This document shows, in pieces, positions 1-64,000 of a DNA stretch of 64,000 nt. A model generated the notes under the pieces. That model worked only from the letters and a program-made list of their open reading frames with translations. It was not told the origin of the DNA and did not search any database. The first letter of the stretch is position 1, and every line of letters starts with the position of its first letter. A program made the translations under genes and the position numbers. This stretch comes from Candidatus Omnitrophota bacterium (lineage in GTDB: Bacteria > Omnitrophota > Gorgyraeia > Pluralincolimonadales > Pluralincolimonadaceae): the NCBI GenBank assembly GCA_041651455.1, contig JBAZJG010000004.1, positions 72,848 through 136,847 on the forward strand, given 5' to 3'.

Positions 1-1344
1 GTCACCGGCCTGAACCCCGGCGCCGACCAGAGCACCGGCATATTCTTCTCTACGCTTAAGGAGCGCGACAAGAGGGAGCCGATGAGCAAGGTTGTCCCGA
101 AACTCAGGAGAGAGATGTCCATGATACCTGACGGCGTGGCTTTCGTCATGGCCATACCCGCCCTTAAACTGAGCGCCGGAGGCGAGGCGACCGCGACCGG
201 AAGCAAATATTCGTATACCCTTACCGGCCCCGACCAGGATAAGCTCTATCAATCGTCTTTTAGCCTGGCGGATGCCATGAAAAAACTTCCGGGGTTCCTC
301 GATATCCAGAACAGCACAAGGCTCGACCTTCCGCAGCTGAACATACAGATACTGCGCGACAGGGCCTCCACTCTGGGCATAACCGCGCACGACATCGAAT
401 ATGCGCTGACCCTGGCGTACTCCGGCGGAAAGGTCACGACGTTCAAGACCGACGTCGACCAGTACGATGTCATTGTCGAGCTGACGAAGGATTTCCAGAA
501 GAGGCCCGAGAACCTTTCGCAGATATACGTAAGGTCCTCGATCACGGGCAAGCTCGTGCCGTTGAGCACGGTGGCGAAATGGGAGGTCGATGCCGGCCCC
601 CAGAACGTGCCGCATTTGAACCAGCTCAATTCGGCTACCCTTTCCTTTAACCTTGCCCCCGAGGTCCCCCTCGGCAGCGCGACGAAGGCGCTCGAAGAGC
701 TTACGAGAAAACCCGAAGTGGTGCCGGAAGGCGTTACGGGCTCCCTGCAGGGCGAGGCCGAACAGTTCAAGGAATCCATCGCAAGCCTCGGCATCCTCAT
801 AATCGTCGCCATATTCATAAAGTACATCATACTTGGCATACTCTATGAGAGCTATGTCCACCCGTTCACGATACTTACGACGCTTCCGGTGGCCACGTTC
901 GGCGGCCTTGCGACCCTCTGGCTGTTCGGATCGGAACTGTCCCTCTACGCTTATGTAGGCGTATTCATGCTGCTCGGTATCGTGGCTAAGAACGGCATCA
1001 TGATGGTCGACTTCGCGAACGAGAACCTCGTAAAGAACAACATGAATAACTTTGACGCGATATATAACGCGTGCCTCGTAAGGTTCCGCCCGATCCTGAT
1101 GACGGGCCTTGCGGCTATCATGGGCGCCATGCCCATCGCTCTCGGGTACGGCGCGGACGGCGCTTCAAGAAGGCCCCTCGGGCTTATAGTCGTCGGCGGC
1201 CTTATATTCTCGCAGGTTGTCACGCTCTTCGTCACTCCCGGCATATTCCTTTATATGCAGAAGTTCCAGGAGAAGTTCCTCGACAGGTTCGAGCTGACAC
1301 GCTCCGACGCCGCAAGGAAAATAACGGATAAAGCCAAAGAATAA
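1..1344 (+). CDS. RND (HAE1/AcrB-family) efflux permease, C-terminal half; 5' end lies outside the window
   Basis: The frame is open from nt 1 (VTGLNPGADQSTGIFF... is in frame upstream of the annotated Met). It has a typical RND periplasmic porter subdomain followed by C-terminal TM helices (GIVAKNGIMMVDFANE, ILMTGLAAIMGAMP). Confidence 0.85.
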   Translation, partial: VTGLNPGADQSTGIFFSTLKERDKREPMSKVVPKLRREMSMIPDGVAFVMAIPALKLSAGGEATATGSKYSYTLTGPDQDKLYQSSFSLADAMKKLPGFLDIQNSTRLDLPQLNIQILRDRASTLGITAHDIEYALTLAYSGGKVTTFKTDVDQYDVIVELTKDFQKRPENLSQIYVRSSITGKLVPLSTVAKWEVDAGPQNVPHLNQLNSATLSFNLAPEVPLGSATKALEELTRKPEVVPEGVTGSLQGEAEQFKESIASLGILIIVAIFIKYIILGILYESYVHPFTILTTLPVATFGGLATLWLFGSELSLYAYVGVFMLLGIVAKNGIMMVDFANENLVKNNMNNFDAIYNACLVRFRPILMTGLAAIMGAMPIALGYGADGASRRPLGLIVVGGLIFSQVVTLFVTPGIFLYMQKFQEKFLDRFELTRSDAARKITDKAKE

Positions 1345-1379
1345 AAATCCCTCGCAGATAACCTGCGAGGGATTTCCTA

Positions 1380-1453
1380 TGGTTGCCCCGCTTGGACTCG
1401 AACCAAGACAGCAAGATCCAGAATCTTGTGGGCTACCATTACCCAACGGGGCA
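1380..1453 (-). tRNA. tRNA-Gln (anticodon CUG)
   Basis: The reverse complement folds as a cloverleaf. Acceptor is UGCCCCG/CGGGGCA with the U1-A72 pair typical of tRNA-Gln. Anticodon loop is UUCUGGA, T arm is CTTGG-TTCGAGT-CCAAG, and CCA is encoded. Confidence 0.85.
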
Positions 1454-1531
1454 GAAATTCCGGACGTAAGGGAAGATTATACTTTACCCGCCTCTATTTG
1501 TAAAGGGGATTAACCTCCGGAAGGCCGTATA

Positions 1532-2110
1532 TTAGATAAACTTTAAGCTCCTGAGTACACGGCTGAACCTCTTATCGAGGGCCGCAAAAACATTTTCTTG
1601 GCAAAATAACTTAATAAAATAGAACTTCCCGCTCTTTTCGAGTATCAGGACCCTCTCTTCCATGCTCACAAAATTCCCTCTCATCGGAAGCGGCGTATCC
1701 AGTGTCTTATATTTATAGACCAGCTCGACGGCTTCCGCACCCAGGATCTTCACGGCTTTCTTGGATAAAAGGTTGAAATCCTTTGATTTTTCGTTCTTTG
1801 CAATCTGGTTGGCAGCGGCGGTTTCCAGGTCTTTAACCGATATAGGCATATTGGACCTTTTTACGGCTAATACCGATATCGCGCTGAGCCTTGAACGGTT
1901 TGGGGTTTCCTTCGGCTCAATAAATATTGCGCTGAAGTACTTGTCTCCGGAACCCCTGTCCTCGGACACCTTCCATCCGGAAGGGTAGAGCATAGAAACG
2001 CCGATCGCGGGATCCTTGTTCTCGTATCTGTCGTATTTGAACCCATCGGAACACCCAAAAATATTCACCATTAGAAAGGCTCCTGCAATTAACAATATAT
2101 TTCTCGGCAT
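1532..2110 (-). CDS. hypothetical lipoprotein (signal peptide plus lipobox FGCS)
   Basis: The likely start is MPRNILLIAGAFLMVNIFGCS. No recognisable catalytic motif. Confidence 0.45.
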   Translation of the reverse strand: MPRNILLIAGAFLMVNIFGCSDGFKYDRYENKDPAIGVSMLYPSGWKVSEDRGSGDKYFSAIFIEPKETPNRSRLSAISVLAVKRSNMPISVKDLETAAANQIAKNEKSKDFNLLSKKAVKILGAEAVELVYKYKTLDTPLPMRGNFVSMEERVLILEKSGKFYFIKLFCQENVFAALDKRFSRVLRSLKFI

Positions 2111-2142
2111 TTTTAGGTCCTCTTCTTCTTTCTTCTGGAGAA

Positions 2143-3333
2143 TCAATAATCAGGTAAGGTCGAGTAAGAAGGTATTGTTTTAAGCCAGGCCTTGAAGTCG
2201 GCTTCTCCTTTATCGAATTCCGTCTCATAGGTATCCAAGTCGACGTTCGGCCCGTCTCTCACGACATCCCATAGCTCTAGCATAGCGTCGCAGGCGTTAT
2301 ACTCCTGGTCTATCGAATTCCCGGGGTATTGCGTTATATGTATTTCATCGTCCGTCAGTTCCGGATGGGCCGCTTTCGTAGCATCTATCCATTCCTGCGG
2401 ATTATAATCATAATCTGCGTGGGTTGCCTCATGGGCGATCACGCAGGCTACAGCCGCTTCGGTATAGGTTGCAGTCGCATTCTGATTCACGAATATCGTA
2501 TTACCGGTCACAAAAACTCGATTACCGTTATAATCGTACGCGTAATGGTCGTCTATTCCCCACCAAAATGCGATCGCCGAGGAACTTACTCCGTAATCCT
2601 CGTTGTTAACATATACGAGCCTAATATCGTTATCGTTGATCAGGTCAAGCCGGTCAGCCGCCAACGGGGCAAGGCCAAGGTAGTCGAGATAAGATGACGG
2701 GACAGCCGTCTGCGTCGGATGTATTATTCCGTCTTCACTTCCTCCGCCGGTCGGGCTATCCCCAGTATCTTCGCTGCTTGGAGTGCCTCCGCTGGGAGTA
2801 CCTCCGCCGGGGCTTCCTCCTCCGGGGCTGCCGCTGCTCGGACCGCCGCTTGGACTTCCGCTCCCGGGAGGCGTGCTGTCGCCGGTATCGGGACCGCCAA
2901 TATTGTCTCCGCCGAGATCCTGCCCACCCTGATTGACGCTATCGGGAGATATCGGGCCGCTATTATTCCTGGCGACAACTATATCGTCGCCCGTAATATC
3001 CCCTGATTCTATATCATCGCGGATCCTCTCGGCAAGCACGATAAAATTATCGTTCGTTACGCCGACTACCTTATAATTAAACCACCTTGGCTCGATATTT
3101 AGGCCAAGGCGTTCGTTAACTTCCTGCGTATTTTCCGCGGCGACGTACTCGCCTGTTTCAAGTTTCGCAATCTCCTCGGTCTTAGCGATATTCGCAACGG
3201 TCGCGACCGCTTCGACATACTTCGACTTATTTATTGCATTCTTATAGAACGCAAAAATAAGCCCGAAGAACACGGCTATGACCGTGACCGCAAGCAGTAT
3301 CTCTATAAGGCTAAATGCTCTTCTCTTCCTCAT
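2143..3333 (-). CDS. prepilin-type N-terminal methylation-domain protein (pseudopilin-like) with Gly/Ser/Pro-rich linker and C-terminal HExxH (zincin-like) domain
   Basis: N-terminus MRKRRAFSLIEILLAVTVIAVF has a class III signal with E at +5. A repetitive SGSPSGGPSSGSPGGGSPGGGTPSGGTPSS linker follows. The C-terminal domain contains IAHEATHADYD. Confidence 0.6.
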   Translation of the reverse strand: MRKRRAFSLIEILLAVTVIAVFFGLIFAFYKNAINKSKYVEAVATVANIAKTEEIAKLETGEYVAAENTQEVNERLGLNIEPRWFNYKVVGVTNDNFIVLAERIRDDIESGDITGDDIVVARNNSGPISPDSVNQGGQDLGGDNIGGPDTGDSTPPGSGSPSGGPSSGSPGGGSPGGGTPSGGTPSSEDTGDSPTGGGSEDGIIHPTQTAVPSSYLDYLGLAPLAADRLDLINDNDIRLVYVNNEDYGVSSSAIAFWWGIDDHYAYDYNGNRVFVTGNTIFVNQNATATYTEAAVACVIAHEATHADYDYNPQEWIDATKAAHPELTDDEIHITQYPGNSIDQEYNACDAMLELWDVVRDGPNVDLDTYETEFDKGEADFKAWLKTIPSYSTLPDY

Positions 3334-3371
3334 AACACGATTTTACCATAACCAACGAATATTTCAACCTG

Positions 3372-4157
3372 TTAATTAGCCGAAGAAAGGGTGTTCAGGG
3401 CCGTTTTGGCATCAGGATTCTGCGGATCGATCGACAATACCTTCTTCCAGCATGCCCTAGCCAGCGATCTGTCGCCCCTGTTAAAGTGGGCTACTCCGAG
3501 ATTATAGAGCGCCTCGATATTGTCCGGTTCTTTTTCCACCACTTTCTTGTATTCGTTTATCGCGCCCGGGAAATCCTTGCCCATCAGCAATAACCCGGCA
3601 AGGTTGAAGTGCGCCTCGGTCAGCCCGGAATCTTTTTCTATCGCCTTATTGAACATTTCTATCGCTTTTTCATTTTCATTGTCGGTCGCGTAAATGGCCC
3701 CGAGGTTGTTCAATATCTTAGCGTCTATCGTCCCCTTCTCGAGCACGTAGCTGTAATCCTCTTTCGTCCGCGAGAGATTGCCCGCCTTATGGTTCAGGAC
3801 GGCGCGCAGGTAATGGATCTCCGAGCTCTTCGAGAACGTCTGCAGCAGCACGTCGCAAAACGCGGCAGCTTCGGCATATTTGCCTTCCTTAACGTTGTCC
3901 TTTATCGCGTTGCAAAGGCCTTCGTAATCATATCTCGAAACGGAGCCGTCATCGTTAAGTATCCTGTCTATGCGATCTCTTTTCACGCTCGCTTCGCCGT
4001 CGGGGCGGGCCAATACCAGCGTATCTTTACTGCGAGAGACCACTCTTTCGTCCGCGACCCTTCCGTCGATATAATATATCTTCTCGGCCCCGCAGTAAGG
4101 CGCGGGGAAAAACGAATACGCGAGCAATACGGTGACAGCCAATGCGTGTTTTCTCAT
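3372..4157 (-). CDS. secreted TPR-repeat protein
   Basis: Signal peptide, then multiple TPR-like repeats (AEAAAFCDVLLQ, LNNLGAIYATDNENEKAIEMFNKAIE, ALYNLGVAHFNRGD). Confidence 0.6.
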   Translation of the reverse strand: MRKHALAVTVLLAYSFFPAPYCGAEKIYYIDGRVADERVVSRSKDTLVLARPDGEASVKRDRIDRILNDDGSVSRYDYEGLCNAIKDNVKEGKYAEAAAFCDVLLQTFSKSSEIHYLRAVLNHKAGNLSRTKEDYSYVLEKGTIDAKILNNLGAIYATDNENEKAIEMFNKAIEKDSGLTEAHFNLAGLLLMGKDFPGAINEYKKVVEKEPDNIEALYNLGVAHFNRGDRSLARACWKKVLSIDPQNPDAKTALNTLSSAN

Positions 4158-5464
4158 GGTTTTGCCTTCTCCGCGGCGGACTTCAGCCGTATCATGGACC
4201 TGTCTTTGCCTACCAGCGCCACCGTCTCGAACAGGCTCGCGCCGACTTTATGCCCGGTTATAGCGACCCTTATCGGATGTATCAGCTCCGCCGCTTTCAG
4301 CCCGGACTCCGCCGCCAGCTTCCTGACACAATCCTCGAGGGCGGGAGCGCTGAAGTCGTCCAGTTTCGAGAACCTGTCCATGACGTCTTCGAGTTTCTTT
4401 TTCGCGCCTTCTTTGCCGAGCACGGAGGAGACCGCCTCCTCGTCATACTCCATATTTTCCGAGAAGAACGGCGCTACGGAATCCGTGAGCTCGCGAATCG
4501 TCTTCGCGCGCGGGTGGAAAAGTTTCACGGCCTCGGCAAGCCGCGCGCCGTCAAAGCCCTCTTTCAGGACGCCCTTCTCCTTCAGTTCCGGCACTATCGC
4601 GGCGGCCAGGTCCTCGGGCTTGCGCGCCCTGATATATTCGCCGTTCATCCACGTCAGCTTGTTTATATCGAACACCGCCCCGGTCTTGCCGACTTTTTCG
4701 AGCGTGAATTCCTTTATTATCTCCGCTATCGGCAGGACCTCCCTGTCGCCCGACGGGGCCCAGCCAAGCAGCGATATATAATTAACGAGCGCGTCGGGCA
4801 GGAAACCCATCTGCCTGTATTCGGATATCGACGTCGCGCCGTGGCGTTTCGACATGCGTGAACGGTCGGTCCCGAGGATCATCGGGATATGCGCGAATTT
4901 CGGCGGCTCTATCCCGAGCGCCCTGTAAACGGCGAGCTGTTTCGGGGTGTTCGATATGTGGTCGTCGCCCCTTATCACGTGCGTTATCTTCATGTCGTCA
5001 TCGTCTATCACGCACGCGAAGTTGTATGTCGGGAACCCGTCGGATTTCATCAGCACAAGGTCTTTCTGGAGGTTCATGTCGAAGGTGACCTTGCCGTGCA
5101 CGATGTCGTCCATAACAATTATATCCTTCGGCATCGTGAGGATTATCGCCTTCTCTCCCCCGAGCGCACCCTCGGCCTCGTACGCCTTCCCCTCCTTGAG
5201 GAGCTGCTGCGCGTAGCCGCGGTAGGCATCGAGCCTCTTGGTCTGGTAATACGGGCCCTCATCCCAGTCCATACCGAGCCACTTCATCGAGCTGATTATC
5301 TCCTGCAGGAACTCGTCCTTCGAGCGTTCCCTGTCGGTATCCTCGACCCTGAAGACGAAGGTCCCCTTCTCGTGCCTCGCGAAAAGCCAGTTGAAGAGCG
5401 CGGTCCGCGCGCTCCCAATATGCAAAAAGCCCGTCGGGGACGGGGCAAACCTTACTTTCACCAT
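4154..5464 (-). CDS. gltX: glutamate--tRNA ligase
   Basis: HIGS motif (SPTGFLHIGSART) and KMSK-like motif (RMSKRHG). Class I GluRS catalytic core. Confidence 0.9.
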   Translation of the reverse strand: MVKVRFAPSPTGFLHIGSARTALFNWLFARHEKGTFVFRVEDTDRERSKDEFLQEIISSMKWLGMDWDEGPYYQTKRLDAYRGYAQQLLKEGKAYEAEGALGGEKAIILTMPKDIIVMDDIVHGKVTFDMNLQKDLVLMKSDGFPTYNFACVIDDDDMKITHVIRGDDHISNTPKQLAVYRALGIEPPKFAHIPMILGTDRSRMSKRHGATSISEYRQMGFLPDALVNYISLLGWAPSGDREVLPIAEIIKEFTLEKVGKTGAVFDINKLTWMNGEYIRARKPEDLAAAIVPELKEKGVLKEGFDGARLAEAVKLFHPRAKTIRELTDSVAPFFSENMEYDEEAVSSVLGKEGAKKKLEDVMDRFSKLDDFSAPALEDCVRKLAAESGLKAAELIHPIRVAITGHKVGASLFETVALVGKDRSMIRLKSAAEKAKP

Positions 5465-5465
5465 A

Positions 5466-6008
5466 TCATTGCCTCGCGACGAGCCTGGCGCCTTCCTTCA
5501 GCGCCTGCTCGTTCATAGGTATCAGGTCCTGCTTGTCCGGAGGAATGACCTCCTTCAACGCATCGACAAGCGCCCGCATCGACACAATCTTAAGCTTCGC
5601 GTTCAACGCGCCTAGAGCTATCATATTAGCGACCCGCGTATTCCCCATGTCTGTCGCCAGCTTCGTGACCGGTATCTTCAGCACGTCTAGATCGCCCCTT
5701 GCCGGCTGCCTGTCTATCAGCGTCTCGTTCATTATCAATGTTCCGGTCGGGGCCAGCGACTCCTCATACCTGTCCATAGAAGGCCTGTTCATCACGACGC
5801 ATGCGGTCGGGCTCGTAACGACAGGCGAGGGGACCATCTCGTCCGATATGACGACCATCGAATGGGCCGTCCCGCCGCGCACCTCGGCGCCGTACGACGG
5901 CATCCATGTGACCTTTAGGCCTTCCTTCATCGCGGCCCAGGCAAGCACCTTGCCCATCACCATTATCCCCTGCCCTCCAAAACCGGCAAATATTATCTCT
6001 TCTTTCAT
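5466..6008 (-). CDS. 2-oxoacid:ferredoxin oxidoreductase, gamma subunit
   Basis: FAGFGGQGIMVMGKVLA signature of the POR/KOR gamma family. Adjacent to the beta, alpha and delta subunits. Confidence 0.8.
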   Translation of the reverse strand: MKEEIIFAGFGGQGIMVMGKVLAWAAMKEGLKVTWMPSYGAEVRGGTAHSMVVISDEMVPSPVVTSPTACVVMNRPSMDRYEESLAPTGTLIMNETLIDRQPARGDLDVLKIPVTKLATDMGNTRVANMIALGALNAKLKIVSMRALVDALKEVIPPDKQDLIPMNEQALKEGARLVARQ

Positions 6009-6743
6009 CTATATGTCCTTTATGACCCCGAGCGGGAAATACTTCGTCATCTCATCCTCGATGCGCCGGCATGCGTCTTTCGGCGAGAGGCCCCAGTAGG
6101 TCGGGCACGGAGAAAGTATCTCGACGAGCGAGAACCCCTTGCCTTCCATCTGGTTCTTTAAGGCCTTCTTTATCGCCGCTTTCGTCTTCAGCACGTTCGC
6201 GGGATTATCCACCGACACCCTCTCTATGTATTTTGTGCCCGGCAGCTGTGAAAGCAGTTCCGAGATCTTCATCGGGTAGCCGTCCCTCGTTATGTCGCGC
6301 CCGTGTATAGAGGTCGATGTCTTTTGTCCTATAAGCGTCGTCGGGGCCATCTGCCCGTTCGTCATGCCGTATACCCCGTTATTTATGAAGAAGACCGTGA
6401 TATTCTCGCCGCGGTTGGCCGTGTGTATTATCTCCGCCGTGCCTATCGCCGCAAGGTCGCCGTCCCCCTGGTAACTGAACACGATCTTGTCGGGGTGCAC
6501 GCGCTTTATGCCCGTCGCGACGCATGGCGTCCTGCCGTGCGGGGCTTCCGAGCAGTCGAAATCCCAATATTCATAAGCTATGACCGCGCAGCCCACCGGG
6601 CATACCGCTATGACGTCCTCGCGGATACCGAGCTCGTCGATGACCTCGCAGATCAGCCTGTGCGCAATGCTGTGGCCGCATCCGGAACAGTAATGTGTCG
6701 GCACATCCCTGAGCGACGACGGGCGTTCGAACACTTTTTTCAT
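6009..6743 (-). CDS. 2-oxoacid:ferredoxin oxidoreductase, beta subunit (TPP-binding)
   Basis: CxGCG motif (YCSGCGHS) and TPP-binding GDGD region (YQGDGDLAAIG). Confidence 0.85.
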   Translation of the reverse strand: MKKVFERPSSLRDVPTHYCSGCGHSIAHRLICEVIDELGIREDVIAVCPVGCAVIAYEYWDFDCSEAPHGRTPCVATGIKRVHPDKIVFSYQGDGDLAAIGTAEIIHTANRGENITVFFINNGVYGMTNGQMAPTTLIGQKTSTSIHGRDITRDGYPMKISELLSQLPGTKYIERVSVDNPANVLKTKAAIKKALKNQMEGKGFSLVEILSPCPTYWGLSPKDACRRIEDEMTKYFPLGVIKDI

Positions 6744-7828
6744 GCGTATACCCTCTTCTTCGACCTCGGCTTAAGGATATCCCTTATCGCCTCGACTATG
6801 GCCTCTTCGGTCGGCACGCCGCCGCCGGCGCGGCCGTGGAAATGTATCGGCCTCTGCCCGAGTATCGAAAGCTTGACGTCGTCGACCATCTGCCCCGCGC
6901 TCATCTCTACCACGAGGAACGCCTTGGATTTCTTCGCGAGCTTCTGCAGCTGCGCCTCTGGGAACGGCCACAGCGTTATCGGCCTGAACATGCCGACATG
7001 CAGGTGTTCGTGGCGCGCTTTCGATATCGCGGAGCGGACGATCCTGCTGGTCGTGCCGTAGGCGACAACGACAAGGTCCGAATCCTCCGTATATAACGAC
7101 TCAAGCCTGGGTTCCTTCGATTTTATCTTGTTGTACTTCATCTGCATGATCCTGTTGAGCTCCTCGAGCTCTCCTTCCCCGAGGAACAGGGAACGCACGA
7201 CATTGGGCCTGCGCCCCTTGCATCCGGTAAGGGCCCACGGCTTATGCGTATTGACGGCGCTCTTGCCGTGCACGTGCCTTCTCACGACCTCCACCGGCTC
7301 CATCATCTGCCCGAGTATCCCGTCGCCGAGTATCATCACGGGGTTCCTGTACTCATCGGCCAGGTCGAACGCGAGCTGAGTGAGGTTCCAGGCCTCCTCT
7401 ACCGTCGACGGGGCCAGCACTATCGTCCTGTAATCCCCGTGTCCGCCGCCCCTCGTCGCCTGGAAATAGTCCGCCTGCGACGGCGCGATATTGCCGAGGC
7501 CGGGACCGCCGCGCATCATATTCACTATTACCGCCGGCAGCTGGCACGCCGCCATGTAAGATATCCCTTCCTGCTTCAGGCTGATCCCCGGGCTCGAGCT
7601 CGATGTCATCGCGCGCGCGCCGGCGGCAGAGGCGCCGAGCACGAGGTTTATCGCCGCGAGCTCCGACTCCGCCTGGATGAAAGTCCCTCCCGCCTCCTGC
7701 ATGCGGAACGACATGTAATGCGTCAGTTCGTTCTGCGGCGTTATCGGGTAACCCGCATAAAAAGTGCATCCGGCGTGTACGGCTGCCTCTCCGATCACCT
7801 CATTACCGCACATCATTATCTTTGCCAT
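6740..7828 (-). CDS. 2-oxoacid:ferredoxin oxidoreductase, alpha subunit
   Basis: N-terminal MMCGNEVIGEAAVHAGC...YPITPQNEL matches the pyruvate/2-oxoglutarate-flavodoxin/ferredoxin oxidoreductase domain. Confidence 0.85.
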   Translation of the reverse strand: MAKIMMCGNEVIGEAAVHAGCTFYAGYPITPQNELTHYMSFRMQEAGGTFIQAESELAAINLVLGASAAGARAMTSSSSPGISLKQEGISYMAACQLPAVIVNMMRGGPGLGNIAPSQADYFQATRGGGHGDYRTIVLAPSTVEEAWNLTQLAFDLADEYRNPVMILGDGILGQMMEPVEVVRRHVHGKSAVNTHKPWALTGCKGRRPNVVRSLFLGEGELEELNRIMQMKYNKIKSKEPRLESLYTEDSDLVVVAYGTTSRIVRSAISKARHEHLHVGMFRPITLWPFPEAQLQKLAKKSKAFLVVEMSAGQMVDDVKLSILGQRPIHFHGRAGGGVPTEEAIVEAIRDILKPRSKKRVYA

Positions 7829-7832
7829 TATC

Positions 7833-8054
7833 TTATTTGTATACCTCTATGCAGACATCGGGGCACATTATCGCGCACATCTTGCATCCCTTGCATTTTT
7901 GTTCATCTGTAGATTGGTCTACGGACTTAAATTTTGCCGGATGCACACCCCTGACGTTGAGCGATTCTTCCATTATTATCAGTTTCTCGGGGCAGTTTAT
8001 CGCGCAGAGGCCGCATCCCTTGCACGCATCCCTGTTTATCGTTATCTTGCCCAT
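7833..8054 (-). CDS. 2-oxoacid:ferredoxin oxidoreductase, delta subunit (2x[4Fe-4S] ferredoxin)
   Basis: Two CxxCxxCxxxCP motifs (CKGCGLCAINCP and CKGCKMCAIMCP) in a 73 aa protein. Its start codon overlaps the dxs stop (ATGA). Confidence 0.8.
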   Translation of the reverse strand: MGKITINRDACKGCGLCAINCPEKLIIMEESLNVRGVHPAKFKSVDQSTDEQKCKGCKMCAIMCPDVCIEVYK

Positions 8055-9955
8055 CAGGCCCTGGCCGCTTTCCCTTTAGAGAACATCTTCTTTATCTCCG
8101 ATGCTATGCCGTGGGCGTCGAGCCCGTACGCCTTGAAGAGGTCCTCTTTCCTGCCGTGTTCGACGAACTTCGCGGGGAAACCGAGCCTCTTGACCGATAT
8201 ATCGCTCATCCTCTCCCTCTCGAAGAATTCGAGCACGGCGCTGCCGAAACCGCCTTCAAGCACGCCCTCTTCCACCGTAACGAATTTCTTGGTCCTCGCG
8301 GCGAGGCTCCTGAGCAATTCCTCGTCGAAGGGCTTTATGAACCTGACGTTTATCAGCGAGGTCTTTATGCCTTCGCTGAACAGCAGCCCTGCCGCGGCGC
8401 ACGCCGGCCAGACCATCGAGCCGACCGCGAGAATCGCGAGTTCGCCCTCTTTCGACATCACTTCGGCCTTCCCGCGGACTATAGGCGTATCCGTCTCGAG
8501 GACCGGCGGGGCGACTATCTTTCCGCGCGGGTACCTGATCGCGACCGGCCCCTCGCAGCGGTTGACCGCGTATTCGAGCATGCCTTTAAGCTCTGCCTGG
8601 TCCTTCGGCGCCAATAACGTCATGTTGGGCATATGGCGCATGAATGCTATATCGAATATCCCGTGATGCGTAGCGCCGTCCTCTCCGACTATCCCGGCGC
8701 GGTCAAGGCAGAAGACGACATGAAGGTTCTGCAGGCACGCGTCGTGTATTATCTGGTCGTAGGAACGCTGCATGAACGTCGAATATATCGCGACGACCGG
8801 CACGACGCCGCCTTTGGCGAGGCCTGCGGCAAAGGTCACCGCGTGCTGTTCGGCCATCCCGACATTGAAGAAACGGCCCGGATACTCTTTCTGGAACGCG
8901 TCGAGGCCGGTCCCTTCCGGCATAGCCGCGGTCACCGCGGCAACCTTCGGGTTATCCCTTGCGATCTCGACGAGCGATTCGGAGAAGGTTTCGGTGAACG
9001 ACTTGGCGGGGCCCGCCCCTGGCGCTTTCAGCTCCCCGGTCTCGATATCGAACGGGGCCGTGCCGTGGAATTTCTCGGGGTGCTTCTCCGCGTGGTGGTA
9101 GCCCTTGCCTTTCTTCGTCAGGGCATGGATCAGTATCGGCCCTTCGAGGCGCAGCGCGCCGTCTATCGTCCTTATCATTCCCTCGAGGTTATTGCCGTCT
9201 ATCGGGCCAATATACCTGAGCCCGAGCTCTTCGAAAAGCATCCCGGGTATGAGCATGCCCTTCATGCTCTCTTCGAGCTTCTTCGCGGCCCTGTAGACGC
9301 TGAAACCGTACCACGGGACCCTCTTTATCAGGCCTTCCATGTCCTTATGTATCTTGTTGTAGGTCGGATTTACCAGGATCTTGTTGAGGTATTTGGAGAA
9401 CGCCCCGACCGACGGGGCTATCGACATCTCGTTATCGTTGAGGATTATCAACATGTTCGTCTTGCTGTGCCCGGCATCGTTGAGGGCCTCGAGGGCCATG
9501 CCGCCGCCGAGTGAGCCGTCGCCTATCACCGCGACGACCTTATAAGACTCGCCGGTAATGTCCCTGGCCTTCGCGAGGCCGAGGGCGGCAGATATGGATG
9601 TCGAGCCGTGCCCGACCGTGAAGGTGTCGTATTCGCTCTCGAACGCGTTCGGAAAACCGCTTAAGCCGCCGAACTGGCGTATTGTCCTGAACCTCTCCCT
9701 GCGGCCGGTCAGGACCTTATGCGCGTACGCCTGGTGCCCGACGTCCCATACTATCTTGTCATACGGCGTATTGAGGCAATAATGCAGCGCGACCGCGATC
9801 TCGACGGCCCCGAGGCTCGGCGCGAGATGTCCGCCGGTCCTGGAGACCGTATCGACGATAAACTCGCGCATCTCCCTGGCAAGGAGCTCGCGCTCCTCCC
9901 TGGACAATATCCTTAGGTCCTGCGGAGAATTGATGGAATTCAGTATTTTAAACAT
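8054..9955 (-). CDS. dxs: 1-deoxy-D-xylulose-5-phosphate synthase
   Basis: SRTGGHLAPSLGAVE TPP-binding region, GDGSLGGGMALEALN, transketolase-like C-terminus; 633 aa. Confidence 0.92.
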   Translation of the reverse strand: MFKILNSINSPQDLRILSREERELLAREMREFIVDTVSRTGGHLAPSLGAVEIAVALHYCLNTPYDKIVWDVGHQAYAHKVLTGRRERFRTIRQFGGLSGFPNAFESEYDTFTVGHGSTSISAALGLAKARDITGESYKVVAVIGDGSLGGGMALEALNDAGHSKTNMLIILNDNEMSIAPSVGAFSKYLNKILVNPTYNKIHKDMEGLIKRVPWYGFSVYRAAKKLEESMKGMLIPGMLFEELGLRYIGPIDGNNLEGMIRTIDGALRLEGPILIHALTKKGKGYHHAEKHPEKFHGTAPFDIETGELKAPGAGPAKSFTETFSESLVEIARDNPKVAAVTAAMPEGTGLDAFQKEYPGRFFNVGMAEQHAVTFAAGLAKGGVVPVVAIYSTFMQRSYDQIIHDACLQNLHVVFCLDRAGIVGEDGATHHGIFDIAFMRHMPNMTLLAPKDQAELKGMLEYAVNRCEGPVAIRYPRGKIVAPPVLETDTPIVRGKAEVMSKEGELAILAVGSMVWPACAAAGLLFSEGIKTSLINVRFIKPFDEELLRSLAARTKKFVTVEEGVLEGGFGSAVLEFFERERMSDISVKRLGFPAKFVEHGRKEDLFKAYGLDAHGIASEIKKMFSKGKAARA

Positions 9956-9956
9956 A

Positions 9957-10772
9957 TTATTTTTTGCGGTTTAAGATAAAATCGGCCAGGTCCCCCAGCG
10001 GTTTTGCCCTGCGGCCGAATATCTCGAGCTCCCTGTGGGCCTTTTTGATGAGCCTCGCGGCCTCTTTCCTGGCACCGTCCACGCCTAAGGCCAACGCGAA
10101 ACCCTCTTTATCCAATATATCATCTATGACCTGAAACGTAAAGCCGATATATTCCCCGTACCTGGTCATCGCTTCAGTCTGTTTTCTCGTGGCGTGTGCC
10201 GCTATGGCCCCGATCCTGCACGAACCAGCTATAAGCGAGCCCGTCTTTCGCGCGTTTATATAGGTGAGTGTCGGAAGGTCCGGGTCCACCTGGTTCTTTA
10301 TGTCGACGACCTGTCCGCCTATCATCCCGTAGGTGCCGGAGGCCTCGGCGGCGGCCCTGATTATCTCGTTATTGACCTTCGCGTCCTTCCCTTTGGCCAT
10401 AAGGCCGAAAGCGAAAGTAAGCAGCGCGTCTCCCGCCAGCACGGCGACGCCCTCCCCGAACTTCTTGTGGCAGGTGGGCTTGCCCCTTCTGTAATCATCG
10501 TCGTCCATGGCCGGAAGGTCGTCATGCACCAGTGAATACGTATGCACGAGCTCTATCGCGCATGCGGCCGGCATCGCGTCCTTGATGCTGCCGCCGCAGG
10601 CCTCGCATGAGGCAAGCACGAGCGCGGGCCTTACCCTCTTGCCGCCGGAAAAGACGGAATACCTCATGGCCTTGTGTATCTCTTTCGGGTATTCGTTCTC
10701 CTGCGGCAGGTATGCGTCGAGCGCCGCGTCGATGATCTTCTGCCGGGACTTAAGGTATTCGGCGGTCTTCAT
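9957..10772 (-). CDS. ispA: (2E,6E)-farnesyl diphosphate synthase / polyprenyl synthetase
   Basis: Two Asp-rich motifs (LVHDDLPAMDDDDYRRG and FQVIDDILD). Conserved xseB-ispA-dxs neighbourhood. Confidence 0.85.
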   Translation of the reverse strand: MKTAEYLKSRQKIIDAALDAYLPQENEYPKEIHKAMRYSVFSGGKRVRPALVLASCEACGGSIKDAMPAACAIELVHTYSLVHDDLPAMDDDDYRRGKPTCHKKFGEGVAVLAGDALLTFAFGLMAKGKDAKVNNEIIRAAAEASGTYGMIGGQVVDIKNQVDPDLPTLTYINARKTGSLIAGSCRIGAIAAHATRKQTEAMTRYGEYIGFTFQVIDDILDKEGFALALGVDGARKEAARLIKKAHRELEIFGRRAKPLGDLADFILNRKK

Positions 10773-11011
10773 CAGCCCTCCAGGTCCTTCTCGTTGAACG
10801 GCTTGGCCTCGAGCTTCCCGGCGCCGCTCTTGACGAGGATCTCTACCTTCCTGCGCGCGGAATCGAGCTTCTTCGAGCAGAACTGCGCCAGCTTGACGCC
10901 TTCCTCGTATCTCTTAAGAGAATCATCGAGGGGCAGGTCGCCCGATTCAAGCTCCTCCACGACCTTCTCCAGTTTTTTCAGGGCATCTTCAAATTTCATC
11001 TCGGCAGTCAT
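10772..11011 (-). CDS. xseB: exodeoxyribonuclease VII small subunit
   Basis: 79 aa coiled-coil protein (FEDALKKLEKVVEELESGDLPLDDSLKRYEEGVKLAQFC). Adjacent to xseA. Confidence 0.85.
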   Translation of the reverse strand: MTAEMKFEDALKKLEKVVEELESGDLPLDDSLKRYEEGVKLAQFCSKKLDSARRKVEILVKSGAGKLEAKPFNEKDLEG

Positions 11012-12285
11012 CTCGGTCCCTCCTTGATAATATCCTTTATCTCGCTCACCAGTTTTCCGCCGGAGAGCTTCGTCTCTATTATATCACCGCGCTTGAGCCC
11101 TTTGACATCCCTTAAAACGGCGCCCTCTTTTGCGGAAAGCGTTATGCTGTACCCTCTCTTCAATATCGCGAGCGGGGACAAGGCGTCCATCTTTCCGACA
11201 AGGGCGTTCAGGGCCTGCGTCTTTATCTCTATGCCGTGCGAGAAATGACTGTCGCGCGCCCTCTCGAGGTCATCGAGCTCCTGCGCGTAGCGTTCCACCT
11301 TCTCGAGCGGGTACCTGAATACCGGGCTGCCGGTTAGGTCCGCGAGCCTGCTCTCGTAAAGCGAGACCGCGCCCTCCAGCGACGTCCTGAGGCCCTTGAC
11401 CAGGCCTTCCACCCTCTCGACAAGCTCTTCTTTCCTCGCTATGACGAGCTCAGCCGCCGCAGACGGCGTCGGCGCCCTGAGGTCCGCCGTAAAATCCGCT
11501 ATCGTATAATCCACTTCGTGCCCCACCGCGGATATGACGGGTATCTTCGAGGCATATATCGCCCTGGCAACCTCCTCTTCGTTGAAAGCCCAGAGGTCCT
11601 CGAGGCTTCCGCCGCCGCGGGCGATTATCATCACGTCTATATCTTTCATGCGGTTCAGGTCGCCGATAGCGCCGGCTATCTCCGCGGAAGCGCCGTCGCC
11701 CTGCACCTTGACCGGGTATATCAGTATCTCTATATCGTTGAACCTGCGCCTCAGGATATGGAGTATATCGCGTATCACGGCGCCCGTCGGCGAAGTGACA
11801 ACGGCTATCCTCGAAGGCAACATCGGCACGGGGACCTTATGCGCCTCGTCAAAGAGCCCTTCTTTCTGGAGCTTTTCCTTCAGCTGCTCGAAAGCGAGCT
11901 GGAGCTCCCCCACGCCTTTAGGTTCGGCCCTGTCTATATAGAGCTGGGTCTGCCCTGTCTTGTTATAATAGCCGACCCTGCCGAGGCACAATACCTTTAT
12001 GCCATCCTTCATCTGGAACTTGACCGACTGGTTGGATCCCCTGAAGAACGCGCACTGTATCACCGACTCCGCGTCTTTCAGCGCGAAATACATATGCCCC
12101 GATGAATGCAGCTTGAAATTAGAGACCTCGCCTTCGACCCATACCTGCGGAAAAGCGCCGTCGAGGACGGTCTTTATCTCCCTCGTGATCTGGGTGACCG
12201 AATATATGAGCCTTCCGGTATCGGCTATCGGAGTTTCTCCTGTATGCGCTTGATCGCGGACGACTTGCCGGTCTTGTCGTCGCAT
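11008..12285 (-). CDS. xseA: exodeoxyribonuclease VII large subunit
   Basis: OB-fold start FPQVWVEGEVSNFKLHSSGHMYFALKD and catalytic region. The ORF-track 597 aa model carries a ~170 aa Arg-rich N-terminal extension that overlaps ymdB in another frame. The start was moved to the internal Met at 12285; the exact start is uncertain. Confidence 0.75.
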   Translation of the reverse strand: MRRQDRQVVRDQAHTGETPIADTGRLIYSVTQITREIKTVLDGAFPQVWVEGEVSNFKLHSSGHMYFALKDAESVIQCAFFRGSNQSVKFQMKDGIKVLCLGRVGYYNKTGQTQLYIDRAEPKGVGELQLAFEQLKEKLQKEGLFDEAHKVPVPMLPSRIAVVTSPTGAVIRDILHILRRRFNDIEILIYPVKVQGDGASAEIAGAIGDLNRMKDIDVMIIARGGGSLEDLWAFNEEEVARAIYASKIPVISAVGHEVDYTIADFTADLRAPTPSAAAELVIARKEELVERVEGLVKGLRTSLEGAVSLYESRLADLTGSPVFRYPLEKVERYAQELDDLERARDSHFSHGIEIKTQALNALVGKMDALSPLAILKRGYSITLSAKEGAVLRDVKGLKRGDIIETKLSGGKLVSEIKDIIKEGPR

Positions 12286-13007
12286 GTTATGACCGCGCCC
12301 TGCAGCTGGACGTCCGAGTCGGCCATCTCGAACCTTGTCGGAAGCCCCGTGATGAAGCGCCTTATTATCTGTTCGGGCTTCCTGCCGAGCACTGAATCGA
12401 ACGGCCCGGTCATCCCGGCGTCGGATATATACGCGGTGCCTTTCTTGAACACCCTCTCGTCGGCGGTCTGTATGTGCGTATGCGTGCCGCATATCGCGGT
12501 GACCATTCCGTCGAGGTAATAGGCCAGCGCTATCTTCTCCGACGTCGCCTCGGCATGCATATCGATTACGATGACCGGCGTCTCTTTCCTGATTTTTTCT
12601 ATCTCTGCCATGGCCGCCTTGAACGGGCATTCGACCGCCTGCATGAAGACCCTTCCGACGAGGCCTATGACGCCGACCCTCGCGCCGGTCGCCGAATTGA
12701 GGATTATCGACCCTTTCCCCGGGGCGCCCTCTCCGTAGTTGAGCGGGCGGAGTATCCTCGGCTCCCTGTCGAAGCCGTCGATTATCTCCTTCCTGTCCCA
12801 AATGTGGTCGCCGTTCGTCAGGGCGTCTATCCCCGCGCCGAGAAGTTCATCGGCTATATCGGGCGTTATGCCGGCGCCTCCGGCCGCATTCTCGGAATTC
12901 GCGATCGTGAAATCAATCCCCTCCCTTTTTTTGATTACAGGGAGGAGCGACTTCACGGCTGCGCGGCCGGGCTCCCCGACTATGTCCCCTATAAACAGTA
13001 TGTTCAT
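12225..13007 (-). CDS. ymdB: YmdB-family metallophosphoesterase (2',3'-cyclic-nucleotide 2'-phosphodiesterase)
   Basis: MNILFIGDIVGEPGR...GDHIWD calcineurin-like fold. Lies immediately downstream of rny, as in Firmicutes. Confidence 0.8.
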   Translation of the reverse strand: MNILFIGDIVGEPGRAAVKSLLPVIKKREGIDFTIANSENAAGGAGITPDIADELLGAGIDALTNGDHIWDRKEIIDGFDREPRILRPLNYGEGAPGKGSIILNSATGARVGVIGLVGRVFMQAVECPFKAAMAEIEKIRKETPVIVIDMHAEATSEKIALAYYLDGMVTAICGTHTHIQTADERVFKKGTAYISDAGMTGPFDSVLGRKPEQIIRRFITGLPTRFEMADSDVQLQGAVITCDDKTGKSSAIKRIQEKLR

Positions 13008-13011
13008 CTTT

Positions 13012-14574
13012 TTACTTCGCGTATTCTATCGCGCGCGTCTCGCGTATGACCGTGATCTTTATCTGTCCGGGATATTCCATCCCTTCCTCTATCTTCTTCT
13101 TTATCTCGCGCGAAAGGACCGTCGCCTGCGCGTCGGTTATCTTCGTCGGCTCGACGATGACCCTTATCTCGCGGCCCGCCTGTATCGCGTACGCCTTCTC
13201 GACTCCCTTGAACGAGTCGGCTATCTCCTCGAGCTTCTCGAGCCTCTTTATGTAGACCTCGAGCGTCTCGCGCCTTGCGCCCGGCCTCGCGCCCGAGACC
13301 GCGTCCGCCGCGCTCGACAGGACCGTGTAGATCGATATCGGAGGTATCTCGCCGTGGTGCCCCTCTATGGCGTTGCAGACGATGTCGTTCTCGCCGTATT
13401 TCTTCGCCATCTCAGCGCCGAGTTTCGGATGGGCGCCTTCTATCTCGTGGCTGACCGCCTTGCCTATATCATGCAGGAGCCCGATGCGTTTCGCGAGCTG
13501 CGCGTCAAGCCCGAGCTCGTTGGCTATCGTGCCCATGATGAACGCCGATTCCTTCAGGTGGTCCATGACATTCTGCCCGTACGACGTCCTGTACTTCAGT
13601 TTTCCGATGAGCTTGACGAGTTCCGGATGAATGCCGCGTACGCCGACCTCGAAGACGGCCTGTTCGCCGGCCTCCTTGATTGAGACCTCCATCTCCTTCT
13701 TTACCTTCTCAACGATCTCCTCGATCCTGCCGGGATGGATCCTGCCGTCTTCCATAAGTCGCGTCAGCGCTATGCGCGCGACCTCCCTCTTTACGGGGTC
13801 GAAGCCGGAAAGTATGACTGCTTCCGGGGTATCGTCGATTATGACATCTATTCCCGTGGCCATCTCGAGCGCCCTGATGTTGCGCCCCTCGCGCCCGATT
13901 ATCCTTCCTTTCATCTCGTCGTTCGGCAGGTTGACCACAGAGACCGTCGACTCGACCGTATGCTCGACGGCGCATCTCTGTATGGCGGTCGCGAGTATCT
14001 CGCGCGCCTTCTTGTCGGATTCCTGCTTCGTCTCTTCCTCGATCTTCTTTATCATCAGGCCGGCTTCCTGCCTCACGTCCTCTTCCATCCTCGACAGGAG
14101 CAGTTTCTTGGCTTCCTCGGCTGTCAATCCGGACACCCGCTGGAGCCTGTCCTTCTCCTCGGCCAGCATGACCTTATATTCCTCTTCCATCGAATGCAGT
14201 TTCTGCTCTTTCGCGGAAAGGTCCCTGATCTTGTCGGTAAGCTCCTTCTCTTTCTTGTCCATCACCTCGACCTTCTTGTCGAGGTTCTCTTCGCGCTGGA
14301 TCAGGCGTTTTTCCGTATTAAGCAGTTCCGCGCGCCTGTCCTTCGTCTCTTTTTCGAAATCCGCCCTTATATTATGGAGCAGCTCCTTGGATTCGAGCTC
14401 GACTTCCTTCTTCTTCTCCTGCGCCTTCTTTTCGGCTTCCCCTATTATGAGCTTGGCTCTCTCTTCGGCTGACTGGACTTTCTTCTCCGCAAGCATTTTT
14501 CTTGCTAAAAAACCTACTAAGCCTCCGGCTATGAAGATGACAAGCCAGAGGACGATGGCTAAAACAGCGTTCAT
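13012..14574 (-). CDS. rny: ribonuclease Y
   Basis: N-terminal TM helix, long coiled coil, KH domain ([25 protein letters not shown]) and HD domain (HDIGKAV...HHGE). Confidence 0.88.
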
Positions 14575-14613
14575 CTTGGTTCCCCCTTTGTGTAAAACCT
14601 GGCTATATTAGAG

Positions 14614-15171
14614 TTATGCGGTGAGGAGTTTGGTGACGGGCCTGTCGTGAGAAAGGGTGGGTAATTTCCTGATGACCTGGAATTTGAATGCGAGGCCTAC
14701 TGTCGGGACTCCGGGACGGAGCCTCGTAAGGAACTTATCGTAATAGCCCATGCCGCGGCCCAGGCGGTTGCCTTTCCTGTCGAACGCAACTCCCGGGACT
14801 ATAGCAAGGTCTATCGAACGCGGATGAAATACCTCAAAATGCGCCTTCGGTTGATAAATTCCGTAAGGGCCTCTAACCAGATCTTTATCGGGATCCATTA
14901 CCTCGGATACCACCATTTTTTTCTTTCTCGCTTTGATGACCGGCACCAGAACTGCCTTACCACGTTCCAAAGCCGCCTCGATCATCGGCATCGTCTCTAC
15001 TTCGCCGTCTTTCGAGACGTAAAACATTATGACGTTCGCCCTTTTGAACTCGGGCAACAACAAAAGCCTCCTTTTTATAGCGAGGCTCTTACTATGCCTT
15101 TCTTCCTCCTTTTGGATTTTTAACCTTCTAAGGATCTTCTCTCGTAAGTTCTTTTTTAGCTTTTCTACCAT
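14614..15171 (-). CDS. 5-formyltetrahydrofolate cyclo-ligase
   Basis: Glycine-rich GRGMGYYDKF motif and 5-FCL-like fold; 185 aa. Confidence 0.75.
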   Translation of the reverse strand: MVEKLKKNLREKILRRLKIQKEEERHSKSLAIKRRLLLLPEFKRANVIMFYVSKDGEVETMPMIEAALERGKAVLVPVIKARKKKMVVSEVMDPDKDLVRGPYGIYQPKAHFEVFHPRSIDLAIVPGVAFDRKGNRLGRGMGYYDKFLTRLRPGVPTVGLAFKFQVIRKLPTLSHDRPVTKLLTA

Positions 15172-15204
15172 CTATCGTCTATTATAGGTTAAAACCGCCT
15201 TTAG

Positions 15205-15939
15205 TCAAGGGGAAAACACCCTCTCAAATAACCCCGTAAGCATCCCGAACGAATTGGTGAAAATCATTATGCCGATTACGATTAGGAATATGCCGCTTAT
15301 GACCGACAGGGCCCTCATGTGCTTCTTAACGGCCTTGAAATAAGACAGGAAATTGTTGATCAGCATGCCCGATACCAGGAACGGTATCGCAAGGCCGAGC
15401 GAGTAACTGAGCAGCATGGCCGCGCCCCTGCCCGCTTCCCCGGCCGTTGAGCTCAAGACAAGTATCGACGCGAGTATTGGCCCCACGCACGGGGTCCATC
15501 CTATCGCGAACGCCGCCCCGACCAGCACCGAGCCCGCATAGCCCGCCGGCTTGGACTTAAGCTCCAGCTTCTTCTCTTTTTGCATGAACCCGAGGTTGAT
15601 CACACCGGCTATGCAGAGGCCGAAGAACACTACGACCGCCCCTCCCGCCTTCCTTATTATCTCCCTGTTCTGCGGCAGGAAGCCGCCGAGGAAATTCAGG
15701 GACATCCCGAGGACCACAAAGACCGCCGTGAAACCGGCGATGAAGAGCAGCGAATGCGCCAGCGTCAGCAGGCGGACCTTCTTCGGCGGGGAATCCTCCC
15801 GGGTCAGTTCGCCGAATGTTATTCCCGTTATATACGATATGTACGACGGGAACAGCGGCAATACGCACGGCGACAGGAACGACAGTATGCCGCCTATGAA
15901 CGCGGCCGCCAGCGAGATCGTGTCCGGCCCGTTTCCCAT
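15205..15939 (-). CDS. ccdA: cytochrome c-type biogenesis protein CcdA / DsbD transmembrane domain
   Basis: Six TM helices and two conserved Cys in LSFLSPCVLPL and GWTPCVGPIL. Confidence 0.8.
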   Translation of the reverse strand: MGNGPDTISLAAAFIGGILSFLSPCVLPLFPSYISYITGITFGELTREDSPPKKVRLLTLAHSLLFIAGFTAVFVVLGMSLNFLGGFLPQNREIIRKAGGAVVVFFGLCIAGVINLGFMQKEKKLELKSKPAGYAGSVLVGAAFAIGWTPCVGPILASILVLSSTAGEAGRGAAMLLSYSLGLAIPFLVSGMLINNFLSYFKAVKKHMRALSVISGIFLIVIGIMIFTNSFGMLTGLFERVFSP

Positions 15940-15942
15940 ATT

Positions 15943-16917
15943 TCAGATCCTCCTGCTTATTGCCAGGGATTCTTCGCACGGCATGGCGTCGATCGTCCTG
16001 TCAGCCGTCCTGCCCGCGAAACACTTGATCCTGGCGTGCCCGGAATTGTTCTTCCCGAGGGCATACCTTGCCACTATCGAGACGGCCTCGTCGAATTCCG
16101 CCCCGTCCGTCTTCCCGAGCAGCACAGATACAGGCCCGAGGGGCTCCTGCGCGTGCAGCATCAGGCCCGACCCTCTCTTGAGCGAAACGATCTTATGGTT
16201 CTCGTTGTTATTCCTGCCGATGACCAGCTTCGATTCCGGCGATATCCTGAAATGCCGCCCGTGCTTCAGCAGCTCAATGTCGCCTGCGTTAAAACCGGGG
16301 TCATACCTCATAAGGTCGCTGAGCCTGCTCTCGAACTCCTTCTCCGCGAGCACGCATCCGCCGGCGGACGCGGGATAATCCTCAACGCCGAACCGCTTTG
16401 CCAGCGCCATCTGCGGCTTCCTCGAGCGCCCCGACATTGAAAGCAGCCTGTTCCTGTCTATGAGCCCTTTTTCTTCGGCTATCGTCGGGGGGAAGAGCTT
16501 CGCGCAAAGGGGCCTCAACAGGTATCCCTTGAGGCCGGAGTCCTTTTCGATCGCTTTCATGGCCTCCCTCCTCTGGGAGAACGGCCTTTGTCCCAGGACC
16601 TCCCCGGTAAAAACGAAAGAAGCCCCCTTCTTCTCCATGTATTCCTTTGCTTTTTTCAGCATTAATATCTTGCAGTCGATGCACGGGTTTATCGCGGTCC
16701 CGTAACCGTAGACGGGGCTCTTCAGGACCCCAAAGAACTCCTCCGTCATGTCTATGACGGTAAGCGGCATGCCCTTGCTGTCTACCGGCCCGTTGAAGAA
16801 AACGGTGGTAAAACGCACGAGCTCCGCCTCGACACCCAACTCCATCACGAGCCTGGCCGCGACGATGGAATCGAGCCCGCCGCTGAACAGCCCTATGGCT
16901 TTTGTTTTCTTTTCCAT
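15943..16917 (-). CDS. ThiI-like PP-loop ATP pyrophosphatase (no THUMP or rhodanese domain; CxxC motif suggests the Fe-S-dependent subtype)
   Basis: PP-loop SGGLDS, ThiI-like EVLGQRPFSQRREAM and LLRPL segments, and Cys motif NPCIDCK. Confidence 0.6.
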   Translation of the reverse strand: MEKKTKAIGLFSGGLDSIVAARLVMELGVEAELVRFTTVFFNGPVDSKGMPLTVIDMTEEFFGVLKSPVYGYGTAINPCIDCKILMLKKAKEYMEKKGASFVFTGEVLGQRPFSQRREAMKAIEKDSGLKGYLLRPLCAKLFPPTIAEEKGLIDRNRLLSMSGRSRKPQMALAKRFGVEDYPASAGGCVLAEKEFESRLSDLMRYDPGFNAGDIELLKHGRHFRISPESKLVIGRNNNENHKIVSLKRGSGLMLHAQEPLGPVSVLLGKTDGAEFDEAVSIVARYALGKNNSGHARIKCFAGRTADRTIDAMPCEESLAISRRI

Positions 16918-18242
16918 AACGTATCTATCCGATCCTTAAGCTGCTTCTCGAAACCTATCTCGCCCGGCTCGTAATACCTCGACTTCCTTGGCATATACTC
17001 CTGCTCGACGAAATGGCCCTCGAAATCATGCGCGTATTTATATCCCTTGCCGTGCCCGAGTTCTTTGCCGTCCATCGACGAGTCCTTCAGGTGTGCGGGC
17101 ACTTCCATCACGCGGCCCTCCTCTACGTCCTTAAGCGCCTTCTCTATGCCGAGGTATGCCGAGTTGGATTTCGGCGCGCAGGCGATATACACAGCGGCCT
17201 CGGCCAGCGGTATCCTCGCTTCCGGAAGCCCTACGAACTCTGCGACCTGGAACGCCGCGTTCGCCACCACTATCGCCTGCGGGTCGGCAAGACCGACGTC
17301 CTCGGCCGCGCAAATTACTATCCTGCGCGCGATGAACCTCGGGTCTTCCCCCGCGTAAAGCATCTTCGCGAGCCAGTAGAGCACGGCATCCGGGTCGGAG
17401 CCGCGCATCGACTTGATGAACGCGGATATCGTGTCGTAGTGGCCGTCCTCGTCCTTGTCGTATACGACGGCCTTCTTCTGTATGCACTCCTCGGCGACCT
17501 TCAGCGTGATATCTACGGGGCCGTCCTTCGACGCCGGGGTCGTCAACGCGGCCAGTTCGAGCGCGTTCAGCGCCCTTCTCGCGTCGCCTTCGGAGAGTTT
17601 AGACAGGAACTCGACTGCCTGCTTATCCGCTTTTATCGGCATGTTCCCGAGGCCGCGCTCCTTGTCCTTTAGCGCGTTATACAATATCGCGGTTATATCC
17701 GCCTCGGTAAGGGCCTTGAGCTCGAATACGAGAGACCTCGATATCAGGGGTGCCACTATCGAGAAGAAAGGGTTGTATGTCGTCGCGCCTATAAGCACCA
17801 CGACCCCCGCTTCGACGTCCGGCATCAGGACATCCTGTTGCGCCTTGTTGAAACGGTGGATCTCGTCGACGAAGAGTATCGTCTTCCTGCCGTAAAGCGA
17901 GCGGCGCTGTTTAGCGGATTCTATCTCTTTCCTGAGTTCCTGTACGTTGGACGTGGTCGCGTTAAGCTGTACGAATTCGGATTTTGTTGCGTTGGATACT
18001 ACATGGGCGAGCGTCGTCTTTCCGGTGCCGGGAGGCCCGTAAAGGATAAGCGATGTGATAGTGTCCGCCTCGATCGCGCGGGAGAGGAGCTTCCCTTCCC
18101 CGATGATATGGGGCTGGCCCACGAACTCCTTCAGGCCGCGCGGCCTCATCCTTGCGGACAGGGGCTCGGTCCTGGAGGATTGCTTATTTTTCTTCTCGAA
18201 CAGGTCTTTCATAGATAATTTTTCCCCGCCATGCCGTCCCAT
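16893..18242 (-). CDS. rarA: replication-associated recombination protein A (AAA+ ATPase)
   Basis: Walker A GPPGTGKTT, Walker B ILFVDEIHRFNK, MgsA C-terminal helical domain. The true start is possibly the internal Met (MKDLFEK). Confidence 0.85.
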   Translation of the reverse strand: MGRHGGEKLSMKDLFEKKNKQSSRTEPLSARMRPRGLKEFVGQPHIIGEGKLLSRAIEADTITSLILYGPPGTGKTTLAHVVSNATKSEFVQLNATTSNVQELRKEIESAKQRRSLYGRKTILFVDEIHRFNKAQQDVLMPDVEAGVVVLIGATTYNPFFSIVAPLISRSLVFELKALTEADITAILYNALKDKERGLGNMPIKADKQAVEFLSKLSEGDARRALNALELAALTTPASKDGPVDITLKVAEECIQKKAVVYDKDEDGHYDTISAFIKSMRGSDPDAVLYWLAKMLYAGEDPRFIARRIVICAAEDVGLADPQAIVVANAAFQVAEFVGLPEARIPLAEAAVYIACAPKSNSAYLGIEKALKDVEEGRVMEVPAHLKDSSMDGKELGHGKGYKYAHDFEGHFVEQEYMPRKSRYYEPGEIGFEKQLKDRIDTLWKRKQKP

Positions 18243-18417
18243 CCCGATAATTTTTGAACCTAAGCTTTCGCTAAGGTGGGTGCCCTGTTAACGTTTTCAT
18301 GCCCCCCGATGGATCGGGGTCCGCAATCCGACGTTAAAGCCGGGCTCCCTATGTATTTTGGTGTTGGCTCAAAATACATCCGGACAGATCGAGCACAGCA
18401 GGGAAATTTTCAATAAA

Positions 18418-20469
18418 CTAACGGATCTTTGCGCCGAACTTCCTGACCAATATTTCGCGGACCTTCCCGTCGAGCGAGTTTACCTCCTCGTCCGTCAGGG
18501 TCCTGTCGGGGGCCCTGTATTCCACAGAATACAGTATGCTCTTGCACCCTTTTGGCACCTGTTCCCCGCGGTAGAGGTCGAACGGCACGACGTTTATCGC
18601 GAGCGCTCCGCATGTCTCTTTTATCGTGCCTGTAATCTCGGCGTTCCCGGCTTTGTCGTCGACGATCAACGATATGTCGCGTACCGCCGAAGGGAACCTC
18701 GGGAGCTCCGTGAACTTCCTGTCTAATTTTGCCGCCGCATAAATGGCGGAAAGGTCCAGCTCGCCGGCAAACACAGCGCCTTTGATATCGAACCTGTCGA
18801 GCAGCGCCTTATCTACCCTGCCTATCGCGCCGACCTGCTGCGGGCCTATCTTGACCACCGCCGATGCCGCCGGAGACAAAAGCGGCAGGGGTTTTACTTC
18901 GAATGAGTAGTCCTTTATCCCGAGCCTGTCAAAAAGCGCTTCTATGACGCCTTTTACGTCGAATATGTCCGCCGCTTCCTTGGCGTGCCAATCCTTTCTC
19001 TTCATTCCGCAGAGCGCTATCGCGAGCACGCCGCTTTCGCACGGCGTCCCGTCGCCTGAGCACGAATAGGATTTGCCAAGCTCGAATATGCTCACGTCGG
19101 AGACCTTCCTGTTCAGGTTATGCGAGACGACGTCAAGCATGCCGCAGATGAGCGCGGACCTCAATGTCTCCGATTCGGAGCTGAGCGGGTTCTGGACCTT
19201 CAAAACATTGTCATCCGGTATCGAAAGCGCCTTCTGCACATACGGGTCCTTGCACCTGAGCGCGTAGGTTATGACTTCGTTGAGGCCGGCGCCGGTAAGG
19301 ACCTCCCTGGCGGCCTCTTCCACTATCCTGTCATGGCTCTTCTGGCTGCCCTTTCCCCATGTCTGTATCTTCGAAAGCGTCTCGGGTATCCTGTCGTAAC
19401 CGTATATCCTCGCGATCTCCTCGACGAGGTCTATCTCTGTTTTTAGGTCCCTCCTGAAAGACGGCACCGATACCAGCAGCCCGTCCTTTCCGGAAGCTTT
19501 CACCCCGAGGCCGAGCCCTTTGAGTATCGCTGCGCATTTCGCCGCAGGGATGGATGTCCCGAGTATCCTGTTGGCACCGGATACGTTTAGCTTTATCTTT
19601 ATATTCTTCGGCCCTTTAGAGCCCGAGTCGGCGAACTTCGATACGCGCGTCCCCCGGGCCGCGCAGATCATCGAGACGGCCCTCTCGGCGGCCTTCAGGC
19701 AACCGCAGATATCGACGTTCCTTTCGAACCTGTACGACGCCTCGCTCGATATGCCGAGCTTCCTCGCGCCGCGGCGCACCAGCACCGGGTCGAAATATGC
19801 GCTCTCAAGAAGCACCTTCTTCGTGGAAAAACCGACCTCGGTATCCCGTCCGCCCATGACCCCCGCTATCGCGACCGGCTTCGACGCGTCCGCGATGACG
19901 AGTATATCCCCGTCGAGCTGCCTCTTTATGCCGTCGATCGTGACCAGCTCTTCCCCTTTCCTGGCCCTCCTGACGGTTATGCGTCCGCCCTCGAGCTTAT
20001 CGTAATCGAAAGCGTGCATCGGCTGGCCCGACTCCATCATGCAGAAATTCGTGATATCGACTATATTATTGACCTGCCTCATTCCGGCGCTCTCGACCCT
20101 GGACGCGAGGTCTTTAGGCGAAACGCCGACCTGTACGCCGTCGATGACGACACCTACGTACCTTGGGCATCCTTTTTTATCTTCGATATTTATCGACGGC
20201 CCGGGGGCCCGCTTCGCCGAGGCCTTCGGAAGGGACGTCTTTATGGGCTTCATCTTCAGCCCGTACAGCGCCTGTATCTCATGCGCGATGCCATAAAGGC
20301 AGAGCCAATCGGGCCTGTTCGATGTGATCTCTATCTCGTAGACGGAGTCCCCGCCCTTCTGTTCGATACCCTTGACCTCAAGGCCCGCCATAGTCAGCTT
20401 GTCGGCCAGCGCGGCCGGATCTGCGCCGAAGGAGATGTATTCTTTCAGCCAGTTATAGGATACTTTCAT
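18418..20469 (-). CDS. pheT: phenylalanine--tRNA ligase beta subunit
   Basis: N-terminus MKVSYNWLKEY, B3/4 and B5 domains, C-terminal FDX-ACB-like domain. Confidence 0.9.
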   Translation of the reverse strand: MKVSYNWLKEYISFGADPAALADKLTMAGLEVKGIEQKGGDSVYEIEITSNRPDWLCLYGIAHEIQALYGLKMKPIKTSLPKASAKRAPGPSINIEDKKGCPRYVGVVIDGVQVGVSPKDLASRVESAGMRQVNNIVDITNFCMMESGQPMHAFDYDKLEGGRITVRRARKGEELVTIDGIKRQLDGDILVIADASKPVAIAGVMGGRDTEVGFSTKKVLLESAYFDPVLVRRGARKLGISSEASYRFERNVDICGCLKAAERAVSMICAARGTRVSKFADSGSKGPKNIKIKLNVSGANRILGTSIPAAKCAAILKGLGLGVKASGKDGLLVSVPSFRRDLKTEIDLVEEIARIYGYDRIPETLSKIQTWGKGSQKSHDRIVEEAAREVLTGAGLNEVITYALRCKDPYVQKALSIPDDNVLKVQNPLSSESETLRSALICGMLDVVSHNLNRKVSDVSIFELGKSYSCSGDGTPCESGVLAIALCGMKRKDWHAKEAADIFDVKGVIEALFDRLGIKDYSFEVKPLPLLSPAASAVVKIGPQQVGAIGRVDKALLDRFDIKGAVFAGELDLSAIYAAAKLDRKFTELPRFPSAVRDISLIVDDKAGNAEITGTIKETCGALAINVVPFDLYRGEQVPKGCKSILYSVEYRAPDRTLTDEEVNSLDGKVREILVRKFGAKIR

Positions 20470-21479
20470 TTGAACTGCCCCAGGAAACGCATATCGTTCT
20501 CGAAGAAGAGCCTCATGTCGTTTATGCCGTATTTCAGCATGGCGATGCGCTCTACTCCCATGCCGAAGGCGAAGCCCGTATATCTCTTCGCGTCATATTT
20601 GACCGCCTTGAACACGTTCGGGTGGACCATGCCGCACCCGAGGATCTCGAGCCATCCTTTCCTGCCGCATACGCTGCATCCCTTGCCTCCGCAGATGAAG
20701 CACGATACGTCCACTTCCGCGCTCGGTTCCGTGAACGGGAAAAAGTGCGGCCTGAACCTTACCTTGGCGTTCTCGCCGAAATAGCTCCTTATGAACATGC
20801 TGAGCGCGCCCTTCAGGTCCGCGAAGGTCACCCCTTCGCCGACGACAAGCCCCTCGACCTGGTGGAACATGAACGAGTGTGATGCGTCGACGGCATCCGG
20901 GCGGTATACCTTGCCCGGGACGACTATCTTGAATGGCGGTTTCTCGGTCTCCATGAACCTTACCTGGACCGGCGATGTGTGGCTGCGCAGCAGGTACCTG
21001 TTCTTTATGTAGAATGTGTCGAACGCGTCGCGGGAAGGATGGTCGAGCGCTATGTTAAGCGCCTCGAAATTATAGAACTCGGTCTCTATCTCCGGGCCCT
21101 CGACGACTTTGAACCCCATGCCGAGGAACGTCGCAAGTATCTCGCCTATCGTCTTCGTAAGCGGATGCGTTGTGCCTGAAGGCGGTCTGAACCCGGGGAG
21201 AGTAAGGTCGGTGTGATCTTTCGGTAGGACGGGGGAACTTGCGAGCTCGGCCTGCCTGGCCCTCATCGCCTCGTCTATGCGGACCTTCAGCGCGTTGAGC
21301 TCCTTGCCGAGGCGCGGTTTCTCCTCGGCAGACAGGGACGAAATCTGGCCCAACAGCTCGGTGACCAGGCCTTTCCTTCCAAGATACTTTATCCTAAGAT
21401 CATCGAGCGCCTTGGAGTCACCGGCCGATTTTATCTCGTTATTGGCTTCGGCCTCAATGGCTTTGATCTTCTCGAGCAT
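20466..21479 (-). CDS. pheS: phenylalanine--tRNA ligase alpha subunit
   Basis: Class II motifs (FRPHFFPFTEPSAEVDV, GCGMVHPNV). The track ORF is extended 50 aa upstream into rplT. The start MLEKIKAIEAE at 21479 abuts the rplT stop. Confidence 0.88.
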   Translation of the reverse strand: MLEKIKAIEAEANNEIKSAGDSKALDDLRIKYLGRKGLVTELLGQISSLSAEEKPRLGKELNALKVRIDEAMRARQAELASSPVLPKDHTDLTLPGFRPPSGTTHPLTKTIGEILATFLGMGFKVVEGPEIETEFYNFEALNIALDHPSRDAFDTFYIKNRYLLRSHTSPVQVRFMETEKPPFKIVVPGKVYRPDAVDASHSFMFHQVEGLVVGEGVTFADLKGALSMFIRSYFGENAKVRFRPHFFPFTEPSAEVDVSCFICGGKGCSVCGRKGWLEILGCGMVHPNVFKAVKYDAKRYTGFAFGMGVERIAMLKYGINDMRLFFENDMRFLGQFK

Positions 21480-21832
21480 TATTTGGCTTTGTTTATCTCT
21501 TCTACGAGTTTCACGAACGTCGCATTGTCGTTCGCGGCGATATCGGACAATATCTTCCTGTCGAGCTCTATCTTCAGTTTCTTCAGCCCGGCGATGAACT
21601 TCGAATAGGTTATGCCGCAGTTCCTGCACGCGGCATTGATGCGGACCACCCAGAGGGCGCGCATCTCGCGCTTGTGCGCTTTCCTGTCGCGGTAAGCATA
21701 GACCATCGCCCTTCTGACGGTCTCGACGGCTTTCTTATACTGTTTCGAACGGCCGAGGAAGTAACCCTTTGCCGCTTTAAGCACTTTCTTCCTGCGTTGT
21801 TTTTTCGCGGGTAAATACTTCGACTTAGGCAT
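21479..21832 (-). CDS. rplT: 50S ribosomal protein L20
   Basis: MPKSKYLPAKKQRRKKVLKAAKGYFLGRSK... is canonical L20. Confidence 0.92.
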   Translation of the reverse strand: MPKSKYLPAKKQRRKKVLKAAKGYFLGRSKQYKKAVETVRRAMVYAYRDRKAHKREMRALWVVRINAACRNCGITYSKFIAGLKKLKIELDRKILSDIAANDNATFVKLVEEINKAK

Positions 21833-21861
21833 TGCTTTCTTCTCCTTCTATGTCGTCTTTA

Positions 21862-22059
21862 TTAAGCGTAAGGCAGGAGCTTCGATATCTTTTCATGGTC
21901 GTTCTTGCTGACCAGGTCAGACCTTCTAAGAGCTCTCTTCCTCTTCTTTGTTTTGCCGGTCAGCAGATGGCCCTTGCCACCCTTCCGCCTCATTATCTTG
22001 CCGGTCTTCGTCTTCCTGAACCTTTTCTTCACGCCCTTGCGTGTCTTCATTTTAGGCAT
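21862..22059 (-). CDS. rpmI: 50S ribosomal protein L35
   Basis: MPKMKTRKGVKKRFRKTKTGKIMRR is canonical L35. Confidence 0.9.
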   Translation of the reverse strand: MPKMKTRKGVKKRFRKTKTGKIMRRKGGKGHLLTGKTKKRKRALRRSDLVSKNDHEKISKLLPYA

Positions 22060-22090
22060 GTCATGTCTCCTGTTTTGGCCCCTACCGTTA

Positions 22091-22606
22091 TTATTTAGGG
22101 CCGACTACCATGATGACAAAGCGCCCTTCCCTCAGCGGGGGCTTCTCTATCTGCCCTATCTCCGATATGTCCGCCTTAAGCCGCTCTATCACTTTCGTCC
22201 CGAGTTCCGGATGCGCCATCTCGCGCCCGCGGAACACGAGCGTTATCTTCACTTTATCTTTTCGTTCAAGGAATTTCTTGATGAACCCCAATTTGACAAG
22301 GTAATCGTGGTCGCCTATCTTCGGCTTGAGCCTAATCTCTTTTATGTGGGTCGCGTGCTGCTTCTTCCTGGCTTCCTTCTCCTTCTTCTCCTGCTCGTAC
22401 TTGTATTTGGAGAAGTCCATTATCCTGCAGACCGGCGGTTTCGCCATCGGCGCTATCTCTACCAGGTCCAACCCCGCCTGCTGCGCAAGCTTTAGGCCTT
22501 CTTCCGGGGCCATCACTCCGAGCTGGCTTCCGTCCTCGGCGATGACCATTACCTCGCGGATCCTTATCCTGTCATTTACCCTTATCGATTTTGCCTGAAA
22601 CTGGAT
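22091..22606 (-). CDS. infC: translation initiation factor IF-3, apparently initiating at a non-canonical AUC codon
   Basis: The annotated Met is internal. In-frame upstream sequence QFQAKSIRVNDRIRIREV aligns with the IF-3 N-terminus. A GGAGG Shine-Dalgarno lies 7 nt before an ATC codon (22604-22606), with no in-frame ATG/GTG/TTG between. Confidence 0.8.
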   Translation of the reverse strand: MQFQAKSIRVNDRIRIREVMVIAEDGSQLGVMAPEEGLKLAQQAGLDLVEIAPMAKPPVCRIMDFSKYKYEQEKKEKEARKKQHATHIKEIRLKPKIGDHDYLVKLGFIKKFLERKDKVKITLVFRGREMAHPELGTKVIERLKADISEIGQIEKPPLREGRFVIMVVGPK

Positions 22607-22699
22607 TTTTTTACCTCCTGTGAGGTCCGCTGTAGCGGACCGAACATCCCCTGCGTATTGATTTGACCCTTAGGGCAAATCAGCAGGGGATCTTTTTTT

Positions 22700-24436
22700 T
22701 CACTTCCTTGCTTCCACTTCGCCAACGATCTTCTTTATGAAATCGGCGAGTTTCATCGCGCCGAGATCGCCCTTGCCCCTCTCCCTGACGGAGACGCTCT
22801 CCGTCTGGGCTTCCTTGCCTCCGACAACCAGCATATACGGGACCTTTTGCACTTCCGCGTCCCTTATCTTATGCTGCATCCTGCCGCTCTTGTCGTCTAT
22901 CTCTGCCCGTATGCCCCTGTCGCGCAATGCCTGGGCGGCCTTGCCGGCGTATTCCTTGTGCTCATCGGATATCGGTATTATAACAGCTTGGACCGGCGAA
23001 AGCCATACGGGAAATGCGCCGCCGTAATGCTCGATGAGCATCGCGAGGGTCCGCTCGTAGCAGCCTATCGACGACCTGTGTATTACCATCGGGGTCTTCT
23101 GCGAGCCGTCGCTGTCCACGTATTCCATCCCGAACCTTCCGGGAAGCGCAAAATCGACCTGTATGGTTATGAGCGTATCTTCCTTGCCGAAAACATTCTT
23201 GAACTGTATGTCCAGCTTCGGCCCGTAGAACGCCGCTTCATTGTCGGCTTCGGCGTACTTGAGCTTTATATCGTCGAGGATCTTCTTCATCACCCTCTGG
23301 GACTCTTCCCAGGCCTTCGGGTCGTCTATATATTTTTCCTTGTTCTTCGGATCCCATTTCGAGAACCTGTACCATATCCGGTCTTCGATGCCGAGGGTCT
23401 TCATCACGAACTTGACCAGATCGAGGACCTTCTTGAACTCATCCTCAAGCTGCGCGGGCATGCATATGATATGCGCGTCGGCCAGGGTGAACTGCCTTAC
23501 CCTCGTCAACCCGTGCATCTCGCCCGACGTCTCGTTGCGGAACAGCACCGCGTTCTCGCAATACCTTAAAGGCAGGTCCTTGTAGCTTCTCGTCTTGGCC
23601 TTGTATATCATGAACTGGAAAGGGCAGGTCATCGGCCTCAGGGCTAGCACTTCGTCGCCTTCGCCTTTGCCGTTTATTATGAACATGCCTTCCCTGTAAT
23701 GGTCCCAGTGGCCCGATATCTTATAGAGGTCGCTCTTTGCCATATACGGCGTCTTCGTGAGCAGGTACCCTCTCTTCTCTTCCTCGTCCTCTATGAACCT
23801 TTGCAATATCTGGATGATCTTTGCACCCTTGGGCATTATAAGGGGAAGGCCCTGCCCTACGGCCTCGTTCGTTGTAAAGAGCTCCAGCATCCTGCCAAGC
23901 TTATTATGGTCCCTCTTCTCCGCCTCTTCCTTGTCTTTAAGGTAACTGACTAATTCTTCTTTCGTCGGAAAAGCCGTCCCGTAGATGCGCTGCAGCATCT
24001 TGTTCTTCTCGCTGCCGCGCCAGTACGCCCCGGTCGCCGAAAGCAGCTTGAACGCCTTTACCTGGCCGGTCGACTCTATATGCGGCCCCTTGCAAAGGTC
24101 TATGAAGTCGCCGTCCTTATAAAGGGTCATCTCCGCTTCGGGAAGGTCCCTTATAAGCTCCACCTTATATTGCTCGCCGATCTTCTCAAAGAACTTTATC
24201 GCCTCGTCCCTCTTCATGGAGGAACGCTCGAACTTCAGGTTATCCTTTATTATCCTGGACATCTCCGCTTCGATCCTGGCAAGGTCCTCCTCCAGGAAGG
24301 GCTGGGGAGAGTCGAAATCATAATAAAAACCGTCCTCTATCGCCGGCCCTATAGCCAGTTTTACGCCCGGATACAGCTTTTTTACGGCCTGGGCCATAAT
24401 ATGTGACGTTGAATGTCTTAGGGTATCCAGTTCCAT
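22700..24436 (-). CDS. thrS: threonine--tRNA ligase (lacks the N-terminal TGS domain)
   Basis: Starts at RHSTSHIMAQA...GPAIEDGFYYDF (editing domain), followed by class II core and anticodon-binding domain. The track ORF start is extended into the tRNA-Val gene, so the start was reset to MELDTL at 24436. Confidence 0.88.
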   Translation of the reverse strand: MELDTLRHSTSHIMAQAVKKLYPGVKLAIGPAIEDGFYYDFDSPQPFLEEDLARIEAEMSRIIKDNLKFERSSMKRDEAIKFFEKIGEQYKVELIRDLPEAEMTLYKDGDFIDLCKGPHIESTGQVKAFKLLSATGAYWRGSEKNKMLQRIYGTAFPTKEELVSYLKDKEEAEKRDHNKLGRMLELFTTNEAVGQGLPLIMPKGAKIIQILQRFIEDEEEKRGYLLTKTPYMAKSDLYKISGHWDHYREGMFIINGKGEGDEVLALRPMTCPFQFMIYKAKTRSYKDLPLRYCENAVLFRNETSGEMHGLTRVRQFTLADAHIICMPAQLEDEFKKVLDLVKFVMKTLGIEDRIWYRFSKWDPKNKEKYIDDPKAWEESQRVMKKILDDIKLKYAEADNEAAFYGPKLDIQFKNVFGKEDTLITIQVDFALPGRFGMEYVDSDGSQKTPMVIHRSSIGCYERTLAMLIEHYGGAFPVWLSPVQAVIIPISDEHKEYAGKAAQALRDRGIRAEIDDKSGRMQHKIRDAEVQKVPYMLVVGGKEAQTESVSVRERGKGDLGAMKLADFIKKIVGEVEARK

Positions 24437-24451
24437 AGTAATAAAATTAAA

Positions 24452-24528
24452 TGGTGGGCCTAAGAGGACTCGAACCTCTGACCTCTTCCATGTCAAGGAA
24501 GCGCTCTAACCAACTGAGCTATAAGCCC
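24452..24528 (-). tRNA. tRNA-Val (anticodon GAC)
   Basis: Cloverleaf with acceptor GGGCTTA/TAGGCCC, anticodon loop TTGACAT, T arm AGAGG-TTCGAGT-CCTCT, CCA encoded. Its own TTGACT-17-TATAAT promoter lies at 24542-24570. Confidence 0.85.
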
Positions 24529-24541
24529 ACAGCGAACCTAA

Positions 24542-24570
24542 ATTATAGCGATTAAAGGGTTTTAAGTCAA
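24542..24570 (-). promoter_or_regulatory. sigma70-type promoter of tRNA-Val (-35 TTGACT, 17 nt spacer, -10 TATAAT)
   Basis: Near-consensus hexamers. The predicted TSS is ~7 nt upstream of the mature tRNA 5' end. Confidence 0.55.
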
Positions 24571-24600
24571 GGATAAATAGGATGGCCTGCGGGCTGGTTC

Positions 24601-24639
24601 ATTAAATTACAAAGGCCGGGGATCTCGGGATCCCCGGCC
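24601..24639 (-). terminator. rho-independent terminator after PEP-CTERM gene 24688-25329
   Basis: Perfect GC hairpin GGCCGGGGATC-cga-GATCCCCGGCC followed by TTTGTAATTT on the minus strand. Confidence 0.7.
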
Positions 24640-24687
24640 ATCTTCCTCGGGTTAGTTGGGGTTGAGGAAGAACATCTTAATAAACGC

Positions 24688-25329
24688 TTATTTAACCGCT
24701 TTTTTCCTTAATCCGAGCAGCCCTACAAGGCCCGATCCGAGTAAAAGAAGGCTCGTCGGCTCGGGAACGGTAAACTGCGCGTCGTCGAACCACACCGTGC
24801 CGGTGGCGCTTGTGCCTGTCCCGGGAGCAAGCAGGGTCAGACGGTAGTCTATATACGCCGCGTTGGCAGGCGCTGTCCTCTCAGCCTCTGACCAGGAGCT
24901 TAAGCTCTGGTACTGCCAATCCCCCGAACCTGAGGTCTGATGGACTATACCTATGCCGCTTCCCAGCTCTTCCTGGCTTGCGTTAAGCCATTTGCACTCC
25001 AGGTACGCCTCTATGTTGCTGAGGTTCTCCCATTTCATCCATACGCCTCCGTCAACGACATCGCCGGGATTTACTGCGAAGATCTGCTTCGCTCCGGCCA
25101 TCTCCCATGAATCGGTCGTAGGACCGGCAGAAAGCTTCAGCGCCTGGCTGCCTTCGTGGACCGAATCGGCAGCGTCGTAATCGATCGTCCACTGCGGGCC
25201 CCAGTTGTAATCAAGCCACGGCCCCTGTCCTGCGCCTTCGAAACCGTAATCTCCGACAGCGTTTGCGCATGCAAAAGAAGGCATTGATATGGTCGTTAAA
25301 ACTGCTAATACGGTAAATAATCCCTTCAT
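24688..25329 (-). CDS. PEP-CTERM-anchored secreted protein with CBM4/9-like carbohydrate-binding domain
   Basis: Signal peptide. C-terminal VPEPTSLLLLGSGLVGLLGLRKKAVK has the PEP motif, a hydrophobic helix and a basic tail. Confidence 0.8.
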   Translation of the reverse strand: MKGLFTVLAVLTTISMPSFACANAVGDYGFEGAGQGPWLDYNWGPQWTIDYDAADSVHEGSQALKLSAGPTTDSWEMAGAKQIFAVNPGDVVDGGVWMKWENLSNIEAYLECKWLNASQEELGSGIGIVHQTSGSGDWQYQSLSSWSEAERTAPANAAYIDYRLTLLAPGTGTSATGTVWFDDAQFTVPEPTSLLLLGSGLVGLLGLRKKAVK

Positions 25330-25370
25330 TTGTTCACCCCCTCTCTTTTTCCTTGGTTTAAAGGTCTATT

Positions 25371-25462
25371 TGTAAACGCTTACATATAAATCTAAAAAAT
25401 AGAGCGCTGTATGTAAGCGCTTACATTACTGAAATGTTATCATCCGTATCATTGAATGTCAA
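25371..25462 (-). promoter_or_regulatory. promoter (-35 TTGACA 25457-25462, -10 TAACAT 25434-25439) plus two cre/LacI-type palindromic operators: TGTAAGCGCTTACA (25412-25425) and TGTAAACGCTTACA (25371-25384)
   Basis: The first is a perfect 14 bp palindrome overlapping the predicted TSS. The second, imperfect copy sits ~40 nt upstream of the start codon. Confidence 0.5.
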
Positions 25463-25467
25463 GATTA

Positions 25468-25824
25468 TTATTTTGCTAATTTTGAGGAATAAATGAGGGT
25501 CTTTACGATAGCTATCGCGACGAATAACGTCGATGACCCGCCCCCCAGGAACACGACTATTGCAGGATGCGTATCGTCGCGTACCGGAATAAGGAAGCAG
25601 GCTATCGCCGTTACCAATACCGGAACGGACCATATTACCATCTGGCGGCCGCCGTATGCATTTATCTCATACCATAATTCAGGCGACTTGAACGCTTTCG
25701 GCAACCTGAACCCGTACCAGTAATTCATCGGTATCTTGCGCTTGGCGAGGGGGATACCAAGGGCGATAAACAGCAATCCCATTACCAGATTTATAGCGAT
25801 AAATGATGCCTGTGTATTTCCCAT
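25468..25824 (-). CDS. small membrane protein, possibly SdpI/YhfL-family
   Basis: Three to four TM helices and NYWYGFRLPKAFKSPELW motif. Preceded by a TTGACC-17-TATACT promoter. Confidence 0.35.
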   Translation of the reverse strand: MGNTQASFIAINLVMGLLFIALGIPLAKRKIPMNYWYGFRLPKAFKSPELWYEINAYGGRQMVIWSVPVLVTAIACFLIPVRDDTHPAIVVFLGGGSSTLFVAIAIVKTLIYSSKLAK

Positions 25825-25870
25825 CTTCTTCCCTTTTTGATTAAGTATACACCATAAGTCGGACCCGGTC

Positions 25871-25906
25871 AAAAACAAAAGGGCGGGGATCTCGGGATCC
25901 CCGCCC
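25871..25906 (-). terminator. rho-independent terminator after PEP-CTERM gene 25953-26579
   Basis: GGGCGGGGATC-cga-GATCCCCGCCC hairpin followed by a T-tract on the minus strand. Confidence 0.7.
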
Positions 25907-25952
25907 CTCTTCCTCGGGTTAGTTGGGGTGTTTGAGGAAGATATTTACCGGA

Positions 25953-26579
25953 TTATGGCCTTTTCCTTAAACCGAGAAGTCCGACAAGGCCTGAACCGAG
26001 AAGAAGCAGGCTCGCGGGCTCGGGTATCGGCGCTGTATCAAGGTAAGCATCATCAAAGTAAGCGGTGCCAGAACCGCCGTCTACGGTCTGGTTCACGAAG
26101 AAAGCCAAAGACGCGTATGACGCGGTGACCGGGGCGGCGCCGCTTATATTAAGGGCTGTCCAGTCATGCGTGCCAGTAAGCACCGGGGACGCGCCGGCCG
26201 TGCCGACCCATCCGCCCGTCGAGTTGAACCAGTCTATCTTGACAAAGGCCTCTTCATTGACAAGGGCGTTGGTCTTGGCGAATATTGTGCCGTAATACGT
26301 GGTGCCGGGTGTAACGGCAGCCATCGTGTTGCTGTACATGAAATAATCGTCGCCCGTGCCGGATGCGCTGTTCGATGTTATCTTCGTCGACTTAACGCCG
26401 GTCCTTGCGGCTTCGGTGCTGCCGTATGTGCCGGTGTGCTGGCTGTTTCCCCAGAGGCCAAGCCACGGGTCCGGGGCCGTATTTTCAAAGCCTGAGTTCG
26501 TGAGCATGTTAGCGGCTTCCGATGCGGAAGCGCTGAACATTACCGCTATAGCTAAAACCAATATTGCGATAAATTTCAT
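25953..26579 (-). CDS. PEP-CTERM-anchored secreted protein with CBM4/9-like domain
   Basis: Signal peptide. NMLTNSGFEN...W start typical of CBM_4_9. C-terminal IPEPASLLLLGSGLVGLLGLRKRP. Confidence 0.8.
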   Translation of the reverse strand: MKFIAILVLAIAVMFSASASEAANMLTNSGFENTAPDPWLGLWGNSQHTGTYGSTEAARTGVKSTKITSNSASGTGDDYFMYSNTMAAVTPGTTYYGTIFAKTNALVNEEAFVKIDWFNSTGGWVGTAGASPVLTGTHDWTALNISGAAPVTASYASLAFFVNQTVDGGSGTAYFDDAYLDTAPIPEPASLLLLGSGLVGLLGLRKRP

Positions 26580-26591
26580 CTCTATTCTCCT

Positions 26592-27122
26592 TTAGTTTCC
26601 TTTTTCTATAGTAGCGTCAAAATCATCGAAACAGGCCTCACCTGTGGAACCGGCCACGCCTCTTGCGTATCCGAGCACCCTTGCTTCGATCGCTCCCGCA
26701 GGCGCTTTGCCGTTGACCTCCAGCTTCTTCCAGGCCGTGGCGCCCCTGATATGTTCGCTCTCTTTATGCCCTGAGCTCAAAGGGCCTGCGCTTCCCCAGA
26801 ACTCAAGCCGGACAAAGGCCTCGGCGCCGTTGGACAACGCTTTCGAGTCCGGGCTCATTACCCATGCGCTGGCTTTCACCATCTCGCCGGGATTGACCGG
26901 TATCTGCTGCCCATAACAACCCTGCCCTAATCCCTCGACCTGCCTGCATGCCGCTTTCTCCCCGCTGTATTTATACTCGGATGTCACTATCCCGCTCGTG
27001 GCCTGGTCGTTCCAGTTGTACCAGCTCTCCTCTTCCGATTCGAAGCCGGGATTGATCATGTCATTGGCATGGCAAGCGGAACATATCGACATGGCAATAA
27101 CCGCCGATAACAGCTTCTTCAC
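26592..27122 (-). CDS. secreted CBM4/9-like protein without PEP-CTERM anchor (GTG start)
   Basis: Signal peptide, MINPGFESEEESWYNW domain start, no C-terminal sorting signal. Co-transcribed with the 25953 gene. Confidence 0.5.
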   Translation of the reverse strand: MKKLLSAVIAMSICSACHANDMINPGFESEEESWYNWNDQATSGIVTSEYKYSGEKAACRQVEGLGQGCYGQQIPVNPGEMVKASAWVMSPDSKALSNGAEAFVRLEFWGSAGPLSSGHKESEHIRGATAWKKLEVNGKAPAGAIEARVLGYARGVAGSTGEACFDDFDATIEKGN

Positions 27123-27236
27123 TTGTTCACCTCCCTCCTTTACTCATAAAATAGTTTCTCATTACTAAATTGTTTTACTATACTGCAAAAATATACCACC
27201 TGCGCATACCATTGTCAAGCGTAATAAATTGTTATT

Positions 27237-28937
27237 TTATGGTGCTTTTTCCAGGGTAAGAGGATTGAATTTGTTCTTGGCGAATATGTACCATGAGGCC
27301 ACGGATACCGTCCCCATATCGGCCCTGCTCCAGTTATAGCCGCCTTCCCTGTTCGCAGTATACGGTATAGTACGGCCCTTCGCCCCCTTGATATTCCTGT
27401 CGACGAGGAAAGCATCCATCTGGTTGGCGTAGAAATACCCTCTTTCCTTGTCGCCTTCGGTAATATACGCGCACGCAATATGGCCTGTACCGTCAAGCCA
27501 TATATTGTTTATGTTTATGTCGGCATGATCGAAGAAACCCATAACTTCTTTGCCGTTCACATTCAACGTCTTGCGGTACCTGAGGTCATATTCCGGGATG
27601 TTCAACAGGGACGCCGTTCCTTTGCCGTATGCAAGGACCCTCCAGGTATAGTTATCCAGCGGAAGCGTATTGCCTTTCAGTACCGAATCGAGCCATATGC
27701 GTATCTTGTCGGCGTACGCGTCCTCCTTGCAGAGTTTTAGCGCGGCATAGCAATCGATATTGCCTTCCGGATGCCCGCCGTCCTCATGGAGCTTCTTGTC
27801 CCCGCTCCTCCATCCGTGCTGTATATAACCGCCTTTTCCGCCCGGATCGTCCTTATACCATGATATCAACAGGTCTTTCAGCATCCCCGTAATATCCCTG
27901 TATCTCTCCGGCCCGTATTCCTTCTCGTAATATTTGTACGCGATAAGAAGCCACGCCATGTCGCCCATCCAGCGGTCCGCCTTGCCGGGGTTATGGTACG
28001 CCGGAAGGTTCCCCTCGTTCCTTAGGTTCACGTACTGGAAGAACCCTCTCGCTTCCCCTTTATAAAAGAAATTCTGGTATGACGGGCACCTGTTATTCCT
28101 GTCCGTTGACTGGGCGTAGAAATCGAGTATGCGTTCCGCCCTTTCTTTTTCGCCCTTCAGGATGAACGCCATCGCGACGAGCGAATTATTGAACGTGTGC
28201 GCCTGATTATCTTCCGCGGTCGGGAGAAGCTGCTTGTCTTCGGAGAAGTTATCCTGGCACAGCTTGAGCCATTCCAATACGAGCGGGTCCTCCGGTACAA
28301 GCTCTGCGTCCCTTCTCTGCTTGAACCCGATGCCTTTCAGTTCCCTGTCCGGGTCAAGCACCGGGCCCACGACCGAGAATGAGGCCGGCAACCCCGGCTT
28401 GCCTAAACCGATCTCGTCCAGGTCCACCGTGCCTTTTCCCTTGCCGGAAAAAGCTATCTCCAGGTTAACAAGCTTATCGAACTTATCGTCCCCGCCCCAT
28501 CCGTATTCAAGGTTATTCCTGTATATCACGACCTCTGTCCAATCCGCATATTTGCCCCTCAGGGGGAATTTCCTGAAGAATACGGAGCCGTCCGCGTCGA
28601 CCAGCTTGATCTCCATGTCCGAAGACGAATCGGACTTGATCAGGAATGTCAAAGGGACATCCTCCGGCATTTTTTCCGTCATCTTCCTGCGTATAAGCAC
28701 CCAACCGTAATCACCCCTGAGCTCATACACCGCCCGGATACCGTCGTCCGACTTTCCCGGCGCGGAGGATATCTCTATGGTACTCTTCCCGTCCATATCG
28801 GCCTTCCACTGGCCAAGGTCGTCCCAGCTCGCCTTCGCGGGGGTTTGGGGCTGCGGCCCGGGTTTTTGCGCTTGCTCATACTCCTTGCAACCGGACACTA
28901 AAAGCAGTAACACCGCCAGACAGGCAACCTTCTTCAT
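27237..28937 (-). CDS. lipoprotein with N-terminal beta-sandwich domain and C-terminal six-hairpin glycosidase-like domain
   Basis: Lipobox LLLVSGC. Paralogous to 32517-34271 (shared WYIFAKNKFNP vs WYIFAKENFNPF motif). Glycosidase assignment is an inference, not motif-verified. Confidence 0.4.
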   Translation of the reverse strand: MKKVACLAVLLLLVSGCKEYEQAQKPGPQPQTPAKASWDDLGQWKADMDGKSTIEISSAPGKSDDGIRAVYELRGDYGWVLIRRKMTEKMPEDVPLTFLIKSDSSSDMEIKLVDADGSVFFRKFPLRGKYADWTEVVIYRNNLEYGWGGDDKFDKLVNLEIAFSGKGKGTVDLDEIGLGKPGLPASFSVVGPVLDPDRELKGIGFKQRRDAELVPEDPLVLEWLKLCQDNFSEDKQLLPTAEDNQAHTFNNSLVAMAFILKGEKERAERILDFYAQSTDRNNRCPSYQNFFYKGEARGFFQYVNLRNEGNLPAYHNPGKADRWMGDMAWLLIAYKYYEKEYGPERYRDITGMLKDLLISWYKDDPGGKGGYIQHGWRSGDKKLHEDGGHPEGNIDCYAALKLCKEDAYADKIRIWLDSVLKGNTLPLDNYTWRVLAYGKGTASLLNIPEYDLRYRKTLNVNGKEVMGFFDHADININNIWLDGTGHIACAYITEGDKERGYFYANQMDAFLVDRNIKGAKGRTIPYTANREGGYNWSRADMGTVSVASWYIFAKNKFNPLTLEKAP

Positions 28938-29149
28938 TGGTATCTCCTTTAGTATATGAGTTTCTTATTACTAAATTGTTTTACCAGTTAATAAAGATAC
29001 CACCGGAATAAGCTTTTGTCAAATATATATTATTTTGCGAAAAAGGGTGGAATGCGGGAAACGCCTAGAATAGAAAAAGGCTCCCAATTCCTGGAGCGGA
29101 AGGTTGGAAGCCTTTTTCGTCCCCCTACTTCTAACTTAACCTGCTTTAC

Positions 29150-29770
29150 TTATTTCTTTCTTCCTAATCCCATCAAACCAACAAGGCCTGAACCGAGAAG
29201 CAACAGGCTTGCGGGTTCCGGAACGGCAGCGACATCAAAGTTGAAGTTGTCAAAATCGCTTTCGCCGGGAACTTCATACGGATCATTCGCGTACGTACCG
29301 AACATGATCCTTGCCGTAACAGCATCGCTCGGAGCTACTATAACGCCGGTGTCCCCAAGGTTATACTGATCTCTTGTCAAGGCTTTCATGTCGACCATCG
29401 TCTTGCTCGCTAACGTACCATTAGCCCTAAGGAACTTGACTCCGATGTATGAACCCCAGCTGTTGGCAACCGTACCCGAAGGAACTAGCGCATAACCGGT
29501 AAGGTTATACGACTGTCCACCCGTGATGGCAACTTCCTGCTTCATACCGCCATCGTTGTAGTTATGAAGATTGTGAGTCCCGCTCACAGGGTTATCGGTT
29601 ACGACAACCTGGTTTTCCGCATTCCAACCGTCAGGCGCATCAGCTGACCAACCGTACGCATAATCTCCGTCTACCGAGATCTCAAAATCACCGTTGACCA
29701 ACAGGTTCGCGCTGGCTACACCAGGCACCAACAGTACCGCTAAGCTTACCAATGCTACTAATTTACCCAT
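29150..29770 (-). CDS. PEP-CTERM-anchored secreted protein with CBM4/9-like domain
   Basis: NLLVNGDFE start. C-terminal AVPEPASLLLLGSGLVGLMGLGRKK. Operonic with 29781-30413 (10 bp gap, RBS AAAGGAG). Confidence 0.8.
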   Translation of the reverse strand: MGKLVALVSLAVLLVPGVASANLLVNGDFEISVDGDYAYGWSADAPDGWNAENQVVVTDNPVSGTHNLHNYNDGGMKQEVAITGGQSYNLTGYALVPSGTVANSWGSYIGVKFLRANGTLASKTMVDMKALTRDQYNLGDTGVIVAPSDAVTARIMFGTYANDPYEVPGESDFDNFNFDVAAVPEPASLLLLGSGLVGLMGLGRKK

Positions 29771-29780
29771 CTTTCTCCTT

Positions 29781-30413
29781 TCACCCCTTTCTTTTTACCT
29801 TTCCCTTATTAAACAACCCTACTCCCAACAATCCACTGCCCAATAACAACATACTGGCGGGTTCCGGAATGGGGGTGGATTCAACGATGAGGTCATCAAA
29901 GATTCCCCTTCCGTCACCACTGCCAGTATTGTTTACTTCCCAAACCATTGTCGCCTTGACTATATCGGATCCGTAGTTTGACGGGGTCACTATAGCCGTC
30001 TTATCGTTCCAAACATTGTCCGTAAGCTCATTACCCGTAAGGCTACCGGTAGTCCACGTTCCTACTATAGAATCGTCCGAACGCTTGAATTCCACTCTTA
30101 ATGAGGCGGATGAACCGTTCCTAAGGGACTCGTTCCCGGCAACATCATCAAACAAATAACCCCCAATCTTATAGGTTGATCCTGGATCTGATATAGCGAT
30201 ATCCTGCCAGCCCGATGTTGCCCACCATCCCGCAGCGGAATAGCTTCCCGAGTTTCCCCAGGTATTTATAGTCGCATTTGTACCGTTCCACTGGCTCCAT
30301 CCGGTAAAATCCCCATTTTCAAACCCGGAGTTTGTCAGAAGATTGGCGTGCGCTATAGGATATGAAGATAACATCATTACAAGGACTGCTATTAATACGG
30401 CTTTTGTCTTCAT
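29781..30413 (-). CDS. PEP-CTERM-anchored secreted protein with CBM4/9-like domain
   Basis: NLLTNSGFENGDFTGW start. C-terminal IPEPASMLLLGSGLLGVGLF...KRKG. Confidence 0.8.
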   Translation of the reverse strand: MKTKAVLIAVLVMMLSSYPIAHANLLTNSGFENGDFTGWSQWNGTNATINTWGNSGSYSAAGWWATSGWQDIAISDPGSTYKIGGYLFDDVAGNESLRNGSSASLRVEFKRSDDSIVGTWTTGSLTGNELTDNVWNDKTAIVTPSNYGSDIVKATMVWEVNNTGSGDGRGIFDDLIVESTPIPEPASMLLLGSGLLGVGLFNKGKVKRKG

Positions 30414-30430
30414 TGCTTCTCAACCCCTTT

Positions 30431-30573
30431 ATCGATACGTGTTTATTAAACAAACGTAATAAACTGTTTCTTCATTCGGTTGATTTTGTATTTTAGAAGT
30501 TGCTATCGTAGAATATATATCGACACGTGTTTACGAATGCATATAATATACCTTAAGAATGTAAATGTGTCAA
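30431..30573 (-). promoter_or_regulatory. promoter (-35 TTGACA 30568-30573, -10 TATATT 30545-30550) plus two ACACGTGT-core operator repeats (30519-30532 and 30431-30444)
   Basis: ATCGACACGTGTTT sits at the predicted TSS and ATCGATACGTGTTT ~20 nt before the start codon. The core is a palindrome. Confidence 0.5.
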
Positions 30574-30620
30574 GAGAATTATATTGCTATTATATAGCAA
30601 ATAGTTGTTATATTGCAGAT

Positions 30621-30649
30621 AAGAAAACAGGGGAACATTTCTGTTCCCC
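30621..30649 (-). terminator. rho-independent terminator after PEP-CTERM gene 30693-31319
   Basis: GGGGAACA-gaaa-TGTTCCCC hairpin plus TGTTTTCTT. Confidence 0.65.
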
Positions 30650-30692
30650 TGTCCGGTTCTCCCTCGGGTTATTGGGGATTGAGGAAAAATAC

Positions 30693-31319
30693 CTACTTCT
30701 TGGCGCTCTTATTTCTTATTCCTATAATACCGATCAGGCCTGAACCGAGAAGCAACAGGCTGGCCGGTTCCGGTATCGGCTGCGTATCGATCATGAAATC
30801 ATCGAAAATACCGCGTCCGTCTCCAGAGCCGCTGTTATTGACCTCCCATACAAGAGTCGCATGGTCTATCCCTGCGCCATAGCTTGCCGGGGTCACTACA
30901 GCCGTCTTATCGTTCCACGTGTTGTCCGTCAGGTCGGCTCCTGTCATGTTACCGGTCGTCCAGGTGCCAACGATGTTGTTGGCCGCGTCCTTAAACTCAA
31001 CCCTTATCGATGCATAACCACCGTTCCTTAAGGACTCGTTCGCGGCAACGTCATCAAAGACGTAACCTCCGATCTTCACCGGCGTATTGGCGTCTGCAAT
31101 GATCGCATCCTGCCAGGCCGATGTCGCCCACCATCCTGCAGCAGAGTAATTTCCGGTACGTCCCCAGCTGTTGATAATAGCATTGGTGTCGTTCCACTGT
31201 CCCCAGTCGCTGAAGCTCCCCGTCTCAAATCCCGCGTTGCTGAGAAGATTTGCGGCGTCCGCCTGGGCCGGTATTACAAGAGCTGCTGCAAACAGAAGCA
31301 CTGCAACCAACTTTCCCAT
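30693..31319 (-). CDS. PEP-CTERM-anchored secreted protein with CBM4/9-like domain
   Basis: Start reset to MGKLVAVLLF (strong SD GGAAAGGAGG). C-terminal PIPEPASLLLLGSGLIGIIGIRNKSAKK. Confidence 0.8.
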   Translation of the reverse strand: MGKLVAVLLFAAALVIPAQADAANLLSNAGFETGSFSDWGQWNDTNAIINSWGRTGNYSAAGWWATSAWQDAIIADANTPVKIGGYVFDDVAANESLRNGGYASIRVEFKDAANNIVGTWTTGNMTGADLTDNTWNDKTAVVTPASYGAGIDHATLVWEVNNSGSGDGRGIFDDFMIDTQPIPEPASLLLLGSGLIGIIGIRNKSAKK

Positions 31320-31340
31320 ATCTTTTCCTCCTTTCCTCAA

Positions 31341-31463
31341 TTCGACACGTGTTGAGTTATTCATTACAATAATCCCTTGCCGGAATTATAGGGATTTATT
31401 TAGAGTGATTCGACACGTGTTTAATTGTTAATTTATTATGCATTAATTAAGTGCCTGTGTCAA
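31341..31463 (-). promoter_or_regulatory. promoter (-35 TTGACA 31458-31463, -10 CATAAT 31435-31440) plus two TTCGACACGTGTT operator repeats (31409-31421 and 31341-31353)
   Basis: Same architecture as the 30431-30573 unit. The repeats flank a small hairpin, ATCCCT-n12-AGGGAT, in the 5'UTR. Confidence 0.5.
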
Positions 31464-31494
31464 GATTAATATATTGCTTTTTTGTAGGACTAAT

Positions 31495-32517
31495 TTAGGC
31501 GGGCTTGACGGACTCCCTCCGGATGTATTCCGGAGTGAATATAACCGTATCATTCTCTACCTTTTTCCCCGATACTATATCCAAAAGCATCTGTGCGGCG
31601 GTCTTGCCTATCTCGACCAGCGGAAGCCTCATGGAACTTAACGTCGGAGATCCCGGGGGAAAAGGGAACATGTCGTTAAAACCTATTACCGAAATATGCT
31701 CGGGGACCGAAAGGCCGGCATCACGTATCCTTCTTATTGCGGCAAGCGCCATGACGTCGTCGGAAGCCACTATGCCGGTGATCCTCGGCTCCTGCTTCAA
31801 CAGGATCCCGGTAGCTTCGTATGCCTTCTCATAGATGAACAACCCTTCGGCCACGAGGTTTTCGTCGAATCCCGCGCCAGCTTCAGATAGCGCTTTTTTA
31901 TATCCGGCGAGCCTGTCCTGGTCGAGTTGGAACCTTAACGCGCCGCTGAGGAACGCTATCCTCTTATGGCCGGTGTCGAGCAATTCTTTTGTCGCCCTGA
32001 AAAGGCCTTCCTTGTTATCTATCAGGACTTTCGGTATCTTTATGCCCTTGATGTACCTGTTCACAAGCACTATCGGGAACTTCTTTTCGAAGAGCGTCGT
32101 CACATCCTTCTCGAGCGCCTCTTCGACAAGTATGCACATGCCGTCGACCCTTTTTTCTTCGAAGGCCTTCATGTAATACGGGGAAAGCGGCTCTTCTTTT
32201 GGCTTGATCGCGCGGGTCAACTGGAAATAATAACCGTTCTTCTCCAGCACTCCGGCGATACCGCTGACCACATGGCTGAAATACGAATAATATATGTCCT
32301 CGAAATCCTTTACCACCACGGCGATATTAAACGTCTTCCTGCTGACAAGGCTGCGGGCTATCACGTTAGGAGTGAAATCGAGGTCCGCGACCACCTTGCT
32401 GACCCTCTCCTGTGTCTTCTTGCCCACCTTCTGAAGGTCCTTCCCGTTAATGACCCTCGAGACGGTGCTTATGGACACTTTCGCCTTTTTGGCTATGTCT
32501 TTATATGTGTATGCCAT
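31495..32517 (-). CDS. LacI-family transcriptional regulator
   Basis: N-terminal HTH (YKDIAKKAKVSISTVSRVING) and periplasmic-binding-protein-like sugar-binding core. It is the last gene of the operon 34923 to 31495. Confidence 0.85.
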   Translation of the reverse strand: MAYTYKDIAKKAKVSISTVSRVINGKDLQKVGKKTQERVSKVVADLDFTPNVIARSLVSRKTFNIAVVVKDFEDIYYSYFSHVVSGIAGVLEKNGYYFQLTRAIKPKEEPLSPYYMKAFEEKRVDGMCILVEEALEKDVTTLFEKKFPIVLVNRYIKGIKIPKVLIDNKEGLFRATKELLDTGHKRIAFLSGALRFQLDQDRLAGYKKALSEAGAGFDENLVAEGLFIYEKAYEATGILLKQEPRITGIVASDDVMALAAIRRIRDAGLSVPEHISVIGFNDMFPFPPGSPTLSSMRLPLVEIGKTAAQMLLDIVSGKKVENDTVIFTPEYIRRESVKPA

Positions 32518-34271
32518 TAATTAAGGTATATCCTATACAGGTTCACCGCGGAATTCCCGCTGCAATCCTCCACCCTTACCTCGAACGTCATCTTTCTTAC
32601 GCCTTCCCTGTCAAATATTCCGTTCCCGTAATTTTGCAATTCCGGGCTCCTCTTGAACCCGTCCTTCATGTCCAGTGAAAAACTCTCCGGCTCGCCGCCA
32701 TAAAGGTATATCGGGATGCTTTCAAATGGCTCGCCTTCTTTGTCATACACTTTTACCTTTATGGACGTTTTCTGCGCGCTGCCGGAAAGCTCCAGGTTCA
32801 ATTTGCCGTACTTTCCCCAATCCTGCGGACAGAGAAAAGGACGGCTGATCGTCCCCCAGCAGGTTTTCGCCGTCTCTTCCGGCTCGATGGTTATCTTCAT
32901 CGTATTTACTAGTTTACCTTTAGATGATGCCGCCGGCGCCAATTTCCTTGATATCTTGCAATGCCCCGCCGAGACCATCTCCGAAGGATACGCCGTCTCG
33001 AATTTTATGCTGCCATCCGTGAAATAGTCTATTACCGGGACGAACTGGAAGGCGGGCTTATAATCGATGCTGTCGACTGTCTTGTTCGCCCGTTCCTCGT
33101 CCTGTCCCATCGAAAATGGGTTGAAATTCTCTTTCGCGAATATATACCAGCAAGTGCTCGATATACATAGCGGGCGGTCCTGCATAATCCAGCTGCCGTA
33201 AGCGGTCGTGCCTTCGTTCGTCGCGTATGGCAATGCCGAAGCGTTCTTGTGGACAGAACTGGCCGTAAGCGCCTTGTCCAGCTCCGACAGGAAATGCGCG
33301 CTCTCGTCTTTCCTTCCGGCCCTGTCGAACGCGAGGACCATCTGGGCTGTGCCTTCCAGCCATACGGAATCTTTGTCCGGATAATGGGACTTTTCGTAGG
33401 TGGAACCGAAATCGAAGCCCTCTATTTCGACACCGTTGACCTTATACATCTTCTTCGTAAGGCTCTTGTCTATCGCGAAATCGAGCGTGGGCCCGTAAGC
33501 GCGCCCGAGCGCGAGGACCGCCCAGCTCGACTGGTCGGTCGCGAAATTAGGGTTGTCCCTGCCCATATTGAACCTTTTCTGTTCTTTGTTCCAGGCGGCG
33601 TTCTCCATCCAGAACTTTATCTCTTTCGCGACGCCGAGGCACCGCATATCGCCGGTAAGCACACCGAGGTCCCTGAACGCTGCATAAGAGTCGAGATTGT
33701 GTTCGACAGATATCCATGTCATCGGCTCCCCGTTTCCGTAATATCCGCCTATGATCCCGCCTTCTATCGACTGCAGCGACATCAGCCATTCAACAAGCGT
33801 CTCCGCAAGGTCCGAATACCTGATATCTTTCGATACATATGTATAATGGTTTATCGCGATGAGCATCCATGCGTTCGGGCCCGCAGCCCACGTCTTTCCC
33901 CAGCGCCCGTCCTTGCGATAGGCATCACTGAACCCTATGAACTTGCCGTATTTCTTTATCTCCTTGCGGTAGGTGCTGTCGAAGAAATCCAGCACCTGCC
34001 TTGCCCTTTTCAAATCGCCGCGGGAGGTAAAGACAATGACGGCAAGGGCCTGGTCATAGGTAAAACAATCGGTCCCGCCCTCATAGCTCGGAAGCAGCCC
34101 CGACGTAAAGAATATCAGGCGCCGGTTCGATTCCTGCTGCGCGACAAGCCACCTGTATGCCTTGTCCGTTCCATCGTCCTGCATCGGGCCGGGATCCTGC
34201 CCCCAGCACACCGGCCCGGCACATAGCACACATAACAACGCAGACGCCGTAAGGGCGCGTATTTTATTCAT
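32517..34271 (-). CDS. secreted six-hairpin glycosidase-like protein with C-terminal beta-sandwich (CBM-like) domain
   Basis: Signal peptide at MNKIRALTASALLCVLCAGPVCWG. Paralog of 27237-28937 with reversed domain order. Function is an inference. Confidence 0.4.
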   Translation of the reverse strand: MNKIRALTASALLCVLCAGPVCWGQDPGPMQDDGTDKAYRWLVAQQESNRRLIFFTSGLLPSYEGGTDCFTYDQALAVIVFTSRGDLKRARQVLDFFDSTYRKEIKKYGKFIGFSDAYRKDGRWGKTWAAGPNAWMLIAINHYTYVSKDIRYSDLAETLVEWLMSLQSIEGGIIGGYYGNGEPMTWISVEHNLDSYAAFRDLGVLTGDMRCLGVAKEIKFWMENAAWNKEQKRFNMGRDNPNFATDQSSWAVLALGRAYGPTLDFAIDKSLTKKMYKVNGVEIEGFDFGSTYEKSHYPDKDSVWLEGTAQMVLAFDRAGRKDESAHFLSELDKALTASSVHKNASALPYATNEGTTAYGSWIMQDRPLCISSTCWYIFAKENFNPFSMGQDEERANKTVDSIDYKPAFQFVPVIDYFTDGSIKFETAYPSEMVSAGHCKISRKLAPAASSKGKLVNTMKITIEPEETAKTCWGTISRPFLCPQDWGKYGKLNLELSGSAQKTSIKVKVYDKEGEPFESIPIYLYGGEPESFSLDMKDGFKRSPELQNYGNGIFDREGVRKMTFEVRVEDCSGNSAVNLYRIYLN

Positions 34272-34923
34272 TCGATAACATGAAATCATCCAGGTATACG
34301 GTGGCTCCCGGGCCGTTGCCTACATCGGCTCCGAAGGCTATGCCGATATTGTCGAGAGATTTAACGTCTATGCCGGACTTGCGCAGTCCGGCTACGGATA
34401 TCGTTATCTTCTTCCATTCCTTCGTGGCCGATTCAACCGATATCTTTGTCTGCGGCATATAACTCGGCGCGTGGCTGTCCCTGAGGACTATTTCCATGTT
34501 CTCGCCGCCGTTCTCGCCCTTTACCCAGAACTCTATGTTCTTGAAGCCGGATATGTCCTTGCTCTTGACCTTCTTCGGGACTGGAACGGCATCGGTTACC
34601 GGGCCCATATCTATCGAAAAACTTCCCCATGCCTCTGATGCCTTGCTTCCGAGGGCGTTGACAAGTCGGAACGATTGCTTCCCGCTATGAACGTTCCTCA
34701 TATCATACCCCGGCACGTCCGGAGCATAGTACCAGCTGAACGGGGTGTTCTTGTCTTCCCAATTAGGTTCCAAAGACCCGTAGACCCCGACCTCGCCTCC
34801 GAGGTTGTTCGGATGGCCTTCAAAATCCGCTATGACTGTGATGCTCTCTTCGGAAAACGATTGCCCAGGAATAAAAAATATAGCGACAGTTACCGCCGCT
34901 ATAAGAAATATCAGTCCTTTCAT
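34264..34923 (-). CDS. secreted CBM-like (jelly-roll) protein
   Basis: Signal peptide. Domain resembles the beta-sandwich modules of the two glycosidase-like proteins. Preceded by a TTTACA-17-TATAAT promoter. Confidence 0.45.
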   Translation of the reverse strand: MKGLIFLIAAVTVAIFFIPGQSFSEESITVIADFEGHPNNLGGEVGVYGSLEPNWEDKNTPFSWYYAPDVPGYDMRNVHSGKQSFRLVNALGSKASEAWGSFSIDMGPVTDAVPVPKKVKSKDISGFKNIEFWVKGENGGENMEIVLRDSHAPSYMPQTKISVESATKEWKKITISVAGLRKSGIDVKSLDNIGIAFGADVGNGPGATVYLDDFMLSNE

Positions 34924-34968
34924 GCCGGCCTCCTTTAGCCTGTATTATAACTCATTGACCTTTCGATG

Positions 34969-35002
34969 TAAACAATGGGGGGCCCGTAATAATCCGGGCC
35001 CC
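34969..35002 (-). terminator. rho-independent terminator after PEP-CTERM gene 35015-35668
   Basis: GGGGCCCG-gattatta-CGGGCCCC hairpin followed by CCATTGTTT. Confidence 0.6.
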
Positions 35003-35014
35003 GCTTGTTAACTG

Positions 35015-35668
35015 CTAGCTTTTCTTCCTTCTACCGAGACCGAGAAGCCCAATCAGCCCTGTACCGAGCAAGAGCATGCTTGCCGGTTCCGGAACGGGCG
35101 CAAACGACATGTCATCCACCCACAGCGTGCTGTTAGGCGAATACGCGCCGCTTGTCGAAAGGGCGACGACGGCAGATACCTTCGTCGTCCCTGCAGGGGC
35201 AGCCGCGGTCGTGACAGAGAGAGGGTGCCATGTGTCTGCCGTTACCGAGTTGTCGAATAAGGCACTCTCATCCACGCGGATGACGTTGCCAAGCGAGTTG
35301 TACCATTTGACCTGAAGCTTGGCTGAACTGCCGTCCTTAAGCGTATCAGCGGAATTCCACAGGAAATAACCATTCAGTAAGTAGGGGGCACTGAAATCGA
35401 TCCCTGTGAAGTCCTCGTTGAAATACGCATAATCGGTGTTGTTTCCGCCCCACATGACAACCTTCGCTGCCTTGGCGCCGCTCATTGCAACCGAAGAATC
35501 ATAGAATGAGTCGCCATTAACGCCGCCGCTCCACGTCCATGGGCCGTCCTTTAAAGCAATAGCCGATCCGCCGAGCTCAAAACCCGGATCGCTCAGGAGG
35601 TTGGCAGATGCCTGCGATGAAAACAAGCCGAATACCGCTACCATCAGTATTACCCTGAATATCTTCAT
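35015..35668 (-). CDS. PEP-CTERM-anchored secreted protein with CBM4/9-like domain
   Basis: Start reset to MKIFRV (SD AAAGGAGGTGA). C-terminal VPEPASMLLLGTGLIGLLGLGRRKKS. Confidence 0.75.
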   Translation of the reverse strand: MKIFRVILMVAVFGLFSSQASANLLSDPGFELGGSAIALKDGPWTWSGGVNGDSFYDSSVAMSGAKAAKVVMWGGNNTDYAYFNEDFTGIDFSAPYLLNGYFLWNSADTLKDGSSAKLQVKWYNSLGNVIRVDESALFDNSVTADTWHPLSVTTAAAPAGTTKVSAVVALSTSGAYSPNSTLWVDDMSFAPVPEPASMLLLGTGLIGLLGLGRRKKS

Positions 35669-35691
35669 TATCTCACCTCCTTTCATTTATT

Positions 35692-35778
35692 GGTTAAACG
35701 TTTTCCTTATAACCCTTTAAAAAAAGGAAAACGATTTCCTTTGCTTTGAAATTTTATCATATCCCAGAATAAAGTCAA
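35692..35778 (-). promoter_or_regulatory. promoter (-35 TTGACT 35773-35778, 16 nt spacer, -10 TAAAAT 35751-35756) plus two GGAAAnCGTTT operator-like repeats (35726-35739, 35692-35706)
   Basis: GGAAATCGTTTTCC and GGAAAACGTTTAACC both have an AACGTT-type centre typical of LacI/PurR-family operators. Confidence 0.45.
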
Positions 35779-35808
35779 GATTATTATATTGTTATTTTAT
35801 AGTAATAA

Positions 35809-36459
35809 TTAGAGGTAATCCGGAAGGATCTTTACTGCTTCGCGTATGAACTTCCTGCATCTTTCGAGCGCGGCTGTCGTGTCGTTATCCGTTATAGCGG
35901 TCCACACCCTTATGGCCGACCCGCCGCTCTTGCCCCCCCTTAGCTGGTTAATGACAAAATACAGCTGTTGCCTGTAAAAATTCTCCGTCATTACGTCGCC
36001 GGCGGTATACCAGTCAAGCATCAGTACCTTGTTCTTCGATATCTGGTAGATCGACTCGTTGGCCGACATCTGCTTTCCCCCGCCGAGATCGATATCCGCC
36101 TTTCCCTGCGTCAACATCTCGGTGCGGCCGCTCCCGAGATAACAATATTCCGGAGGATGGAAACTCTGCCTCTTCTGGTCCGAATATACCACCTGCATCG
36201 ATACTCTTTCGTTGCCCGGCCCGAGGTAGGTGCGTATCAGCACTTTGTCCGTCCCGAGGACCTCATATACCTGTTTCAGGTATTCCTTGTCCTTAAACTC
36301 GACGTTCGCTCCCTTCCACCCGGAAACATCCATGGGGAATGACATCAGCCTGACTTCGCGCGCCGGCGTCCTTTTTATTGACGACATGAAAAATACCGCG
36401 GCCGCGCAAACAGCAAGCATAGTTACGGCTATTGCCGTATTTAGGTCTTTTTTGTCCAC
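35809..36459 (-). CDS. epsI: EpsI-family exosortase-associated protein
   Basis: ~216 aa with a single N-terminal TM helix. Overlaps the 3' end of the exosortase gene, which is the typical XrtA-EpsI arrangement. Assigned by context and architecture. Confidence 0.55.
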   Translation of the reverse strand: MDKKDLNTAIAVTMLAVCAAAVFFMSSIKRTPAREVRLMSFPMDVSGWKGANVEFKDKEYLKQVYEVLGTDKVLIRTYLGPGNERVSMQVVYSDQKRQSFHPPEYCYLGSGRTEMLTQGKADIDLGGGKQMSANESIYQISKNKVLMLDWYTAGDVMTENFYRQQLYFVINQLRGGKSGGSAIRVWTAITDNDTTAALERCRKFIREAVKILPDYL

Positions 36460-37277
36460 GACAACATTCTCCCTGCCAGTATTAATCCCGCTATAGCGAA
36501 TACGTATACGAGGAAACCGAGAAAATCATGTGCAAATGTCCCCGGGGACGCCGCCTTTGCGTCGTAGGCAAACGCTATAAGCAAAAGGAGCACGATCCGG
36601 ATTATGTTCGCCCCTAAGGCGATGGGTATGGACAGCACGAATATCGCGATCTTCTTGACCGTTGACATCTTGATCAGATAAGCATAGAGAGCACCCAGGG
36701 CGGTCAGGGCTATCAGTGAACTAAGGCCGCTGCATGGACTGCCTATAGTAAGGAAGGTATCGGGCCTCAGGTGTACGATGCTGCCGTCCCTGACGGCAGG
36801 TACCCCCATAAGGCTGATTATGAACGTCGCCGCCTGCGCGGCCATCATCTTCATCTTGAAGCTAACGCTTATTATAAAGACCTGCGGCAACGGGACCATG
36901 AACACGAGGAACAGGATAGCAAACGCTATCTTCTTCGTGATCCCTGTGCCGTAAATATAAAGAGACAGCCCGAACAGCGTGAATATCAGAGTGAACCCGG
37001 AGATGAAGTTGATCTCGAAAAAATACGCGAATAAGTGCAGCAGTAAAGCCGGCAGGAACAGCGCAAGGCCGATACCGAGAGGCCTTATTTCCGCATTTTT
37101 GAGCTCATTCCTTCTCAGCCAGACCAGGTATGCGAAAACAAGGGGCACGAGGTAACCGTGCGAATAATATGTGTCGGCTTCCTCGAAACGCGCCGCCATC
37201 CAGACAAAAGTCGGCCAGTAGACCGCTATTAAAAGAGCTCCGACTATAAAAGGCCCGAACCTTGATATAAGTTTCAT
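36441..37277 (-). CDS. xrt: exosortase (XrtA-like transpeptidase for PEP-CTERM proteins)
   Basis: Eight TM helices. Conserved motifs SHGYLVP, catalytic Cys in IGSPCSGLSSL, and Asn/Arg in GANIIRIV. Confidence 0.75.
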   Translation of the reverse strand: MKLISRFGPFIVGALLIAVYWPTFVWMAARFEEADTYYSHGYLVPLVFAYLVWLRRNELKNAEIRPLGIGLALFLPALLLHLFAYFFEINFISGFTLIFTLFGLSLYIYGTGITKKIAFAILFLVFMVPLPQVFIISVSFKMKMMAAQAATFIISLMGVPAVRDGSIVHLRPDTFLTIGSPCSGLSSLIALTALGALYAYLIKMSTVKKIAIFVLSIPIALGANIIRIVLLLLIAFAYDAKAASPGTFAHDFLGFLVYVFAIAGLILAGRMLSWTKKT

Positions 37278-38126
37278 TTATTTGCTTTTGTTTATCGCCT
37301 CGAGCTGCTTCTCGGCAAGTTTAGCAAAAGGGGTATTGGGATATTTTTCCGTTATAAGGCGGTAGTTCAGGGCCGCCTTTTCCGGCTGGTTCGTCTTCTG
37401 CTCGTAGATGGCGCCTGCGACGAAAAGCGCCTTGGGGGCAAGCAGTGTGTCGCCGTGCGCGGCGACCAACGAATCGAGGTACTCCAGCGCTTCCGCCCAT
37501 TTCGCCTGGTCTGCATAGCATGTCACGATAAGGTCGATTGTCACGAGAGCGCCGTACGTTTTGGAGTTGTCGGAGATATATTTCTTATATTTGTCTATTG
37601 CGGTAACGTACGCAGCCGAGGCCTCGTCGTTCTTTCCCTTCAGCTTGTAATATTCGGCGATATGCACCGGGACCTGCAACGCTGTGCCCGTGTCTGGATA
37701 ATCGGACATTATCCTGTTGAGGTTTTCGATCGCTTTCGGCGCGTCATCGGCTGCCTCATATGTTATAGCAACCATATACAGGGCCCTCGAACACAGGTCG
37801 GTGTTCTCCGGATGCTCTTTCAATATCACGAGGAACTCGTCCCTCGCTTTCGCGACGCTTCCCTGTATCGCGTATAACTGCCCGATATTAAACTGCGCCT
37901 GGGCGCTGTTGGGCCACGTCGGGTATCTTATGGTTATCTCCCTGAATTTGTCTATTATCTTCTGGTACTCCACGGGCGAAGCCTTGTCCGGGGCCTGCAG
38001 GAGCTTGTTCAGGTCCTTCGAGGCATGCCAAAACCTCTTCTCGGCGGAATACGTCCCGGAGTCGCATCCGCTTATTGCGGCAGACGCCAGCAAGACCGCG
38101 CAGATTACTGATATCTTCCTAAACAT
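37278..38126 (-). CDS. TPR-repeat lipoprotein
   Basis: Lipobox LLASAAISGC followed by TPR-like repeats. In operon with the exosortase. Confidence 0.6.
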   Translation of the reverse strand: MFRKISVICAVLLASAAISGCDSGTYSAEKRFWHASKDLNKLLQAPDKASPVEYQKIIDKFREITIRYPTWPNSAQAQFNIGQLYAIQGSVAKARDEFLVILKEHPENTDLCSRALYMVAITYEAADDAPKAIENLNRIMSDYPDTGTALQVPVHIAEYYKLKGKNDEASAAYVTAIDKYKKYISDNSKTYGALVTIDLIVTCYADQAKWAEALEYLDSLVAAHGDTLLAPKALFVAGAIYEQKTNQPEKAALNYRLITEKYPNTPFAKLAEKQLEAINKSK

Positions 38127-38129
38127 TGG

Positions 38130-38972
38130 CTATTTGCTTTCCTTTTCCGTTTCCTGTTTAAGCATGAACAGGTTCGCGGTGCTCAAGAATACCAGGGAAT
38201 CGGTAATGAAAGATGTGACTATGCCCGCGGCAAGTATATACAAGGTGATTTCCGGGAAGGTCAGGTTCATCAGCCCCTGCTGCTTCTGCTTGACAAACAT
38301 GAACAATACTTCCAGCAGCCTCGGTATGGACACGAGCAGTATGGTAGTAAAAAAGACGTGCTTTACGATGCCGAAAGACCGCGCGATCGCCCCGAACACT
38401 CCCCTGCGTTCGACCATCAACGCCGGATATGCGTAAATGAAGAGCGCTTCCACTAGGAACGCGACCGCTATTCCCGCATACGACAATACCTGCAGCAACA
38501 TTACCGACGAAGGGGTGCGTTGCATGGTAGAGGTTATTATCCAGGTAGGCGCTTTAAGTATGGCGAATGACAGGATATATATAATAGCCCATATCCCGAG
38601 CAGCGCGAAGTACCTTCTTGCCGCCCTGTTGAAACTCCCGAACGCGCGCACGCCTTCGCCTTCGGAATGCGCCTGAGAGACCATCGCAACCGCCATGCCG
38701 TACATTATGACGCCGAATATGACCATGACGAGCACCTGTCCGTAATAGAAAAGGGTCGGAAGGATATTGAAATTATACGGATAGTGCAGGTAGGCCGCCC
38801 CGAATATATTCTTTATGGGCTTGGCAAATACGGCCGTGAACGGCGGGCGCGGCGAATAGAACAATACCGCAAGCACGATGCCTTCAAAAATCGCTTTAAA
38901 CAGGAAAGGCAACAGGACGGCCGGATATTTCGCGACCATCCTGAAAGTTATCGCCCAAACAGTCCTAATCAT
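38130..38972 (-). CDS. polytopic membrane protein of unknown function
   Basis: Six to eight predicted TM helices and no recognisable motif. In the exosortase operon. Confidence 0.4.
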   Translation of the reverse strand: MIRTVWAITFRMVAKYPAVLLPFLFKAIFEGIVLAVLFYSPRPPFTAVFAKPIKNIFGAAYLHYPYNFNILPTLFYYGQVLVMVIFGVIMYGMAVAMVSQAHSEGEGVRAFGSFNRAARRYFALLGIWAIIYILSFAILKAPTWIITSTMQRTPSSVMLLQVLSYAGIAVAFLVEALFIYAYPALMVERRGVFGAIARSFGIVKHVFFTTILLVSIPRLLEVLFMFVKQKQQGLMNLTFPEITLYILAAGIVTSFITDSLVFLSTANLFMLKQETEKESK

Positions 38973-39429
38973 TCTCGAACGACTTCTTTATTACCAGTAT
39001 CTTCTTCTTGAGGTCGGCTTCCTGCTTTTCATCATCAACGAACGATACGCCGACATCATATTTTCCCGGTTCCTGTTCCACGGGAGGCTTGACCCAGCTG
39101 ACCTTTACCAGCGTCTTTACCGGTTCTATATCATTTCCGGGCATTATATCCAGGGTTATGTGCATCTCGGGCACCAGATCCTTATTAAACTCTTCGCCAT
39201 TACCGTTATCTTCCTTAAGCCTGCATTTCGAATTATGGACCCATCCCAGGCAGTTTGAGCAGCTGATGCAATCCCATGAGCGCGGCCACTCAAGCAAGGC
39301 ACCCCCCTCACTTAAGTTCTTTGCTTTCAACGGGATATCACCAGAAATATCTATCTTCTTCTGAGGATCTACAAGCTTCCCCTTAATAGCAACATTTATT
39401 TCGACACGTTTAAACTTTCTGCGTTCCAA
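38965..39429 (-). CDS. PilZ-domain (c-di-GMP-binding) protein, first gene of the exosortase operon
   Basis: RRKFKR ... NLSEGGA, i.e. the RxxxR / DxSxxG PilZ motifs. Start reassigned to TTG at 39429 (SD AAGGAG 6 nt upstream), because a TTGACA-16-TATACT promoter at 39463-39490 places the track start upstream of the TSS. Confidence 0.6.
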   Translation of the reverse strand: MERRKFKRVEINVAIKGKLVDPQKKIDISGDIPLKAKNLSEGGALLEWPRSWDCISCSNCLGWVHNSKCRLKEDNGNGEEFNKDLVPEMHITLDIMPGNDIEPVKTLVKVSWVKPPVEQEPGKYDVGVSFVDDEKQEADLKKKILVIKKSFEND

Positions 39430-39462
39430 GTTTTTCTCCTTGTACACCAAATTTAGAAGTTT

Positions 39463-39490
39463 AGTATAACACAAAAGTAAACCGTGTCAA
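39463..39490 (-). promoter_or_regulatory. sigma70-type promoter of the PilZ-exosortase operon (-35 TTGACA, 16 nt spacer, -10 TATACT)
   Basis: Near-consensus hexamers in the 31 bp gap after the araC-like gene. Confidence 0.5.
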
Positions 39491-39505
39491 CGGGTTTTGT
39501 TGCTT

Positions 39506-40336
39506 TTATGCCGTAATAATTTGCTTTTCCACCCCCTTTTTCAGTATACTGCTCCTGTATTCGATCGGAGACGTTTTCATATATCTTTTGAAAACTTTGC
39601 TGAAATAATTGGGGTCCTGATACCCGACAGCGTAAGCTATCTGGTTCACGTTAAGGTTCCTGTTCTTCAGCATCTTGGACGCAGCTTCCATCCTTATCTT
39701 CGTCAGGTATTCGATAAAGGTTATCTTCAACTCGTCCTTGAATATATGGCTGAAATAGTAATGGCTCAGGGCCACTTCAGACGCTACCTTCTGGAGCGAT
39801 ATGTCCTTATCATGGTAATTCTTCCGTATGAATGTCACGGCTTTCAGGACGGCTTCCTGGTTGCGTGAGTACTGCTTGTCCGATTCCGTTACGACAAGGA
39901 AATCAAATTCATGCTTGAATATGTAGTTCACCATGATGGACAGCAGGTCTGCCGCGGCCTTAACCTGTTCCTTCTTGAGGTCCTGTGATGAACTTGGCGC
40001 CTGGGCGGGACACATCATAACGCCGCCTATGGCCTTGTCTCCGATCATTATAGGGATGAAAGCCATCTGCAATTTTTTGTATTCGCAAAGACACGGTTTT
40101 TTTGAGCTTCCTGCCGCCGCGCAGGATTTGCCGACGAGATCAAGGAACGCGCTGTCTTTTTTCTTTGAGGAGAGGATCGATTTGCATGAATGGCCGGCAA
40201 GCTGGGGTATAATGACGGGCCTGCCTTTCAGGTCGATGAACGAGAACTCCATCCCCGTCAGCTTCAGGAAGGCGCTCTCTACGTCCTGGAGGACTTTTGT
40301 GCTTGCGATCCCTTTAATGGCCAGTGAGCATTCCAT
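39506..40336 (-). CDS. AraC-family transcriptional regulator with N-terminal sensor domain
   Basis: C-terminal double HTH (YHDKDISLQKVASEVALSHYYFSHIFK ... VNQIAYAVGYQDPNYFSKVFKRYMKTSP). Confidence 0.8.
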   Translation of the reverse strand: MECSLAIKGIASTKVLQDVESAFLKLTGMEFSFIDLKGRPVIIPQLAGHSCKSILSSKKKDSAFLDLVGKSCAAAGSSKKPCLCEYKKLQMAFIPIMIGDKAIGGVMMCPAQAPSSSQDLKKEQVKAAADLLSIMVNYIFKHEFDFLVVTESDKQYSRNQEAVLKAVTFIRKNYHDKDISLQKVASEVALSHYYFSHIFKDELKITFIEYLTKIRMEAASKMLKNRNLNVNQIAYAVGYQDPNYFSKVFKRYMKTSPIEYRSSILKKGVEKQIITA

Positions 40337-40384
40337 ATCTTCTTAAAATTTACTACTATCGAGCAATTTTGTCAAGCAAATTAC

Positions 40385-41422
40385 CTATTTAAAATCGAGG
40401 AATCCCGAGTCCTTCATCCACCTGTAGGTGACGACCACGACGACGACAAGCGCCGCGATAGCGTATAACCCTTTTATCCCCCTGAAGCTCAGGGCTATCA
40501 TCCCGAAACATGTAGAAAGGAAATACAGGGAGAGGACCACTCTCCTTTGCGACTCATCCCTGAACAGCAATTTGTGGTGTATGTGCTCTTTGTCGGCCTG
40601 AAATATGTGTTTCTTCTTCGCAAGGCGTCGGACTATCGCCAGCGTCGTATCTATTATAGGAACCCCGAGCGCTATGACCGGGACAAAAAGGGTTATTATC
40701 GTCTTGCTCTTCTGGAAACTTATGACCGATATCGCCGCTAACGCAAAACCGAGGAACATGCTTCCGGGATTGCCCATGAAGATGCGGGCCGGGTAGAAAT
40801 TATACGGCAGGAAACCCGCGCATGCGCCTACGAGCGCAAACGCAAGGAACGCGATCACGTATTCATGCTGGTCGATCGCCGAGAGGAATATGAAGAACGA
40901 GGATATGGCCGACACTCCGGCGGCAAGCCCGTCGAGCCCGTCGAGAAGATTTATCGCGTTAGTTATGCCTATTATCCATATCATCGTGAAGATGACGCCG
41001 AGGAAGCCGAGCGAGACCTTCCCTACGAACGGTATGGTGAACTCCTCGACGACAAATCCGCACGCCACGAGTATAGCAGCGGCTATCACTTGAACGAAGA
41101 GTTTCGGCCTGGCCCTCATCGGTTTTATATCGTCGATGACGCCGAGGATGACTATCATAGCGGCAGCGACGCAAAAACCGGCGTACTTCAGGGAGAACCT
41201 GTCCATAGCTCCGGGGATCGCGTAAAAAGCCACCAGCGTCCCGGCAAAAAAAGCGACGGCGATGGCTACTCCGCCCATCGTCGGCATATTGCCCCTGTGG
41301 ACCTTCCTGCCGCCGGGCTTATCGACAACGCCGAGGCCGATAGCGACGGCCCTTACTATGGGCGTCAGAACCAGCGCAACGGCCCCGGAGACGCAGAATG
41401 TGGCCAGGTAACCCCTAAGCAT
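40385..41422 (-). CDS. undecaprenyl-phosphate sugar-1-phosphate transferase (WecA/MraY family)
   Basis: Ten to eleven TM helices. Motifs NAINLLDGLDGLAAG and DxxK-type. This is the initiating transferase of glycan assembly. Confidence 0.8.
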   Translation of the reverse strand: MLRGYLATFCVSGAVALVLTPIVRAVAIGLGVVDKPGGRKVHRGNMPTMGGVAIAVAFFAGTLVAFYAIPGAMDRFSLKYAGFCVAAAMIVILGVIDDIKPMRARPKLFVQVIAAAILVACGFVVEEFTIPFVGKVSLGFLGVIFTMIWIIGITNAINLLDGLDGLAAGVSAISSFFIFLSAIDQHEYVIAFLAFALVGACAGFLPYNFYPARIFMGNPGSMFLGFALAAISVISFQKSKTIITLFVPVIALGVPIIDTTLAIVRRLAKKKHIFQADKEHIHHKLLFRDESQRRVVLSLYFLSTCFGMIALSFRGIKGLYAIAALVVVVVVTYRWMKDSGFLDFK

Positions 41423-42631
41423 TTATTTTATGCCCCCTTCGAATATCTTTTCCAGGTCCCTTATGTTATTTTCCCAGTTGAAATTTTCTTCCGCATATCT
41501 TCTCGACATCAACGACAACCTTTCCCTGAGCGGCCTGTCTTCCATGACCCTTACGACGTTCCCGGCAAAACTTTCGGGGGAATCCGACATCAGCACTCCG
41601 GTCTCCCGCCCTGCCTGCATCCATTGGGTAGATATCGTCGTAGATACCACCGGCAACCCCATCGCCATGGCTTCCATCACTTTATTCTGCATGCCGGTAG
41701 CCGCCCTTATCGGGCAAACGAGAGCGGCGGCATCGCCCAGATGCACCCTCGTATCTTCAACGGGTCCGGTGACAAACACGCTCCTGCCGTCGGCAAGCTT
41801 TTTTATCTTCTCCGGCGGGTTGGACCCGACTATATAAAAAACGGCGCCGGGCCGTGCTCTTTTGACGGCGGGAAAGATCTTGCCGTAGAAATACAATACC
41901 GCATCCCTGTTCGGAAAACTATGCAAATTGCCTATAAACACTATCTTGTTATCGTCGTATCCCTTCGGAGAAGGACTAAAATACCCGAGGTCTACCCCGT
42001 TCGGGATGATGGATATGCTCTTTTCCGAGGCAAGCGCTTTTTCTGACCTCAGGTCCGCATCCGAAATAAGCAGCGACCTGTCGAAGGAGCGCACGGCTTC
42101 AGGTTCGTACCTGCGGACCTTGAGCCACTCGACCAGGTAGAACAGGTAGAAGACGTGCTTCCTGTATTTCAGCGACCTGTACAGGCTCAGGGACAGCGAA
42201 TCGGTAAGGTCGAGGACCCTTCTCTCATCCTTGCGGCCACGGGCATATTGCGCCATTCTGAGCAGGTGGACATAAATGCCGTCATATTTTTCGGACGACA
42301 TCATGCTATCCGCCTTGTCGCGCATCCTGCCTTCCTTGTAATAAGCGACCTGGAAAGGCACGGCCGTCGGGGATAAAAGCAGGCATTTGGCGTATGAATC
42401 GGCAGGCTTCAAAAGTACGGTCTCTATGCGCGCACAATACTTGCCCAGTTCACCCAGGTATTTCTTTTCTTCTTCGGATTCTATGAAAGATAACAGGTGT
42501 ATGGCATGCCTGGCGGAAAGGTATTTGATGAAATTAAATACCCTGAGCTTATCCCCGCCGTAAGGCGGATATGGAAGGCGTGACGTCAGGAATAATATTT
42601 TCACCGGTTCACCATGCCTTTTGTGCGGCAT
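41423..42631 (-). CDS. glycosyltransferase (GT-B fold, GT1/GT4-like)
   Basis: C-terminal EX7E-like region (QNKVMEAMAMGLPVVST). Confidence 0.8.
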   Translation of the reverse strand: MPHKRHGEPVKILFLTSRLPYPPYGGDKLRVFNFIKYLSARHAIHLLSFIESEEEKKYLGELGKYCARIETVLLKPADSYAKCLLLSPTAVPFQVAYYKEGRMRDKADSMMSSEKYDGIYVHLLRMAQYARGRKDERRVLDLTDSLSLSLYRSLKYRKHVFYLFYLVEWLKVRRYEPEAVRSFDRSLLISDADLRSEKALASEKSISIIPNGVDLGYFSPSPKGYDDNKIVFIGNLHSFPNRDAVLYFYGKIFPAVKRARPGAVFYIVGSNPPEKIKKLADGRSVFVTGPVEDTRVHLGDAAALVCPIRAATGMQNKVMEAMAMGLPVVSTTISTQWMQAGRETGVLMSDSPESFAGNVVRVMEDRPLRERLSLMSRRYAEENFNWENNIRDLEKIFEGGIK

Positions 42632-44291
42632 AAGATATTGAATTTAGATTATTCTTCCATCCATCCCAGGTCGTAACAATAATCCCGAGGCATTTTTTGC
42701 TCCCCTTGGTCACATTCAGCCATTTATCAATATTCCCGGTATCCTTGTAACCCGCAGCGAGATAGTCGAAACCTTGCGAACTATAGAAATTGGGTGAATT
42801 TTTCATCTTAGACAAGTTGTCCGATTCATCATACCACCAGGACATCAGGATAATATCATTTGGCATTATGTAAATAGCGTCCGATGTTTTTCCCGCTTTC
42901 CCGCCGTACTGCTCCTGATAAGAATTGTCGCCACCATTATGCCAAGGATTCACCATGTCATCCCAAATCAATAACCTTGTCCCAAGACCATAGCTCGCCA
43001 CATAATCATTTATTCTTGATAATTCATCAGCCAACAACTCTGCGTTAGATAAATTCCTTTTTAGGCACCGGGAATCTCTATTCATTCCCCTTATTTCATC
43101 GTGGGTTACACTTATATAATGCGGTTGGAATTCCCGCATAATACCTCCTAATACTTTGTTAATGACATTATAAGTGCGTTCTGACGATGGGCAGTATGGA
43201 ACGCTCCATTCGCAATCCTTGCATTTTTTCCCAACATAATCATAGCTTACCAGTATCTCGTCTCCGTCCTCAATATTTCCGTCATTGATTCTTAGTATTC
43301 TTGTAGGTCTGGCATTGGCTGGATAGGGATAGTTCGTTTCGCCGTCTATTATCTTGTAATCGATGTTTTCTCTGAATATGCCGGTACCATTACAATTTTT
43401 TACAACAATATCCGAATCTTCGCTCCTTATTACGTTTATCAGGGCCTCTCCCGCCTTTTGTAACGGGATAGCCTCATTATTAACGAATCTAAATCTCTCG
43501 CTGTCTACGAATATTCCCTCTGCAGTCATGGGGTCTATATAAAACACATCGATCCCCACTCCGAATGTTGATATCTCGGGAACTGCTGTAATATAGTTTT
43601 CTTCTGCGTATGCAAATACCTCCTTTAGCCTTTCCAGGTTATCCCCCCTGTCCAGCTGGTAGTATTTTCCACTTTGAAATATTACAAAGTTCATCTTTTG
43701 GCGCGCCATCATATTTATAAGTTCTTTTGCCTCGTCCAGGTTTGCCCCCATGATATGCACCCCCCTAAACCTGGTCTTTGGATAATCTACGATTTTTACC
43801 GCATCCAAGATCAGTTCCCCTTGCTTTGCTTGGAATAATTGCAGCAATGTCTGAGTCCCGTAAAACACACCTTGCGGCGTGTTCCCGGCGACTACTATAT
43901 GATCCCTGAATATATCTATCACATATCCTTCATCTCCGAGTATTTGTGATGGAATAATTTCATCTTTAAGCTGTGGATTACTATTTTCCAGATCCGTCTC
44001 TAACGCTAAGATAATATTGTTCTTTATGTCTGCGGAAGAGGCCATGCTTACGGGTATAAGCAGGTTCGTGTCCTCAAAGCAACTATTTGAAAATCTGCTC
44101 GCCGTACCGTAAAGATCGCTGTTGCCGGGTAAGCAGATTATTTTCCATTTGTTGTCTACTTTAATAGTGTAATTTTTCGCGATACAGGCCTTTACCTCTG
44201 GCTTTAACCGACTGCCCAGGATGTCCGCAGATTCGATTGAGAAAAGCGGCATTAATAACGCTATCGTAATAAACAGTATCCTTTTATTCAT
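42609..44291 (-). CDS. secreted GH20-like TIM-barrel glycosidase-fold protein
   Basis: Signal peptide. DYPKTRFRGVHIMGANLDEAKELINMMARQKMNFVIFQ resembles the GH20/hexosaminidase N-terminal barrel, but the canonical H-x-H/D-E pair was not confirmed. Lies in the low-GC DNA. Confidence 0.35.
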   Translation of the reverse strand: MNKRILFITIALLMPLFSIESADILGSRLKPEVKACIAKNYTIKVDNKWKIICLPGNSDLYGTASRFSNSCFEDTNLLIPVSMASSADIKNNIILALETDLENSNPQLKDEIIPSQILGDEGYVIDIFRDHIVVAGNTPQGVFYGTQTLLQLFQAKQGELILDAVKIVDYPKTRFRGVHIMGANLDEAKELINMMARQKMNFVIFQSGKYYQLDRGDNLERLKEVFAYAEENYITAVPEISTFGVGIDVFYIDPMTAEGIFVDSERFRFVNNEAIPLQKAGEALINVIRSEDSDIVVKNCNGTGIFRENIDYKIIDGETNYPYPANARPTRILRINDGNIEDGDEILVSYDYVGKKCKDCEWSVPYCPSSERTYNVINKVLGGIMREFQPHYISVTHDEIRGMNRDSRCLKRNLSNAELLADELSRINDYVASYGLGTRLLIWDDMVNPWHNGGDNSYQEQYGGKAGKTSDAIYIMPNDIILMSWWYDESDNLSKMKNSPNFYSSQGFDYLAAGYKDTGNIDKWLNVTKGSKKCLGIIVTTWDGWKNNLNSISYAAQKAW

Positions 44292-45396
44292 TGGCTAATA
44301 TCCGATCGTTTAACAATCTATCTGCTGCCCTTGTAACATCTTCGACCGTTATAGATGTCAGGCAGCGATAATCGTTGCTCTTGCATTTAAAACGTTTCTT
44401 GAGCCATGAATTCCGCTTACCTGCCTCTTCCAATGTGTCTCCTATAAACGGATAATAACAAGGGCAACATTCGTGGTGCTTTTGAAGCACGATGTGACCC
44501 GCTCCCCAGGGCCTATGTATTCGAGGGTCAGTAGGACCAAAAATACTTATTGTGGGTGTCCCAACGGCTGCAGCAATATGCATAGGCGCAGAATTATTGC
44601 ATATAAGAAATATTGATCGTTTAAGCAATGCTGCTGTTTGCAAGATAGAAAGGTTTCCGGCAGCAACGATAGGTTTTCTAGTAATCTTGCCGATCATCTT
44701 ATTTAGCACCGGAAGATCGTCCTGGCCTCCGATTAAAATAACTTTTACCCCTATTTTCTCACTTAAGTAATTGGTTACTTCTATAAATCTTTCTATTGGC
44801 CATCTCCTGTATCGAGAGGTGCCTTCCCCGCAACCGGAGTGGATGGCAATTATTTTATCACTTTTTTCAATTCCTCGTGATTCCAGGAATTTTTCAATAT
44901 AAGTCTCGTCTTCCGCGCTCAAATTCAGCGATACAGCTACGCTATCTGTGTCGGGATTCACTCCAAGTAGTTTCATAAAATCCATGTTCATCAATACCGC
45001 GTGCTTAATTTCACTAATTGGAGCAAGTTTAGTGAATAGCTGGCGGTATTTCTTGAAAATGCTCAGATCCTGTCCGAGTCTTTCTCTCGCCCCCGATAAA
45101 TACGATAAAAAGGCTGTCCTCAATCCTCCCGGATAAGCGCAGATTGATATTTTAAATTTTTTCCTTCTTAATTCATTTATAAGGGATACTATTCTAAAAG
45201 GGTTGTTTGTATCTTTCCTGTCGATGCATATCAGCTCATCAATATCCTTATTCCCGGCCAGAACACCGCTGTTTTGCCTGAAAGTTAGAACAGATATCTC
45301 GATATTCTTGATGTTTTTTCTAAGGCTGCTTATCAGCGGGGTTATCAGGATGGCGTCTCCGATCCCCTGCAATGAAATTATCAATATTCTGCTCAT
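44284..45396 (-). CDS. glycosyltransferase family 9 (heptosyltransferase-like)
   Basis: MSRILIISLQGIGDAILITPLI start and GT9 fold. Confidence 0.75.
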   Translation of the reverse strand: MSRILIISLQGIGDAILITPLISSLRKNIKNIEISVLTFRQNSGVLAGNKDIDELICIDRKDTNNPFRIVSLINELRRKKFKISICAYPGGLRTAFLSYLSGARERLGQDLSIFKKYRQLFTKLAPISEIKHAVLMNMDFMKLLGVNPDTDSVAVSLNLSAEDETYIEKFLESRGIEKSDKIIAIHSGCGEGTSRYRRWPIERFIEVTNYLSEKIGVKVILIGGQDDLPVLNKMIGKITRKPIVAAGNLSILQTAALLKRSIFLICNNSAPMHIAAAVGTPTISIFGPTDPRIHRPWGAGHIVLQKHHECCPCYYPFIGDTLEEAGKRNSWLKKRFKCKSNDYRCLTSITVEDVTRAADRLLNDRILANE

Positions 45397-45415
45397 TGAT
45401 TCGTTTGTCAAGCGA

Positions 45416-46561
45416 TTATCCATTTAGTAAATTTTCATACATAATTTCGTATTTTTCGGTCATTGCCTGGGCTGAATAGTACGACTTTATGCATGCCTTT
45501 GCATTCTTACCATATTCATCTATTAGTTTTTTGTTGCCCAATAACCTTATAATGGCTTCTGCTAGCTCTTTAGTATCTTTTGGTTTAATCAGAATTCCGT
45601 TAAGTCCGTCCTTTATCACCTCTGGAATACCCCCGACGTTTGTAGCAATAACCGCTTTCCCGGAAGCCATCGCCTCAAGCAACGCCATTGGTGTGCCCTC
45701 GCTCAATGAGGGCATGACAAACAAACGAGATATCCCCAGTATATCTTTTACATCATCCCTGTATCCGGTAAATATTACATTGTTCTCAATATTGAGCTCC
45801 GAAGATAGGTCTTCTAATTCCTTTTTAAGGGGCCCGTCCCCAACAAACAAAAACATGACGTTTCGGTACGCCTTTATTACTTCCTTCGCAGCGTTAAGTA
45901 GGTAAAAATGCCCCTTTTGAGGACTGAGTCGGCCTATACAGCATATTATTATCCTATCATCGTTTATCCCAAGTTTATCCTTAACCGTTCCTGCACTAAC
46001 ATCTATGCCATATTTATCCACATCAATACCGTTGGGTATTACCACTATCCTTTCCTTTTTGATGTTTCTGCTTATAAGCGTGTTCTTAATGTCCTCGGAT
46101 ACGGTAATGATCTTCTCGAAGGCCTTTGACTTTATAATTATCGAATCCAGGTACTCGTAAATCCTTGCCCTCAAGACCTCGCCCGCCCAAAGATGCTGTG
46201 TCGAAATCAGGTGTACGCACGTGTTCCTTGTAGCAATGTATCCGATGATGTCACTTTTGTATTCATGGCAGTGTAAGATGTGCGTATTGTGTTTTTTAAA
46301 CAATTTTTTAAGCCGAAATGCACTTGTTATTATGTCATATCTACCAATGGGATTTATCAATTCGGTTGGTACTTCTAAGCGCTCCGCTTCCTTTATAAGC
46401 GGAATAACATCCACGTACGGGTCCTTAAAAGACGCTACAACTGAACGGAACCGGAACCTGTCGATATTCTTGATGATCTGCAGGATCACTCCTTCAGCGC
46501 CCAATATTACATTTGAGCCCCTCACCCCGCTCCTTAAATGCATAACATTTATTGTATTCAT
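45416..46561 (-). CDS. glycosyltransferase (GT-B fold, GT1/GT4-like)
   Basis: EALASGKAVIATNVGGIPEVI motif. Start reset to MNTINVMHL. Confidence 0.8.
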   Translation of the reverse strand: MNTINVMHLRSGVRGSNVILGAEGVILQIIKNIDRFRFRSVVASFKDPYVDVIPLIKEAERLEVPTELINPIGRYDIITSAFRLKKLFKKHNTHILHCHEYKSDIIGYIATRNTCVHLISTQHLWAGEVLRARIYEYLDSIIIKSKAFEKIITVSEDIKNTLISRNIKKERIVVIPNGIDVDKYGIDVSAGTVKDKLGINDDRIIICCIGRLSPQKGHFYLLNAAKEVIKAYRNVMFLFVGDGPLKKELEDLSSELNIENNVIFTGYRDDVKDILGISRLFVMPSLSEGTPMALLEAMASGKAVIATNVGGIPEVIKDGLNGILIKPKDTKELAEAIIRLLGNKKLIDEYGKNAKACIKSYYSAQAMTEKYEIMYENLLNG

Positions 46562-47991
46562 GCTTTTACGCCGCTTTCTGCGTCTTTGCTTTCCGGAAGA
46601 TTGTTCAAAACAACGGAAAGGCCTATTATTATCCAAAATATCATTAAGTCAAGATGCCAGGAAAACAGGTTAACCAAGAAAAACGCCATAAGGCTAATCT
46701 CCAATGCCCCTGAAATCCCAGCTAATAACGCTTCGCCGTTCCTTTCAAGATTTCTTCTCGCTCTTCTCAGTTGGATCCATGCATAATATATGATGGTCAG
46801 GACGAATAATGCCGCCAAAATTCCTGCTTCCGCACCCGTATGCAAAAATAGATTGTGTGCGTGATATAGAACAAATTTTGTTTTTATATCTGCAGATGTA
46901 ATTGCGGCAGTCATAAATTCATATTTAAATAGTCCGTATCCCACCCCCGTAAAGGGGTGTTCTTTGATCATGTTTAATGCCAATTTCCATGCGTCTAAGC
47001 GGCTTGCAATTGAAATTTCCTTCGTATCCGTTATTGTACCCATCCTTTCCCAGTATTCATTCGGTATGAATGGCGTAACAGCCGCAGCTATTAATGCAAA
47101 GATAATGAACAAGAAAATAAGCGTTGATACTTTACGCTTGCCTTTCAATATTATCTGCAAAAATGACAATAACAACACTATGCATAAAGTAGCCATACCA
47201 GCCCTTGAAAACGTCAATACTATCGCCATGAGCAAGGCGCTCAAACACAATAATAAAATAAATTTAAGCAATACGCGTTTTACGTTTATTATCAATGTTA
47301 TTGCTATTGGAACGATAAGGACCAATTCGGCCGCTAAAATGTTCGGATTTTGAGTAGTGCCGAATACCCTCACTACTGAGCCAATTAGGGTCAGCCCTAT
47401 ACCGTGGATATATTGAAAAAAAGCCGCCCCCGATGAAATAACGCCAGAGATTATCAGTATTCCTATGAGTACCAGAATCTGTTTTTTTGTTTTTACTATA
47501 TTAGCTATTATTAAATACAGAATTACGGCTTTGCTCGCTAGTTCGAGATAATCGGGGAAACTATATTCAAAATACCTGAAACAGGCTATAAATAAGGTAG
47601 CTGCTAATCCCAAAACAAAAATGTTTTGCGGTGTTTTTGTAATTTTGAAATCCTTGTAGACAATTATATGCAAAATCCATATCAAAAGAACAAAAAAAGC
47701 CAAATTTCTTGCTATATGAAGCTGCTGAAGAGCGGGGAATAACGCGGTAGGATGCAAATATGCTCCTAACAAAAAGATTATTACTGCCACAAACAGGTCC
47801 AAGAACATCGCAACGAACACACACATGCCTATAAAAAGCAATAATACTATAAAAGGCGGGAGGAAGAGCAGGGATATTCCCATTAAAAATGAGCATACTA
47901 CGATAAACCCTTTTATTAATGCCGGCAGTTCTATTAAGGGCTTTTCTTCTTCCTTAATTATTCTATCCTGTTGGTTCATTTTCGTTTTCAT
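46558..47991 (-). CDS. O-antigen polymerase/ligase-like (Wzy_C domain) membrane protein
   Basis: About twelve TM helices and a periplasmic loop with RAGMATL-type Wzy_C signature. Confidence 0.7.
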   Translation of the reverse strand: MKTKMNQQDRIIKEEEKPLIELPALIKGFIVVCSFLMGISLLFLPPFIVLLLFIGMCVFVAMFLDLFVAVIIFLLGAYLHPTALFPALQQLHIARNLAFFVLLIWILHIIVYKDFKITKTPQNIFVLGLAATLFIACFRYFEYSFPDYLELASKAVILYLIIANIVKTKKQILVLIGILIISGVISSGAAFFQYIHGIGLTLIGSVVRVFGTTQNPNILAAELVLIVPIAITLIINVKRVLLKFILLLCLSALLMAIVLTFSRAGMATLCIVLLLSFLQIILKGKRKVSTLIFLFIIFALIAAAVTPFIPNEYWERMGTITDTKEISIASRLDAWKLALNMIKEHPFTGVGYGLFKYEFMTAAITSADIKTKFVLYHAHNLFLHTGAEAGILAALFVLTIIYYAWIQLRRARRNLERNGEALLAGISGALEISLMAFFLVNLFSWHLDLMIFWIIIGLSVVLNNLPESKDAESGVKA

Positions 47992-49111
47992 AAAGGTCGT
48001 AAATCTTATCTACCATTGATGTTAACTCGAAATCGTTCCTTCTAATGAACTCCTTCGCATTAATTGCCAGATATTCTCTCTTTGCTTTATCCGAAATAAC
48101 GGCATCCAGCGCCGCCTCTAGTCCTTTTATGTCTTTAGGCGCGACCAGAATGCCCGTCTTGTTATTATCAATTAGCTCTGGAAGGCCCCCGATATCGGAC
48201 GCGATTACGGGCTTACCGGAAGCCATTGCCTCTAATGCACAATAGGATAACCCCTCCGATAAAGACGGTATAACAACGATATCTGTAATATACAGTATTT
48301 GCGGAACGTCATTCCTCATTTCTGTAAATATTATTTTTTTATTTATTTCTAATTTGTCCGATAATCCGTTCAGAGTGGAAAAATACGGGTGCCCTTTTGC
48401 TCCTATAAGAAGCAGCTTCGAGTTGGGGTATTTATTCGCTATGTTCTTAAATGCCTCTATTAAATAGAGTTGACCCTTTTCTGGCCGGCCTTGCGCTATA
48501 CAAGAAATCACTATTTCCGATGGAGCAATATTAAATTCTGACCTAAGCGCCCCGGCCTGGACTGTGTAATCGGACCTAAATCTGTCAACACTGAAACCAT
48601 TGTATATCAATTCTATCTTCTCCTTTCTCAGCCCTTTTGAGATAAGGTCGTTTTTAACGGCTCTTGAAATCGCTATTATCTTTTTTGCCTCGCGCGCCAA
48701 AATCCTGTAAAATATCTTCCTTGCTTCGGACCATTTTGATCCTGTTATATGGTGTTGATGCCAATAATATGCTGGTTCATTGTAAATCAAGCGGCTTAAT
48801 AATATGGGGAAATTTGCCAAGTCAAAATGAGAATGAACCACTTCTATGTGTTTCCTTTTCAGAAAAGACACAAATCTTATTATAAACCTTGGGTCAAATC
48901 TATTCTTAATGGGTAACAACACGATTATCCCGCCGACATCCTTAATCTTGTCGGTCAGTTCGATTATCGGGTCCCCCGGAAATACATAATATATACGGAT
49001 ATTATCTTTCTTCGCCCTTTTAGCAACGGCAATCATAACCTCCTCAAAAGATCCCATCTTCTCAGGAGCATACCCGATTGCCCATAATATGGAAGACAAT
49101 TTTCTACTCAT
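47963..49111 (-). CDS. glycosyltransferase (GT-B fold, GT1/GT4-like)
   Basis: EAMASGKPVIASDIGGLPELI motif. Confidence 0.8.
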   Translation of the reverse strand: MSRKLSSILWAIGYAPEKMGSFEEVMIAVAKRAKKDNIRIYYVFPGDPIIELTDKIKDVGGIIVLLPIKNRFDPRFIIRFVSFLKRKHIEVVHSHFDLANFPILLSRLIYNEPAYYWHQHHITGSKWSEARKIFYRILAREAKKIIAISRAVKNDLISKGLRKEKIELIYNGFSVDRFRSDYTVQAGALRSEFNIAPSEIVISCIAQGRPEKGQLYLIEAFKNIANKYPNSKLLLIGAKGHPYFSTLNGLSDKLEINKKIIFTEMRNDVPQILYITDIVVIPSLSEGLSYCALEAMASGKPVIASDIGGLPELIDNNKTGILVAPKDIKGLEAALDAVISDKAKREYLAINAKEFIRRNDFELTSMVDKIYDLYENENEPTG

Positions 49112-49122
49112 GTTCCATCCTG

Positions 49123-50031
49123 TTAGCCTAAAACACAATACCTTATTATGCCCAAATGGCCTTTCATTCTTTCATTTAAATCTCCCCTTCTTACGCCAAC
49201 AACATAAAACGGGAGATAGCATATTATCTTAAGGCCTGATGTTAGCGTTGCGCAACATTTATATACCAATGCGGGGAATGCGCCGTATAGTTTTTTTAGC
49301 AGCTTATGCATACCCTTATAAGCTTCTATTGACATTTCCGCTTTACACTGCTGACTGCTCCCTTTCATATAATGGATTATGCTCGCATCCGGCATATAGA
49401 ATATCTTCATCTTGTTCTTTTTTATTTGATAGCAAAGATCTATATCGTCTCCATACATGAAATACCTTTCATCCAATAGCCCTATTCTTTCAAAAGTGGT
49501 CTTTCTTACCATCATGCAGCATCCTGAAAGCACTTCTATTTCATGGGTATACTCATAATCATTGGCTTTCGTTTTTGACTCATCCAGCATTAACCGTTCT
49601 GGTAATATCAGGCGCATTATTTCCTTCCCCAGGGAGGGGACATTTCTGAAGTATGGATGCAAAGTACCGTCGCCATTGAGAATCTTACAGCCTAGCGCTG
49701 CCGCCTGCTGATTCTCCGCCATATACCTTACCATTTTATCCGCAGCACTATCGAGCATGACTGTATCGGGGTTTAGTATTAATATATAGTCGCCCTTGCT
49801 TACTTTTATAGCTTGGTTATTTGCTTTATTGAAGCCGAGGTTCTCGATATTCTTAATTAAAATTACTTCCTTATATTCCGAGGATAACATTTCCTGGCTT
49901 CCGTCTTTTGAGTTATTATCTACGACTATTATTTCGTAGGTAATCTCTTTTGTCGTCTTACGAATTGACTCGATGCATTGCTTGAGAAGCAATTGGGTAT
50001 TCCAATTCACTATCGCAATGGAAAGATCCAT
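49123..50031 (-). CDS. glycosyltransferase family 2
   Basis: SIAIVNWNT ... VVDNNSKDGS ... DxD, GT-A fold. Confidence 0.85.
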   Translation of the reverse strand: MDLSIAIVNWNTQLLLKQCIESIRKTTKEITYEIIVVDNNSKDGSQEMLSSEYKEVILIKNIENLGFNKANNQAIKVSKGDYILILNPDTVMLDSAADKMVRYMAENQQAAALGCKILNGDGTLHPYFRNVPSLGKEIMRLILPERLMLDESKTKANDYEYTHEIEVLSGCCMMVRKTTFERIGLLDERYFMYGDDIDLCYQIKKNKMKIFYMPDASIIHYMKGSSQQCKAEMSIEAYKGMHKLLKKLYGAFPALVYKCCATLTSGLKIICYLPFYVVGVRRGDLNERMKGHLGIIRYCVLG

Positions 50032-50121
50032 TAAGTATCCCTCTTATTAATAAATAAAAAAACCAAAACCTTTTTTCTGGATTTGGCTTTATGATTCACC
50101 GAATATCCTCCTGGGCCCGGG

Positions 50122-50976
50122 TTAAAGGTGCCGGTGAATATACTCGGGAATATGGTATTCTATGCCTGTAAGAACATATCCTAGGATATTCGCACCGACA
50201 CTTTTTAGCACACTTTCCGCTCGCGCAACGACCTCCCTGCGGGTCCTGCCCGCCCTAATGACCAGCACTGTCCCGTCCGCGATATGGCTTAAGATACGGG
50301 CGTCGGAATACGGTATGACCGCCGGCGTATCCAGTATTATCCTGTCGTACTTGCCCTTGAGCTCGAATAGCACGTCTTTCATCTTCTGCGAGCTGAGTAA
50401 TTCATTCGGGTTGCCGTGGATATGCCCGGCAGGTATGACAAAAAGGTTCCTGGTGTCGCAGGCTACCGTTACTCCGGGAATGTCCGCGGCACCCGACAAC
50501 AACTCCCCGAGCCCCCTTTCCGAGGATATGCCCATCAGGCCTCCGATAGACGGTTTCCTGAGATTGCAATCGATAAGGAGTGTGGGTTTACCGGAATTTT
50601 GCGCCGTTACAATGGCAAGATTGGCCACCGCAATACTTTTTCCTTCGCCGCTGGACGCGCTCGTAATGATCACCGACCGAAGCTTATTCTCCCTTTCAGG
50701 GCAGAATACATGCGCATATAACGTATGGAATTGCTCGGCTACAGGACTGCCGGGATTATGGTATGCGACTATCTTCCTGTTTACCGCCGACGACAGCGCT
50801 ACTTCCGTGCGGACCTGCACCGGTGTCTCGCTTACGGGGCGCTGCGCAGGAGCGGGGTTGCCTATAGCGGGGGTTGTAGGGGTAGAGGGGCCGGCCTGGA
50901 AGGCCTTGCCTTTCTCCTCGGCAGCCCTTTTTATAGCTTCGTTTATCTTGTTAATTCCGTTGCCGTTATTTTGCAT
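50122..50976 (-). CDS. polysaccharide co-polymerase BY-kinase (tyrosine autokinase, CpsD/Wzc C-terminal type)
   Basis: Walker A SASSGEGKSIAVANLA, Walker A' and B, Tyr residues at the C-terminus (GIEYHIPEYIHRHL). Confidence 0.8.
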   Translation of the reverse strand: MQNNGNGINKINEAIKRAAEEKGKAFQAGPSTPTTPAIGNPAPAQRPVSETPVQVRTEVALSSAVNRKIVAYHNPGSPVAEQFHTLYAHVFCPERENKLRSVIITSASSGEGKSIAVANLAIVTAQNSGKPTLLIDCNLRKPSIGGLMGISSERGLGELLSGAADIPGVTVACDTRNLFVIPAGHIHGNPNELLSSQKMKDVLFELKGKYDRIILDTPAVIPYSDARILSHIADGTVLVIRAGRTRREVVARAESVLKSVGANILGYVLTGIEYHIPEYIHRHL

Positions 50977-52597
50977 TCCGCCCCACCCCTGCCGCTTTTT
51001 CCTTGTTGGCGATCTCTATTACCTTCTTCCTGACCTCATCCTGGCTAACGTTATAGCTTATGAAGGCTACGGTGAAAAGTGCCACGTATAGCGCTATTAA
51101 AAATATCGCCAGCCCGCGCTGCTTCGCTGCTTTAGAGGCCGCCTCATTCTTATCGACGATAGCTGAAATACCGCCGAATATCTCATGCTTCAGGAATGGC
51201 CTCGCGTCTTCTACGCCCCTGAACGAATGGTCCGCGAACTCCGCCAGAAAAACACATCCAAAGCCCGAAAGAACACCGAGTATAAAAGCGACTACTCCTA
51301 TCATGAGAACTTCTGGTTTCGAAGGTTTTAGCGGTAACCTTGGCTCGTCAAGAACAGTGTACTTCGTGCTTTTGTCCTGGGCCTCCGCAGAGGTAAGCTT
51401 GTTTTCCTCGATTTTTAACATCAGCATTTTATATACATTCTCATTCACCTCGGTATCTCTGGTCAGGAGCGCAAGTTCCCTCTCCTGCTCGGGCAGGGTC
51501 TGTATCTTTGATTCGTAGTCCTTTACCAGCTTCGAGAGCTGTTCTCTCCTCTTCCTAAGGTCGTTGACCTCTTTTTCGGCGTCTTTTACCTTCTGGCTCA
51601 GCCTTTGAAAGAATAGCGGGGCTGTGGTAGATGTATCGCTGTCAACCATCTTCTCAGTCTCAAGTCTTAGCTTCTCCCTGACATCCTCCATCTGAACCTG
51701 AAGGGAGGCGAGGTCTGATGATTGCGGATTTTCCGCCATCGTTTCATCGTGCCGTGATTGCAGGTTTTGCAATTGTGAATTAAGGCGTGAAACCGCAGGA
51801 TTAAGCTCCATCATCTCTTCGGATATAATTACAGGATCCTTTCCGGACATCTGTCTTTTCAAAAGGTCGAGCTTGCGCTCGGACTCTTTCATGCTCATCT
51901 CAACGGCGGTTAGCGATGTCTGGTAGCTCGTCAGCATCGAGACGTTATAGTCAAGCTCTTTGCCCGGCAGCTGCATCGGGTATTGGGCGCGGAAATCGAA
52001 CAGTTTCTTTTCCGATTCCTCGAGCTTCTTCTTGTAAATCTTCGCTTGTTCTTCTGCAAATTTTATCGCCGTAGCAGCTTGCGCTGTCTTTTTTGATTTG
52101 TTTTCGTCGATGAATATCTCTATTATGGTCTTTGTGATGTTCCTCGCCGCAATGGGATCCTTGTCCTCGTAAGATACCTGAAAGACCTCGGGAGACCTCA
52201 TCTTCACTTCGGAGCGCTTCCTTATGCCCAGAAGCATCTTTTCGTACATTACCTGGTCGGTCACGCCTTTCTTAAGGTCAAGGGTATCCACTAGCTTGAT
52301 GAGATTAGGGTAGCTCAATATTTTTTCGGTCAATGTCTTAAGTTGTTCCGCAAGCGTCGGGGGTTGCCCGGTTGAAGACGTGTATGCCAGCTCTTTAGTG
52401 GCGAGGGGGTTTACCGGTTTTTCTTCTTCGACGAGGATTAGTACTGAGGATTTATAAAATTTTGGGAGAAAAAAACTGCCTATAGAGGCAGTAAAAAATA
52501 CCATGACGAATGGGAGCATGAAAAACCACCTGCGGTGAAAGATTATCTGGAGATAATCCCTGATAGAACCCTGCCCCTGCCCAGGCGCTGTAGTCAT
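50966..52597 (-). CDS. polysaccharide chain-length determinant protein (Wzz/GumC; PEP-CTERM-locus type)
   Basis: Two TM helices flanking a long coiled-coil periplasmic domain. Abuts the BY-kinase gene. Confidence 0.75.
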   Translation of the reverse strand: MTTAPGQGQGSIRDYLQIIFHRRWFFMLPFVMVFFTASIGSFFLPKFYKSSVLILVEEEKPVNPLATKELAYTSSTGQPPTLAEQLKTLTEKILSYPNLIKLVDTLDLKKGVTDQVMYEKMLLGIRKRSEVKMRSPEVFQVSYEDKDPIAARNITKTIIEIFIDENKSKKTAQAATAIKFAEEQAKIYKKKLEESEKKLFDFRAQYPMQLPGKELDYNVSMLTSYQTSLTAVEMSMKESERKLDLLKRQMSGKDPVIISEEMMELNPAVSRLNSQLQNLQSRHDETMAENPQSSDLASLQVQMEDVREKLRLETEKMVDSDTSTTAPLFFQRLSQKVKDAEKEVNDLRKRREQLSKLVKDYESKIQTLPEQERELALLTRDTEVNENVYKMLMLKIEENKLTSAEAQDKSTKYTVLDEPRLPLKPSKPEVLMIGVVAFILGVLSGFGCVFLAEFADHSFRGVEDARPFLKHEIFGGISAIVDKNEAASKAAKQRGLAIFLIALYVALFTVAFISYNVSQDEVRKKVIEIANKEKAAGVGRNAK

Positions 52598-52600
52598 GAA

Positions 52601-54217
52601 TTACTCTTCCTTCATGTCCAGGATTCTCATCAGGTCCTTCTGCATTGCTTTCGACCGTTTTTCCGTGACGGGCGGTGTCAGCTCTACTCCGCCGGACTTC
52701 TCTATTTCGTGCTCTACGATCGGGTCGATCTTCCGTGTCCTGTCAATGCTCTCCTGGTATTTTTGCCTGGATATGTTCTGGCGGTTATCGCTTGTAAGTA
52801 TATGGGGCGTTATAAAAACCAGCACCTCTTTTTTCACGTCCTGGTACGACTTGTTCTGGAACAACAGCCCTATTATCGGGATGTCGCCGATCAGGGGCAC
52901 TTTGTTTATCGTGCTCTTCTTGTCGTTCTTAATGAGCCCGCCGAGTATTATCGTCTCGCCGTCCTTGACCATCATCGTCGTATCTGCCTGCGTCGTGTCC
53001 TTGGCGACGACGTTATCAACCTCGGCGACCCTTCTTGCCGTACTGACCTCGGGATGTATCTTCATCGTCACATAATTATCTTCGCCTATCTGCGGGGTCA
53101 CTTCCAGCTTGATACCTACGTCGACATATTTGATGTCCTGGACCAGCAATTTCGTGACCGGGTCCGTCGTAGCTACCGCGTAGGGCTCGCTGCTACCTAC
53201 GAGGATGTTCGCCGCTTCTCCGTCGATGACAACAATGCGCGGGCTCGAGAGGACCTCCGTGTTCGCATCGCTCTTGAGCGCTTCCAATGTCACCGTATAC
53301 TCGTCGGGGGTCAGGCCGCCTATCTTATATATGCCTCCGGTCCCGCCGGTGGCCAGGTTGATCCCGAAATCGGTCAGGAGATCGAGCGCTCCGGGGTTGT
53401 GGTGCGGGTCCTCCCCGGTCCTGTCATATGCATGCTCCCATTCAATCCCGAATTTCATAGTATCATCGAGAGTGATCTCCACAATCATCGCTTCTATCAT
53501 GACCTGCTTATGCTGGGAGTCCCATCCCTCGATGAAGCTGTCTATATTCTTCAGGATCACCGGGGTGGCCCTAACGACTATCGTGTTCGTCCTCTCATCT
53601 ATATATACATCTCCTTTTTCTTTCGGTATCAGCTGCGTAAGCTTGGCTTCCATGTCCGCCGCCTTGGAATAAAGGAGCTTATACTTCTTTATCTCCGTCT
53701 GTTGGTCGAGCTGCATCAGCGCTTCCTCGACCTCTTTAACCTTTTCCGGCGTGTCGGTTATTATTACCTGGTTACTCTTCTCGTTCGTCTCTATCCTGCC
53801 GCGCGCGGTCTTCATCGAAAGGAGTATCCGCTTAAGGTCCGCGACATCCGTGTAATTCAGCGTTATGACCTTCGTCTGCAGGTTAACGAACCTCTCCTGC
53901 TGCTGGGTATCCTGGTATGAATATACGGTTATTATCCCGTCGGTAACCGAATAGAGGTAGTTGTTCGCCTTCAGGACCGAATCGAGCGCCTGGACTACCG
54001 TGACCTTGTCGAGTTTCACGGAGACATTCCCGGTCACGTTAGTGCTAAGCACGACGCTCATCCCGCTCTGGTCCGCGATCATCTTAAGGACCTCTTCTAT
54101 GCTGACGTTCTGGACATCGAGCGTGACTTCTCCGTCTTCGGCGAACAGCGGGCAACGGGAGACCAAAAGGAAGACCGAAAATACAAGGCAGAACAACAGT
54201 TGTTTACTGAATCTCAT
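52601..54217 (-). CDS. secretin (GspD/PilQ family outer-membrane channel)
   Basis: Signal peptide, N0 and secretin-N (NolW-like) domains, and C-terminal secretin domain (VPLIGDIPIIGLLFQNKSYQDVKKEVLVFITPHIL). Confidence 0.75.
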   Translation of the reverse strand: MRFSKQLLFCLVFSVFLLVSRCPLFAEDGEVTLDVQNVSIEEVLKMIADQSGMSVVLSTNVTGNVSVKLDKVTVVQALDSVLKANNYLYSVTDGIITVYSYQDTQQQERFVNLQTKVITLNYTDVADLKRILLSMKTARGRIETNEKSNQVIITDTPEKVKEVEEALMQLDQQTEIKKYKLLYSKAADMEAKLTQLIPKEKGDVYIDERTNTIVVRATPVILKNIDSFIEGWDSQHKQVMIEAMIVEITLDDTMKFGIEWEHAYDRTGEDPHHNPGALDLLTDFGINLATGGTGGIYKIGGLTPDEYTVTLEALKSDANTEVLSSPRIVVIDGEAANILVGSSEPYAVATTDPVTKLLVQDIKYVDVGIKLEVTPQIGEDNYVTMKIHPEVSTARRVAEVDNVVAKDTTQADTTMMVKDGETIILGGLIKNDKKSTINKVPLIGDIPIIGLLFQNKSYQDVKKEVLVFITPHILTSDNRQNISRQKYQESIDRTRKIDPIVEHEIEKSGGVELTPPVTEKRSKAMQKDLMRILDMKEE

Positions 54218-56231
54218 TCGTGATCTCCTTTGTGGCGCGGACGGTCTTGTTCTTGCCTTCCGCCTTTGCCCTGTACAGCGCCCTGTCGACGTACTTTATC
54301 AGGTCGGTCTTATCCAAAGCGATATCCGGATAGCTCGCGACGCCGAAACTTGCGGTCAGGCCTATTACATTGTCCTTGTTGCCGAACGCGTAATTCTTTA
54401 TGACCATCCTGATCCTGTCCGCGAGTATATAGGCGCCCTCGAGGTCGGTCTCCGGCAGGATGACGGCGAACTCTTCCCCGCCGTACCTTGCCACGACATC
54501 GACTTCCCTGCATATCTTCCTCAATATCTGCGCGATCTCTTTAAGGACCTCGTCGCCCATCGGATGGCCGTAGCTGTCATTGACCTTCTTGAACCCGTCG
54601 AGGTCCATCATTATGAGGCCGAACGTCTGCCTGTACCTTGCCGAACGCAGTATCTCCTTGTCCATCGCCTCGCTGAAATACCTGTAGACATAAAGCCCCG
54701 TCAGCCCGTCGGTGATCGACAGCTCCGTGATCTTCTTGTGCAATAACGTATTGTTTATCGCTATGCTGGAATGGCGGGAAATTATCGAGAATATCCTTAG
54801 GTCTTCGCCGCTGAAAGCGTTCGGGAATGAATTTGTCACCGCAAGCATGCCGATCGGCCTGTCGCCGGCCGTTAGAAGGTGGGCCTGGAACGAGCTGAGA
54901 ATATTCCTGTTTTCAGAAAAAGAATCGCTCAGGTTGTTGCTATCGGCCTGATCGATCGAAACCTGTTCCGGCAACAGTCTCCCCCCTGTTAACCTATTGA
55001 ACGTTTCTATGATCTTAAGCTTAAAACTGTCGACCTCCTTCTGCGAAGCGGGGTATTTAACCTCCACTATCACGCCCGTCTTCTTTGTCTCGTCGACAAA
55101 TAACAAACCGCACAGATGACAATCCAGGGAGCGTTCTATTATCTCCAGTATCGCATCTATAATTTCTTTATAATCAAGCCTTGCGTATATTATATTACTA
55201 ACTTCCTGCGATATTGTCAACTCATATAATTCGTCATCGAGCGAACGGGCTATATCGGCGAATATCTTCTTCCCGGTCTTGAGTTTTTCTATCTGTGTGT
55301 TCGCTTCCTCGAGGCGTTTTTGCCAATGGGACGATTCTATGGCTATCGATATCTCGTTCGTCAGGATCGTGAGCAGCGAAAGGTCGTATTCGGTGAATTG
55401 TTCTTTTGATGCCTTGTTATTCACGTTTATGACCCCGATGACCTTGTCCTTTACCCGTATCGGGGCGCTCAGGAGGGATGAATTGTAATACCTGTTCGAA
55501 TTCTGCCTCGAGAAACGCTCGTCTGATTCGACGTCCTTGATGAGCAGCGGGCTGCCGGACTTCGCAACCCAGCCGGATATGCCCCTGCCGACCTTGATCC
55601 TTGTCTTGTTCGCAAGGTCTTCGCTCAATCCCCTCGACGCGCTTATTATAAGTTCCTGGGAATCGTCATCGATGAGCATGAGCGATCCAAGCTCAGAGCT
55701 CAACATGTTGGTTATCTTCTCGAGCACCTCGCCAAGGATATCCCTGGCATGGGATGAGTGCAGGCTCTGCGACGCCTGATAAGCATCTACGAGCCTGGCC
55801 ATGAGCTTCTTGAACTGCTCGCTTTGGGACTGGAATTTGTTCGTATCTACGCGGCCTTTAATCTTCTCTATCGCGGCGTCTATATTCGCGTCAAAATCGT
55901 TCTTGTTGGTAAACCTTATGACGCTCTGCCCCCGTTGGGGTCTCATCCCGAGGGACCTGTACGCTTCCTTCTCGTTGGTTATACAGATCAGGAGCGGGAT
56001 ATCGGAGGTACGCGGGTCATCTTTAAGCAGTTTATATACGCAAAATCCGTTTATGTCCGTGACGGCAGGATTCAGCAGGATAAGGTCGGGCATCTCCTCG
56101 CAGACAAGCTCTATCCCATCGAGGCCGTTCGAGGCGCGCAGTACGTTATAGTCCCTGCCCGCAAGGACAGCTGACATGTCCTGGGCTATGTTCTGGCTTT
56201 GCTCTATTATTACGGCTTTTTTCCTGTCCAA
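54204..56231 (-). CDS. REC(pseudo-receiver)-GAF-GAF-GGDEF diguanylate cyclase
   Basis: GGEEF active site, two GAF domains. N-terminal receiver has Asn (LILLNP) at the phospho-acceptor position. Start reassigned to TTG at 56231 (SD GGAGG). Confidence 0.75.
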   Translation of the reverse strand: MDRKKAVIIEQSQNIAQDMSAVLAGRDYNVLRASNGLDGIELVCEEMPDLILLNPAVTDINGFCVYKLLKDDPRTSDIPLLICITNEKEAYRSLGMRPQRGQSVIRFTNKNDFDANIDAAIEKIKGRVDTNKFQSQSEQFKKLMARLVDAYQASQSLHSSHARDILGEVLEKITNMLSSELGSLMLIDDDSQELIISASRGLSEDLANKTRIKVGRGISGWVAKSGSPLLIKDVESDERFSRQNSNRYYNSSLLSAPIRVKDKVIGVINVNNKASKEQFTEYDLSLLTILTNEISIAIESSHWQKRLEEANTQIEKLKTGKKIFADIARSLDDELYELTISQEVSNIIYARLDYKEIIDAILEIIERSLDCHLCGLLFVDETKKTGVIVEVKYPASQKEVDSFKLKIIETFNRLTGGRLLPEQVSIDQADSNNLSDSFSENRNILSSFQAHLLTAGDRPIGMLAVTNSFPNAFSGEDLRIFSIISRHSSIAINNTLLHKKITELSITDGLTGLYVYRYFSEAMDKEILRSARYRQTFGLIMMDLDGFKKVNDSYGHPMGDEVLKEIAQILRKICREVDVVARYGGEEFAVILPETDLEGAYILADRIRMVIKNYAFGNKDNVIGLTASFGVASYPDIALDKTDLIKYVDRALYRAKAEGKNKTVRATKEITNEIQ

Positions 56232-56377
56232 CCTCTGCCTCCGTACAGCAAAAAGGAGCCCCAAATTTCCGGCTCCGGTTTTGATTGTTATATTAACAAT
56301 ACCATATTAAAATACCCCAATTCGGGGTTTATGTCAAGGAAATTATATTGTTATTTAATAGTAATTTGTTGGGGGTA

Positions 56378-56464
56378 TGGTGCCGGGAGAGGGGGTCGAA
56401 CCCTCATAACCTTGCGGTCGCGAGATTTTAAGTCTCGTGCGTCTGCCAATTCCGCCATCCCGGC
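56378..56464 (-). tRNA. tRNA-Leu (anticodon UAA)
   Basis: 87 nt with long variable arm. Acceptor GCCGGGA/TCCCGGC, anticodon loop CTTAAAA, CCA encoded. Confidence 0.85.
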
Positions 56465-56478
56465 GGTCTTCGGAAATT

Positions 56479-56553
56479 TGGAGGCGACGATCGGAATCGA
56501 ACCGATGCATCGCGGTTTTGCAGACCGCTCCCTTACCACTTGGGTACGTCGCC
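56479..56553 (-). tRNA. tRNA-Cys (anticodon GCA)
   Basis: 75 nt. Acceptor GGCGACG/CGTCGCC, anticodon stem GCGGT/ACCGC with loop CTGCAAA, T arm ATCGG-TTCGATT-CCGAT, CCA encoded. Confidence 0.8.
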
Positions 56554-56562
56554 TTAAACTAA

Positions 56563-56591
56563 GGGCGCTTAAGACTGATGCTTAAGCGCCC
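56563..56591 (-). terminator. rho-independent terminator downstream of the pilin gene pair
   Basis: GGGCGCTTAAG-catcagt-CTTAAGCGCCC hairpin followed by CTTAGTTT. Confidence 0.55.
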
Positions 56592-56622
56592 CACAACCTG
56601 CTGTGAAACACTATCTGTGCCC

Positions 56623-57027
56623 TTATCTTATCTTTACTTGCCCGCCTTTATACAGGTAGACACCTCCGGTGCCGTGGTTAGGGCATGTCACTATAACTAT
56701 CGTAGAGGCCGTGGTTGCGCTAGGCGCCGATGTATAGCTATAAGCCGCCGAGTTGCTCGGACATGAGAAAACCTGCGTATCGTCTATATACGTAGGCGCC
56801 GTTGTCAAAGCATTCTGGAGTGTGGCTGCCACCGGATATTTTTCGTTATTATCCGCGGTATACATCATAAGTGCAGACCCTATCTGCTTCAGGTTGTTCG
56901 CGCATGTAGTCTTCCTGGCCTGTTCCCTAGCCCTGCCGAGCGCCGGCATAAGTAAACCAGCTAGTATAATTATGATTGCCATAACGACCAACAGCTCGAT
57001 AAGGGTGAAACCTTTTGCTTTGCGCAT
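56623..57027 (-). CDS. type II secretion pseudopilin / type IV pilin-like protein (copy 1)
   Basis: [26 protein letters not shown] has the prepilin peptidase site G|FTLIE. 134 aa. Near-identical to the upstream copy. Confidence 0.75.
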
Positions 57028-57062
57028 CTTATTTCACCTCCTTTCTTATGAATTTTAAATAC

Positions 57063-57467
57063 CTATCTGATCCTTACATGCCCGCCTTTATACAGGTAGA
57101 CACCTCCGGTGCCGTGGTTAGGGCATGTCACTATAACTATCGTAGAGGCCGTGGTTGCGCTAGGCGCCGATGTATAGCTATAAGCCGCCGAGTTGCTCGG
57201 ACATGAGAAAACCTGCGTATCGTCTATATACGTAGGCGCCGTTGTCAAAGCATTCTGGAGTGTGGCTGCCACCGGATATTTTTCGTTATTATCCGCGGTA
57301 TACATCATAAGTGCAGACCCTATCTGCTTCAGGTTGTTCGCGCATGTAGTCTTCCTGGCCTGTTCCCTAGCCCTGCCGAGCGCCGGCATAAGTAAACCAG
57401 CTAGTATAATTATGATTGCCATAACGACCAACAGCTCGATAAGGGTGAAACCTTTTGCTTTGCGCAT
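57063..57467 (-). CDS. type II secretion pseudopilin / type IV pilin-like protein (copy 2)
   Basis: Same as copy 1 except the last residues (GGHVRIR vs GGQVKIR). Confidence 0.75.
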
Positions 57468-57512
57468 CTCTCCTCCTTTTTGGTTGTATACACCTATCCC
57501 TATTAAAGGATA

Positions 57513-58136
57513 CTATCCGTTCTCTGCCTTGTCAAGGACAAATCTAGCCATCCTGTCTTTTTTTGAAAACATGCCTTCAGGCTCTCCCGCGCTTTTAAGG
57601 CATTTTATGCGGATCTTCCTGTCCCCGAACGGGCCGGTCTCGCCCTTCATCCCGATCGCGAACATGAGGTCGGCTTTTTTCGCTTTCAGTTTCGCAATCG
57701 CATTTTTTACGGTATTTTCCGTTTCAAGCGCAAATCCTATTACCTTCCGCTTGCCCTTATTCCTGCCGGCCCAGGAGAGTATATCCGGGTTGAGCCGCAT
57801 CCTTATATTCAGCGCCCTGCCGTGTTTTTTTATCTTGGACTTGCTGAACCGCTCGGGCCTGTAATCGGCGACGGCGGCGGTCATGATAAGGCAGTCTGCC
57901 TTGAAAAAATTCCTTTTGACGGCCTTTTCCATCTCGAGAGCCGAGACCACTGGAATGAATTCAACGCCCGCAGGAGGCTCCATCGCTACCGGGCCGCTGA
58001 CGAGCACTACTTTATGCCCGCGCCTGACGGCTTCCGCGGCTATACTGTACCCGAAATAGCCCGTCGAGGAATTTGATATATAACGGATCGGGTCGAGGAA
58101 TTCTCTGGTAGGGCCGGCGGTTATGAGGATCCGCAT
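57513..58136 (-). CDS. coaB: phosphopantothenate--cysteine ligase
   Basis: MRILITAGPTREFLDPIRYISNSSTGYFG. Start codon separated by 1 nt from the coaC stop (TGAgATG). Confidence 0.85.
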   Translation of the reverse strand: MRILITAGPTREFLDPIRYISNSSTGYFGYSIAAEAVRRGHKVVLVSGPVAMEPPAGVEFIPVVSALEMEKAVKRNFFKADCLIMTAAVADYRPERFSKSKIKKHGRALNIRMRLNPDILSWAGRNKGKRKVIGFALETENTVKNAIAKLKAKKADLMFAIGMKGETGPFGDRKIRIKCLKSAGEPEGMFSKKDRMARFVLDKAENG

Positions 58137-58137
58137 C

Positions 58138-58680
58138 TCAACCCTTAAGGGATCTTTTTACTTCTGATATTATCGTATCCAGGCCGGCTATATGCCCGAC
58201 GCCTTCGTGTCCGCATGCAAGCGGGCCTTTTACCGGCCCAATCATCTTTATCCCGCGCTTCTTAAGCTTGCCGATATTCTCCTGTACCGCGGGATTCGCG
58301 TACATCTTCTCGTTCATGGCCGGCGCGATAAGGACTTTCGCCGACGATGCCATGACTACGCAGGTAAGCAGGTCGTCGCATATGCCGTTCGCGAGTTTGC
58401 CTATGATGTTAGCGCATGCAGGCGCTATAAGGATGAGGCCGGCTTTGTCCGCAAGCGATGTGTGGACGGGGTTCCATTCGGAAGGCGCTTCGAACATCTC
58501 GGAATACACCTTGTTATGCGAAAGGGTCTGGAATGTCAGGGGCGAAATGAACTCCTTCGCCTCTTTCGTCATTATGACAGTGACGTTAAATCCCGCCTTC
58601 CTAAGGCAGTTCACGATATCGCAAGCCCTGTAAGCGGCTATCGATCCGGTAACGCCGAGGACGACCTCTTTCTTTGCCAT
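58138..58680 (-). CDS. coaC: phosphopantothenoylcysteine decarboxylase (flavoprotein)
   Basis: VLGVTGSIAAYRACDIV ... PAMN flavoprotein motifs. Confidence 0.85.
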   Translation of the reverse strand: MAKKEVVLGVTGSIAAYRACDIVNCLRKAGFNVTVIMTKEAKEFISPLTFQTLSHNKVYSEMFEAPSEWNPVHTSLADKAGLILIAPACANIIGKLANGICDDLLTCVVMASSAKVLIAPAMNEKMYANPAVQENIGKLKKRGIKMIGPVKGPLACGHEGVGHIAGLDTIISEVKRSLKG

Positions 58681-58887
58681 TTATTTTTTCTTTTCCTTCA
58701 TGCTGATCTTTCCGGCCTTGATCTCCTCGAGGGCGACCGTAGAGACCTTCTTGCTCTCGGTCTCAACGAGCTTCGGGCTTCCCTCGTTCAGTTCGAGGGC
58801 GCGCTTCGAGGCAAGTATCACAAGCTTGTAGATCGAATTCGTCTTATCAAGAAGTTCTTCGGCCGATACGGGGGTCTTGCCTTTCAC
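58681..58887 (-). CDS. rpoZ: DNA-directed RNA polymerase subunit omega
   Basis: 68 aa with YKLVILASKRALEL. In the conserved gmk-rpoZ pair. Confidence 0.85.
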   Translation of the reverse strand: MKGKTPVSAEELLDKTNSIYKLVILASKRALELNEGSPKLVETESKKVSTVALEEIKAGKISMKEKKK

Positions 58888-58891
58888 TTAT

Positions 58892-59467
58892 TCACCTCAC
58901 TCTAAGCCTTTCGGCAATTATTATCGATTTTAGTTTTGCGACGGCTTCCGCGAAATCGTCGTTTACAACAGCATAGTCGTATTTCTTGAGGTTCGCAATA
59001 TCTTTCTTTGCGCAGCTCAGCCTCTTTTTTATCTCTGAGGACTTGTCCGTAGACCTCCCTATAAGCCTCTTCCTGAGGGCCCCGATCGACGGCGGAAGAA
59101 GGTATATAAGCGTGGAAGTCCCGAACTTTTTCTTTATGAAGAACGCCCCCCTGACATCAAGGCTCAATATGACATCCCTGCCACTGTCGACGCCGGCAAG
59201 TATGCCCTTCTTTGAGGTAGCGTAATATTTCCCGTACGGCTTCGACCATTCAAGGAAGTCGCCGCTTTTTTGCCTGCGCGCGAATTCCTTTTCCGAAACG
59301 AAATGATAATCCCTGCCGTTTTTTTCTCCGGCCCTCGGTTTTCTCGTCGTGAAAGAAGCGGGATGCACAAGGCCCCTGTCTTTCTTCAGGAGAGCCCTTA
59401 CGAGCGAGGTCTTGCCGCACCCGGACGGAGCCGAAACCACGAATATGCGGCCCTTTGATCGCGCCAT
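58892..59467 (-). CDS. gmk: guanylate kinase
   Basis: P-loop SAPSGCGKTSL, TTRKPRAGE and GKYYATS motifs. Confidence 0.9.
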   Translation of the reverse strand: MARSKGRIFVVSAPSGCGKTSLVRALLKKDRGLVHPASFTTRKPRAGEKNGRDYHFVSEKEFARRQKSGDFLEWSKPYGKYYATSKKGILAGVDSGRDVILSLDVRGAFFIKKKFGTSTLIYLLPPSIGALRKRLIGRSTDKSSEIKKRLSCAKKDIANLKKYDYAVVNDDFAEAVAKLKSIIIAERLRVR

Positions 59468-59469
59468 CG

Positions 59470-60351
59470 CTACTCCACGTTCTGTATCTGTTCGCGTATC
59501 TTTTCGACTTCGCCCTTTATGGATATCGCAAGCTGGGCGATCTTGTAATCGCTTGTCTTCTGTCCGACCGTATTTATCTCCCTGTGCAGCTCCTGCGAGA
59601 TAAAATCGAGTTTTCTGCCGACCTCGTCCTGCCGGGTTATCGTCTCTCCGAAACTTTTCAGGTGCGCCTTCAGCCTCGTGAGTTCTTCGGATATATCGGA
59701 GCTTTTGGCAAACAGGGCGACTTCGAGCTCTATCCTTCCCTTGTCGAGGTTTATCTTGCCGGAGGACAGTTCTTTGATCTTCCTTAACAGGTGGAGCCGG
59801 TATTCCTTCAGCGCCAGTTTCGAGCGTTTTTCTATAGCCGTCAGGCTTCTAAGTATCGCTTTCCTCCTGCCCGCTATATCCGCTATAAGCCTCGCGCCTT
59901 CCTTCTCCCTCATATCTATGAGCCCGTCGATCGCCCGACTCAGGGCGGACTTTATGCACGGCCACATCTCCGCTTCCTTCCTCGGGCTTTCCTCCACATA
60001 GATGACACCGGGGAAAGCGATTATCTGCGAGAAGTTTATATCATCGGTAAGACGGAGCGACCTCCTGAGGTCGGCCAAAAGGCCTTTGTATTTTTTCGCG
60101 AGGGGCTTGTTTATTACCAGCTTCGGGTCGGATCTTGCGGGATTTTCGTAGGTCAGGGAGAGGTTTACTTTGCCGCGTTTCACTTTCTTTGCCACTTCCG
60201 CCCTTATCTTGTCCTCGAATATGTTGAGGTTCTCGGGCAGCCTGCTGGATATCTCAAAAAACCGGTGGTTGACCGTCCTTATCTCCACCTGGATCTTTCC
60301 GTGCGCTGCGGATGCGTCTGCGCGCCCGAATCCCGTCATGCTCCTTACCAA
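59470..60351 (-). CDS. yicC: YicC-family stress-induced protein
   Basis: MTGFGRA start plus C-terminal DUF1732-like region. Conserved yicC-gmk-rpoZ order. Confidence 0.8.
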   Translation of the reverse strand: MVRSMTGFGRADASAAHGKIQVEIRTVNHRFFEISSRLPENLNIFEDKIRAEVAKKVKRGKVNLSLTYENPARSDPKLVINKPLAKKYKGLLADLRRSLRLTDDINFSQIIAFPGVIYVEESPRKEAEMWPCIKSALSRAIDGLIDMREKEGARLIADIAGRRKAILRSLTAIEKRSKLALKEYRLHLLRKIKELSSGKINLDKGRIELEVALFAKSSDISEELTRLKAHLKSFGETITRQDEVGRKLDFISQELHREINTVGQKTSDYKIAQLAISIKGEVEKIREQIQNVE

Positions 60352-60366
60352 TTTAGACTCCGCTAT

Positions 60367-60870
60367 TTATCCCCAGACCCGCTTCGTGACGTTGGATAAA
60401 GTCACGAATTTGGTTGGATACAGGTCTACTATTATTTCGTCCGGCTCAAACCAGAGCTTGATCTCCCTCTCGGCCTCCGATTCGTTCGATGAGGCATGGA
60501 TGACGTTCTCGTAAAGGCCTTTCGTCGTTATGCGGCCGTATGAACCGCGTATCGTGGTCGGGTCGGCCTCTTCCGGGTTCGTCGATCCTGCGAGCTTCCT
60601 CACCTTGTCTATCGCTCCGTCCCCCCAGTAGACCATCGCCATTACTTTGCGCCGCTCGTGCAGTTCCCCTTGCAGGTATTTTATGAGCTCGTCGAAGAAG
60701 GGCTTGTCCTTCATGTGCTTGTAATGTTCCGCGGCAAGCTCCTTGCTCACGCGGATGATCTTAGCGGCCACTATCTCAAGCTTGGATTCGGAAAGGCGGG
60801 TCAATATGTTGCCCGTAAGGGATTTCTTCAGTCCGTCCGGTTTTATTACAACTAGCGTCTTCTGGTCCAT
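60367..60870 (-). CDS. ndk: nucleoside-diphosphate kinase
   Basis: KTLVVIKPDGL..., active-site region NVIHASSNESEAEREIKLWF, with an extended C-terminus. Confidence 0.85.
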   Translation of the reverse strand: MDQKTLVVIKPDGLKKSLTGNILTRLSESKLEIVAAKIIRVSKELAAEHYKHMKDKPFFDELIKYLQGELHERRKVMAMVYWGDGAIDKVRKLAGSTNPEEADPTTIRGSYGRITTKGLYENVIHASSNESEAEREIKLWFEPDEIIVDLYPTKFVTLSNVTKRVWG

Positions 60871-60917
60871 ATGGGGGTTTCCTTATTTGTTTAACCCTAA
60901 ATTCTATTATAACTTGG

Positions 60918-62792
60918 CTACTTTGTCAACAGTTCCTTCGCCCGGTCGGAGAAGTACTTCGCCTGTTCATGCGCCCCCATCCTCGAACACAGTTCGGAGA
61001 CGCGCGTATATATCTCGGGAACGTCCGGGGCTATCTGGAGCGCCACCTTATATTCTTCAAGCGCCGCCACGAGGTCGCCTTTTCTCGCGTATATGCCTCC
61101 GAGGTTCACCCTTGAATCGAGCAGGTACGGGTAGATCGCAATGGCTTTCCTGTAGGCCTCCCCGGCTTCGCGGTCCATCTTTTCGGCGAGGTAGGCGTTG
61201 CCGAGGCTGTTCCAGTACGCGGCATTGCCCGGGGCTATCTCAAGGGCTCTTTTGAACATCGATACGGAATCCTTGTACTTGCCTTTCCTGTAATATATAT
61301 CGCCGAGGTTTGCGTAGGTCACCGGCACGAGCGGATCGGCCGCTATCGCCTTCTTGTAAGCATCGAACGCCTCGTCCTCCCTTCCCTGGTAATAATACAT
61401 TGCCGCGAGGTTCAGCAGGTGGTAGACGGTATTCTTCCCGTCCGGCTCAATCCTCAACGATTCCATGTATTCGTTCTCGGCTTTTTCGAAAAGCCCGCGG
61501 TTGAAATACTCTATCCCGAGGTTGGTATGCAGCCTGGTACTTTCCGGGGAATAGGCCAGCGTATATTTGTAGAAAGCTACGGGATCCCTCCAGATTAGGT
61601 TCTGTCTTATCGTCAGCACCGACAGCATAAGGACAAGGACCACGATGAAGGCCTTAACGCATAACTTTATCGACTTGAATTGCGTGATGCGGTCCAATAG
61701 CACCGAAACGGCGATGAAAAAACCTATGGACGGAAAATAAAGCCAGTGTTCCGCGACAAACGCGTTTATCGGTATTATATTAATGAAAGGCAGGAGCCCG
61801 ATCGCGAACCATACGGCCCCGAATAAAAACAGTTTCGGCCTTTTATGCCAGAGGGCGAGCGCAAGGACTGACGATATGAGGAATACCGAAGGGGCTAGGA
61901 ACCGCGGGTCCTTTGCGGACACAACTACGTTATAAAGGAAATCCATCCTCTCCATGTGCAGGCCTGCCGGCACTACCAGGATCTTGATATATTCAGCGAT
62001 CACGGCGGGCGCGGTAAGTATCCTGTAGGGCAAAGGGATAGTGCTTATGTACGAGCCGGCGTCGCTTATGCCTGCAAGTGCCATATGCCTTATACATAGG
62101 AAGATCGCTATCACGGCTAAAAACGGTATATAGGGGATACCCTTGGAAAAGCGGGATTTATCTTCAGCGAAGCATGCCGAATACAGGGCAAAAAAAGCCG
62201 GCAGGACCAGGGCGGATTCTTTCGTGAAGACCGCTATCGCGAAAAAAACCACGGATACGGCATAAAAGGCCGTCTTCCTTACGCCTTCCTGCCCGGTGAA
62301 CTTTATGAAACACAACAGCGAGAGCAGGCTGAAGAACGCCGCGAGCGGGTCACCCCGCCCTGATATATATGTCACCGCTTCGGTATGCACCGGATGAACC
62401 GCGAATAACAGCGCCGCCAGGAAAGAGACGGTCCTCTTCTTTGACAGCAGCCACACGAGGCAATAGACAAGCAGAGCGTTGCTCAGGTGCAGGAAGAGGT
62501 TGGCCAAGTGGTAACCGAAAGGTTCGAGGCCCCAATAGCGGTAATCAAGCGCGAAGGACGCCATCAGCACCGGCCTGTAAAAGTTCCCGGTTATGTCCTG
62601 GTGGTAGCTCCCCTCTAAAAAGAGCCTCGGGATATAACCAAGGTCGCCGATATGGAAGTTCCTGACTATCAGCGCTATATCGTCCCATATGAACGGGTTC
62701 AGCAGCGAATTTACGTATGATATCGAACCGGCGACAAGTATTAAGGCGGTTGCCAGCACAACGGCGGCGGAATTATTAGCGTTCTTGCTCAT
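60918..62792 (-). CDS. polytopic membrane protein (GT-C/PMT-like N-terminal domain) with C-terminal TPR repeats
   Basis: About ten TM helices followed by five to six TPR repeats (AYWNSLGNAYLAEKMDREAGEAYRKAIAIYP etc.). Confidence 0.5.
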   Translation of the reverse strand: MSKNANNSAAVVLATALILVAGSISYVNSLLNPFIWDDIALIVRNFHIGDLGYIPRLFLEGSYHQDITGNFYRPVLMASFALDYRYWGLEPFGYHLANLFLHLSNALLVYCLVWLLSKKRTVSFLAALLFAVHPVHTEAVTYISGRGDPLAAFFSLLSLLCFIKFTGQEGVRKTAFYAVSVVFFAIAVFTKESALVLPAFFALYSACFAEDKSRFSKGIPYIPFLAVIAIFLCIRHMALAGISDAGSYISTIPLPYRILTAPAVIAEYIKILVVPAGLHMERMDFLYNVVVSAKDPRFLAPSVFLISSVLALALWHKRPKLFLFGAVWFAIGLLPFINIIPINAFVAEHWLYFPSIGFFIAVSVLLDRITQFKSIKLCVKAFIVVLVLMLSVLTIRQNLIWRDPVAFYKYTLAYSPESTRLHTNLGIEYFNRGLFEKAENEYMESLRIEPDGKNTVYHLLNLAAMYYYQGREDEAFDAYKKAIAADPLVPVTYANLGDIYYRKGKYKDSVSMFKRALEIAPGNAAYWNSLGNAYLAEKMDREAGEAYRKAIAIYPYLLDSRVNLGGIYARKGDLVAALEEYKVALQIAPDVPEIYTRVSELCSRMGAHEQAKYFSDRAKELLTK

Positions 62793-62795
62793 GGG

Positions 62796-64000
62796 TCAGA
62801 AGCTCACCGGACCCAGCAGGAGCCCGTACCTGTCGTTAATGTCTGCGTTCCCCGCATTTTCCATAATAAGGGCCCTCATGCTGTCGCTAAGGAAAAGCGT
62901 CATCCTTATGTCGTATTCACCGCGCTGAGCGGCTTTTGCGGGTATGAACATCCTGAAATCATCCGTTATGACTTCACCTTTTTTCCACCGGCTCATCGGA
63001 TATATGCCGTAACATACCGGCTTTACGGTGCTGAAAACTTCCTTCCCGTTCTTATCCATGACCTGAAAAAGATAACTGACGCTGTCCTTTATAGGATCGA
63101 GGCATCTCCAGCTTACGCTTATCTCCACGAACCGCCCTTCTTTGTTGATAGCGGACCTCTCAAGCACGACATTGCCACCTATCCTGGCCAACGGCACGGC
63201 GACGCTGCTGCCATCCGCGTCCTGGCGAAACAGTGTCTTCCCGGGTAGGTTCCCCTTCCTGAACAATACGACGGTATCGAACGAGTCGACCGCGCCGAGT
63301 TCCCCTTCCTCAAGAAACTTCCTGACCCTAAGGTCGGAATCCCTGTCGGAGAATAGGACCACCGTAAACGGGTCGAGGAAATCTATAAGTGCGTACTCGA
63401 CGCCCTTAGGGACCTTATATCCGGGATACGGCATCCTGCCCTTGCCACGGGTCAGGTAGTGGAAAGAATAGAGATGCCGCCTGTTGGCGATATGCGGCGT
63501 AAACCTGAATGTCGTTATGACGGAGGCGTCTGCGGGGATCCTTTTTACATACTCCGTCATCATGCCGCTGAAATCGCGCTGCGCCAGCATGTGCCAGTAA
63601 TCTTTCCAGACGGACAGCGGGCCGAACAGCACGTTCGATATTAAAGGCGCCGCTACGATAAAAGCGGCGAAGAAAGCGCCGAATCTTTTCGAGGATAACC
63701 TGCTTTTCGCCAGATATTTTGAAATGCCGTACGCGAACGACACATACAGGAAAGGCAGCAGGGTGACCGAATAATACGATTTTATCGTGTGTTCGAGCGG
63801 CTTGAGGGACGTGAGGTGCTGGAAAAGCGTGAGCAGGCAAATCGAGAACTCCTTTATCGCAAGCAACGGGAAAAACGCGACGGGAAGCAGCGTTTCCATC
63901 ATGAAGATCGCGTTCACTTCCGTAAACAGGGTTTTTGACGCGATAAGCGGGTTAGATACGAGGTTCCTTGCGATCTCCGCGAACGACCCTCCCATGTAGG
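62796..64000 (-). CDS. large membrane-associated protein, N-terminus outside the window (partial)
   Basis: The ORF runs to the window edge. TM segments alternate with a soluble domain. Function unknown. Confidence 0.4.
   Translation of the reverse strand, partial: YMGGSFAEIARNLVSNPLIASKTLFTEVNAIFMMETLLPVAFFPLLAIKEFSICLLTLFQHLTSLKPLEHTIKSYYSVTLLPFLYVSFAYGISKYLAKSRLSSKRFGAFFAAFIVAAPLISNVLFGPLSVWKDYWHMLAQRDFSGMMTEYVKRIPADASVITTFRFTPHIANRRHLYSFHYLTRGKGRMPYPGYKVPKGVEYALIDFLDPFTVVLFSDRDSDLRVRKFLEEGELGAVDSFDTVVLFRKGNLPGKTLFRQDADGSSVAVPLARIGGNVVLERSAINKEGRFVEISVSWRCLDPIKDSVSYLFQVMDKNGKEVFSTVKPVCYGIYPMSRWKKGEVITDDFRMFIPAKAAQRGEYDIRMTLFLSDSMRALIMENAGNADINDRYGLLLGPVSF

Follow-up and report, generated by a model that had tools for sequence, protein, structure and literature searches.

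A prepilin gene with an HExxH domain in Omnitrophota

The question raised by the gene at this locus is whether a protein that begins as a prepilin carries an enzyme at its other end and, if so, where that enzyme would act and what would hold it in check. Omnitrophota are uncultivated, ultra-small bacteria thought to be predators or parasites. Both T4aP and Tad systems are near-universal in the phylum (PMC10066038), and nothing on pilin-fused HExxH proteins was found in the Omnitrophota papers searched. The gene lies in a stretch of 64,000 nucleotides (the window), and the sole annotation of its product, MFA5164547.1 at NCBI, is prepilin-type N-terminal cleavage/methylation domain protein. A preliminary description of the same DNA had read it as a prepilin signal followed by a low-complexity tract and an HExxH domain, and this three-part layout was borne out when the ORF was read: the protein of 396 amino acids (aa) consists of a type IV pilin module (aa 1–133), a tether (aa 134–205), and an HExxH domain (aa ~206–396). 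Its main features are as follows.

2143..3333, minus strand: whole gene, encoding the 396-aa modular pilin plus the stop codon (single ORF)
3316..3333, minus strand: leader peptide MRKRRA, aa 1–6, with the predicted prepilin-peptidase cut after Ala6 (N_methyl and TIGR02532 above cut-off)
2935..3315, minus strand: mature pilin module, aa 7–133 (AF2 model, Foldseek, and conservation of the head)
2719..2934, minus strand: flexible tether, aa 134–205, 72 aa (composition and tandem-repeat scan)
2146..2718, minus strand: zincin-like putative metallopeptidase/effector domain, aa 206–396 (profiles, model, and conservation)

A chance ORF or a chance HExxH motif was also considered, and was ruled out by the homologs and by the invariance of the motif. 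We give a probability of about 0.6 to the overall explanation in which the product is a modular type IV pilin with a zinc-hydrolase cargo, displayed on a filament and accompanied by a PsbP-fold partner in the periplasm.

The pilin module and the tether

The N-terminal sequence consists of MRKRRA, the predicted cleavage site, and then FSLIEILLAVTVIAVFFGLIFAF. The mature N-terminus starts with FSLIE, placing Phe at +1 and Glu at +5, and continues into the hydrophobic alpha1N. Both the Pfam N_methyl score (23.5 bits; curated cut-off, 21.2) and the TIGR02532 score (17.8 bits; curated cut-off, 16.3) exceeded their cut-offs, in agreement with the class III (prepilin) signal peptide that had been claimed. 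The residue at −1 is Ala, whereas the canonical residue is Gly; across the family, Gly (~32), Ala (~17), and Ser (~6) were all found at this position, with Ala and Ser together accounting for ~40%. Removal of the leader by a prepilin peptidase is assumed for the window protein.

The AF2 model of the pilin module (pLDDT 79.4) comprised an alpha1 helix at residues 9–60 (~52 residues), then a short helix, and four strands forming the beta head, and the three best Foldseek matches, PilA4 (6xxd), PilV (5v23), and PilE (4noa), were all T4 pilins (prob 0.99–1.00; for PilA4, TM 0.58/0.63 and prob 1.00). The head was kept in ~55 representatives. As modelled, the N-terminal module has a full pilin fold and is more than a signal peptide; apart from the deviating Ala at −1, the class III signal peptide and the lollipop fold expected of a type IV pilin were both found. 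The preliminary label of pseudopilin, a T2SS component, was not established, and the head resembles T4P pilins. The T2SS major pseudopilin GspG was rejected as a candidate, with TIGR01710 scoring 21.5 bits against a cut-off of 88.85 and covering the N-terminal helix alone.

The low-complexity tract that follows was slightly longer than the ~60 aa originally estimated, at 72 aa. It is 75% Gly/Ser/Pro/Thr and 12.5% D/E and, but for one His at the C-terminal edge, lacks aromatic and basic residues. The DNA of the tract has a GC content of 65% (51% for the whole gene), and TRF detected three short arrays of 2.4–2.9 copies of degenerate 12–15 bp units (scores 38–53), which are weak arrays lying at 2776–2863 and lend little to the earlier idea that the repeat is prone to slippage. 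Variation in linker length among homologs, for which a check had been proposed, was evident: a G/S/T/P tether occurred in 80 of the 87 long family members, spanning 16–131 aa (median, 85 aa). Low-complexity sequence that is generally free of constraint describes these length differences better than slippage does.

Conservation and predicted fold of the C-terminal domain

The motifs of the C-terminal domain are listed below.

2419..2433, minus strand: HEATH (H301, E302, and H305), predicted to supply two zinc ligands and the catalytic base (sequence, conservation, and domain model)
2299..2316, minus strand: SIDQEY, aa 340–345, with E344 as the candidate third zinc ligand (conservation and domain model)
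2203..2205, minus strand: E377, in a G-E motif, which brings the invariant residues of the domain to five (conservation)
2146..2157, minus strand: conserved extreme C-terminus, L-P-[DE]-[YF]-COOH (alignments)

The segment IAHEATHADYD was confirmed at aa 299–309, in a domain that spans ~190 aa rather than the ~170 aa first given. Among the family representatives, H301 was conserved in 116 of 116, E302 in 114 of 116, and H305 in 116 of 117, and E344 was kept in 141 of 142, so that the HExxH motif and a downstream Glu, whose conservation had been named as a check, proved essentially invariant in ~116 representatives. E377 was retained in ~90%. In a diverse alignment of 25 sequences, these five residues formed the sole invariant columns. 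The L-P-[DE]-[YF] C-terminus was found in non-pilin relatives too.

The predicted structure of the domain (pLDDT 82.7, pTM 0.83) showed, in order, a beta-sheet, the HExxH helix (model residues 91–109), and a helix (140–157) opened by the conserved E344. This confident model has a zincin topology rather than the non-enzymatic fold that the preliminary description had allowed for, and its best matches were metallopeptidases, although weak ones. Foldseek returned the minimal metallopeptidase selecase, BlaR1, SPRTN, ZMPSTE24, and HtpX, and a profile of the 25 sequences searched against the PDB returned selecase first and then YME1, BepA, and an M48 peptidase, all weakly; no solved zincin matched significantly in either search (best Foldseek match, E 0.07 and TM 0.25–0.43; best profile match, E 0.008). 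The broader alignment was required before the PDB profile search reached selecase, and a profile from a 6-sequence alignment gave spurious MBP-fusion matches alone. When the whole protein was used in family and structure searches, the N-terminal methylation motif alone was significant, and two faint matches, one to a hydroxylase model of the aKG-HExxH type (E 0.18) and one to MJ1213 (E 2), were not usable by themselves.

The closest solved proteins, namely selecase and other minigluzincins (MJ1213, PDB 4qhf–4qhj) and the M48/M56 zincins (HtpX, BepA, ZMPSTE24, and BlaR1), share with the window domain a beta-sheet, an HExxH helix, a downstream helix bearing a ligand, and a similarly small size. 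However, the similarity is marginal and mainly involves the sheet and the HExxH helix, and the family described here has features of its own in the SIDQEY helix, G-E377, and the LP[DE]Y C-terminus. Selecase, moreover, is a soluble archaeal protein with neither an export module nor a partner.

In a Pfam scan of 110 relatives, DUF6782 was matched by 22 (at E ≤ 0.01), SprT-like by seven, and Tox-MPTase4 and M48 by two each. DUF6782 (PF20573) is an uncharacterised family of putative metallopeptidases, which no paper in the literature searched mentioned. Three of four relatives scanned individually exceeded its gathering threshold of 27 bits (27.2–32.9 bits), and the fourth (P0136) scored 18.0 bits. 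The matching proteins were short, non-pilin relatives with the pattern HEGTH-x7-SIDQEY, aligned over profile positions ~15–120, up to the HExxH. In contrast, the pilin-fused branch lies below the reach of DUF6782, and the window protein matched neither this family nor any peptidase family even at E ≤ 10.

From sequence and model together, the C-terminal cargo is most likely a zinc-dependent hydrolase of the metallopeptidase kind, so that the preliminary proposal of an HExxH metallo domain and a pilin-borne protease is supported as far as computation allows. It is quite improbable, in our view, that the domain is instead another zincin-fold amide or ester hydrolase, with, for example, lipid head groups or peptidoglycan stem peptides as substrates, or a metal-dependent binding or adhesion module on the pilus. 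The similarity to characterised peptidases is indeed weak throughout, the family-specific SIDQEY, G-E377, and C-terminal LP[DE]Y motifs have no known counterpart, and most characterised modular pilins bear binding modules (PMC8179133). Nevertheless, the general-base Glu of HExxH, for which a module that only binds would have no use, is kept in all but two of the representatives; every detectable PDB or Pfam relative belongs to a peptidase family; and adhesins come less typically than dangerous enzymes with a dedicated partner that co-evolves with them.

Distribution of the family and comparison with known systems

A word-indexed homology search with the C-terminal domain gave five proteins, and it was an exhaustive profile search that revealed the family: the profile matched ~185 cluster representatives, forming an Omnitrophota-wide family. 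Most full-length members are pilin fusions, and the same C-terminal domain was found on three pilin-type N-termini, those of T4 pilins, Flp-like proteins, and TadE-like proteins. These proteins are currently labelled either [quoted passage not shown] or "hypothetical". The HExxH/SIDQEY domain and its PsbP-fold partner define two previously unannotated protein families.

Although a pilin-borne protease had been called unusual, it is not unprecedented as an idea, since predicted S74 and M26 peptidase modules occur among the 264 modular pilin architectures surveyed by Raynaud et al. 2021 (PMC8179133); in the literature searched, no peptidase-carrying pilin had been characterised experimentally. 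Modular type IV pilins such as PilB and PilC of S. sanguinis (PMC8179133) likewise present an unrelated functional module by means of a small pilin module with a class III signal. The proteins described here differ from them in several respects. Their module is an undescribed HExxH family absent from domain databases, which that InterPro-based survey would therefore have missed; a G/S-rich tether of 16–131 aa takes the place of a short loop as connector; and the same module is also found on Flp- and TadE-type N-termini and comes with an obligatory partner gene.

The second known kind of system to which the family can be compared is the polymorphic toxins with zincin domains (Tox-MPTase1–5 and HopH1/NleD-like; Zhang et al. 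2012, PMC3482391). These likewise carry a C-terminal HExxH domain of ~150–190 aa, interchangeable N-terminal trafficking modules, and a small gene immediately downstream. A conserved N-terminus with a C-terminus and partner that diverge faster is a possible further parallel, and the two relatives matching Tox-MPTase4 do so weakly. As in such toxins, one C-terminal domain was found on differing N-terminal trafficking modules, including a helical N-terminal domain. Unlike the mixed toxin types of those systems, the C-terminal domain here always belonged to one family and no swap to unrelated toxins was seen, and its toxicity is putative. The catalogue of trafficking modes in PMC3482391 does not include pilin, Flp, or TadE N-termini ("pilin" occurs 0 times), and no immunity family is given there for Tox-MPTase1–5. 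By analogy, the enzyme and its partner match the logic of a polymorphic toxin and its immunity protein, with a type IV filament as the putative carrier. On this reading, the system would combine two known kinds, modular pilins and zincin toxin cassettes, in a new way.

A PsbP-fold partner encoded downstream

Three further features complete the locus.

1532..2110, minus strand: partner gene, encoding a 192-aa PsbP-fold lipoprotein, a candidate inhibitor/immunity protein (Pfam, synteny, and alignment)
3340..3367, minus strand: match to a sigma-70-like promoter, TTGAAA-16-TG-TAAAAT, immediately before the start codon (consensus match only)
1343..1377, minus strand: strong hairpin of terminator type past the end of the partner gene, with 16 pairs and a T-run (consensus match only)

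The partner gene lies 32 nt downstream of the pilin–HExxH gene on the same strand, and the promoter-like and terminator-like sites bracket exactly these two genes; the hairpin would close a two-gene transcription unit. The N-terminus of the lipoprotein consists of MPRNILLIAGAFLMVNIFG, the cleavage site, and then Cys. In Pfam, the 192-aa protein scored 24.0 bits for PsbP (cut-off, 23.5) and 25.3 bits for PsbP_2 (cut-off, 27), with similar values for a longer ORF of 204 aa. Across the family, the partners are ~195 aa in size and the lipobox Cys was found in ~17 of 25, and their assignment to PsbP rests on borderline Pfam matches in 7 of 25 members; a search of the PDB with the partner-family profile returned nothing meaningful. 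The preliminary description did not include this gene.

In Omnitrophota, the partner was encoded directly downstream on the same strand in ~31 of the ~33 loci with room for it. The enzyme–partner pair also occurred in an Anaerolineales MAG and on one unassigned contig, where the enzyme is carried by a protein with a helical N-terminus. The order at the Anaerolineales locus is a WXG100 gene, the helical-N-terminal HExxH protein, and a signal-less PsbP-like protein, which hhalign aligned with the profile of the partner family (prob 99%, E 8e-18); at the second non-pilin locus, the partner was matched by hmmsearch (E 6e-20). A PsbP-fold gene was thus located downstream of the enzyme in both of the non-pilin loci for which DNA was available, and the pair is near-obligatory and reused on other N-terminal export modules. 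The partner at the Anaerolineales locus is predicted from its sequence to be cytoplasmic. Because the partner is a lipoprotein in the pilin systems and cytoplasmic at the non-pilin loci, its predicted localisation tracks the compartment in which the enzyme waits before export.

The three parts of the system have diverged to very different degrees. The identities of the pilin module, enzyme domain, and partner were 83, 46, and 30%, respectively, between the window and locus L016, and 88, 52, and 27% between loci L003 and L004; over the sub-lineages, they ranged over 83–94%, 42–73%, and 27–54%. Conservation is far stronger in the pilin module than in either of the other two parts. A mirror-tree style correlation between the divergence of the enzyme domain and that of the partner was weak (rho 0.22–0.35) and was set aside as a means of discriminating between models; only the absolute contrast in conservation was informative.

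The partner is a candidate cognate inhibitor or immunity protein or, less likely, an export chaperone. The ambiguity arises because PsbP/Mog1-fold proteins encoded beside T6SS toxins have been proposed as adaptors between the toxin and its apparatus, or as chaperones, and not as immunity proteins (PMC3482391). If the architecture were as we propose and the partner were such an Eag-like chaperone or adaptor, it would hold or present the enzyme module or the subunit for loading onto the filament, and no immunity would be needed because the targets of the enzyme would be absent from the producer. Consistent with this, the partner is present wherever the enzyme waits before export. The Eag proteins (DUF1795/PsbP-Mog1-fold), which we take to be the PsbP-fold proteins encoded beside T6SS effector genes, resemble the partner in being encoded next to the gene of an exported toxin; however, the Eag gene lies upstream, whereas the partner gene lies downstream, the partner is a periplasmic lipoprotein in the pilin systems, and what it accompanies is the enzyme domain, not a transmembrane N-terminus. 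The partner gene always lies directly downstream, in the canonical position of an immunity gene, and it would be unusual for a chaperone that serves a conserved export module to diverge fastest of the three parts. Furthermore, the partner accompanies the enzyme domain across pilin, Flp, TadE, and helical N-terminal modules, which argues that the enzyme domain, rather than the export handle, is what it recognises. We consider the chaperone role to be a less probable alternative, albeit a serious one, to that of an inhibitor or immunity protein.

Genomic context and the case for a filament

The neighbours of the gene are housekeeping genes rather than a pilus cluster. The 64-kb window contains a secretin gene at 52601–54217 and two DUF1559 pilin-like genes ~50 kb from the HExxH gene; no prepilin peptidase, assembly ATPase, or platform gene was found in the window. 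The housekeeping neighbourhood would suit a membrane-anchored periplasmic protease that never polymerises, in which the class III signal and the hydrophobic helix act only as an inner-membrane anchor, the role is, for example, the quality control or processing of envelope proteins, and the partner is a regulator, an adaptor, or a substrate. Such a protease would also be in keeping with the −1 residue, which is Ala or Ser in ~40% of family members and could mean poor or no cleavage, with the periplasmic location of the partner, and with the inclusion of the envelope quality-control and signalling zincins BepA, HtpX, and BlaR1 among the closest solved relatives. We nevertheless find it unlikely. 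An anchor has no need of a complete pilin head, yet the head is retained, and in a module 83–94% identical where the enzyme has fallen to 42–73%; the enzyme is found on three kinds of filament-subunit N-terminus and, in other bacteria, on a helical protein encoded next to a WXG100 gene, which points to export; and the tether of 16–131 aa is kept family-wide.

Display on a filament is also favoured by the secretin and other pilin genes in the window and by the near-universal T4aP and Tad systems of the phylum. On the preferred reading of a filament-displayed modular pilin, the prepilin would enter the inner membrane, where a prepilin peptidase would remove the MRKRRA leader. The pilin module would then join a type IV filament, probably as a low-abundance or tip subunit, and the filament would exit through a secretin. 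The Gly/Ser/Pro tether would free the HExxH domain to swing away from the filament, and the domain, once swung out, may cleave a target belonging to another cell or to the surroundings. Before export, the PsbP-fold lipoprotein would bind the waiting enzyme domain in the periplasm as an inhibitor or immunity protein. A bolder form of this reading, which we put forward tentatively and as considerably less probable than the architecture itself, is that T4aP-like and Tad filaments of Omnitrophota deliver a zincin toxin tethered to a pilin by a leash of 60–130 aa and silenced in the periplasm by a PsbP-fold immunity lipoprotein, that the extended pilus acts as a contact-dependent proteolytic weapon on the envelopes of prey or hosts, and that a WXG100/T7SS-type route exports the same pair in Chloroflexota.

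Pilins that occur throughout a phylum with a tethered, probably catalytic zincin and a safety-catch protein are a candidate for how pilus contact becomes damage or feeding. If this proves true, type IV filaments would be added to the trafficking modes of toxin–immunity cassettes, and the family would be the first of enzyme-bearing modular pilins with enough sequences for structure–function work. Candidatus Velamenicoccus archaeovorus, the only cultured predator, carries, in region 1626893–1639201 of CP019384.1, two copies of the family.

Domain architecture of the pilin-HExxH protein

The gene at 2143–3333 (NCBI MFA5164547.1) is a single minus-strand open reading frame (ORF) of 396 codons with a tripartite product, confirming the fusion of pilin, linker, and HExxH domain noticed in the preliminary description. 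Its parts and the adjacent gene are as follows (arrows mark predicted cleavage here and below).

N-terminus and pilin module, minus strand: starts MRKRRA↓FSLIEILLAVTVIAVFFGLIFAF, predicted cleavage after Ala
2719–2934, minus strand: linker, aa 134–205; Gly/Ser/Pro/Thr 75%, Asp/Glu 12.5%
aa 206–396, minus strand: C-terminal domain, containing IAHEATHADYD
2419–2433, minus strand: HEATH (H301–H305), checked directly against the sequence
1532–2110, minus strand: partner gene, 192 aa, same strand, after a 32-nt gap

At the N-terminus, both Pfam N_methyl (23.5 vs 21.2 bits) and TIGR02532 (17.8 vs 16.3 bits) scored above their curated cut-offs, and positions +1 and +5 of the predicted mature protein are Phe and Glu. 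An AlphaFold model of aa 1–137, for which the input included 14 homologous N-terminal modules, comprised a 52-residue helix (9–60), a short helix, and four strands (pLDDT 79.4). Its top three Foldseek matches in the PDB were type IV pilins (probability 0.99–1.00), namely T. thermophilus PilA4 (6xxd, the best, TM 0.58/0.63), N. meningitidis PilV (5v23), and P. aeruginosa PilE (4noa). The helix-plus-strands model and these fold matches together identify a complete pilin module, more than a signal peptide. The term pseudopilin is unproven; a GspG equivalog identity was rejected (21.5 bits, far under the 88.85 cut-off).

Residue –1 (aa 6) is Ala instead of Gly. Among the family representatives (P0006–P0138), this position held Gly in approximately 32, Ala in 17, and Ser in 6, and about 40% of T4-type members carry Ala or Ser. 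Either these residues are tolerated by Omnitrophota prepilin peptidases or some family members stay unprocessed. The latter would suit a periplasmic protease anchored in the inner membrane and never polymerised, which we consider unlikely for a protein with a complete pilin module.

The linker DNA has a GC content of 65%, compared with 51% across the whole gene. Its description as a low-complexity repeat was accurate for amino acid composition, and the DNA itself is only weakly repetitive (TRF: 12–15 bp units, 2.4–2.9 copies, scores 38–53). A Gly/Ser/Thr/Pro-rich tract joins the N-terminus to the enzyme domain in 80 of 87 long members, and its length varies (median 85 aa, range 16–131). This retention at such variable length suggests that a long flexible tether is a selected feature whose length is free to vary. 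Some members have extra modules in this region, either FN3-like or Cys-rich repeats; P0091 (L001 3666–5090) carries an FN3-like segment and P0019 about six Cys-rich Stig1-like repeats, in each case inserted after the tether and ahead of the HExxH domain.

Conservation and predicted fold of the C-terminal domain

With the C-terminal domain as query, a word-indexed search returned five relatives, each carrying HEATHADY, SIDQEY, and a C-terminal LP[DE]Y. When 1.8 billion cluster representatives were searched exhaustively with a profile, 185 proteins reached E ≤ 1e-3 and 121 reached E ≤ 1e-10; most are 360–440 aa long with the HExxH domain at the C-terminus. When all matches were aligned to the profile, the putative metal-binding motif proved to be conserved (H301, 116/116; E302, 114/116; H305, 116/117), as did the downstream acidic residue E344 of SIDQEY (141/142). 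W355 was retained in 136/142, and G376–E377 and the terminal L-P-[ED]-[YF] were each approximately 90% conserved. In a family-spanning alignment of 25 sequences, the sole invariant columns were H301, E302, H305, E344, and E377.

AF2 modelled the domain with five strands before the long HEATH helix and a later long helix opening with SIDQEY (pLDDT 82.7, pTM 0.83), an order that corresponds to the sheet, active-site helix, and "glutamate helix" of gluzincins. No solved structure matched significantly; all leading matches were nonetheless zincin peptidases. Foldseek ranked selecase first (4qhi, E 0.07, probability 0.77; weak), with BlaR1, SPRTN, ZMPSTE24, and HtpX among further leading matches, and the profile HMM gave selecase (E 0.008), followed by YME1, BepA, and an M48 peptidase. 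In a Pfam scan of 110 relatives, DUF6782 ("putative metallopeptidase") matched 22, SprT-like 7, Tox-MPTase4 2, and M48 2; the window protein matched none of these four. The DUF6782 matches were short, distant members without a pilin N-terminus. The link to characterised peptidases is therefore weak, and a non-peptidase or binding function would accord with it; given the near-invariant catalytic signature, we regard such a function as quite improbable.

The window protein has an approximately 16-residue insertion, IDDHYAYDYNGNRVFVTG, at aa 259–276 (nt ~2506–2559), within the sheet that precedes the HExxH helix, where the model shows it as two additional strands. L002, P0054, and L016 also have this sub-lineage-specific insertion, which most of the family lacks. 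At L009 (5365–6518), the homolog appears as two overlapping ORFs (271 and 123 aa) split inside the C-terminal domain; the gene is either a pseudogene with a frameshift or misassembled.

Family distribution and the partner gene

With one genome per species, the family scan yielded 35 loci, including Ca. Velamenicoccus archaeovorus LiM; by record title, most are labelled Omnitrophota, five Planctomycetia or Planctomycetales, and one Patescibacteria. The C-terminal domain of one ortholog was 73% identical to that of the window protein. Nearly every full-length homolog has a class III-type N-terminus, of three kinds: T4-pilin (GFTLIE-like, sharing the conserved head of the window protein in ~55 representatives), Flp-like (G↓FLTSEYA), and TadE-like (G↓QSTLEVA). 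The HExxH/SIDQEY family is a phylum-wide set of filament-subunit fusions.

The partner has a lipoprotein signal (…NIFG↓C) and borderline Pfam scores for PsbP (24.0 bits, cut-off 23.5) and PsbP_2 (25.3 bits, under the cut-off of 27); a longer 204-aa ORF gave similar values. A partner homolog lies 0–30 nt 3' of the HExxH gene in ~31 of ~33 loci with room for one, and a genome with two HExxH genes has two partners, so that the partner gene is seemingly obligatory. Besides the partner, no neighbour was conserved across the compared loci. The two genes are flanked by a sigma-70-like match immediately 5' of the pilin gene and, 3' of the partner gene, by a strong hairpin with a T-run; both are consensus matches only. 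At two related loci (L010 6493–7236 and L012 1764–2507), the PsbP-like protein gives way to a 247-aa protein that is unrelated to it, has a membrane segment at the N-terminus, and may be an alternative partner. In Ca. Velamenicoccus archaeovorus LiM (L033 4882–8879, CP019384.1), two complete cassettes lie in tandem, with T4-pilin-type (476 aa) and TadE-like (407 aa) N-termini, each followed by its own PsbP-like gene.

Within sub-lineages, the cargo and partner were far less conserved than the pilin module.

Amino acid identity between pairs of loci (pilin module, enzyme domain, partner)
Window vs L002: 94%, 73%, 54%
Window vs L016: 83%, 46%, 30%
L003 vs L004: 88%, 52%, 27%

This resembles polymorphic toxin-immunity systems, in which a conserved delivery module precedes a faster C-terminal domain and a still faster downstream gene (PMC3482391); unlike in those systems, the C-terminal domain of the pilin cassette never switches family. 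Global divergence correlations were weak and uninformative.

The enzyme-partner pair outside Omnitrophota

In an Anaerolineales MAG (L037 4715–6653, MBS1252575.1), a WXG100 gene (35.8 bits) is followed by a 335-aa protein that combines a helical N-terminal half with the HExxH domain, and then by a 206-aa PsbP-like protein lacking a signal peptide, which matched the Omnitrophota partner profile (hhalign probability 99.0%, E 8e-18). L038 (941–2441) encodes an HExxH protein of the same architecture together with a cytoplasmic partner of 178 aa (hmmsearch E 6e-20), with no WXG100 gene seen. The helical N-terminal half did not match the Pfam LXG model. Two more non-pilin relatives have unannotated 163–187-aa genes directly downstream, and a more remote signal-peptide member has no such gene. 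The arrangement at L037 and L038 is probably a T7SS-type toxin-partner locus of Chloroflexota, apparently undescribed. The occurrence of the pair on a different export handle suggests an old, portable cassette common to the pilin family and WXG100-linked proteins of Chloroflexota. The predicted partner is cytoplasmic where export would begin in the cytoplasm, a T7SS-type context, and periplasmic in the pilin systems, in which a prepilin's enzyme domain would await export on the periplasmic side; it follows the enzyme domain rather than the export module.

Proposed function

Beyond the architecture, folds, catalytic signature, tether, cassette, and reuse on other export modules documented here, we infer the functional steps of a pilin-tethered protease. 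The prepilin would be processed and its pilin module built into a type IV filament, most likely at the tip, as Raynaud et al. argued for modular pilins (PMC8179133), and the tether would give the zincin domain reach to substrates past the filament surface. Before export, the partner would bind the enzyme domain and hold it harmless. PsbP/Mog1-fold proteins beside T6SS toxins have been proposed as adaptors (PMC3482391), and an Eag-like chaperone role for the partner is a less likely alternative, as its rapid divergence would be unusual in a chaperone of a conserved export module. Omnitrophota are inferred to be predators or parasites, and in them T4aP is near-universal and Tad systems are frequent (PMC10066038). 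A part in attack or feeding at the site of contact is therefore an attractive, if speculative, idea.

Modular pilins are established, with >1,200 proteins in 264 architectures, some of which carry predicted peptidase modules of the S74 and M26 types (PMC8179133). Zincin toxin domains borne by exchangeable trafficking modules (Tox-MPTase1–5) are established as well; pilins are not among the trafficking modes in that polymorphic-toxin catalogue (PMC3482391). Neither Pfam nor NCBIfam covers the pilin-branch HExxH/SIDQEY domain or the PsbP-fold partner family, the public annotation of the window protein reads only [quoted passage not shown], and the literature searched did not mention DUF6782 or a pilin-HExxH fusion. 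The family would comprise modular pilins that carry an undescribed putative zincin effector domain and are encoded with a dedicated partner. The earlier suggestion of a pilin-borne protease is supported by sequence, modelling, and genome comparison, and the partner gene and cross-phylum cassette extend it; the combination is unusual and bears on pilus use by predatory nanobacteria.

Other features of the window

Two tandem pilin-like genes (56623–57030 and 57063–57470, minus strand; N_methyl plus DUF1559/SBP_bac_10), identical across at least the first ~50 residues, adjoin a GAF-GGDEF response regulator (54204–56264) and a secretin (52601–54217). Directly upstream of the secretin gene is a long exopolysaccharide/O-antigen-like cluster (~40385–52597, minus strand) with GT4, GT1, GT9, and GT2 glycosyltransferases, a Wzy_C ligase/polymerase, a GH20-like protein, and a GNVR chain-length protein. 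PEP-CTERM sorting motifs occur in three proteins of ~210 aa (25953–26579, 29781–30413, and 30693–31364, minus strand), whose genes are interspersed with larger ORFs without a Pfam match (27237–28937, 32517–34289, and 29150–29770).

Follow-up and report, generated by a model that had tools for sequence, protein, structure and literature searches.

The window analysed here, 64,000 nucleotides of a Candidatus Omnitrophota genome, represents one end of an EPS-linked exosortase locus (Table 1). A complete Wzy-type EPS locus (about 40-56 kb), with c-di-GMP regulators among its genes, ends in the exosortase gene. A conserved core at the 3' end of this cluster consists of a membrane protein, a TPR lipoprotein, the exosortase and EpsI. 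EpsI adjoins the exosortase in every one of the 37 related loci whose downstream sequence extends for 3 kb or more, and the TPR lipoprotein and polytopic membrane protein, both present in L086-L088, are each found in 14 of 32 related loci. The exosortase passes TIGR02602 and PF09721, and its residues Cys182, Asn224, Arg227 and His250 are invariant across 118 homologues, in agreement with the Cys/Arg/Asn motifs noted in a preliminary description of this DNA. It fails every named subtype cut-off (171.4 bits versus 208 for XrtA).

Table 1. Features of the exosortase locus and its cargo island, by position in the window.
Feature	Coordinates	Strand	Evidence and remarks
tRNA-Val(GAC)	24452-24528	-	ARAGORN and Rfam; distal island boundary
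Terminator-like GC hairpin past P1	24611-24678	-	Consensus match
P1, secreted single-domain CBM-like protein with PEP-CTERM tail, 213 aa	24688-25329	-	TIGR02595 24.2 bits; PF07589 30.0 bits; family HMM E 1e-42
Two LacI-type palindromic operators, P1 5' leader	25371-25425		TGTAAACGCTTACA (25371-25384); perfect palindrome TGTAAGCGCTTACA (25412-25425); sole sites with 0-1 mismatch in 64 kb
Predicted promoter cassette	25434-25482	-	AT-rich UP-like element, TTGACA, 17 nt, TAACAT; consensus match and cross-gene conservation
SdpI/YfhL-family small membrane protein	25468-25878	-	PF13630 51.7 bits
P2, CBM-like PEP-CTERM, 208 aa	25953-26579	-	PF07589 27.1 bits; member chosen for modelling: AlphaFold pLDDT 89.5, Foldseek CBM16 2zew E 9e-10
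U1, CBM-like paralogue, signal peptide, no PEP-CTERM tail, 176 aa	26592-27122	-	HMM E 9e-34; PF02018 21.7 bits vs cut-off 25.9; 13 nt upstream of P2
L566, 566-aa lipoprotein (lipobox LVSGC)	27237-28937	-	N-terminal CBM11-like beta-sandwich, C-terminal (alpha/alpha)6 barrel; putative glycoside hydrolase of an uncharacterised family
P3, CBM-like PEP-CTERM, 206 aa	29150-29770	-	TIGR02595 21.9 bits; PF07589 25.6 bits; 11 nt downstream of P4
P4, CBM-like PEP-CTERM, 210 aa	29781-30413	-	TIGR02595 17.7 bits; PF07589 27.1 bits; 63% identity to P5
P5, CBM-like PEP-CTERM, 208 aa	30693-31319	-	TIGR02595 19.5 bits; PF07589 26.8 bits
LacI-family regulator	31495-32517	-	PF00356, PF13377, PF00532; closing gene of U2-L590-LacI unit
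L590, secreted L566-barrel paralogue with extra C-terminal region of ~190 aa	32517-34289	-	25% identity to L566 over ~330 aa, BLASTP E 1e-23
U2, secreted CBM30/CBM11-like, no tail, 219 aa	34264-34923	-	PF21582 (CBM30) 29.1 bits vs 27; L088 relatives called CBM_11
P6, CBM-like PEP-CTERM, 217 aa	35015-35668	-	TIGR02595 25.0 bits; PF07589 30.2 bits; first gene past EpsI
EpsI-family exosortase partner	35809-36459	-	TIGR02914 81.5 bits vs 42.8; PF11984 103.8 bits
Exosortase, 278 aa, outside named subtypes	36441-37277	-	PF09721 199.5 bits; TIGR02602 148.6 bits vs 105.55
TPR lipoprotein (37278-38126); polytopic membrane protein, 280 aa (38130-38972)	37278-38972	-	Recur upstream of same exosortase clade
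PilZ-domain protein (38965-39474); AraC/PocR regulator (39506-40336)	38965-40336	-	Same pair in L087
EPS genes: WecA-like GT4, GT1, GH20b-like, GT9, GT4, Wzy_C, GT4, GT2, tyrosine autokinase, XrtA-type chain-length determinant	40385-52597	-	TIGR03007 274.8 bits vs 278.85; TIGR01007 144.6 bits vs 108
Orphan GspD/PilQ-type secretin (52601-54217); response-regulator/GAF/GGDEF diguanylate cyclase (54204-56264)	52601-56264	-	Head of EPS locus

The cargo genes occupy a variable island of 11.3 kb, flanked by EpsI and the tRNA-Val gene. The corresponding site in relatives ranges from 2.1 to 14.7 kb, whereas the relatives conserve the EPS and exosortase core, and the same tRNA-Val delimits the island in L007, L011 and L087. 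All six cargo ORFs proposed in the preliminary description (P1-P6) are found at the coordinates it gave, on the minus strand and directly downstream of the exosortase and EpsI, and the internal ATG starts chosen for P5 and P6 are backed by strong RBS sequences. Every one of the six tails passes both TIGR02595 (17.7-25.0 bits, cut-off 16) and PF07589 (25.6-30.2 bits, cut-off 20.7). With tails, exosortase and EpsI all above the cut-offs of curated models, the assignment to an exosortase/PEP-CTERM system holds. A PEP-CTERM regex search of the window in all six frames detected no further tail.

Each cargo protein begins, on inspection, with a signal-peptide-like leader ending in AxA, followed at once by a conserved NLLxNxGFE motif. 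The six are mutually paralogous (25-63% identity, BLASTP E 1e-10 to 1e-99), and U1 belongs to the same family, although it lacks the tail. They are acidic and aromatic-rich, with 19-32% S+T+N and almost no Cys. All seven CBM proteins have orthologues in the sister genome L007; because these are retained at 80-94% identity, the seven are real genes.

The P2 model is a beta-sandwich of the CBM16/CBM4/CBM22 type, and its Foldseek matches include CBM16, CBM4-2, CBM22 and CBM61 at E values of 1e-9 to 1e-6. The top 50 PDB matches are mostly CBM16, CBM4, CBM22, CBM61, CBM70 and CBM11; the jelly-roll fold also matches phage fibre and protease domains. A profile built from the domains of the window retrieves CBM16 sequences (E 2e-4 to 3e-3), and 33 of 55 close profile relatives pass PF02018. 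However, no protein of the window reaches the PF02018 gathering score of 25.9, the best being 21.7. Thus, the CBM-like character proposed for the N-terminal domains stands at the level of predicted fold and paralogous family, but not at that of the Pfam model. The predictions place P1-P6 as single-domain beta-sandwiches of the CBM4/9/16/22 superfamily; both properties on which the preliminary description had staked its case, a CBM or lectin fold and tails recognized by PEP-CTERM HMMs, were found. A CBM fold alone is no proof of carbohydrate binding, which these domains may nonetheless carry out.

Interleaved with the cargo genes are the remaining elements that had been described for this block, namely the unanchored CBM-like proteins U1 and U2, the glycosidase-like proteins L566 and L590, and a LacI regulator. 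L566 has no sequence match in Pfam, NCBIfam or PDB; among solved structures, its fold comes closest to glycoside hydrolases and enzymes acting on glycans. Searches of Pfam and PDB likewise gave no match for L590, which is kept together with U2 and LacI in L007 and L010. Because the block contains no transporter, GH144, GH94 or GH3 gene, no complete utilisation pathway is visible in the window.

Every cargo gene is preceded by a separate predicted promoter cassette, conserved and strong-looking; putative cassettes similar to the one at 25434-25482 lie at 27190-27238, 28994-29030, 30545-30593, 31435-31483 and 35751-35798. The hairpin past P1 recurs past P2 (25878-25945, 85% identical). Among the cargo genes of the window, only P1 has LacI-type operators, both of which are conserved ahead of its L007 orthologue, while the others have different upstream motifs. 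Elsewhere, the LacI-type operator TGTAANCGNTTACA is found upstream of both the CBM and L566 families in several phyla, and L086 carries two sites ahead of a PEP-CTERM CBM gene adjoining its exosortase. Of 34 sites in 2.09 Mb, 22 lie just upstream of CBM, L566 or LacI genes, regions that make up 3% of the sequence (expected 1.0, P about 1e-25). Judging from sequence, any pairing of a particular regulator with a particular operator is putative.

The L566 family is present in at least 12 phyla, and a CBM-family gene is a neighbour in ~26 of 79 L566 loci. Untailed CBM, PEP-CTERM CBM and L566 proteins occur together in L001, L008, L010, L011 and L013-L015, and L566 accompanies PEP-CTERM CBM proteins in Planctomycetota (L002, L036, L062) and Kiritimatiellia/Verrucomicrobiota (L077, L078). 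In contrast, CBM cargo lies beside the exosortase in only 2 of 37 more distant exosortase loci, adjacency being otherwise limited to this lineage. The conserved partnership is that of CBM proteins with L566, not with exosortase. Carbohydrate-active cargo of other kinds occurs in related exosortase loci: the L087 locus has a GH26-like PEP-CTERM protein, and that of L088 a sugar-binding protein, GH94, CBM11 proteins and GH35. Within 10 kb of L566-family genes, 26 of the 79 loci contain a GH144-like or GH94 gene (11 contain both), LacI genes neighbour the family in 17, and GH3, GH1, sugar-binding proteins and MFS transporters are also recurrent. The commonest neighbour matches the solved endo-beta-1,2-glucanase 5gzh (E 7e-115); what the GH94 neighbours act on is ambiguous. 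Gene neighbourhoods in other genomes thus point to beta-1,2-glucan as the leading candidate substrate.

We judge it somewhat better than an even bet that the island encodes a glycan-capture and degradation set at the cell surface, displayed through PEP-CTERM sorting. CBM proteins would be exported by Sec, with the tail helix retaining them in the inner membrane. The exosortase (Cys182/Arg227/His250) would then cut at the PEP motif and hand the proteins to an acceptor, so that they reach the cell surface or EPS layer. There they might capture glycan next to the surface lipoprotein enzyme L566, which would cleave a beta-glucan-type polysaccharide, beta-1,2-glucan foremost among the candidates. 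A sugar-responsive repressor of the LacI type would switch at least part of the set. The polysaccharide-capture idea of the preliminary description gains support because the CBM and L566 families recur together in other phyla and share LacI-type operators. Its contrast with generic EPS decoration fails, since an exosortase that closes a full Wzy-type EPS locus is not separate from EPS.

Because this is the same arrangement as in classical EPS-linked exosortase loci, it is conceivable, albeit on the whole unlikely, that the six proteins instead bind the cell's own EPS, tethering it to the surface or cross-linking it there, with L566 and L590 trimming or remodelling it. GGDEF and PilZ regulators accompany the EPS locus, and glycosidases are common in such loci, the GH20b-like gene being an example here. 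The composition of the cargo fits the classical PEP-CTERM profile (PMC1569441), and PEP-CTERM proteins of floc-forming Betaproteobacteria and Nostoc, proposed to hold EPS, offer a model; in published accounts, such proteins keep EPS on the surface of the cell (PMC12188702; PMC1569441; PMC9850573). However, CBM and L566 genes travel together in genomes with no exosortase or EPS genes within 10 kb, and their position there beside GH144, GH94, GH3, transporters and LacI amounts to a catabolic signature. The LacI-type operators preceding both families, and an island that varies in size beside a constant core, also argue for capture and degradation of glycan over EPS organisation.

Omnitrophota are described as host-dependent, and lectin-like domains might attach the very small cell to the glycan coat of a host or prey organism for non-nutritional ends, with the glycosidase-like proteins helping to breach the coat. 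The lectin/CBM-type fold, six diverged paralogues whose variable loops suggest several targets, and a separate strong-looking predicted promoter for each gene would suit such adhesins. Nonetheless, we think this improbable: no host-interaction apparatus is indicated in the window, and the CBM/L566 pair occurs, with LacI control and phosphorylases, in free-living polysaccharide degraders (Planctomycetota, Kiritimatiellia and Bacteroidota relatives of L566). It is highly improbable that the domains are structural, spacer or protein-binding modules beside incidental glycosidase-like neighbours, as subthreshold PF02018 scores, jelly-roll matches to phage fibre and protease domains, and CBM16-like domains known without demonstrated sugar binding (PMC5651945) might suggest, given that nearly all of their best matches in structure and sequence are CBMs with an experimentally bound ligand, that they are rich in aromatics, and that co-occurrence and shared operators with the glycosidase-like family are repeated across phyla.

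The exosortase/PEP-CTERM pair is a surface-protein sorting system of known type. For PEP-CTERM proteins, the literature favours a role in retaining EPS made by the cell itself (PMC12188702, PMC1569441), which weighs against the capture reading. The neighbouring block of six small CBM proteins, two glycosidase-like enzymes and a sugar-type repressor suggests a testable job for PEP-CTERM cargo.

The six open reading frames (P1 to P6) named in the preliminary description as the cargo genes of an exosortase are all present in the window, where the minus strand carries every gene between 20.4 and 56.3 kb. Their products bear the PEP-CTERM tails that had been proposed, all six scoring above the cut-offs of TIGR02595 (17.7–25.0 bits, cut-off 16) and PF07589 (25.6–30.2 bits, cut-off 20.7). 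When the six reading frames of the 64-kb window were scanned with a regular expression, no tail other than these six came up; the matches form a tight cluster and are not scattered by chance. Each tail follows the pattern [VI]PEP[AT]S[LM]LLLG[ST]GL... and then R/K, and ends 0–3 residues before the stop codon. At the other end, hydrophobic leaders, judged by inspection to be signal peptides, close with an AxA end that abuts a conserved NLLxNxGFE. The six proteins are paralogues with 25–63% identity (63% for P4 versus P5), and the untailed protein U1 belongs to the same family. With leader and tail removed, the domains have a pI of 4.1–4.3, are nearly free of Cys, and contain 19–32% Ser+Thr+Asn and 11–13% aromatic residues.

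All seven CBM proteins have orthologues in a sister genome (L007), with 80–94% identity. The P4 orthologue there, at first sight untailed, is interrupted by a frameshift immediately ahead of a PEP-CTERM tail that is itself intact, and hence does not represent true tail loss; the frameshift is either an assembly error or the mark of a recent pseudogene. Public annotation describes these proteins just as “PEP-CTERM sorting domain-containing protein” or “hypothetical protein”. A search of the literature on PEP-CTERM together with Omnitrophota, carbohydrate binding or glycoside hydrolases returned nothing specific and no description of this pairing.

Coordinates of genes, RNA genes and DNA elements in the window and in loci fetched from other genomes
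Feature	Sequence	Position	Strand	Description
P1	window	24688-25329	minus	CBM-like PEP-CTERM protein
P2	window	25953-26579	minus	CBM-like PEP-CTERM protein
P3	window	29150-29770	minus	CBM-like PEP-CTERM protein
P4	window	29781-30413	minus	CBM-like PEP-CTERM protein
P5	window	30693-31319	minus	CBM-like PEP-CTERM protein
P6	window	35015-35668	minus	CBM-like PEP-CTERM protein
U1	window	26592-27122	minus	untailed CBM paralogue
U2	window	34264-34923	minus	untailed CBM30/CBM11-like protein
L566	window	27237-28937	minus	566-aa lipoprotein
L590	window	32517-34289	minus	secreted barrel paralogue of L566
LacI	window	31495-32517	minus	regulator
EpsI	window	35809-36459	minus	partner of exosortase
Exosortase	window	36441-37277	minus	
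GH20b-like protein	window	42609-44291	minus	amid EPS glycosyltransferases
Low-GC segment	window	42000-50000		glycosyltransferase/Wzy part
Secretin	window	52601-54217	minus	head of EPS locus
tRNA-Leu, tRNA-Cys	window	56378-56553		bound EPS locus
tRNA-Val(GAC)	window	24452-24528		end of cargo island
ThrRS	window	22700-24496	minus	overlaps tRNA-Val
6S RNA	window	18219-18407		
LacI-type palindromes	window	25371-25384, 25412-25425		P1 leader
AAACACGTGTCGA	window	30432-30444, 30520-30532		before P4
AAACACGTGTCGA	window	31342-31354, 31410-31422		before P5
26-nt element	window	27153-27178		U1 leader
26-nt element	window	28959-28984		L566 leader
tRNA-Val(GAC)	L007	17790-17866		end of island
tRNA-Val(GAC)	L011	11867-11943		end of island
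tRNA-Val(GAC)	L087	13601-13677		end of island
P4 orthologue	L007	8529-9170		frameshifted before tail
GH26-like enzyme	L087	12408-13508		after EpsI
GH20b-like protein	L086	1-1689		amid EPS glycosyltransferases
GH20b-like protein	L087	2335-3972		amid EPS glycosyltransferases
GH20b-like protein	L088	2161-3972		amid EPS glycosyltransferases
N_methyl protein	L002	7150-8004		beside L566 homologue
N_methyl protein	L001	10744-11400		beside L566 homologue
N_methyl protein	L077	2252-2953		beside L566 homologue
TGTAANCGNTTACA example	L019	1946		
TGTAANCGNTTACA examples	L032	9926, 13135		
TGTAANCGNTTACA examples	L075	6494, 12560		
TGTAANCGNTTACA examples	L086	15991, 16044		

The exosortase exceeds the thresholds of TIGR02602 (148.6 bits versus 105.55) and of the TIGR04178 signature (61.9 versus 23), and scores 199.5 bits against PF09721. 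Among 118 homologues, Cys182, Asn224, Arg227 and His250 are invariant, which bears out the Cys/Arg/Asn motifs read earlier from the sequence. The EpsI assignment likewise holds (TIGR02914, 81.5 bits versus 42.8; PF11984, 103.8 bits), and the two genes overlap by 19 nt. EpsI adjoins the exosortase in 37 of 37 related loci with at least 3 kb of downstream sequence. The exosortase clade is largely confined to Omnitrophota and fits no named subtype: scores fall short for XrtA (TIGR03109, 171.4 versus 208), XrtD (155 versus 400) and XrtB (113 versus 275), and are lower for all others. A membrane protein, a TPR lipoprotein, the exosortase and EpsI recur together in three relatives (L086–L088); among 32 loci of the clade, the TPR lipoprotein is found in 14, as is the 280-aa membrane protein.

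This exosortase is the terminal gene of a full EPS locus. Upstream of it lie, in order, a response-regulator/GAF/GGDEF cyclase, an orphan GspD/PilQ-type secretin, a chain-length determinant, a tyrosine autokinase, a GT2, two GT4 proteins, Wzy_C, a GT9, a GH20b-like protein, a GT1, a WecA-like transferase, an AraC/PocR regulator, a PilZ protein, the 280-aa membrane protein and the TPR lipoprotein. An exosortase at an EPS locus is the classical arrangement (PMC1569441). Its position at the end of such a locus weakens the proposal that the cargo block serves polysaccharide capture or adhesion “rather than generic EPS decoration”. The GH20b-like protein amid the glycosyltransferases has counterparts in L086, L087 and L088, and the last of these carries a GH123 protein at a similar place. 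GC content drops to 39–45% in the glycosyltransferase/Wzy part, compared with 50–58% elsewhere, as is typical of an exchangeable serotype-like cassette. On the side opposite tRNA-Val, the EPS locus is bounded by tRNA-Leu and tRNA-Cys.

The closest described relative is the XrtA (EpsH1-type) system of EPS-producing Proteobacteria (Haft et al. 2006, PMC1569441). In both, the exosortase is short and stands alone, EpsI is separate, and the locus includes a chain-length determinant, a tyrosine autokinase, a Wzy/O-antigen-ligase-like protein, glycosyltransferases and a TPR lipoprotein, with several PEP-CTERM paralogues nearby. The chain-length determinant narrowly misses the XrtA-type model TIGR03007 (274.8 versus 278.85 bits). 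The accessory models that mark XrtA systems, for PrsT, tyrosine kinase and ligase, are also missed in the window (PrsT, 21.4 versus 312 bits; TIGR03018, 144.9 versus 230.65; TIGR03097, 86.1 versus 188), and neither PrsK nor PrsR is seen within it. Unlike proteobacterial PEP-CTERM genes, which have sigma-54 promoters, the window carries no −24/−12 sites, and its promoters are sigma-70-like with UP-like elements. A secretin, with Secretin, Secretin_N and STN domains and adjoining the chain-length determinant, stands where a Wza-type exporter would be expected; no match to Wza or Wzx was obtained among the open reading frames scanned at 40–56 kb. Either the EPS or the PEP-CTERM cargo could cross the outer membrane through this secretin. 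Judged by these profile scores, the system is neither XrtA in the strict sense nor any other named subtype.

Downstream of EpsI, the cargo block extends to a tRNA-Val(GAC) gene that is followed by housekeeping genes. The same tRNA ends the block in four related genomes, in which its contents differ. In L087 it spans 2.1 kb and holds two PEP-CTERM genes, one of them GH26-like; in L011 it spans 6.2 kb, with an L590-like gene, L566, and one untailed and three PEP-CTERM CBM proteins. The window block measures 11.3 kb (P1–P6, U1, U2, L566, L590 and LacI), and that of L007 reaches 14.7 kb through a 3.5-kb insertion into the same gene set. With its constant tRNA-Val end and a length of 2.1–14.7 kb, the block is an island of variable size whose place in the chromosome is fixed. 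In L086, the genes after EpsI are five for PEP-CTERM proteins, of which three belong to the CBM family, and one for a LacI; in L088, they encode a sugar-binding protein, GH94, three small CBM11 proteins and GH35. A general pairing of this exosortase with CBM cargo was considered and rejected, since a metagenome scan of the exosortase clade finds adjacent CBM cargo in just 2 of 37 more distant loci. Because the content between EpsI and tRNA-Val varies and CBM cargo is rare in distant loci, the cargo block is best described as an exchangeable island, which in this lineage tends toward carbohydrate-active content. The GH26-like enzyme of L087, a related Omnitrophota genome, bears its own PEP-CTERM tail; catalytic cargo of this kind was called rare in the original survey. 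A 6S RNA gene also lies in the window, and the ThrRS open reading frame, with a TTG start at 24496, overlaps tRNA-Val, so that its true start is probably a downstream ATG (MELDTLRH...).

The N-terminal domains had been described as CBM4/9-like. This stands at the level of fold and superfamily, as judged by AlphaFold, Foldseek and profile comparison, but the PF02018 gathering score of 25.9 bits is missed, the best values among the seven window proteins being 21.7, 19.5 and 14.7 bits. From 70 homologues, AlphaFold models P2 confidently as a beta-sandwich (pLDDT 89.5). When this model was compared with the PDB by Foldseek, CBM16 ranked at the top (probability 1.00, E 9e-10, TM-score of at most 0.77 on the target), followed by CBM4-2, CBM22, CBM61, CBM70 and CBM11; the matches are mostly carbohydrate-binding modules. 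A profile of the window domains reaches CBM16 sequences at E 2e-4 to 3e-3, with the NxxxNxGFE...W motif aligned. In the window domains, WxxW lines up with the “WQDW” of CBM16-1, and two tryptophans, W39 and W140, are invariant or nearly so in the CBM family; these are candidate cleft aromatics for carbohydrate binding.

Searched against 1.84 billion representative proteins, the CBM-domain profile recovers 4020 relatives (669 at E ≤1e-10), mostly large multi-repeat proteins. PF02018 is found in 33 of 55 sampled relatives (best E 9e-62) and GH16 in five. By structure, the P1–P6 domains belong to the CBM4/9/16/22 superfamily, with putative sugar binding; CBM16-like domains without shown sugar binding do exist (PMC5651945). 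The window domains resemble the CBM16, CBM4, CBM22 and CBM61 modules of glycoside hydrolases (PF02018 superfamily) in their beta-jelly-roll and in sharing the N-terminal “NxxxNxGFE...W” and C-terminal “FDD” motifs. They differ in being free-standing, single-domain proteins that have no enzyme attached and score below the Pfam threshold. The recognizable CBM fold also sets them apart from classical PEP-CTERM proteins, fewer than 10% of which match any Pfam family (PMC1569441).

Interleaved with the cargo genes are those for the lipoprotein L566, its paralogue L590, U2 and a canonical LacI regulator (PF00356, 57.9 bits; PF13377, 110.4 bits), the last as originally identified. L566 begins with the lipobox LVSGC. 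Direct assignment of L566 or L590 to a family failed, as Pfam, NCBIfam, phmmer and a profile search of PDB sequences were empty and fold searches alone were informative; both proteins lie outside every described family. Consequently, the earlier term “glycosidase-like” is backed at the level of fold only. The L566 model (pLDDT 92.5) has two domains. The N-terminal one is a CBM11-like sandwich (Foldseek to 1v0a, TM-score 0.70 on the target), for which a weak CBM11 match by sequence was also obtained (E 0.11), and the model contains a predicted (alpha/alpha)6 barrel of catalytic type. Four acidic residues of L566 (D195, E391, D395 and D428) are invariant. L590 shares the L566 barrel (25% identity, E 1e-23). 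U2 passes the CBM30 model narrowly.

Relatives of L566 with 45–60% identity occur in at least 12 phyla. Conservation is strong, at 50–60% identity, among Omnitrophota, Planctomycetota, Verrucomicrobiota and Kiritimatiellia, Elusimicrobiota, Bacteroidota (with T9SS tails), KSB1, Lentisphaerota and others. Cultured carriers are Vibrio methylphosphonaticus (L038) and Labilibacter sediminis (L046). We counted neighbors within 8 kb in 79 loci from a genome scan (L007–L085) and in four that were looked up individually. PF10091/GH144-like proteins were found at 28 loci, L566 paralogues at 19, the CBM family at 18 and LacI at 17; prepilin-type N_methyl proteins, GH3, sugar-binding proteins, MFS transporters and GH1 also recur. 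The N_methyl proteins (∼220–280 aa) adjoin L566 homologues at nine PVC-group loci, three of which are listed in the table. An untailed CBM protein, a PEP-CTERM CBM protein and L566 occur together in Auribacterota/UBP3 and Omnitrophota, and L566 with a PEP-CTERM CBM protein in Planctomycetota and Kiritimatiellia. The evolutionarily stable partner of the CBM family is L566, and not the exosortase.

The PF10091 neighbor matches a solved endo-beta-1,2-glucanase (5gzh, E 7e-115). Within 10 kb, a GH144-like or GH94 gene accompanies L566 in 26 of the 79 loci, and both do so in 11. In adjoining GH144 and GH94, L566 genes resemble loci for beta-1,2-glucan degradation (GH144 endo-beta-1,2-glucanase, GH94 1,2-beta-oligoglucan phosphorylase, GH3 and GH35; PMC12102758, PMC8861115), and the predicted (alpha/alpha)6 barrel is shared with enzymes of the beta-1,2-glucanase clan. 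L566 is a candidate founder of a new glycoside hydrolase family. The window itself holds no GH144, GH94, GH3 or transporter gene, and beta-1,2-glucan as the substrate is a lead drawn from gene neighborhoods in other genomes.

Promoter-like sites that match the consensus precede P1, U1, L566, P4, P5 and P6 individually. They consist of a near-consensus TTGACA, a 16–17-nt spacer and an extended −10, with an AT-rich, UP-element-like conserved element directly upstream. Hairpins lie 3′ of P1, P2, P3, P5 and P6. No riboswitch or other known RNA was detected in the cargo leaders, Rfam returning tRNAs and 6S RNA alone. A 26-nt element lies between the −10 and the ribosome-binding site in the 5′ leader of U1 and again in that of L566, the two copies being 96% identical.

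Two LacI-type sites, with no counterpart elsewhere in the 64 kb, lie in the P1 leader: TGTAAGCGCTTACA, a perfect palindrome of 14 bp, and, at a distance of 41 bp, a copy with one mismatch. The regulator combines a helix-turn-helix with a periplasmic-binding-protein fold, and the 14-bp palindrome is CG-centered, as expected of a LacI repressor and its operator. With at most one mismatch allowed, TGTAANCGNTTACA occurs at 34 sites in 2.09 Mb of fetched loci. Twenty-two of these lie in the sequence immediately preceding CBM-family, L566/L590-family or LacI genes, regions that make up 3% of the sequence and would hold 1.0 site by chance (binomial P about 1e-25, relative to all sequence and not intergenic sequence alone, such that the true enrichment is somewhat smaller, still large). 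The target-gene sites come from 16 loci in several phyla. This suggests that TGTAANCGNTTACA marks a conserved regulon, in which predicted operators would link a sugar repressor both with the genes for PEP-CTERM CBM proteins and with the glycosidase-like family. A further element, AAACACGTGTCGA (core palindrome ACACGTGT), is present in four copies, two before each of P4 and P5, where 0.75 would be expected by chance; it is probably an operator for a regulator other than that of the LacI-type sites.

With moderate confidence, we consider glycan capture through PEP-CTERM display under LacI-type control to be the most likely mechanism. The CBM proteins would be exported by Sec, after which the tail helix would keep them anchored in the inner membrane. 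The Cys/Arg/His exosortase would cut at the PEP motif and hand the cargo to some acceptor, so that it would come to be displayed on the cell surface or within the EPS layer. The CBM domains might there capture glycan beside the lipoprotein enzyme L566, under LacI-type control. The steps from export to display are those of the general PEP-CTERM model, itself only partly tested (PMC12188702, PMC1569441); the capture step we infer from fold, synteny and operators.

The main rival, possible in our view but rather unlikely, has the CBM proteins binding EPS that the cell itself makes. It draws on the EPS context and on the literature, in which floc-forming or EPS-retaining PEP-CTERM proteins (PepA of Zoogloea and Aquincola; cyanoexosortase B cargo of Nostoc; PMC12188702) are small, secreted and encoded near exosortase and EPS genes, and, like the window cargo, are expected to be extracellular and to interact with polysaccharide. 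The likeness to PepA is confined to the tail (15–35 bits against an 80-bit cut-off, with hardly any match outside the C-terminal tail region), and the window domains, in contrast to PepA and the Nostoc cargo, are of the CBM4/9 superfamily and occur in connection with glycosidase-like genes and LacI control. Catabolic neighborhoods and LacI operators in other genomes argue against binding of self-made EPS.

Glycan capture by displayed cargo would have a parallel in the SusE/SusF-like surface glycan-binding proteins and surface endo-glycanases of Bacteroidota, with presumed counterparts here in noncatalytic CBM-like binders, an accompanying lipoprotein glycanase and a sugar-responsive regulator. 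The block is nonetheless not a polysaccharide utilization locus of that type: no SusC/SusD pair is encoded by any gene at 24.6–40.3 kb, and anchoring would proceed through PEP-CTERM and exosortase instead of lipidation. Quite tentatively, we propose that PEP-CTERM/exosortase has been recruited as an anchor of polysaccharide harvesting outside Bacteroidota (in Omnitrophota, Auribacterota/UBP3, Planctomycetota and Kiritimatiellia), with SusE/F-like CBM proteins, with L566 founding a new glycoside hydrolase family for beta-1,2-glucan or a related beta-glucan, and with a LacI regulon marked by TGTAANCGNTTACA.

The function of PEP-CTERM proteins has been a question since 2006; most have no recognizable domain, and the few that have been studied point only to “EPS retention”. 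The cargo described here combines a fold of ligand-binding type with a conserved enzymatic partner and a conserved operator, and thus opens PEP-CTERM cargo function to specific experiments. If true, the proposal would establish a third mount for glycan capture, besides lipidation in Bacteroidota and sortase/cohesin anchoring in Firmicutes, and would delineate a new, widespread family of glycosidase-like proteins spanning at least 12 phyla. It would also add to the scant knowledge of how uncultured Omnitrophota feed or attach.

Follow-up and report, generated by a model that had tools for sequence, protein, structure and literature searches.

A conserved, putative LacI-family operator pair with an intervening T-tract at the promoter of a surface-anchored carbohydrate-binding protein gene in Omnitrophota

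Results

Organisation of the PEP-CTERM locus

The DNA analysed here, a stretch of 64 kb referred to below as the window, comes from an Omnitrophota metagenome-assembled genome (MAG), and nearly all of its genes lie on the minus strand. The features of interest are collected in Table 1. The regulated gene encodes a protein whose PEP-CTERM anchor is recognised by Pfam with an E-value of 4.8e-7. Its AlphaFold model has a pLDDT of 81.8, and Foldseek matches this model to the carbohydrate-binding module (CBM) families CBM61, CBM16, CBM4 and CBM22 with E-values of about 1e-7; as judged from the model, the product has a CBM fold. A homologue with 55% identity in another MAG is flanked by genes for a GH94 phosphorylase and a sugar ABC transporter.

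Of the seven CBM-type paralogues in the locus, six have a PEP-CTERM anchor. Five further PEP-CTERM paralogues, an anchor-less copy (26592-27122) and a CBM30-like relative are found between 25.9 and 35.7 kb, and the cluster adjoins genes for exosortase EpsH, EpsI and a TPR protein. The description of the regulated gene in an earlier note as the first PEP-CTERM gene holds for plus-strand coordinates only; when the direction of transcription is followed, it comes last among the seven CBM-type paralogues. A literature search for Omnitrophota together with PEP-CTERM returned nothing related and, to our knowledge, transcriptional regulation in this uncultured phylum of very small cells has barely been described.

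The CBM-type paralogues are divided among five promoter units, and every unit combines a strong promoter with one of four operator types. In every PEP-CTERM/CBM transcription unit a separate TTGACA-17-TAnnnT promoter is present, and a leader motif comes after it. Apart from motif (a), that of the regulated gene, the leader motifs are motif (b), GTAAAACAATTTAGTA, with one copy at each of two promoters; motif (c), AAACACGTRTCGA, with two copies at each of two promoters; and motif (d), GGAAANCGNTTnCC, with two copies before the gene at 35015-35686 and one inside the start of the operon that encodes a LacI-family protein. Motifs (b) and (c) are also kept in the orthologous locus L092. Since the leader motifs differ, several regulators appear to control these paralogous surface lectins.

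Two further observations concern the ends of the genes. A 3'UTR element, TTCCTCAAnCCCCAAYTAACCCGAGGRAG, with the potential to form a hairpin (CTTCCTC...GAGGAAG), follows three PEP-CTERM genes and is present in L092 too; in two of the three it precedes terminators (24614-24639 and 25877-25910) with a common stem core, GGGGATCCCGAGATCCCC. A tRNA gene (24455-24528, minus strand) lies between the regulated gene and thrS, and because it is overlapped by the mechanically called open reading frame 22700-24496, which has a TTG start, the true start of thrS must lie further downstream.

Table 1. Positions of features in the window
Feature	Position	Strand	Description
-35 hexamer TTGACA	25457..25462	-	Promoter scan; invariant in 6/6 aligned orthologous upstream regions
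Extended -10, TGA-TAACAT	25434..25442 (hexamer 25439-25434)	-	Promoter scan: 10/12 matches, TG present
Operator 1 (op1), TGTAAGCGCTTACA	25412..25425	-	Perfect 14-bp palindrome, TGTAAGC/GCTTACA
Weak hairpin AGCGCT-TACATAC-AGCGCT	25403..25421	-	Terminator-like match; 5' arm is the centre of op1
T6 run	25394..25399	-	-15 to -10 relative to op2; conserved in all orthologues
Operator 2 (op2), TGTAAGCGTTTACA on minus, TGTAAACGCTTACA on plus	25371..25384	-	About +43 to +56 of the predicted transcript
Ribosome-binding site GAGAGGGGG	25337..25345	-	Read from the sequence; conserved in the orthologous upstream alignment
Regulated gene	24688..25329	-	213 aa; signal peptide, CBM-fold beta-sandwich and PEP-CTERM anchor
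Strong intrinsic terminator closing the transcription unit	24614..24639	-	11-bp stem with 9 GC pairs, then a T-rich tail
3'UTR element copies	24642-24669, 25922-25937, 30671-30684	-	
LacI-family regulator gene	31495..32517	-	Pfam LacI and Peripla_BP; 340 aa; recognition helix VSISTVSRV
Motif (d) pair, GGAAATCGTTTTCC-T7-N12-GGAAAACGTTTAAC	35693..35739 (35726-35739, 35693-35706)	-	After the promoter of the PEP-CTERM gene 35015-35686
Third motif (d) copy	34852-34865	-	Inside the start of the LacI operon
Other leader-motif sites	27163-27178, 28969-28984, 30432-30444, 30520-30532, 31342-31354, 31410-31422	-	

The promoter and its two operators

The promoter scan recovers the minus-strand TTGACA-17-TAACAT promoter described in the earlier note, and the 17-nt spacer ends in TGA, which makes it an extended -10 promoter. 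Across the aligned orthologous upstream regions, the TG and the TA...T of the -10 element are invariant, the hexamer reading TAACAT, TATTAT or TAGACT. The 14-bp perfect palindrome TGTAAGCGCTTACA (op1) is likewise present where it had been reported, over the predicted transcription start: it begins 9 nt past the -10 hexamer and so spans approximately +2 to +15 of the predicted transcript, the start being placed by prediction about 7 nt after the -10 element. The second copy (op2), which has one mismatched pair in the palindrome, had been put some 40 nt further on; the copy is there, and the start-to-start distance is exactly 41 bp. From the end of op2 to the ATG at 25329 there are 41 nt, with the ribosome-binding site GAGAGGGGG inside them. 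Read along the minus strand from the -10 element, the order is TTCAGTAA, TGTAAGCGCTTACA, TAC, AGCGCT, CTA, TTTTTT, AGATTTATA and TGTAAGCGTTTACA.

The pattern TGTAARCGYTTACA has two exact matches in the 64 kb of the window where 100 dinucleotide shuffles give an expectation of 0.00, and a chance origin of the exact site pair is thereby excluded. Allowing up to two mismatches to the motif raises the number of matches in the window to three, against 0.38 expected. The third, degenerate match at 18286 falls within the 6S RNA gene (18219-18407, minus strand, 96 bits) and is probably a chance occurrence.

Immediately upstream of the promoter lies a gene for an SdpI/YfhL-family membrane protein (25468-25878, minus strand), which has its own promoter at 25872-25844 and whose stop codon, at 25468, is 5 nt ahead of the -35 hexamer. 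No terminator was found in the short gap that separates this stop codon from the -35 hexamer, and as the end of the SdpI-like gene leaves no room for one, read-through into the operators is to be expected.

Conservation of the leader in Omnitrophota

Orthologous upstream regions from five distinct genomes, in which the encoded proteins share 63-93% identity, conserve the -35, the TG and -10 elements, both operators, the AGCG of the hairpin 3' arm, the T-run and the ribosome-binding site, while the remaining spacer positions have diverged. The operator consensus across the five genomes is [T/A]G[T/A]AA[G/A]CG[C/T]TTAC[A/n], with op1 conforming to [T/A]G[T/A]AA[G/A]CGCTTAC and the right half, CG[C/T]TTAC, being nearly invariant. 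Four of the genomes have an op1-op2 spacing of 41 bp, and L092 has one of 42 bp. None of the orthologous regulated loci has a LacI gene adjacent to it, and some 100 kb of other Omnitrophota loci contain no further op1-type pairs. We observed in passing that a MAG titled 'Planctomycetia' (L002, CAZYUB010000001.1) and proteins labelled 'Dehalococcoidales' (the P0125/P0148 cluster) are 85-98% identical to Omnitrophota sequences and share their synteny; these labels are probably wrong or the sequences mis-binned.

The two copies might instead act in the mRNA, forming a 16-bp stem in the 5'UTR through which translation, cleavage by RNase III or the stability of the mRNA is controlled. In the folded leader (-25.7 kcal/mol, z -4.2) op1 does pair with op2, but two copies of one palindrome are always mutually complementary, so that such pairing is automatic. 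There is no covariation between the sites: the change of T3 to A in both sites of L003/L081 and the variability of position 14 break pairs. Moreover, the stem would leave the ribosome-binding site free, and the same 14-mer is found at non-transcribed positions, as isolated sites and at op1-op2 spacings of 28-58 nt. Neither the gathering threshold nor E<=1 gives an Rfam match in 25330-25470, and a known RNA family of the riboswitch or leader type was rejected on these grounds. We prefer to read op1 and op2 as DNA operators and regard control by an RNA stem as very improbable.

Assignment of the operator pair to the LacI family

A metagenome scan with the pattern AATGWAAGCGYTTAC-N15-45-TGWAAGCGYTTAC identified 79 loci with the same promoter-op1-op2 module. 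At least 17 of the 79, in other phyla, have a LacI-family gene nearby, whereas in Omnitrophota the sole LacI gene in the vicinity tracks another motif. The module lies directly upstream of lacI in L007, L012, L029, L061 and L072, and L034, L064, L068, L070 and L042 have lacI directly ahead of the regulated promoter. The recognition helix of these LacI proteins, VS[L/I]ATVSRV, resembles those of CcpA (VSMATVSRV) and GalR (VSVATVSRV). The targets of the metagenomic modules include TonB-dependent receptors, a GH1 enzyme and a mannitol-dehydrogenase-family enzyme, many of the loci being TonB-dependent receptor genes with a LacI gene nearby. The LacI protein encoded after an identical module in L012 was considered as a guide to the Omnitrophota repressor and set aside, its relatives being from Ignavibacteria/Bacteroidota.

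The assignment to the LacI-family operator type made in the earlier note is borne out by the shape of the sites, their CG centre, their position and their duplication, by their conservation in five distinct genomes, by the metagenome context and by the CBM fold of the target protein. Taking the footprint in the five genomes together with the metagenomic module, its LacI genes and its sugar-related targets, we conclude that these sequence comparisons give good support to the identification of the motif as an operator of the LacI family, which several phyla use in pairs close to the promoter. A literature search for the exact 14-mer found nothing.

Comparison with the Escherichia coli GalR operators OE and OI, the PurR boxes and LacI O1 reveals the same 14-bp inverted repeat with a central CG and the half-site TGnAAnC. 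Placement over or after the start (predicted in the present case), two copies per promoter and sugar-linked targets are also common to them. The differences are that the host here belongs to Omnitrophota, that the target is a PEP-CTERM-anchored CBM protein instead of an enzyme or transporter, that no regulator gene is adjacent, that the spacing of 41 bp gives no sign of phased looping, and that a T-tract lies at a fixed offset from op2. A LacI-regulated TonB-dependent receptor locus for carbohydrate use, SuxR/suxA, is reportedly found in Xanthomonas, and the module described here occurs at many metagenomic TonB-receptor genes with LacI nearby. We know of no operator-T-tract-operator layout described for such LacI-regulated TonB-receptor loci.

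Some metagenomic loci carry the motif in a different form, as arrays of 10-36 copies of TGTAAGCGNTTACA and TGAAAACGTTTTCA (L079, L011, L063, L067, L038, L066, L025 and L058). In L079, 36 sites are contained in 7.5 kb, and the copies cluster upstream of, and not after, the TTGACT-17-TGnTATAAT promoters of many small open reading frames (60-180 aa). This might represent a mobile element or a phage-like region with control of the LacI/CcpA type.

The sequence of op1 is identical to WTGNAANCGNWNNCW, which we take to be the idealised consensus of the catabolite-responsive element, cre. The label 'cre' that the earlier note attached to the palindrome is nevertheless unsupported in a MAG of Omnitrophota whose only LacI-family protein in the 64 kb of genome covered scores 193.8 bits against the CcpA model TIGR01481, for which the cutoff is 442.35; this protein thus falls outside CcpA by the NCBIfam cutoff. 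As in Firmicute cre sites, including downstream roadblocks, the downstream copy would act as a roadblock. The Omnitrophota module differs from these in that its host is not a Firmicute, that the window has no CcpA equivalog, and that it is present at one promoter and not spread across the window. As judged from these 64 kb, op1 and op2 are not cre sites for CcpA. A looser version of the idea is that they are cre-like sites for a global Omnitrophota catabolite regulator of CcpA type, acting with phosphorylated HPr, and not for a local sugar-specific repressor. Such a global regulator would account for the match of op1 to the cre consensus and for the absence of an adjacent repressor gene at every orthologous locus, and the nearest homologues of the local LacI protein outside Omnitrophota are CcpA/RbsR-like proteins of Firmicutes (35-38% identity). 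We consider it improbable, given the score of the only candidate in the window and the presence of a single site pair in 64 kb, with none in the 100 kb of other Omnitrophota loci. Roadblocks formed by CcpA at downstream sites have been reported (PMC10310618).

Which LacI-family protein is the repressor?

The only LacI-family gene in the window lies 6 kb upstream in the same locus, and its product had been put forward in the earlier note as the regulator of op1 and op2. It belongs to an Omnitrophota-specific orthogroup whose members share 49-100% identity; no protein outside the orthogroup exceeds 38%. The recognition helix VSI[S/T]TVSRV and the hinge NVIARSL are invariant in the orthogroup, which shares a synteny of PEP-CTERM, CBM30-like, approximately 590-residue protein and LacI genes. 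The members also have a 2-residue insertion past the recognition helix (NGKDLQKVGKKT). In Kappaea-like genomes, genes for GH94, GH35/42 and GH65 enzymes are found downstream of the orthogroup lacI, which in these genomes (L084, L086 and L091) itself lies downstream of a gene for a PF10091 (glycoamylase-like) and CBM9 protein. The gene neighbourhoods hint at a beta-glucan or oligosaccharide as the effector of the orthogroup.

The motif that accompanies this orthogroup is motif (d), a CG-centred palindrome GGAAANCGNTTTCC with the consensus GGAAA[A/G/T]CG[A/T]TT[T/A/G][C/A]C, also written GGAAANCGNTT[T/A][C/A]C. It adjoins orthologues of the local LacI in six genomes and has three copies in the window. 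It stands directly upstream of the orthologous lacI in L084, L086 and L091, and in L084, L086, L090 and the window it forms promoter-proximal pairs before the first gene of the cluster. Within 10 kb of the orthologues in L084, L086 and L088-L091 there is no TGTAAGCGCTTACA-type site. The genome GCA_030695925.1 contains both motif types, which are distinct there (L090 versus L092), as they are in the window. On this sequence evidence the motif (d) pair is probably the operator of the local LacI.

It could still be argued that the local LacI binds both TGTAAGCGCTTACA sites and possibly the GGAAANCGNTTTCC sites as well. Besides its location in the window, its helix VSISTVSRV also occurs unchanged in a protein annotated as CcpA of Clostridium butyricum and is close to those of CcpA and GalR; motifs (a) and (d) have the pattern nGnAAnCGnTTnCn in common; the site in L088, GTAAAACGTTTTCC, combines the two half-sites, and the operators of L003 read TGAAAG. 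Against this, orthologues that are 51-63% identical and have the same helix are found with motif (d) upstream of lacI or, in L084, L086, L088 and L090, upstream of the gene cluster, with no (a)-type site within 10 kb. In the window, three (d) sites surround the LacI operon. Further, the ..CTTACA of (a) and the ..TTTCC of (d) are kept distinct in two lineages with fully diverged spacers, the window and GCA_030695925.1. We therefore doubt that the local LacI serves op1 and op2, although the common nGnAAnCGnTTnCn core and the hybrid site of L088 give cross-binding a modest probability. Because its orthologues, with an identical helix, track motif (d), the repressor of op1 and op2 is probably another LacI paralogue encoded in the genome.

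A T-tract at a fixed distance from op2

Between op1 and op2 lie a hairpin and a T-run which are conserved and which the earlier note did not mention. The hairpin of the window, AGCGCU-N7-AGCGCU, has a 6-bp stem with 4 GC pairs (-7.7 kcal/mol, z -3) and is followed by three nucleotides (CTA) and T6. It is weaker than canonical terminators and was flagged by the terminator scan. Its 3' arm, AGCG, is invariant in an otherwise diverged spacer. In L092, the hairpin has one compensatory change from G-C to A-U, which is statistically weak, as 95 of 500 shuffles do as well.

Non-redundant promoter-op1-op2 modules were assembled from all loci, 40 entering the tally of T-runs and 41 the positional profile. 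In these 41 modules, many of which are paralogous or orthologous TonB-receptor loci and thus incompletely independent, the frequency of T reaches 0.95 at position -15 and 0.93 at -14 relative to op2; the sequence is T-rich from -18, the T frequency is no lower than 0.63 between -17 and -10, and it drops to 0.05 at -9. A GC-rich stretch at -23 to -19 precedes the T-tract, and the same 41 modules have nothing comparable to the T-tract downstream of op2. A run of at least five T is present in the spacer of 32 of the 40 modules and missing from the other eight. The 3' end of the run lies 9-13 nt before op2 (exactly 9 in 15 modules), the distance from op1 to the run varying from 0 to 27 nt. Of 30 modules, 22 have a minimum-free-energy hairpin that ends no more than 4 nt from the T-run (mean z -1.5), and there are clear terminators in L049 and L090; in short modules, the op1 palindrome doubles as the hairpin.

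Motif (d) pairs (window 35707-35725, L084, L086 and L090) and the type (c) operators of L092 have the same layout, so that the T-tract rule extends over three operator types and several phyla. Isolated operators and op1 have no T-tract; the tract is thus not needed for binding and is strand-specific, and a role as a requirement for repressor binding was rejected. A second promoter in the spacer was also rejected: TAATAT-like -10 words occur only in some TonB-receptor spacers, and none is predicted in the window.

The main alternative to a transcription signal is that the tract bends the DNA and thereby aids contact between two operator-bound dimers, or within a tetramer, in a micro-loop. It does sit between two operators, with its centre about 21 bp, or two helical turns, from the centre of op2, and in L054 an A-run occupies the equivalent place. 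The data fit this model poorly: the tract is anchored to op2 only, the op1-op2 spacings of 28-59 across the modules have no helical phase, a GC-rich stem arm lies ahead of the tract, and the strand bias is pronounced, with T in 32 modules and A in one. In addition, the 340-residue local LacI has no C-terminal extension past the CcpA-length core and so lacks a tetramerisation helix; with the unphased spacings, this speaks against looping by a LacI-type tetramer (O1-O2/O3). Overall, a DNA bend seems an improbable explanation for the tract, which, strand-specific and anchored to op2 behind a GC-rich arm, resembles a weak intrinsic terminator.

Discussion

LacI-family repressors occlude the transcription start when a dimer is bound at a start-site operator, and a dimer bound further downstream forms a roadblock. 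A roadblocked polymerase reportedly stalls approximately 13-16 nt before the obstacle in vitro with EcoRI-Q111 and LacI, proteins other than those considered here. We propose that the Omnitrophota leader places a surface-anchored carbohydrate-binding protein under sugar-responsive repression, with the roadblock coupled to a terminator, a reading that we hold to be moderately probable. In this model, we infer the transcription start, repressor binding, the coupling of roadblock to termination, the effector and the identity of the repressor. A conserved sigma-70-type promoter would be followed by two operators for LacI-family repressor dimers. Occupation of op1, over the predicted start, would block the binding of RNA polymerase or its escape from the promoter, while op2, 41 bp downstream, would be a roadblock for polymerases that have passed op1 or are reading through from the SdpI-like gene. 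The weak hairpin and its U-run would lie close to the active site of a polymerase halted at op2, so that the stalled polymerase may be released; bound repressor would, in effect, make a weak terminator efficient. When a sugar effector frees the repressor, initiation could proceed and the weak terminator would be read through.

Natural roadblocks formed by PurR, GalR and CcpA have been reviewed (PMC10310618). Modelling of the LacI roadblock indicates that readthrough is set by the speed at which stalled polymerase is removed, which occurs with a half-life of about 11 s and for 90% via Mfd, and that roadblocks near the promoter leak more than expected (PMC4132739). Removal that depends on Mfd and leakiness close to the promoter together provide a rationale for a built-in terminator, which would remove the stalled polymerase without Mfd.

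The proposed module has evident relatives among known systems. Lac repressor reportedly acts as a transcription terminator or roadblock, an effect said to have been described by Deuschle et al. in PNAS in 1986, and in both cases an operator-bound LacI-type protein would halt an elongating polymerase that then needs to be removed. There, release is mainly by Mfd, whereas here a weak hairpin and U-tract lie near the predicted stall site, an arrangement that would make release factor-independent. The TRAP, PyrR and BglG/SacY attenuators likewise have a weak leader terminator whose efficiency is set by a protein, but those proteins bind RNA and choose between alternative folds, whereas in the present case the binding site would be in the DNA, downstream of the terminator.

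At least three operator types in Omnitrophota show the T-tract layout, as do a lacI promoter of Ignavibacteria/Bacteroidota type and many TonB-receptor promoters. It is tempting, though at this stage rather speculative, to regard the T-tract and weak hairpin as a widespread and undescribed device in which a LacI-family repressor serves as a conditional termination factor, halting the polymerase precisely on the U-tract, with release independent of Mfd or Rho. The term 'U-rich' is absent from the 2023 review of roadblocks (PMC10310618), and a limited literature search found no description of a fixed T-tract. The LacI-type double operator itself belongs to a known kind, and a surface-anchored CBM protein is an unusual target for such an operator pair.

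If the T-tract does mark roadblock-coupled termination, it would explain how promoter-proximal roadblocks can be tight, and synthetic repressible terminators could be built on the same simple principle. For the organism, the distribution of four operator types over the paralogues suggests a surface glycan-binding repertoire that is switched by the sugars sensed.
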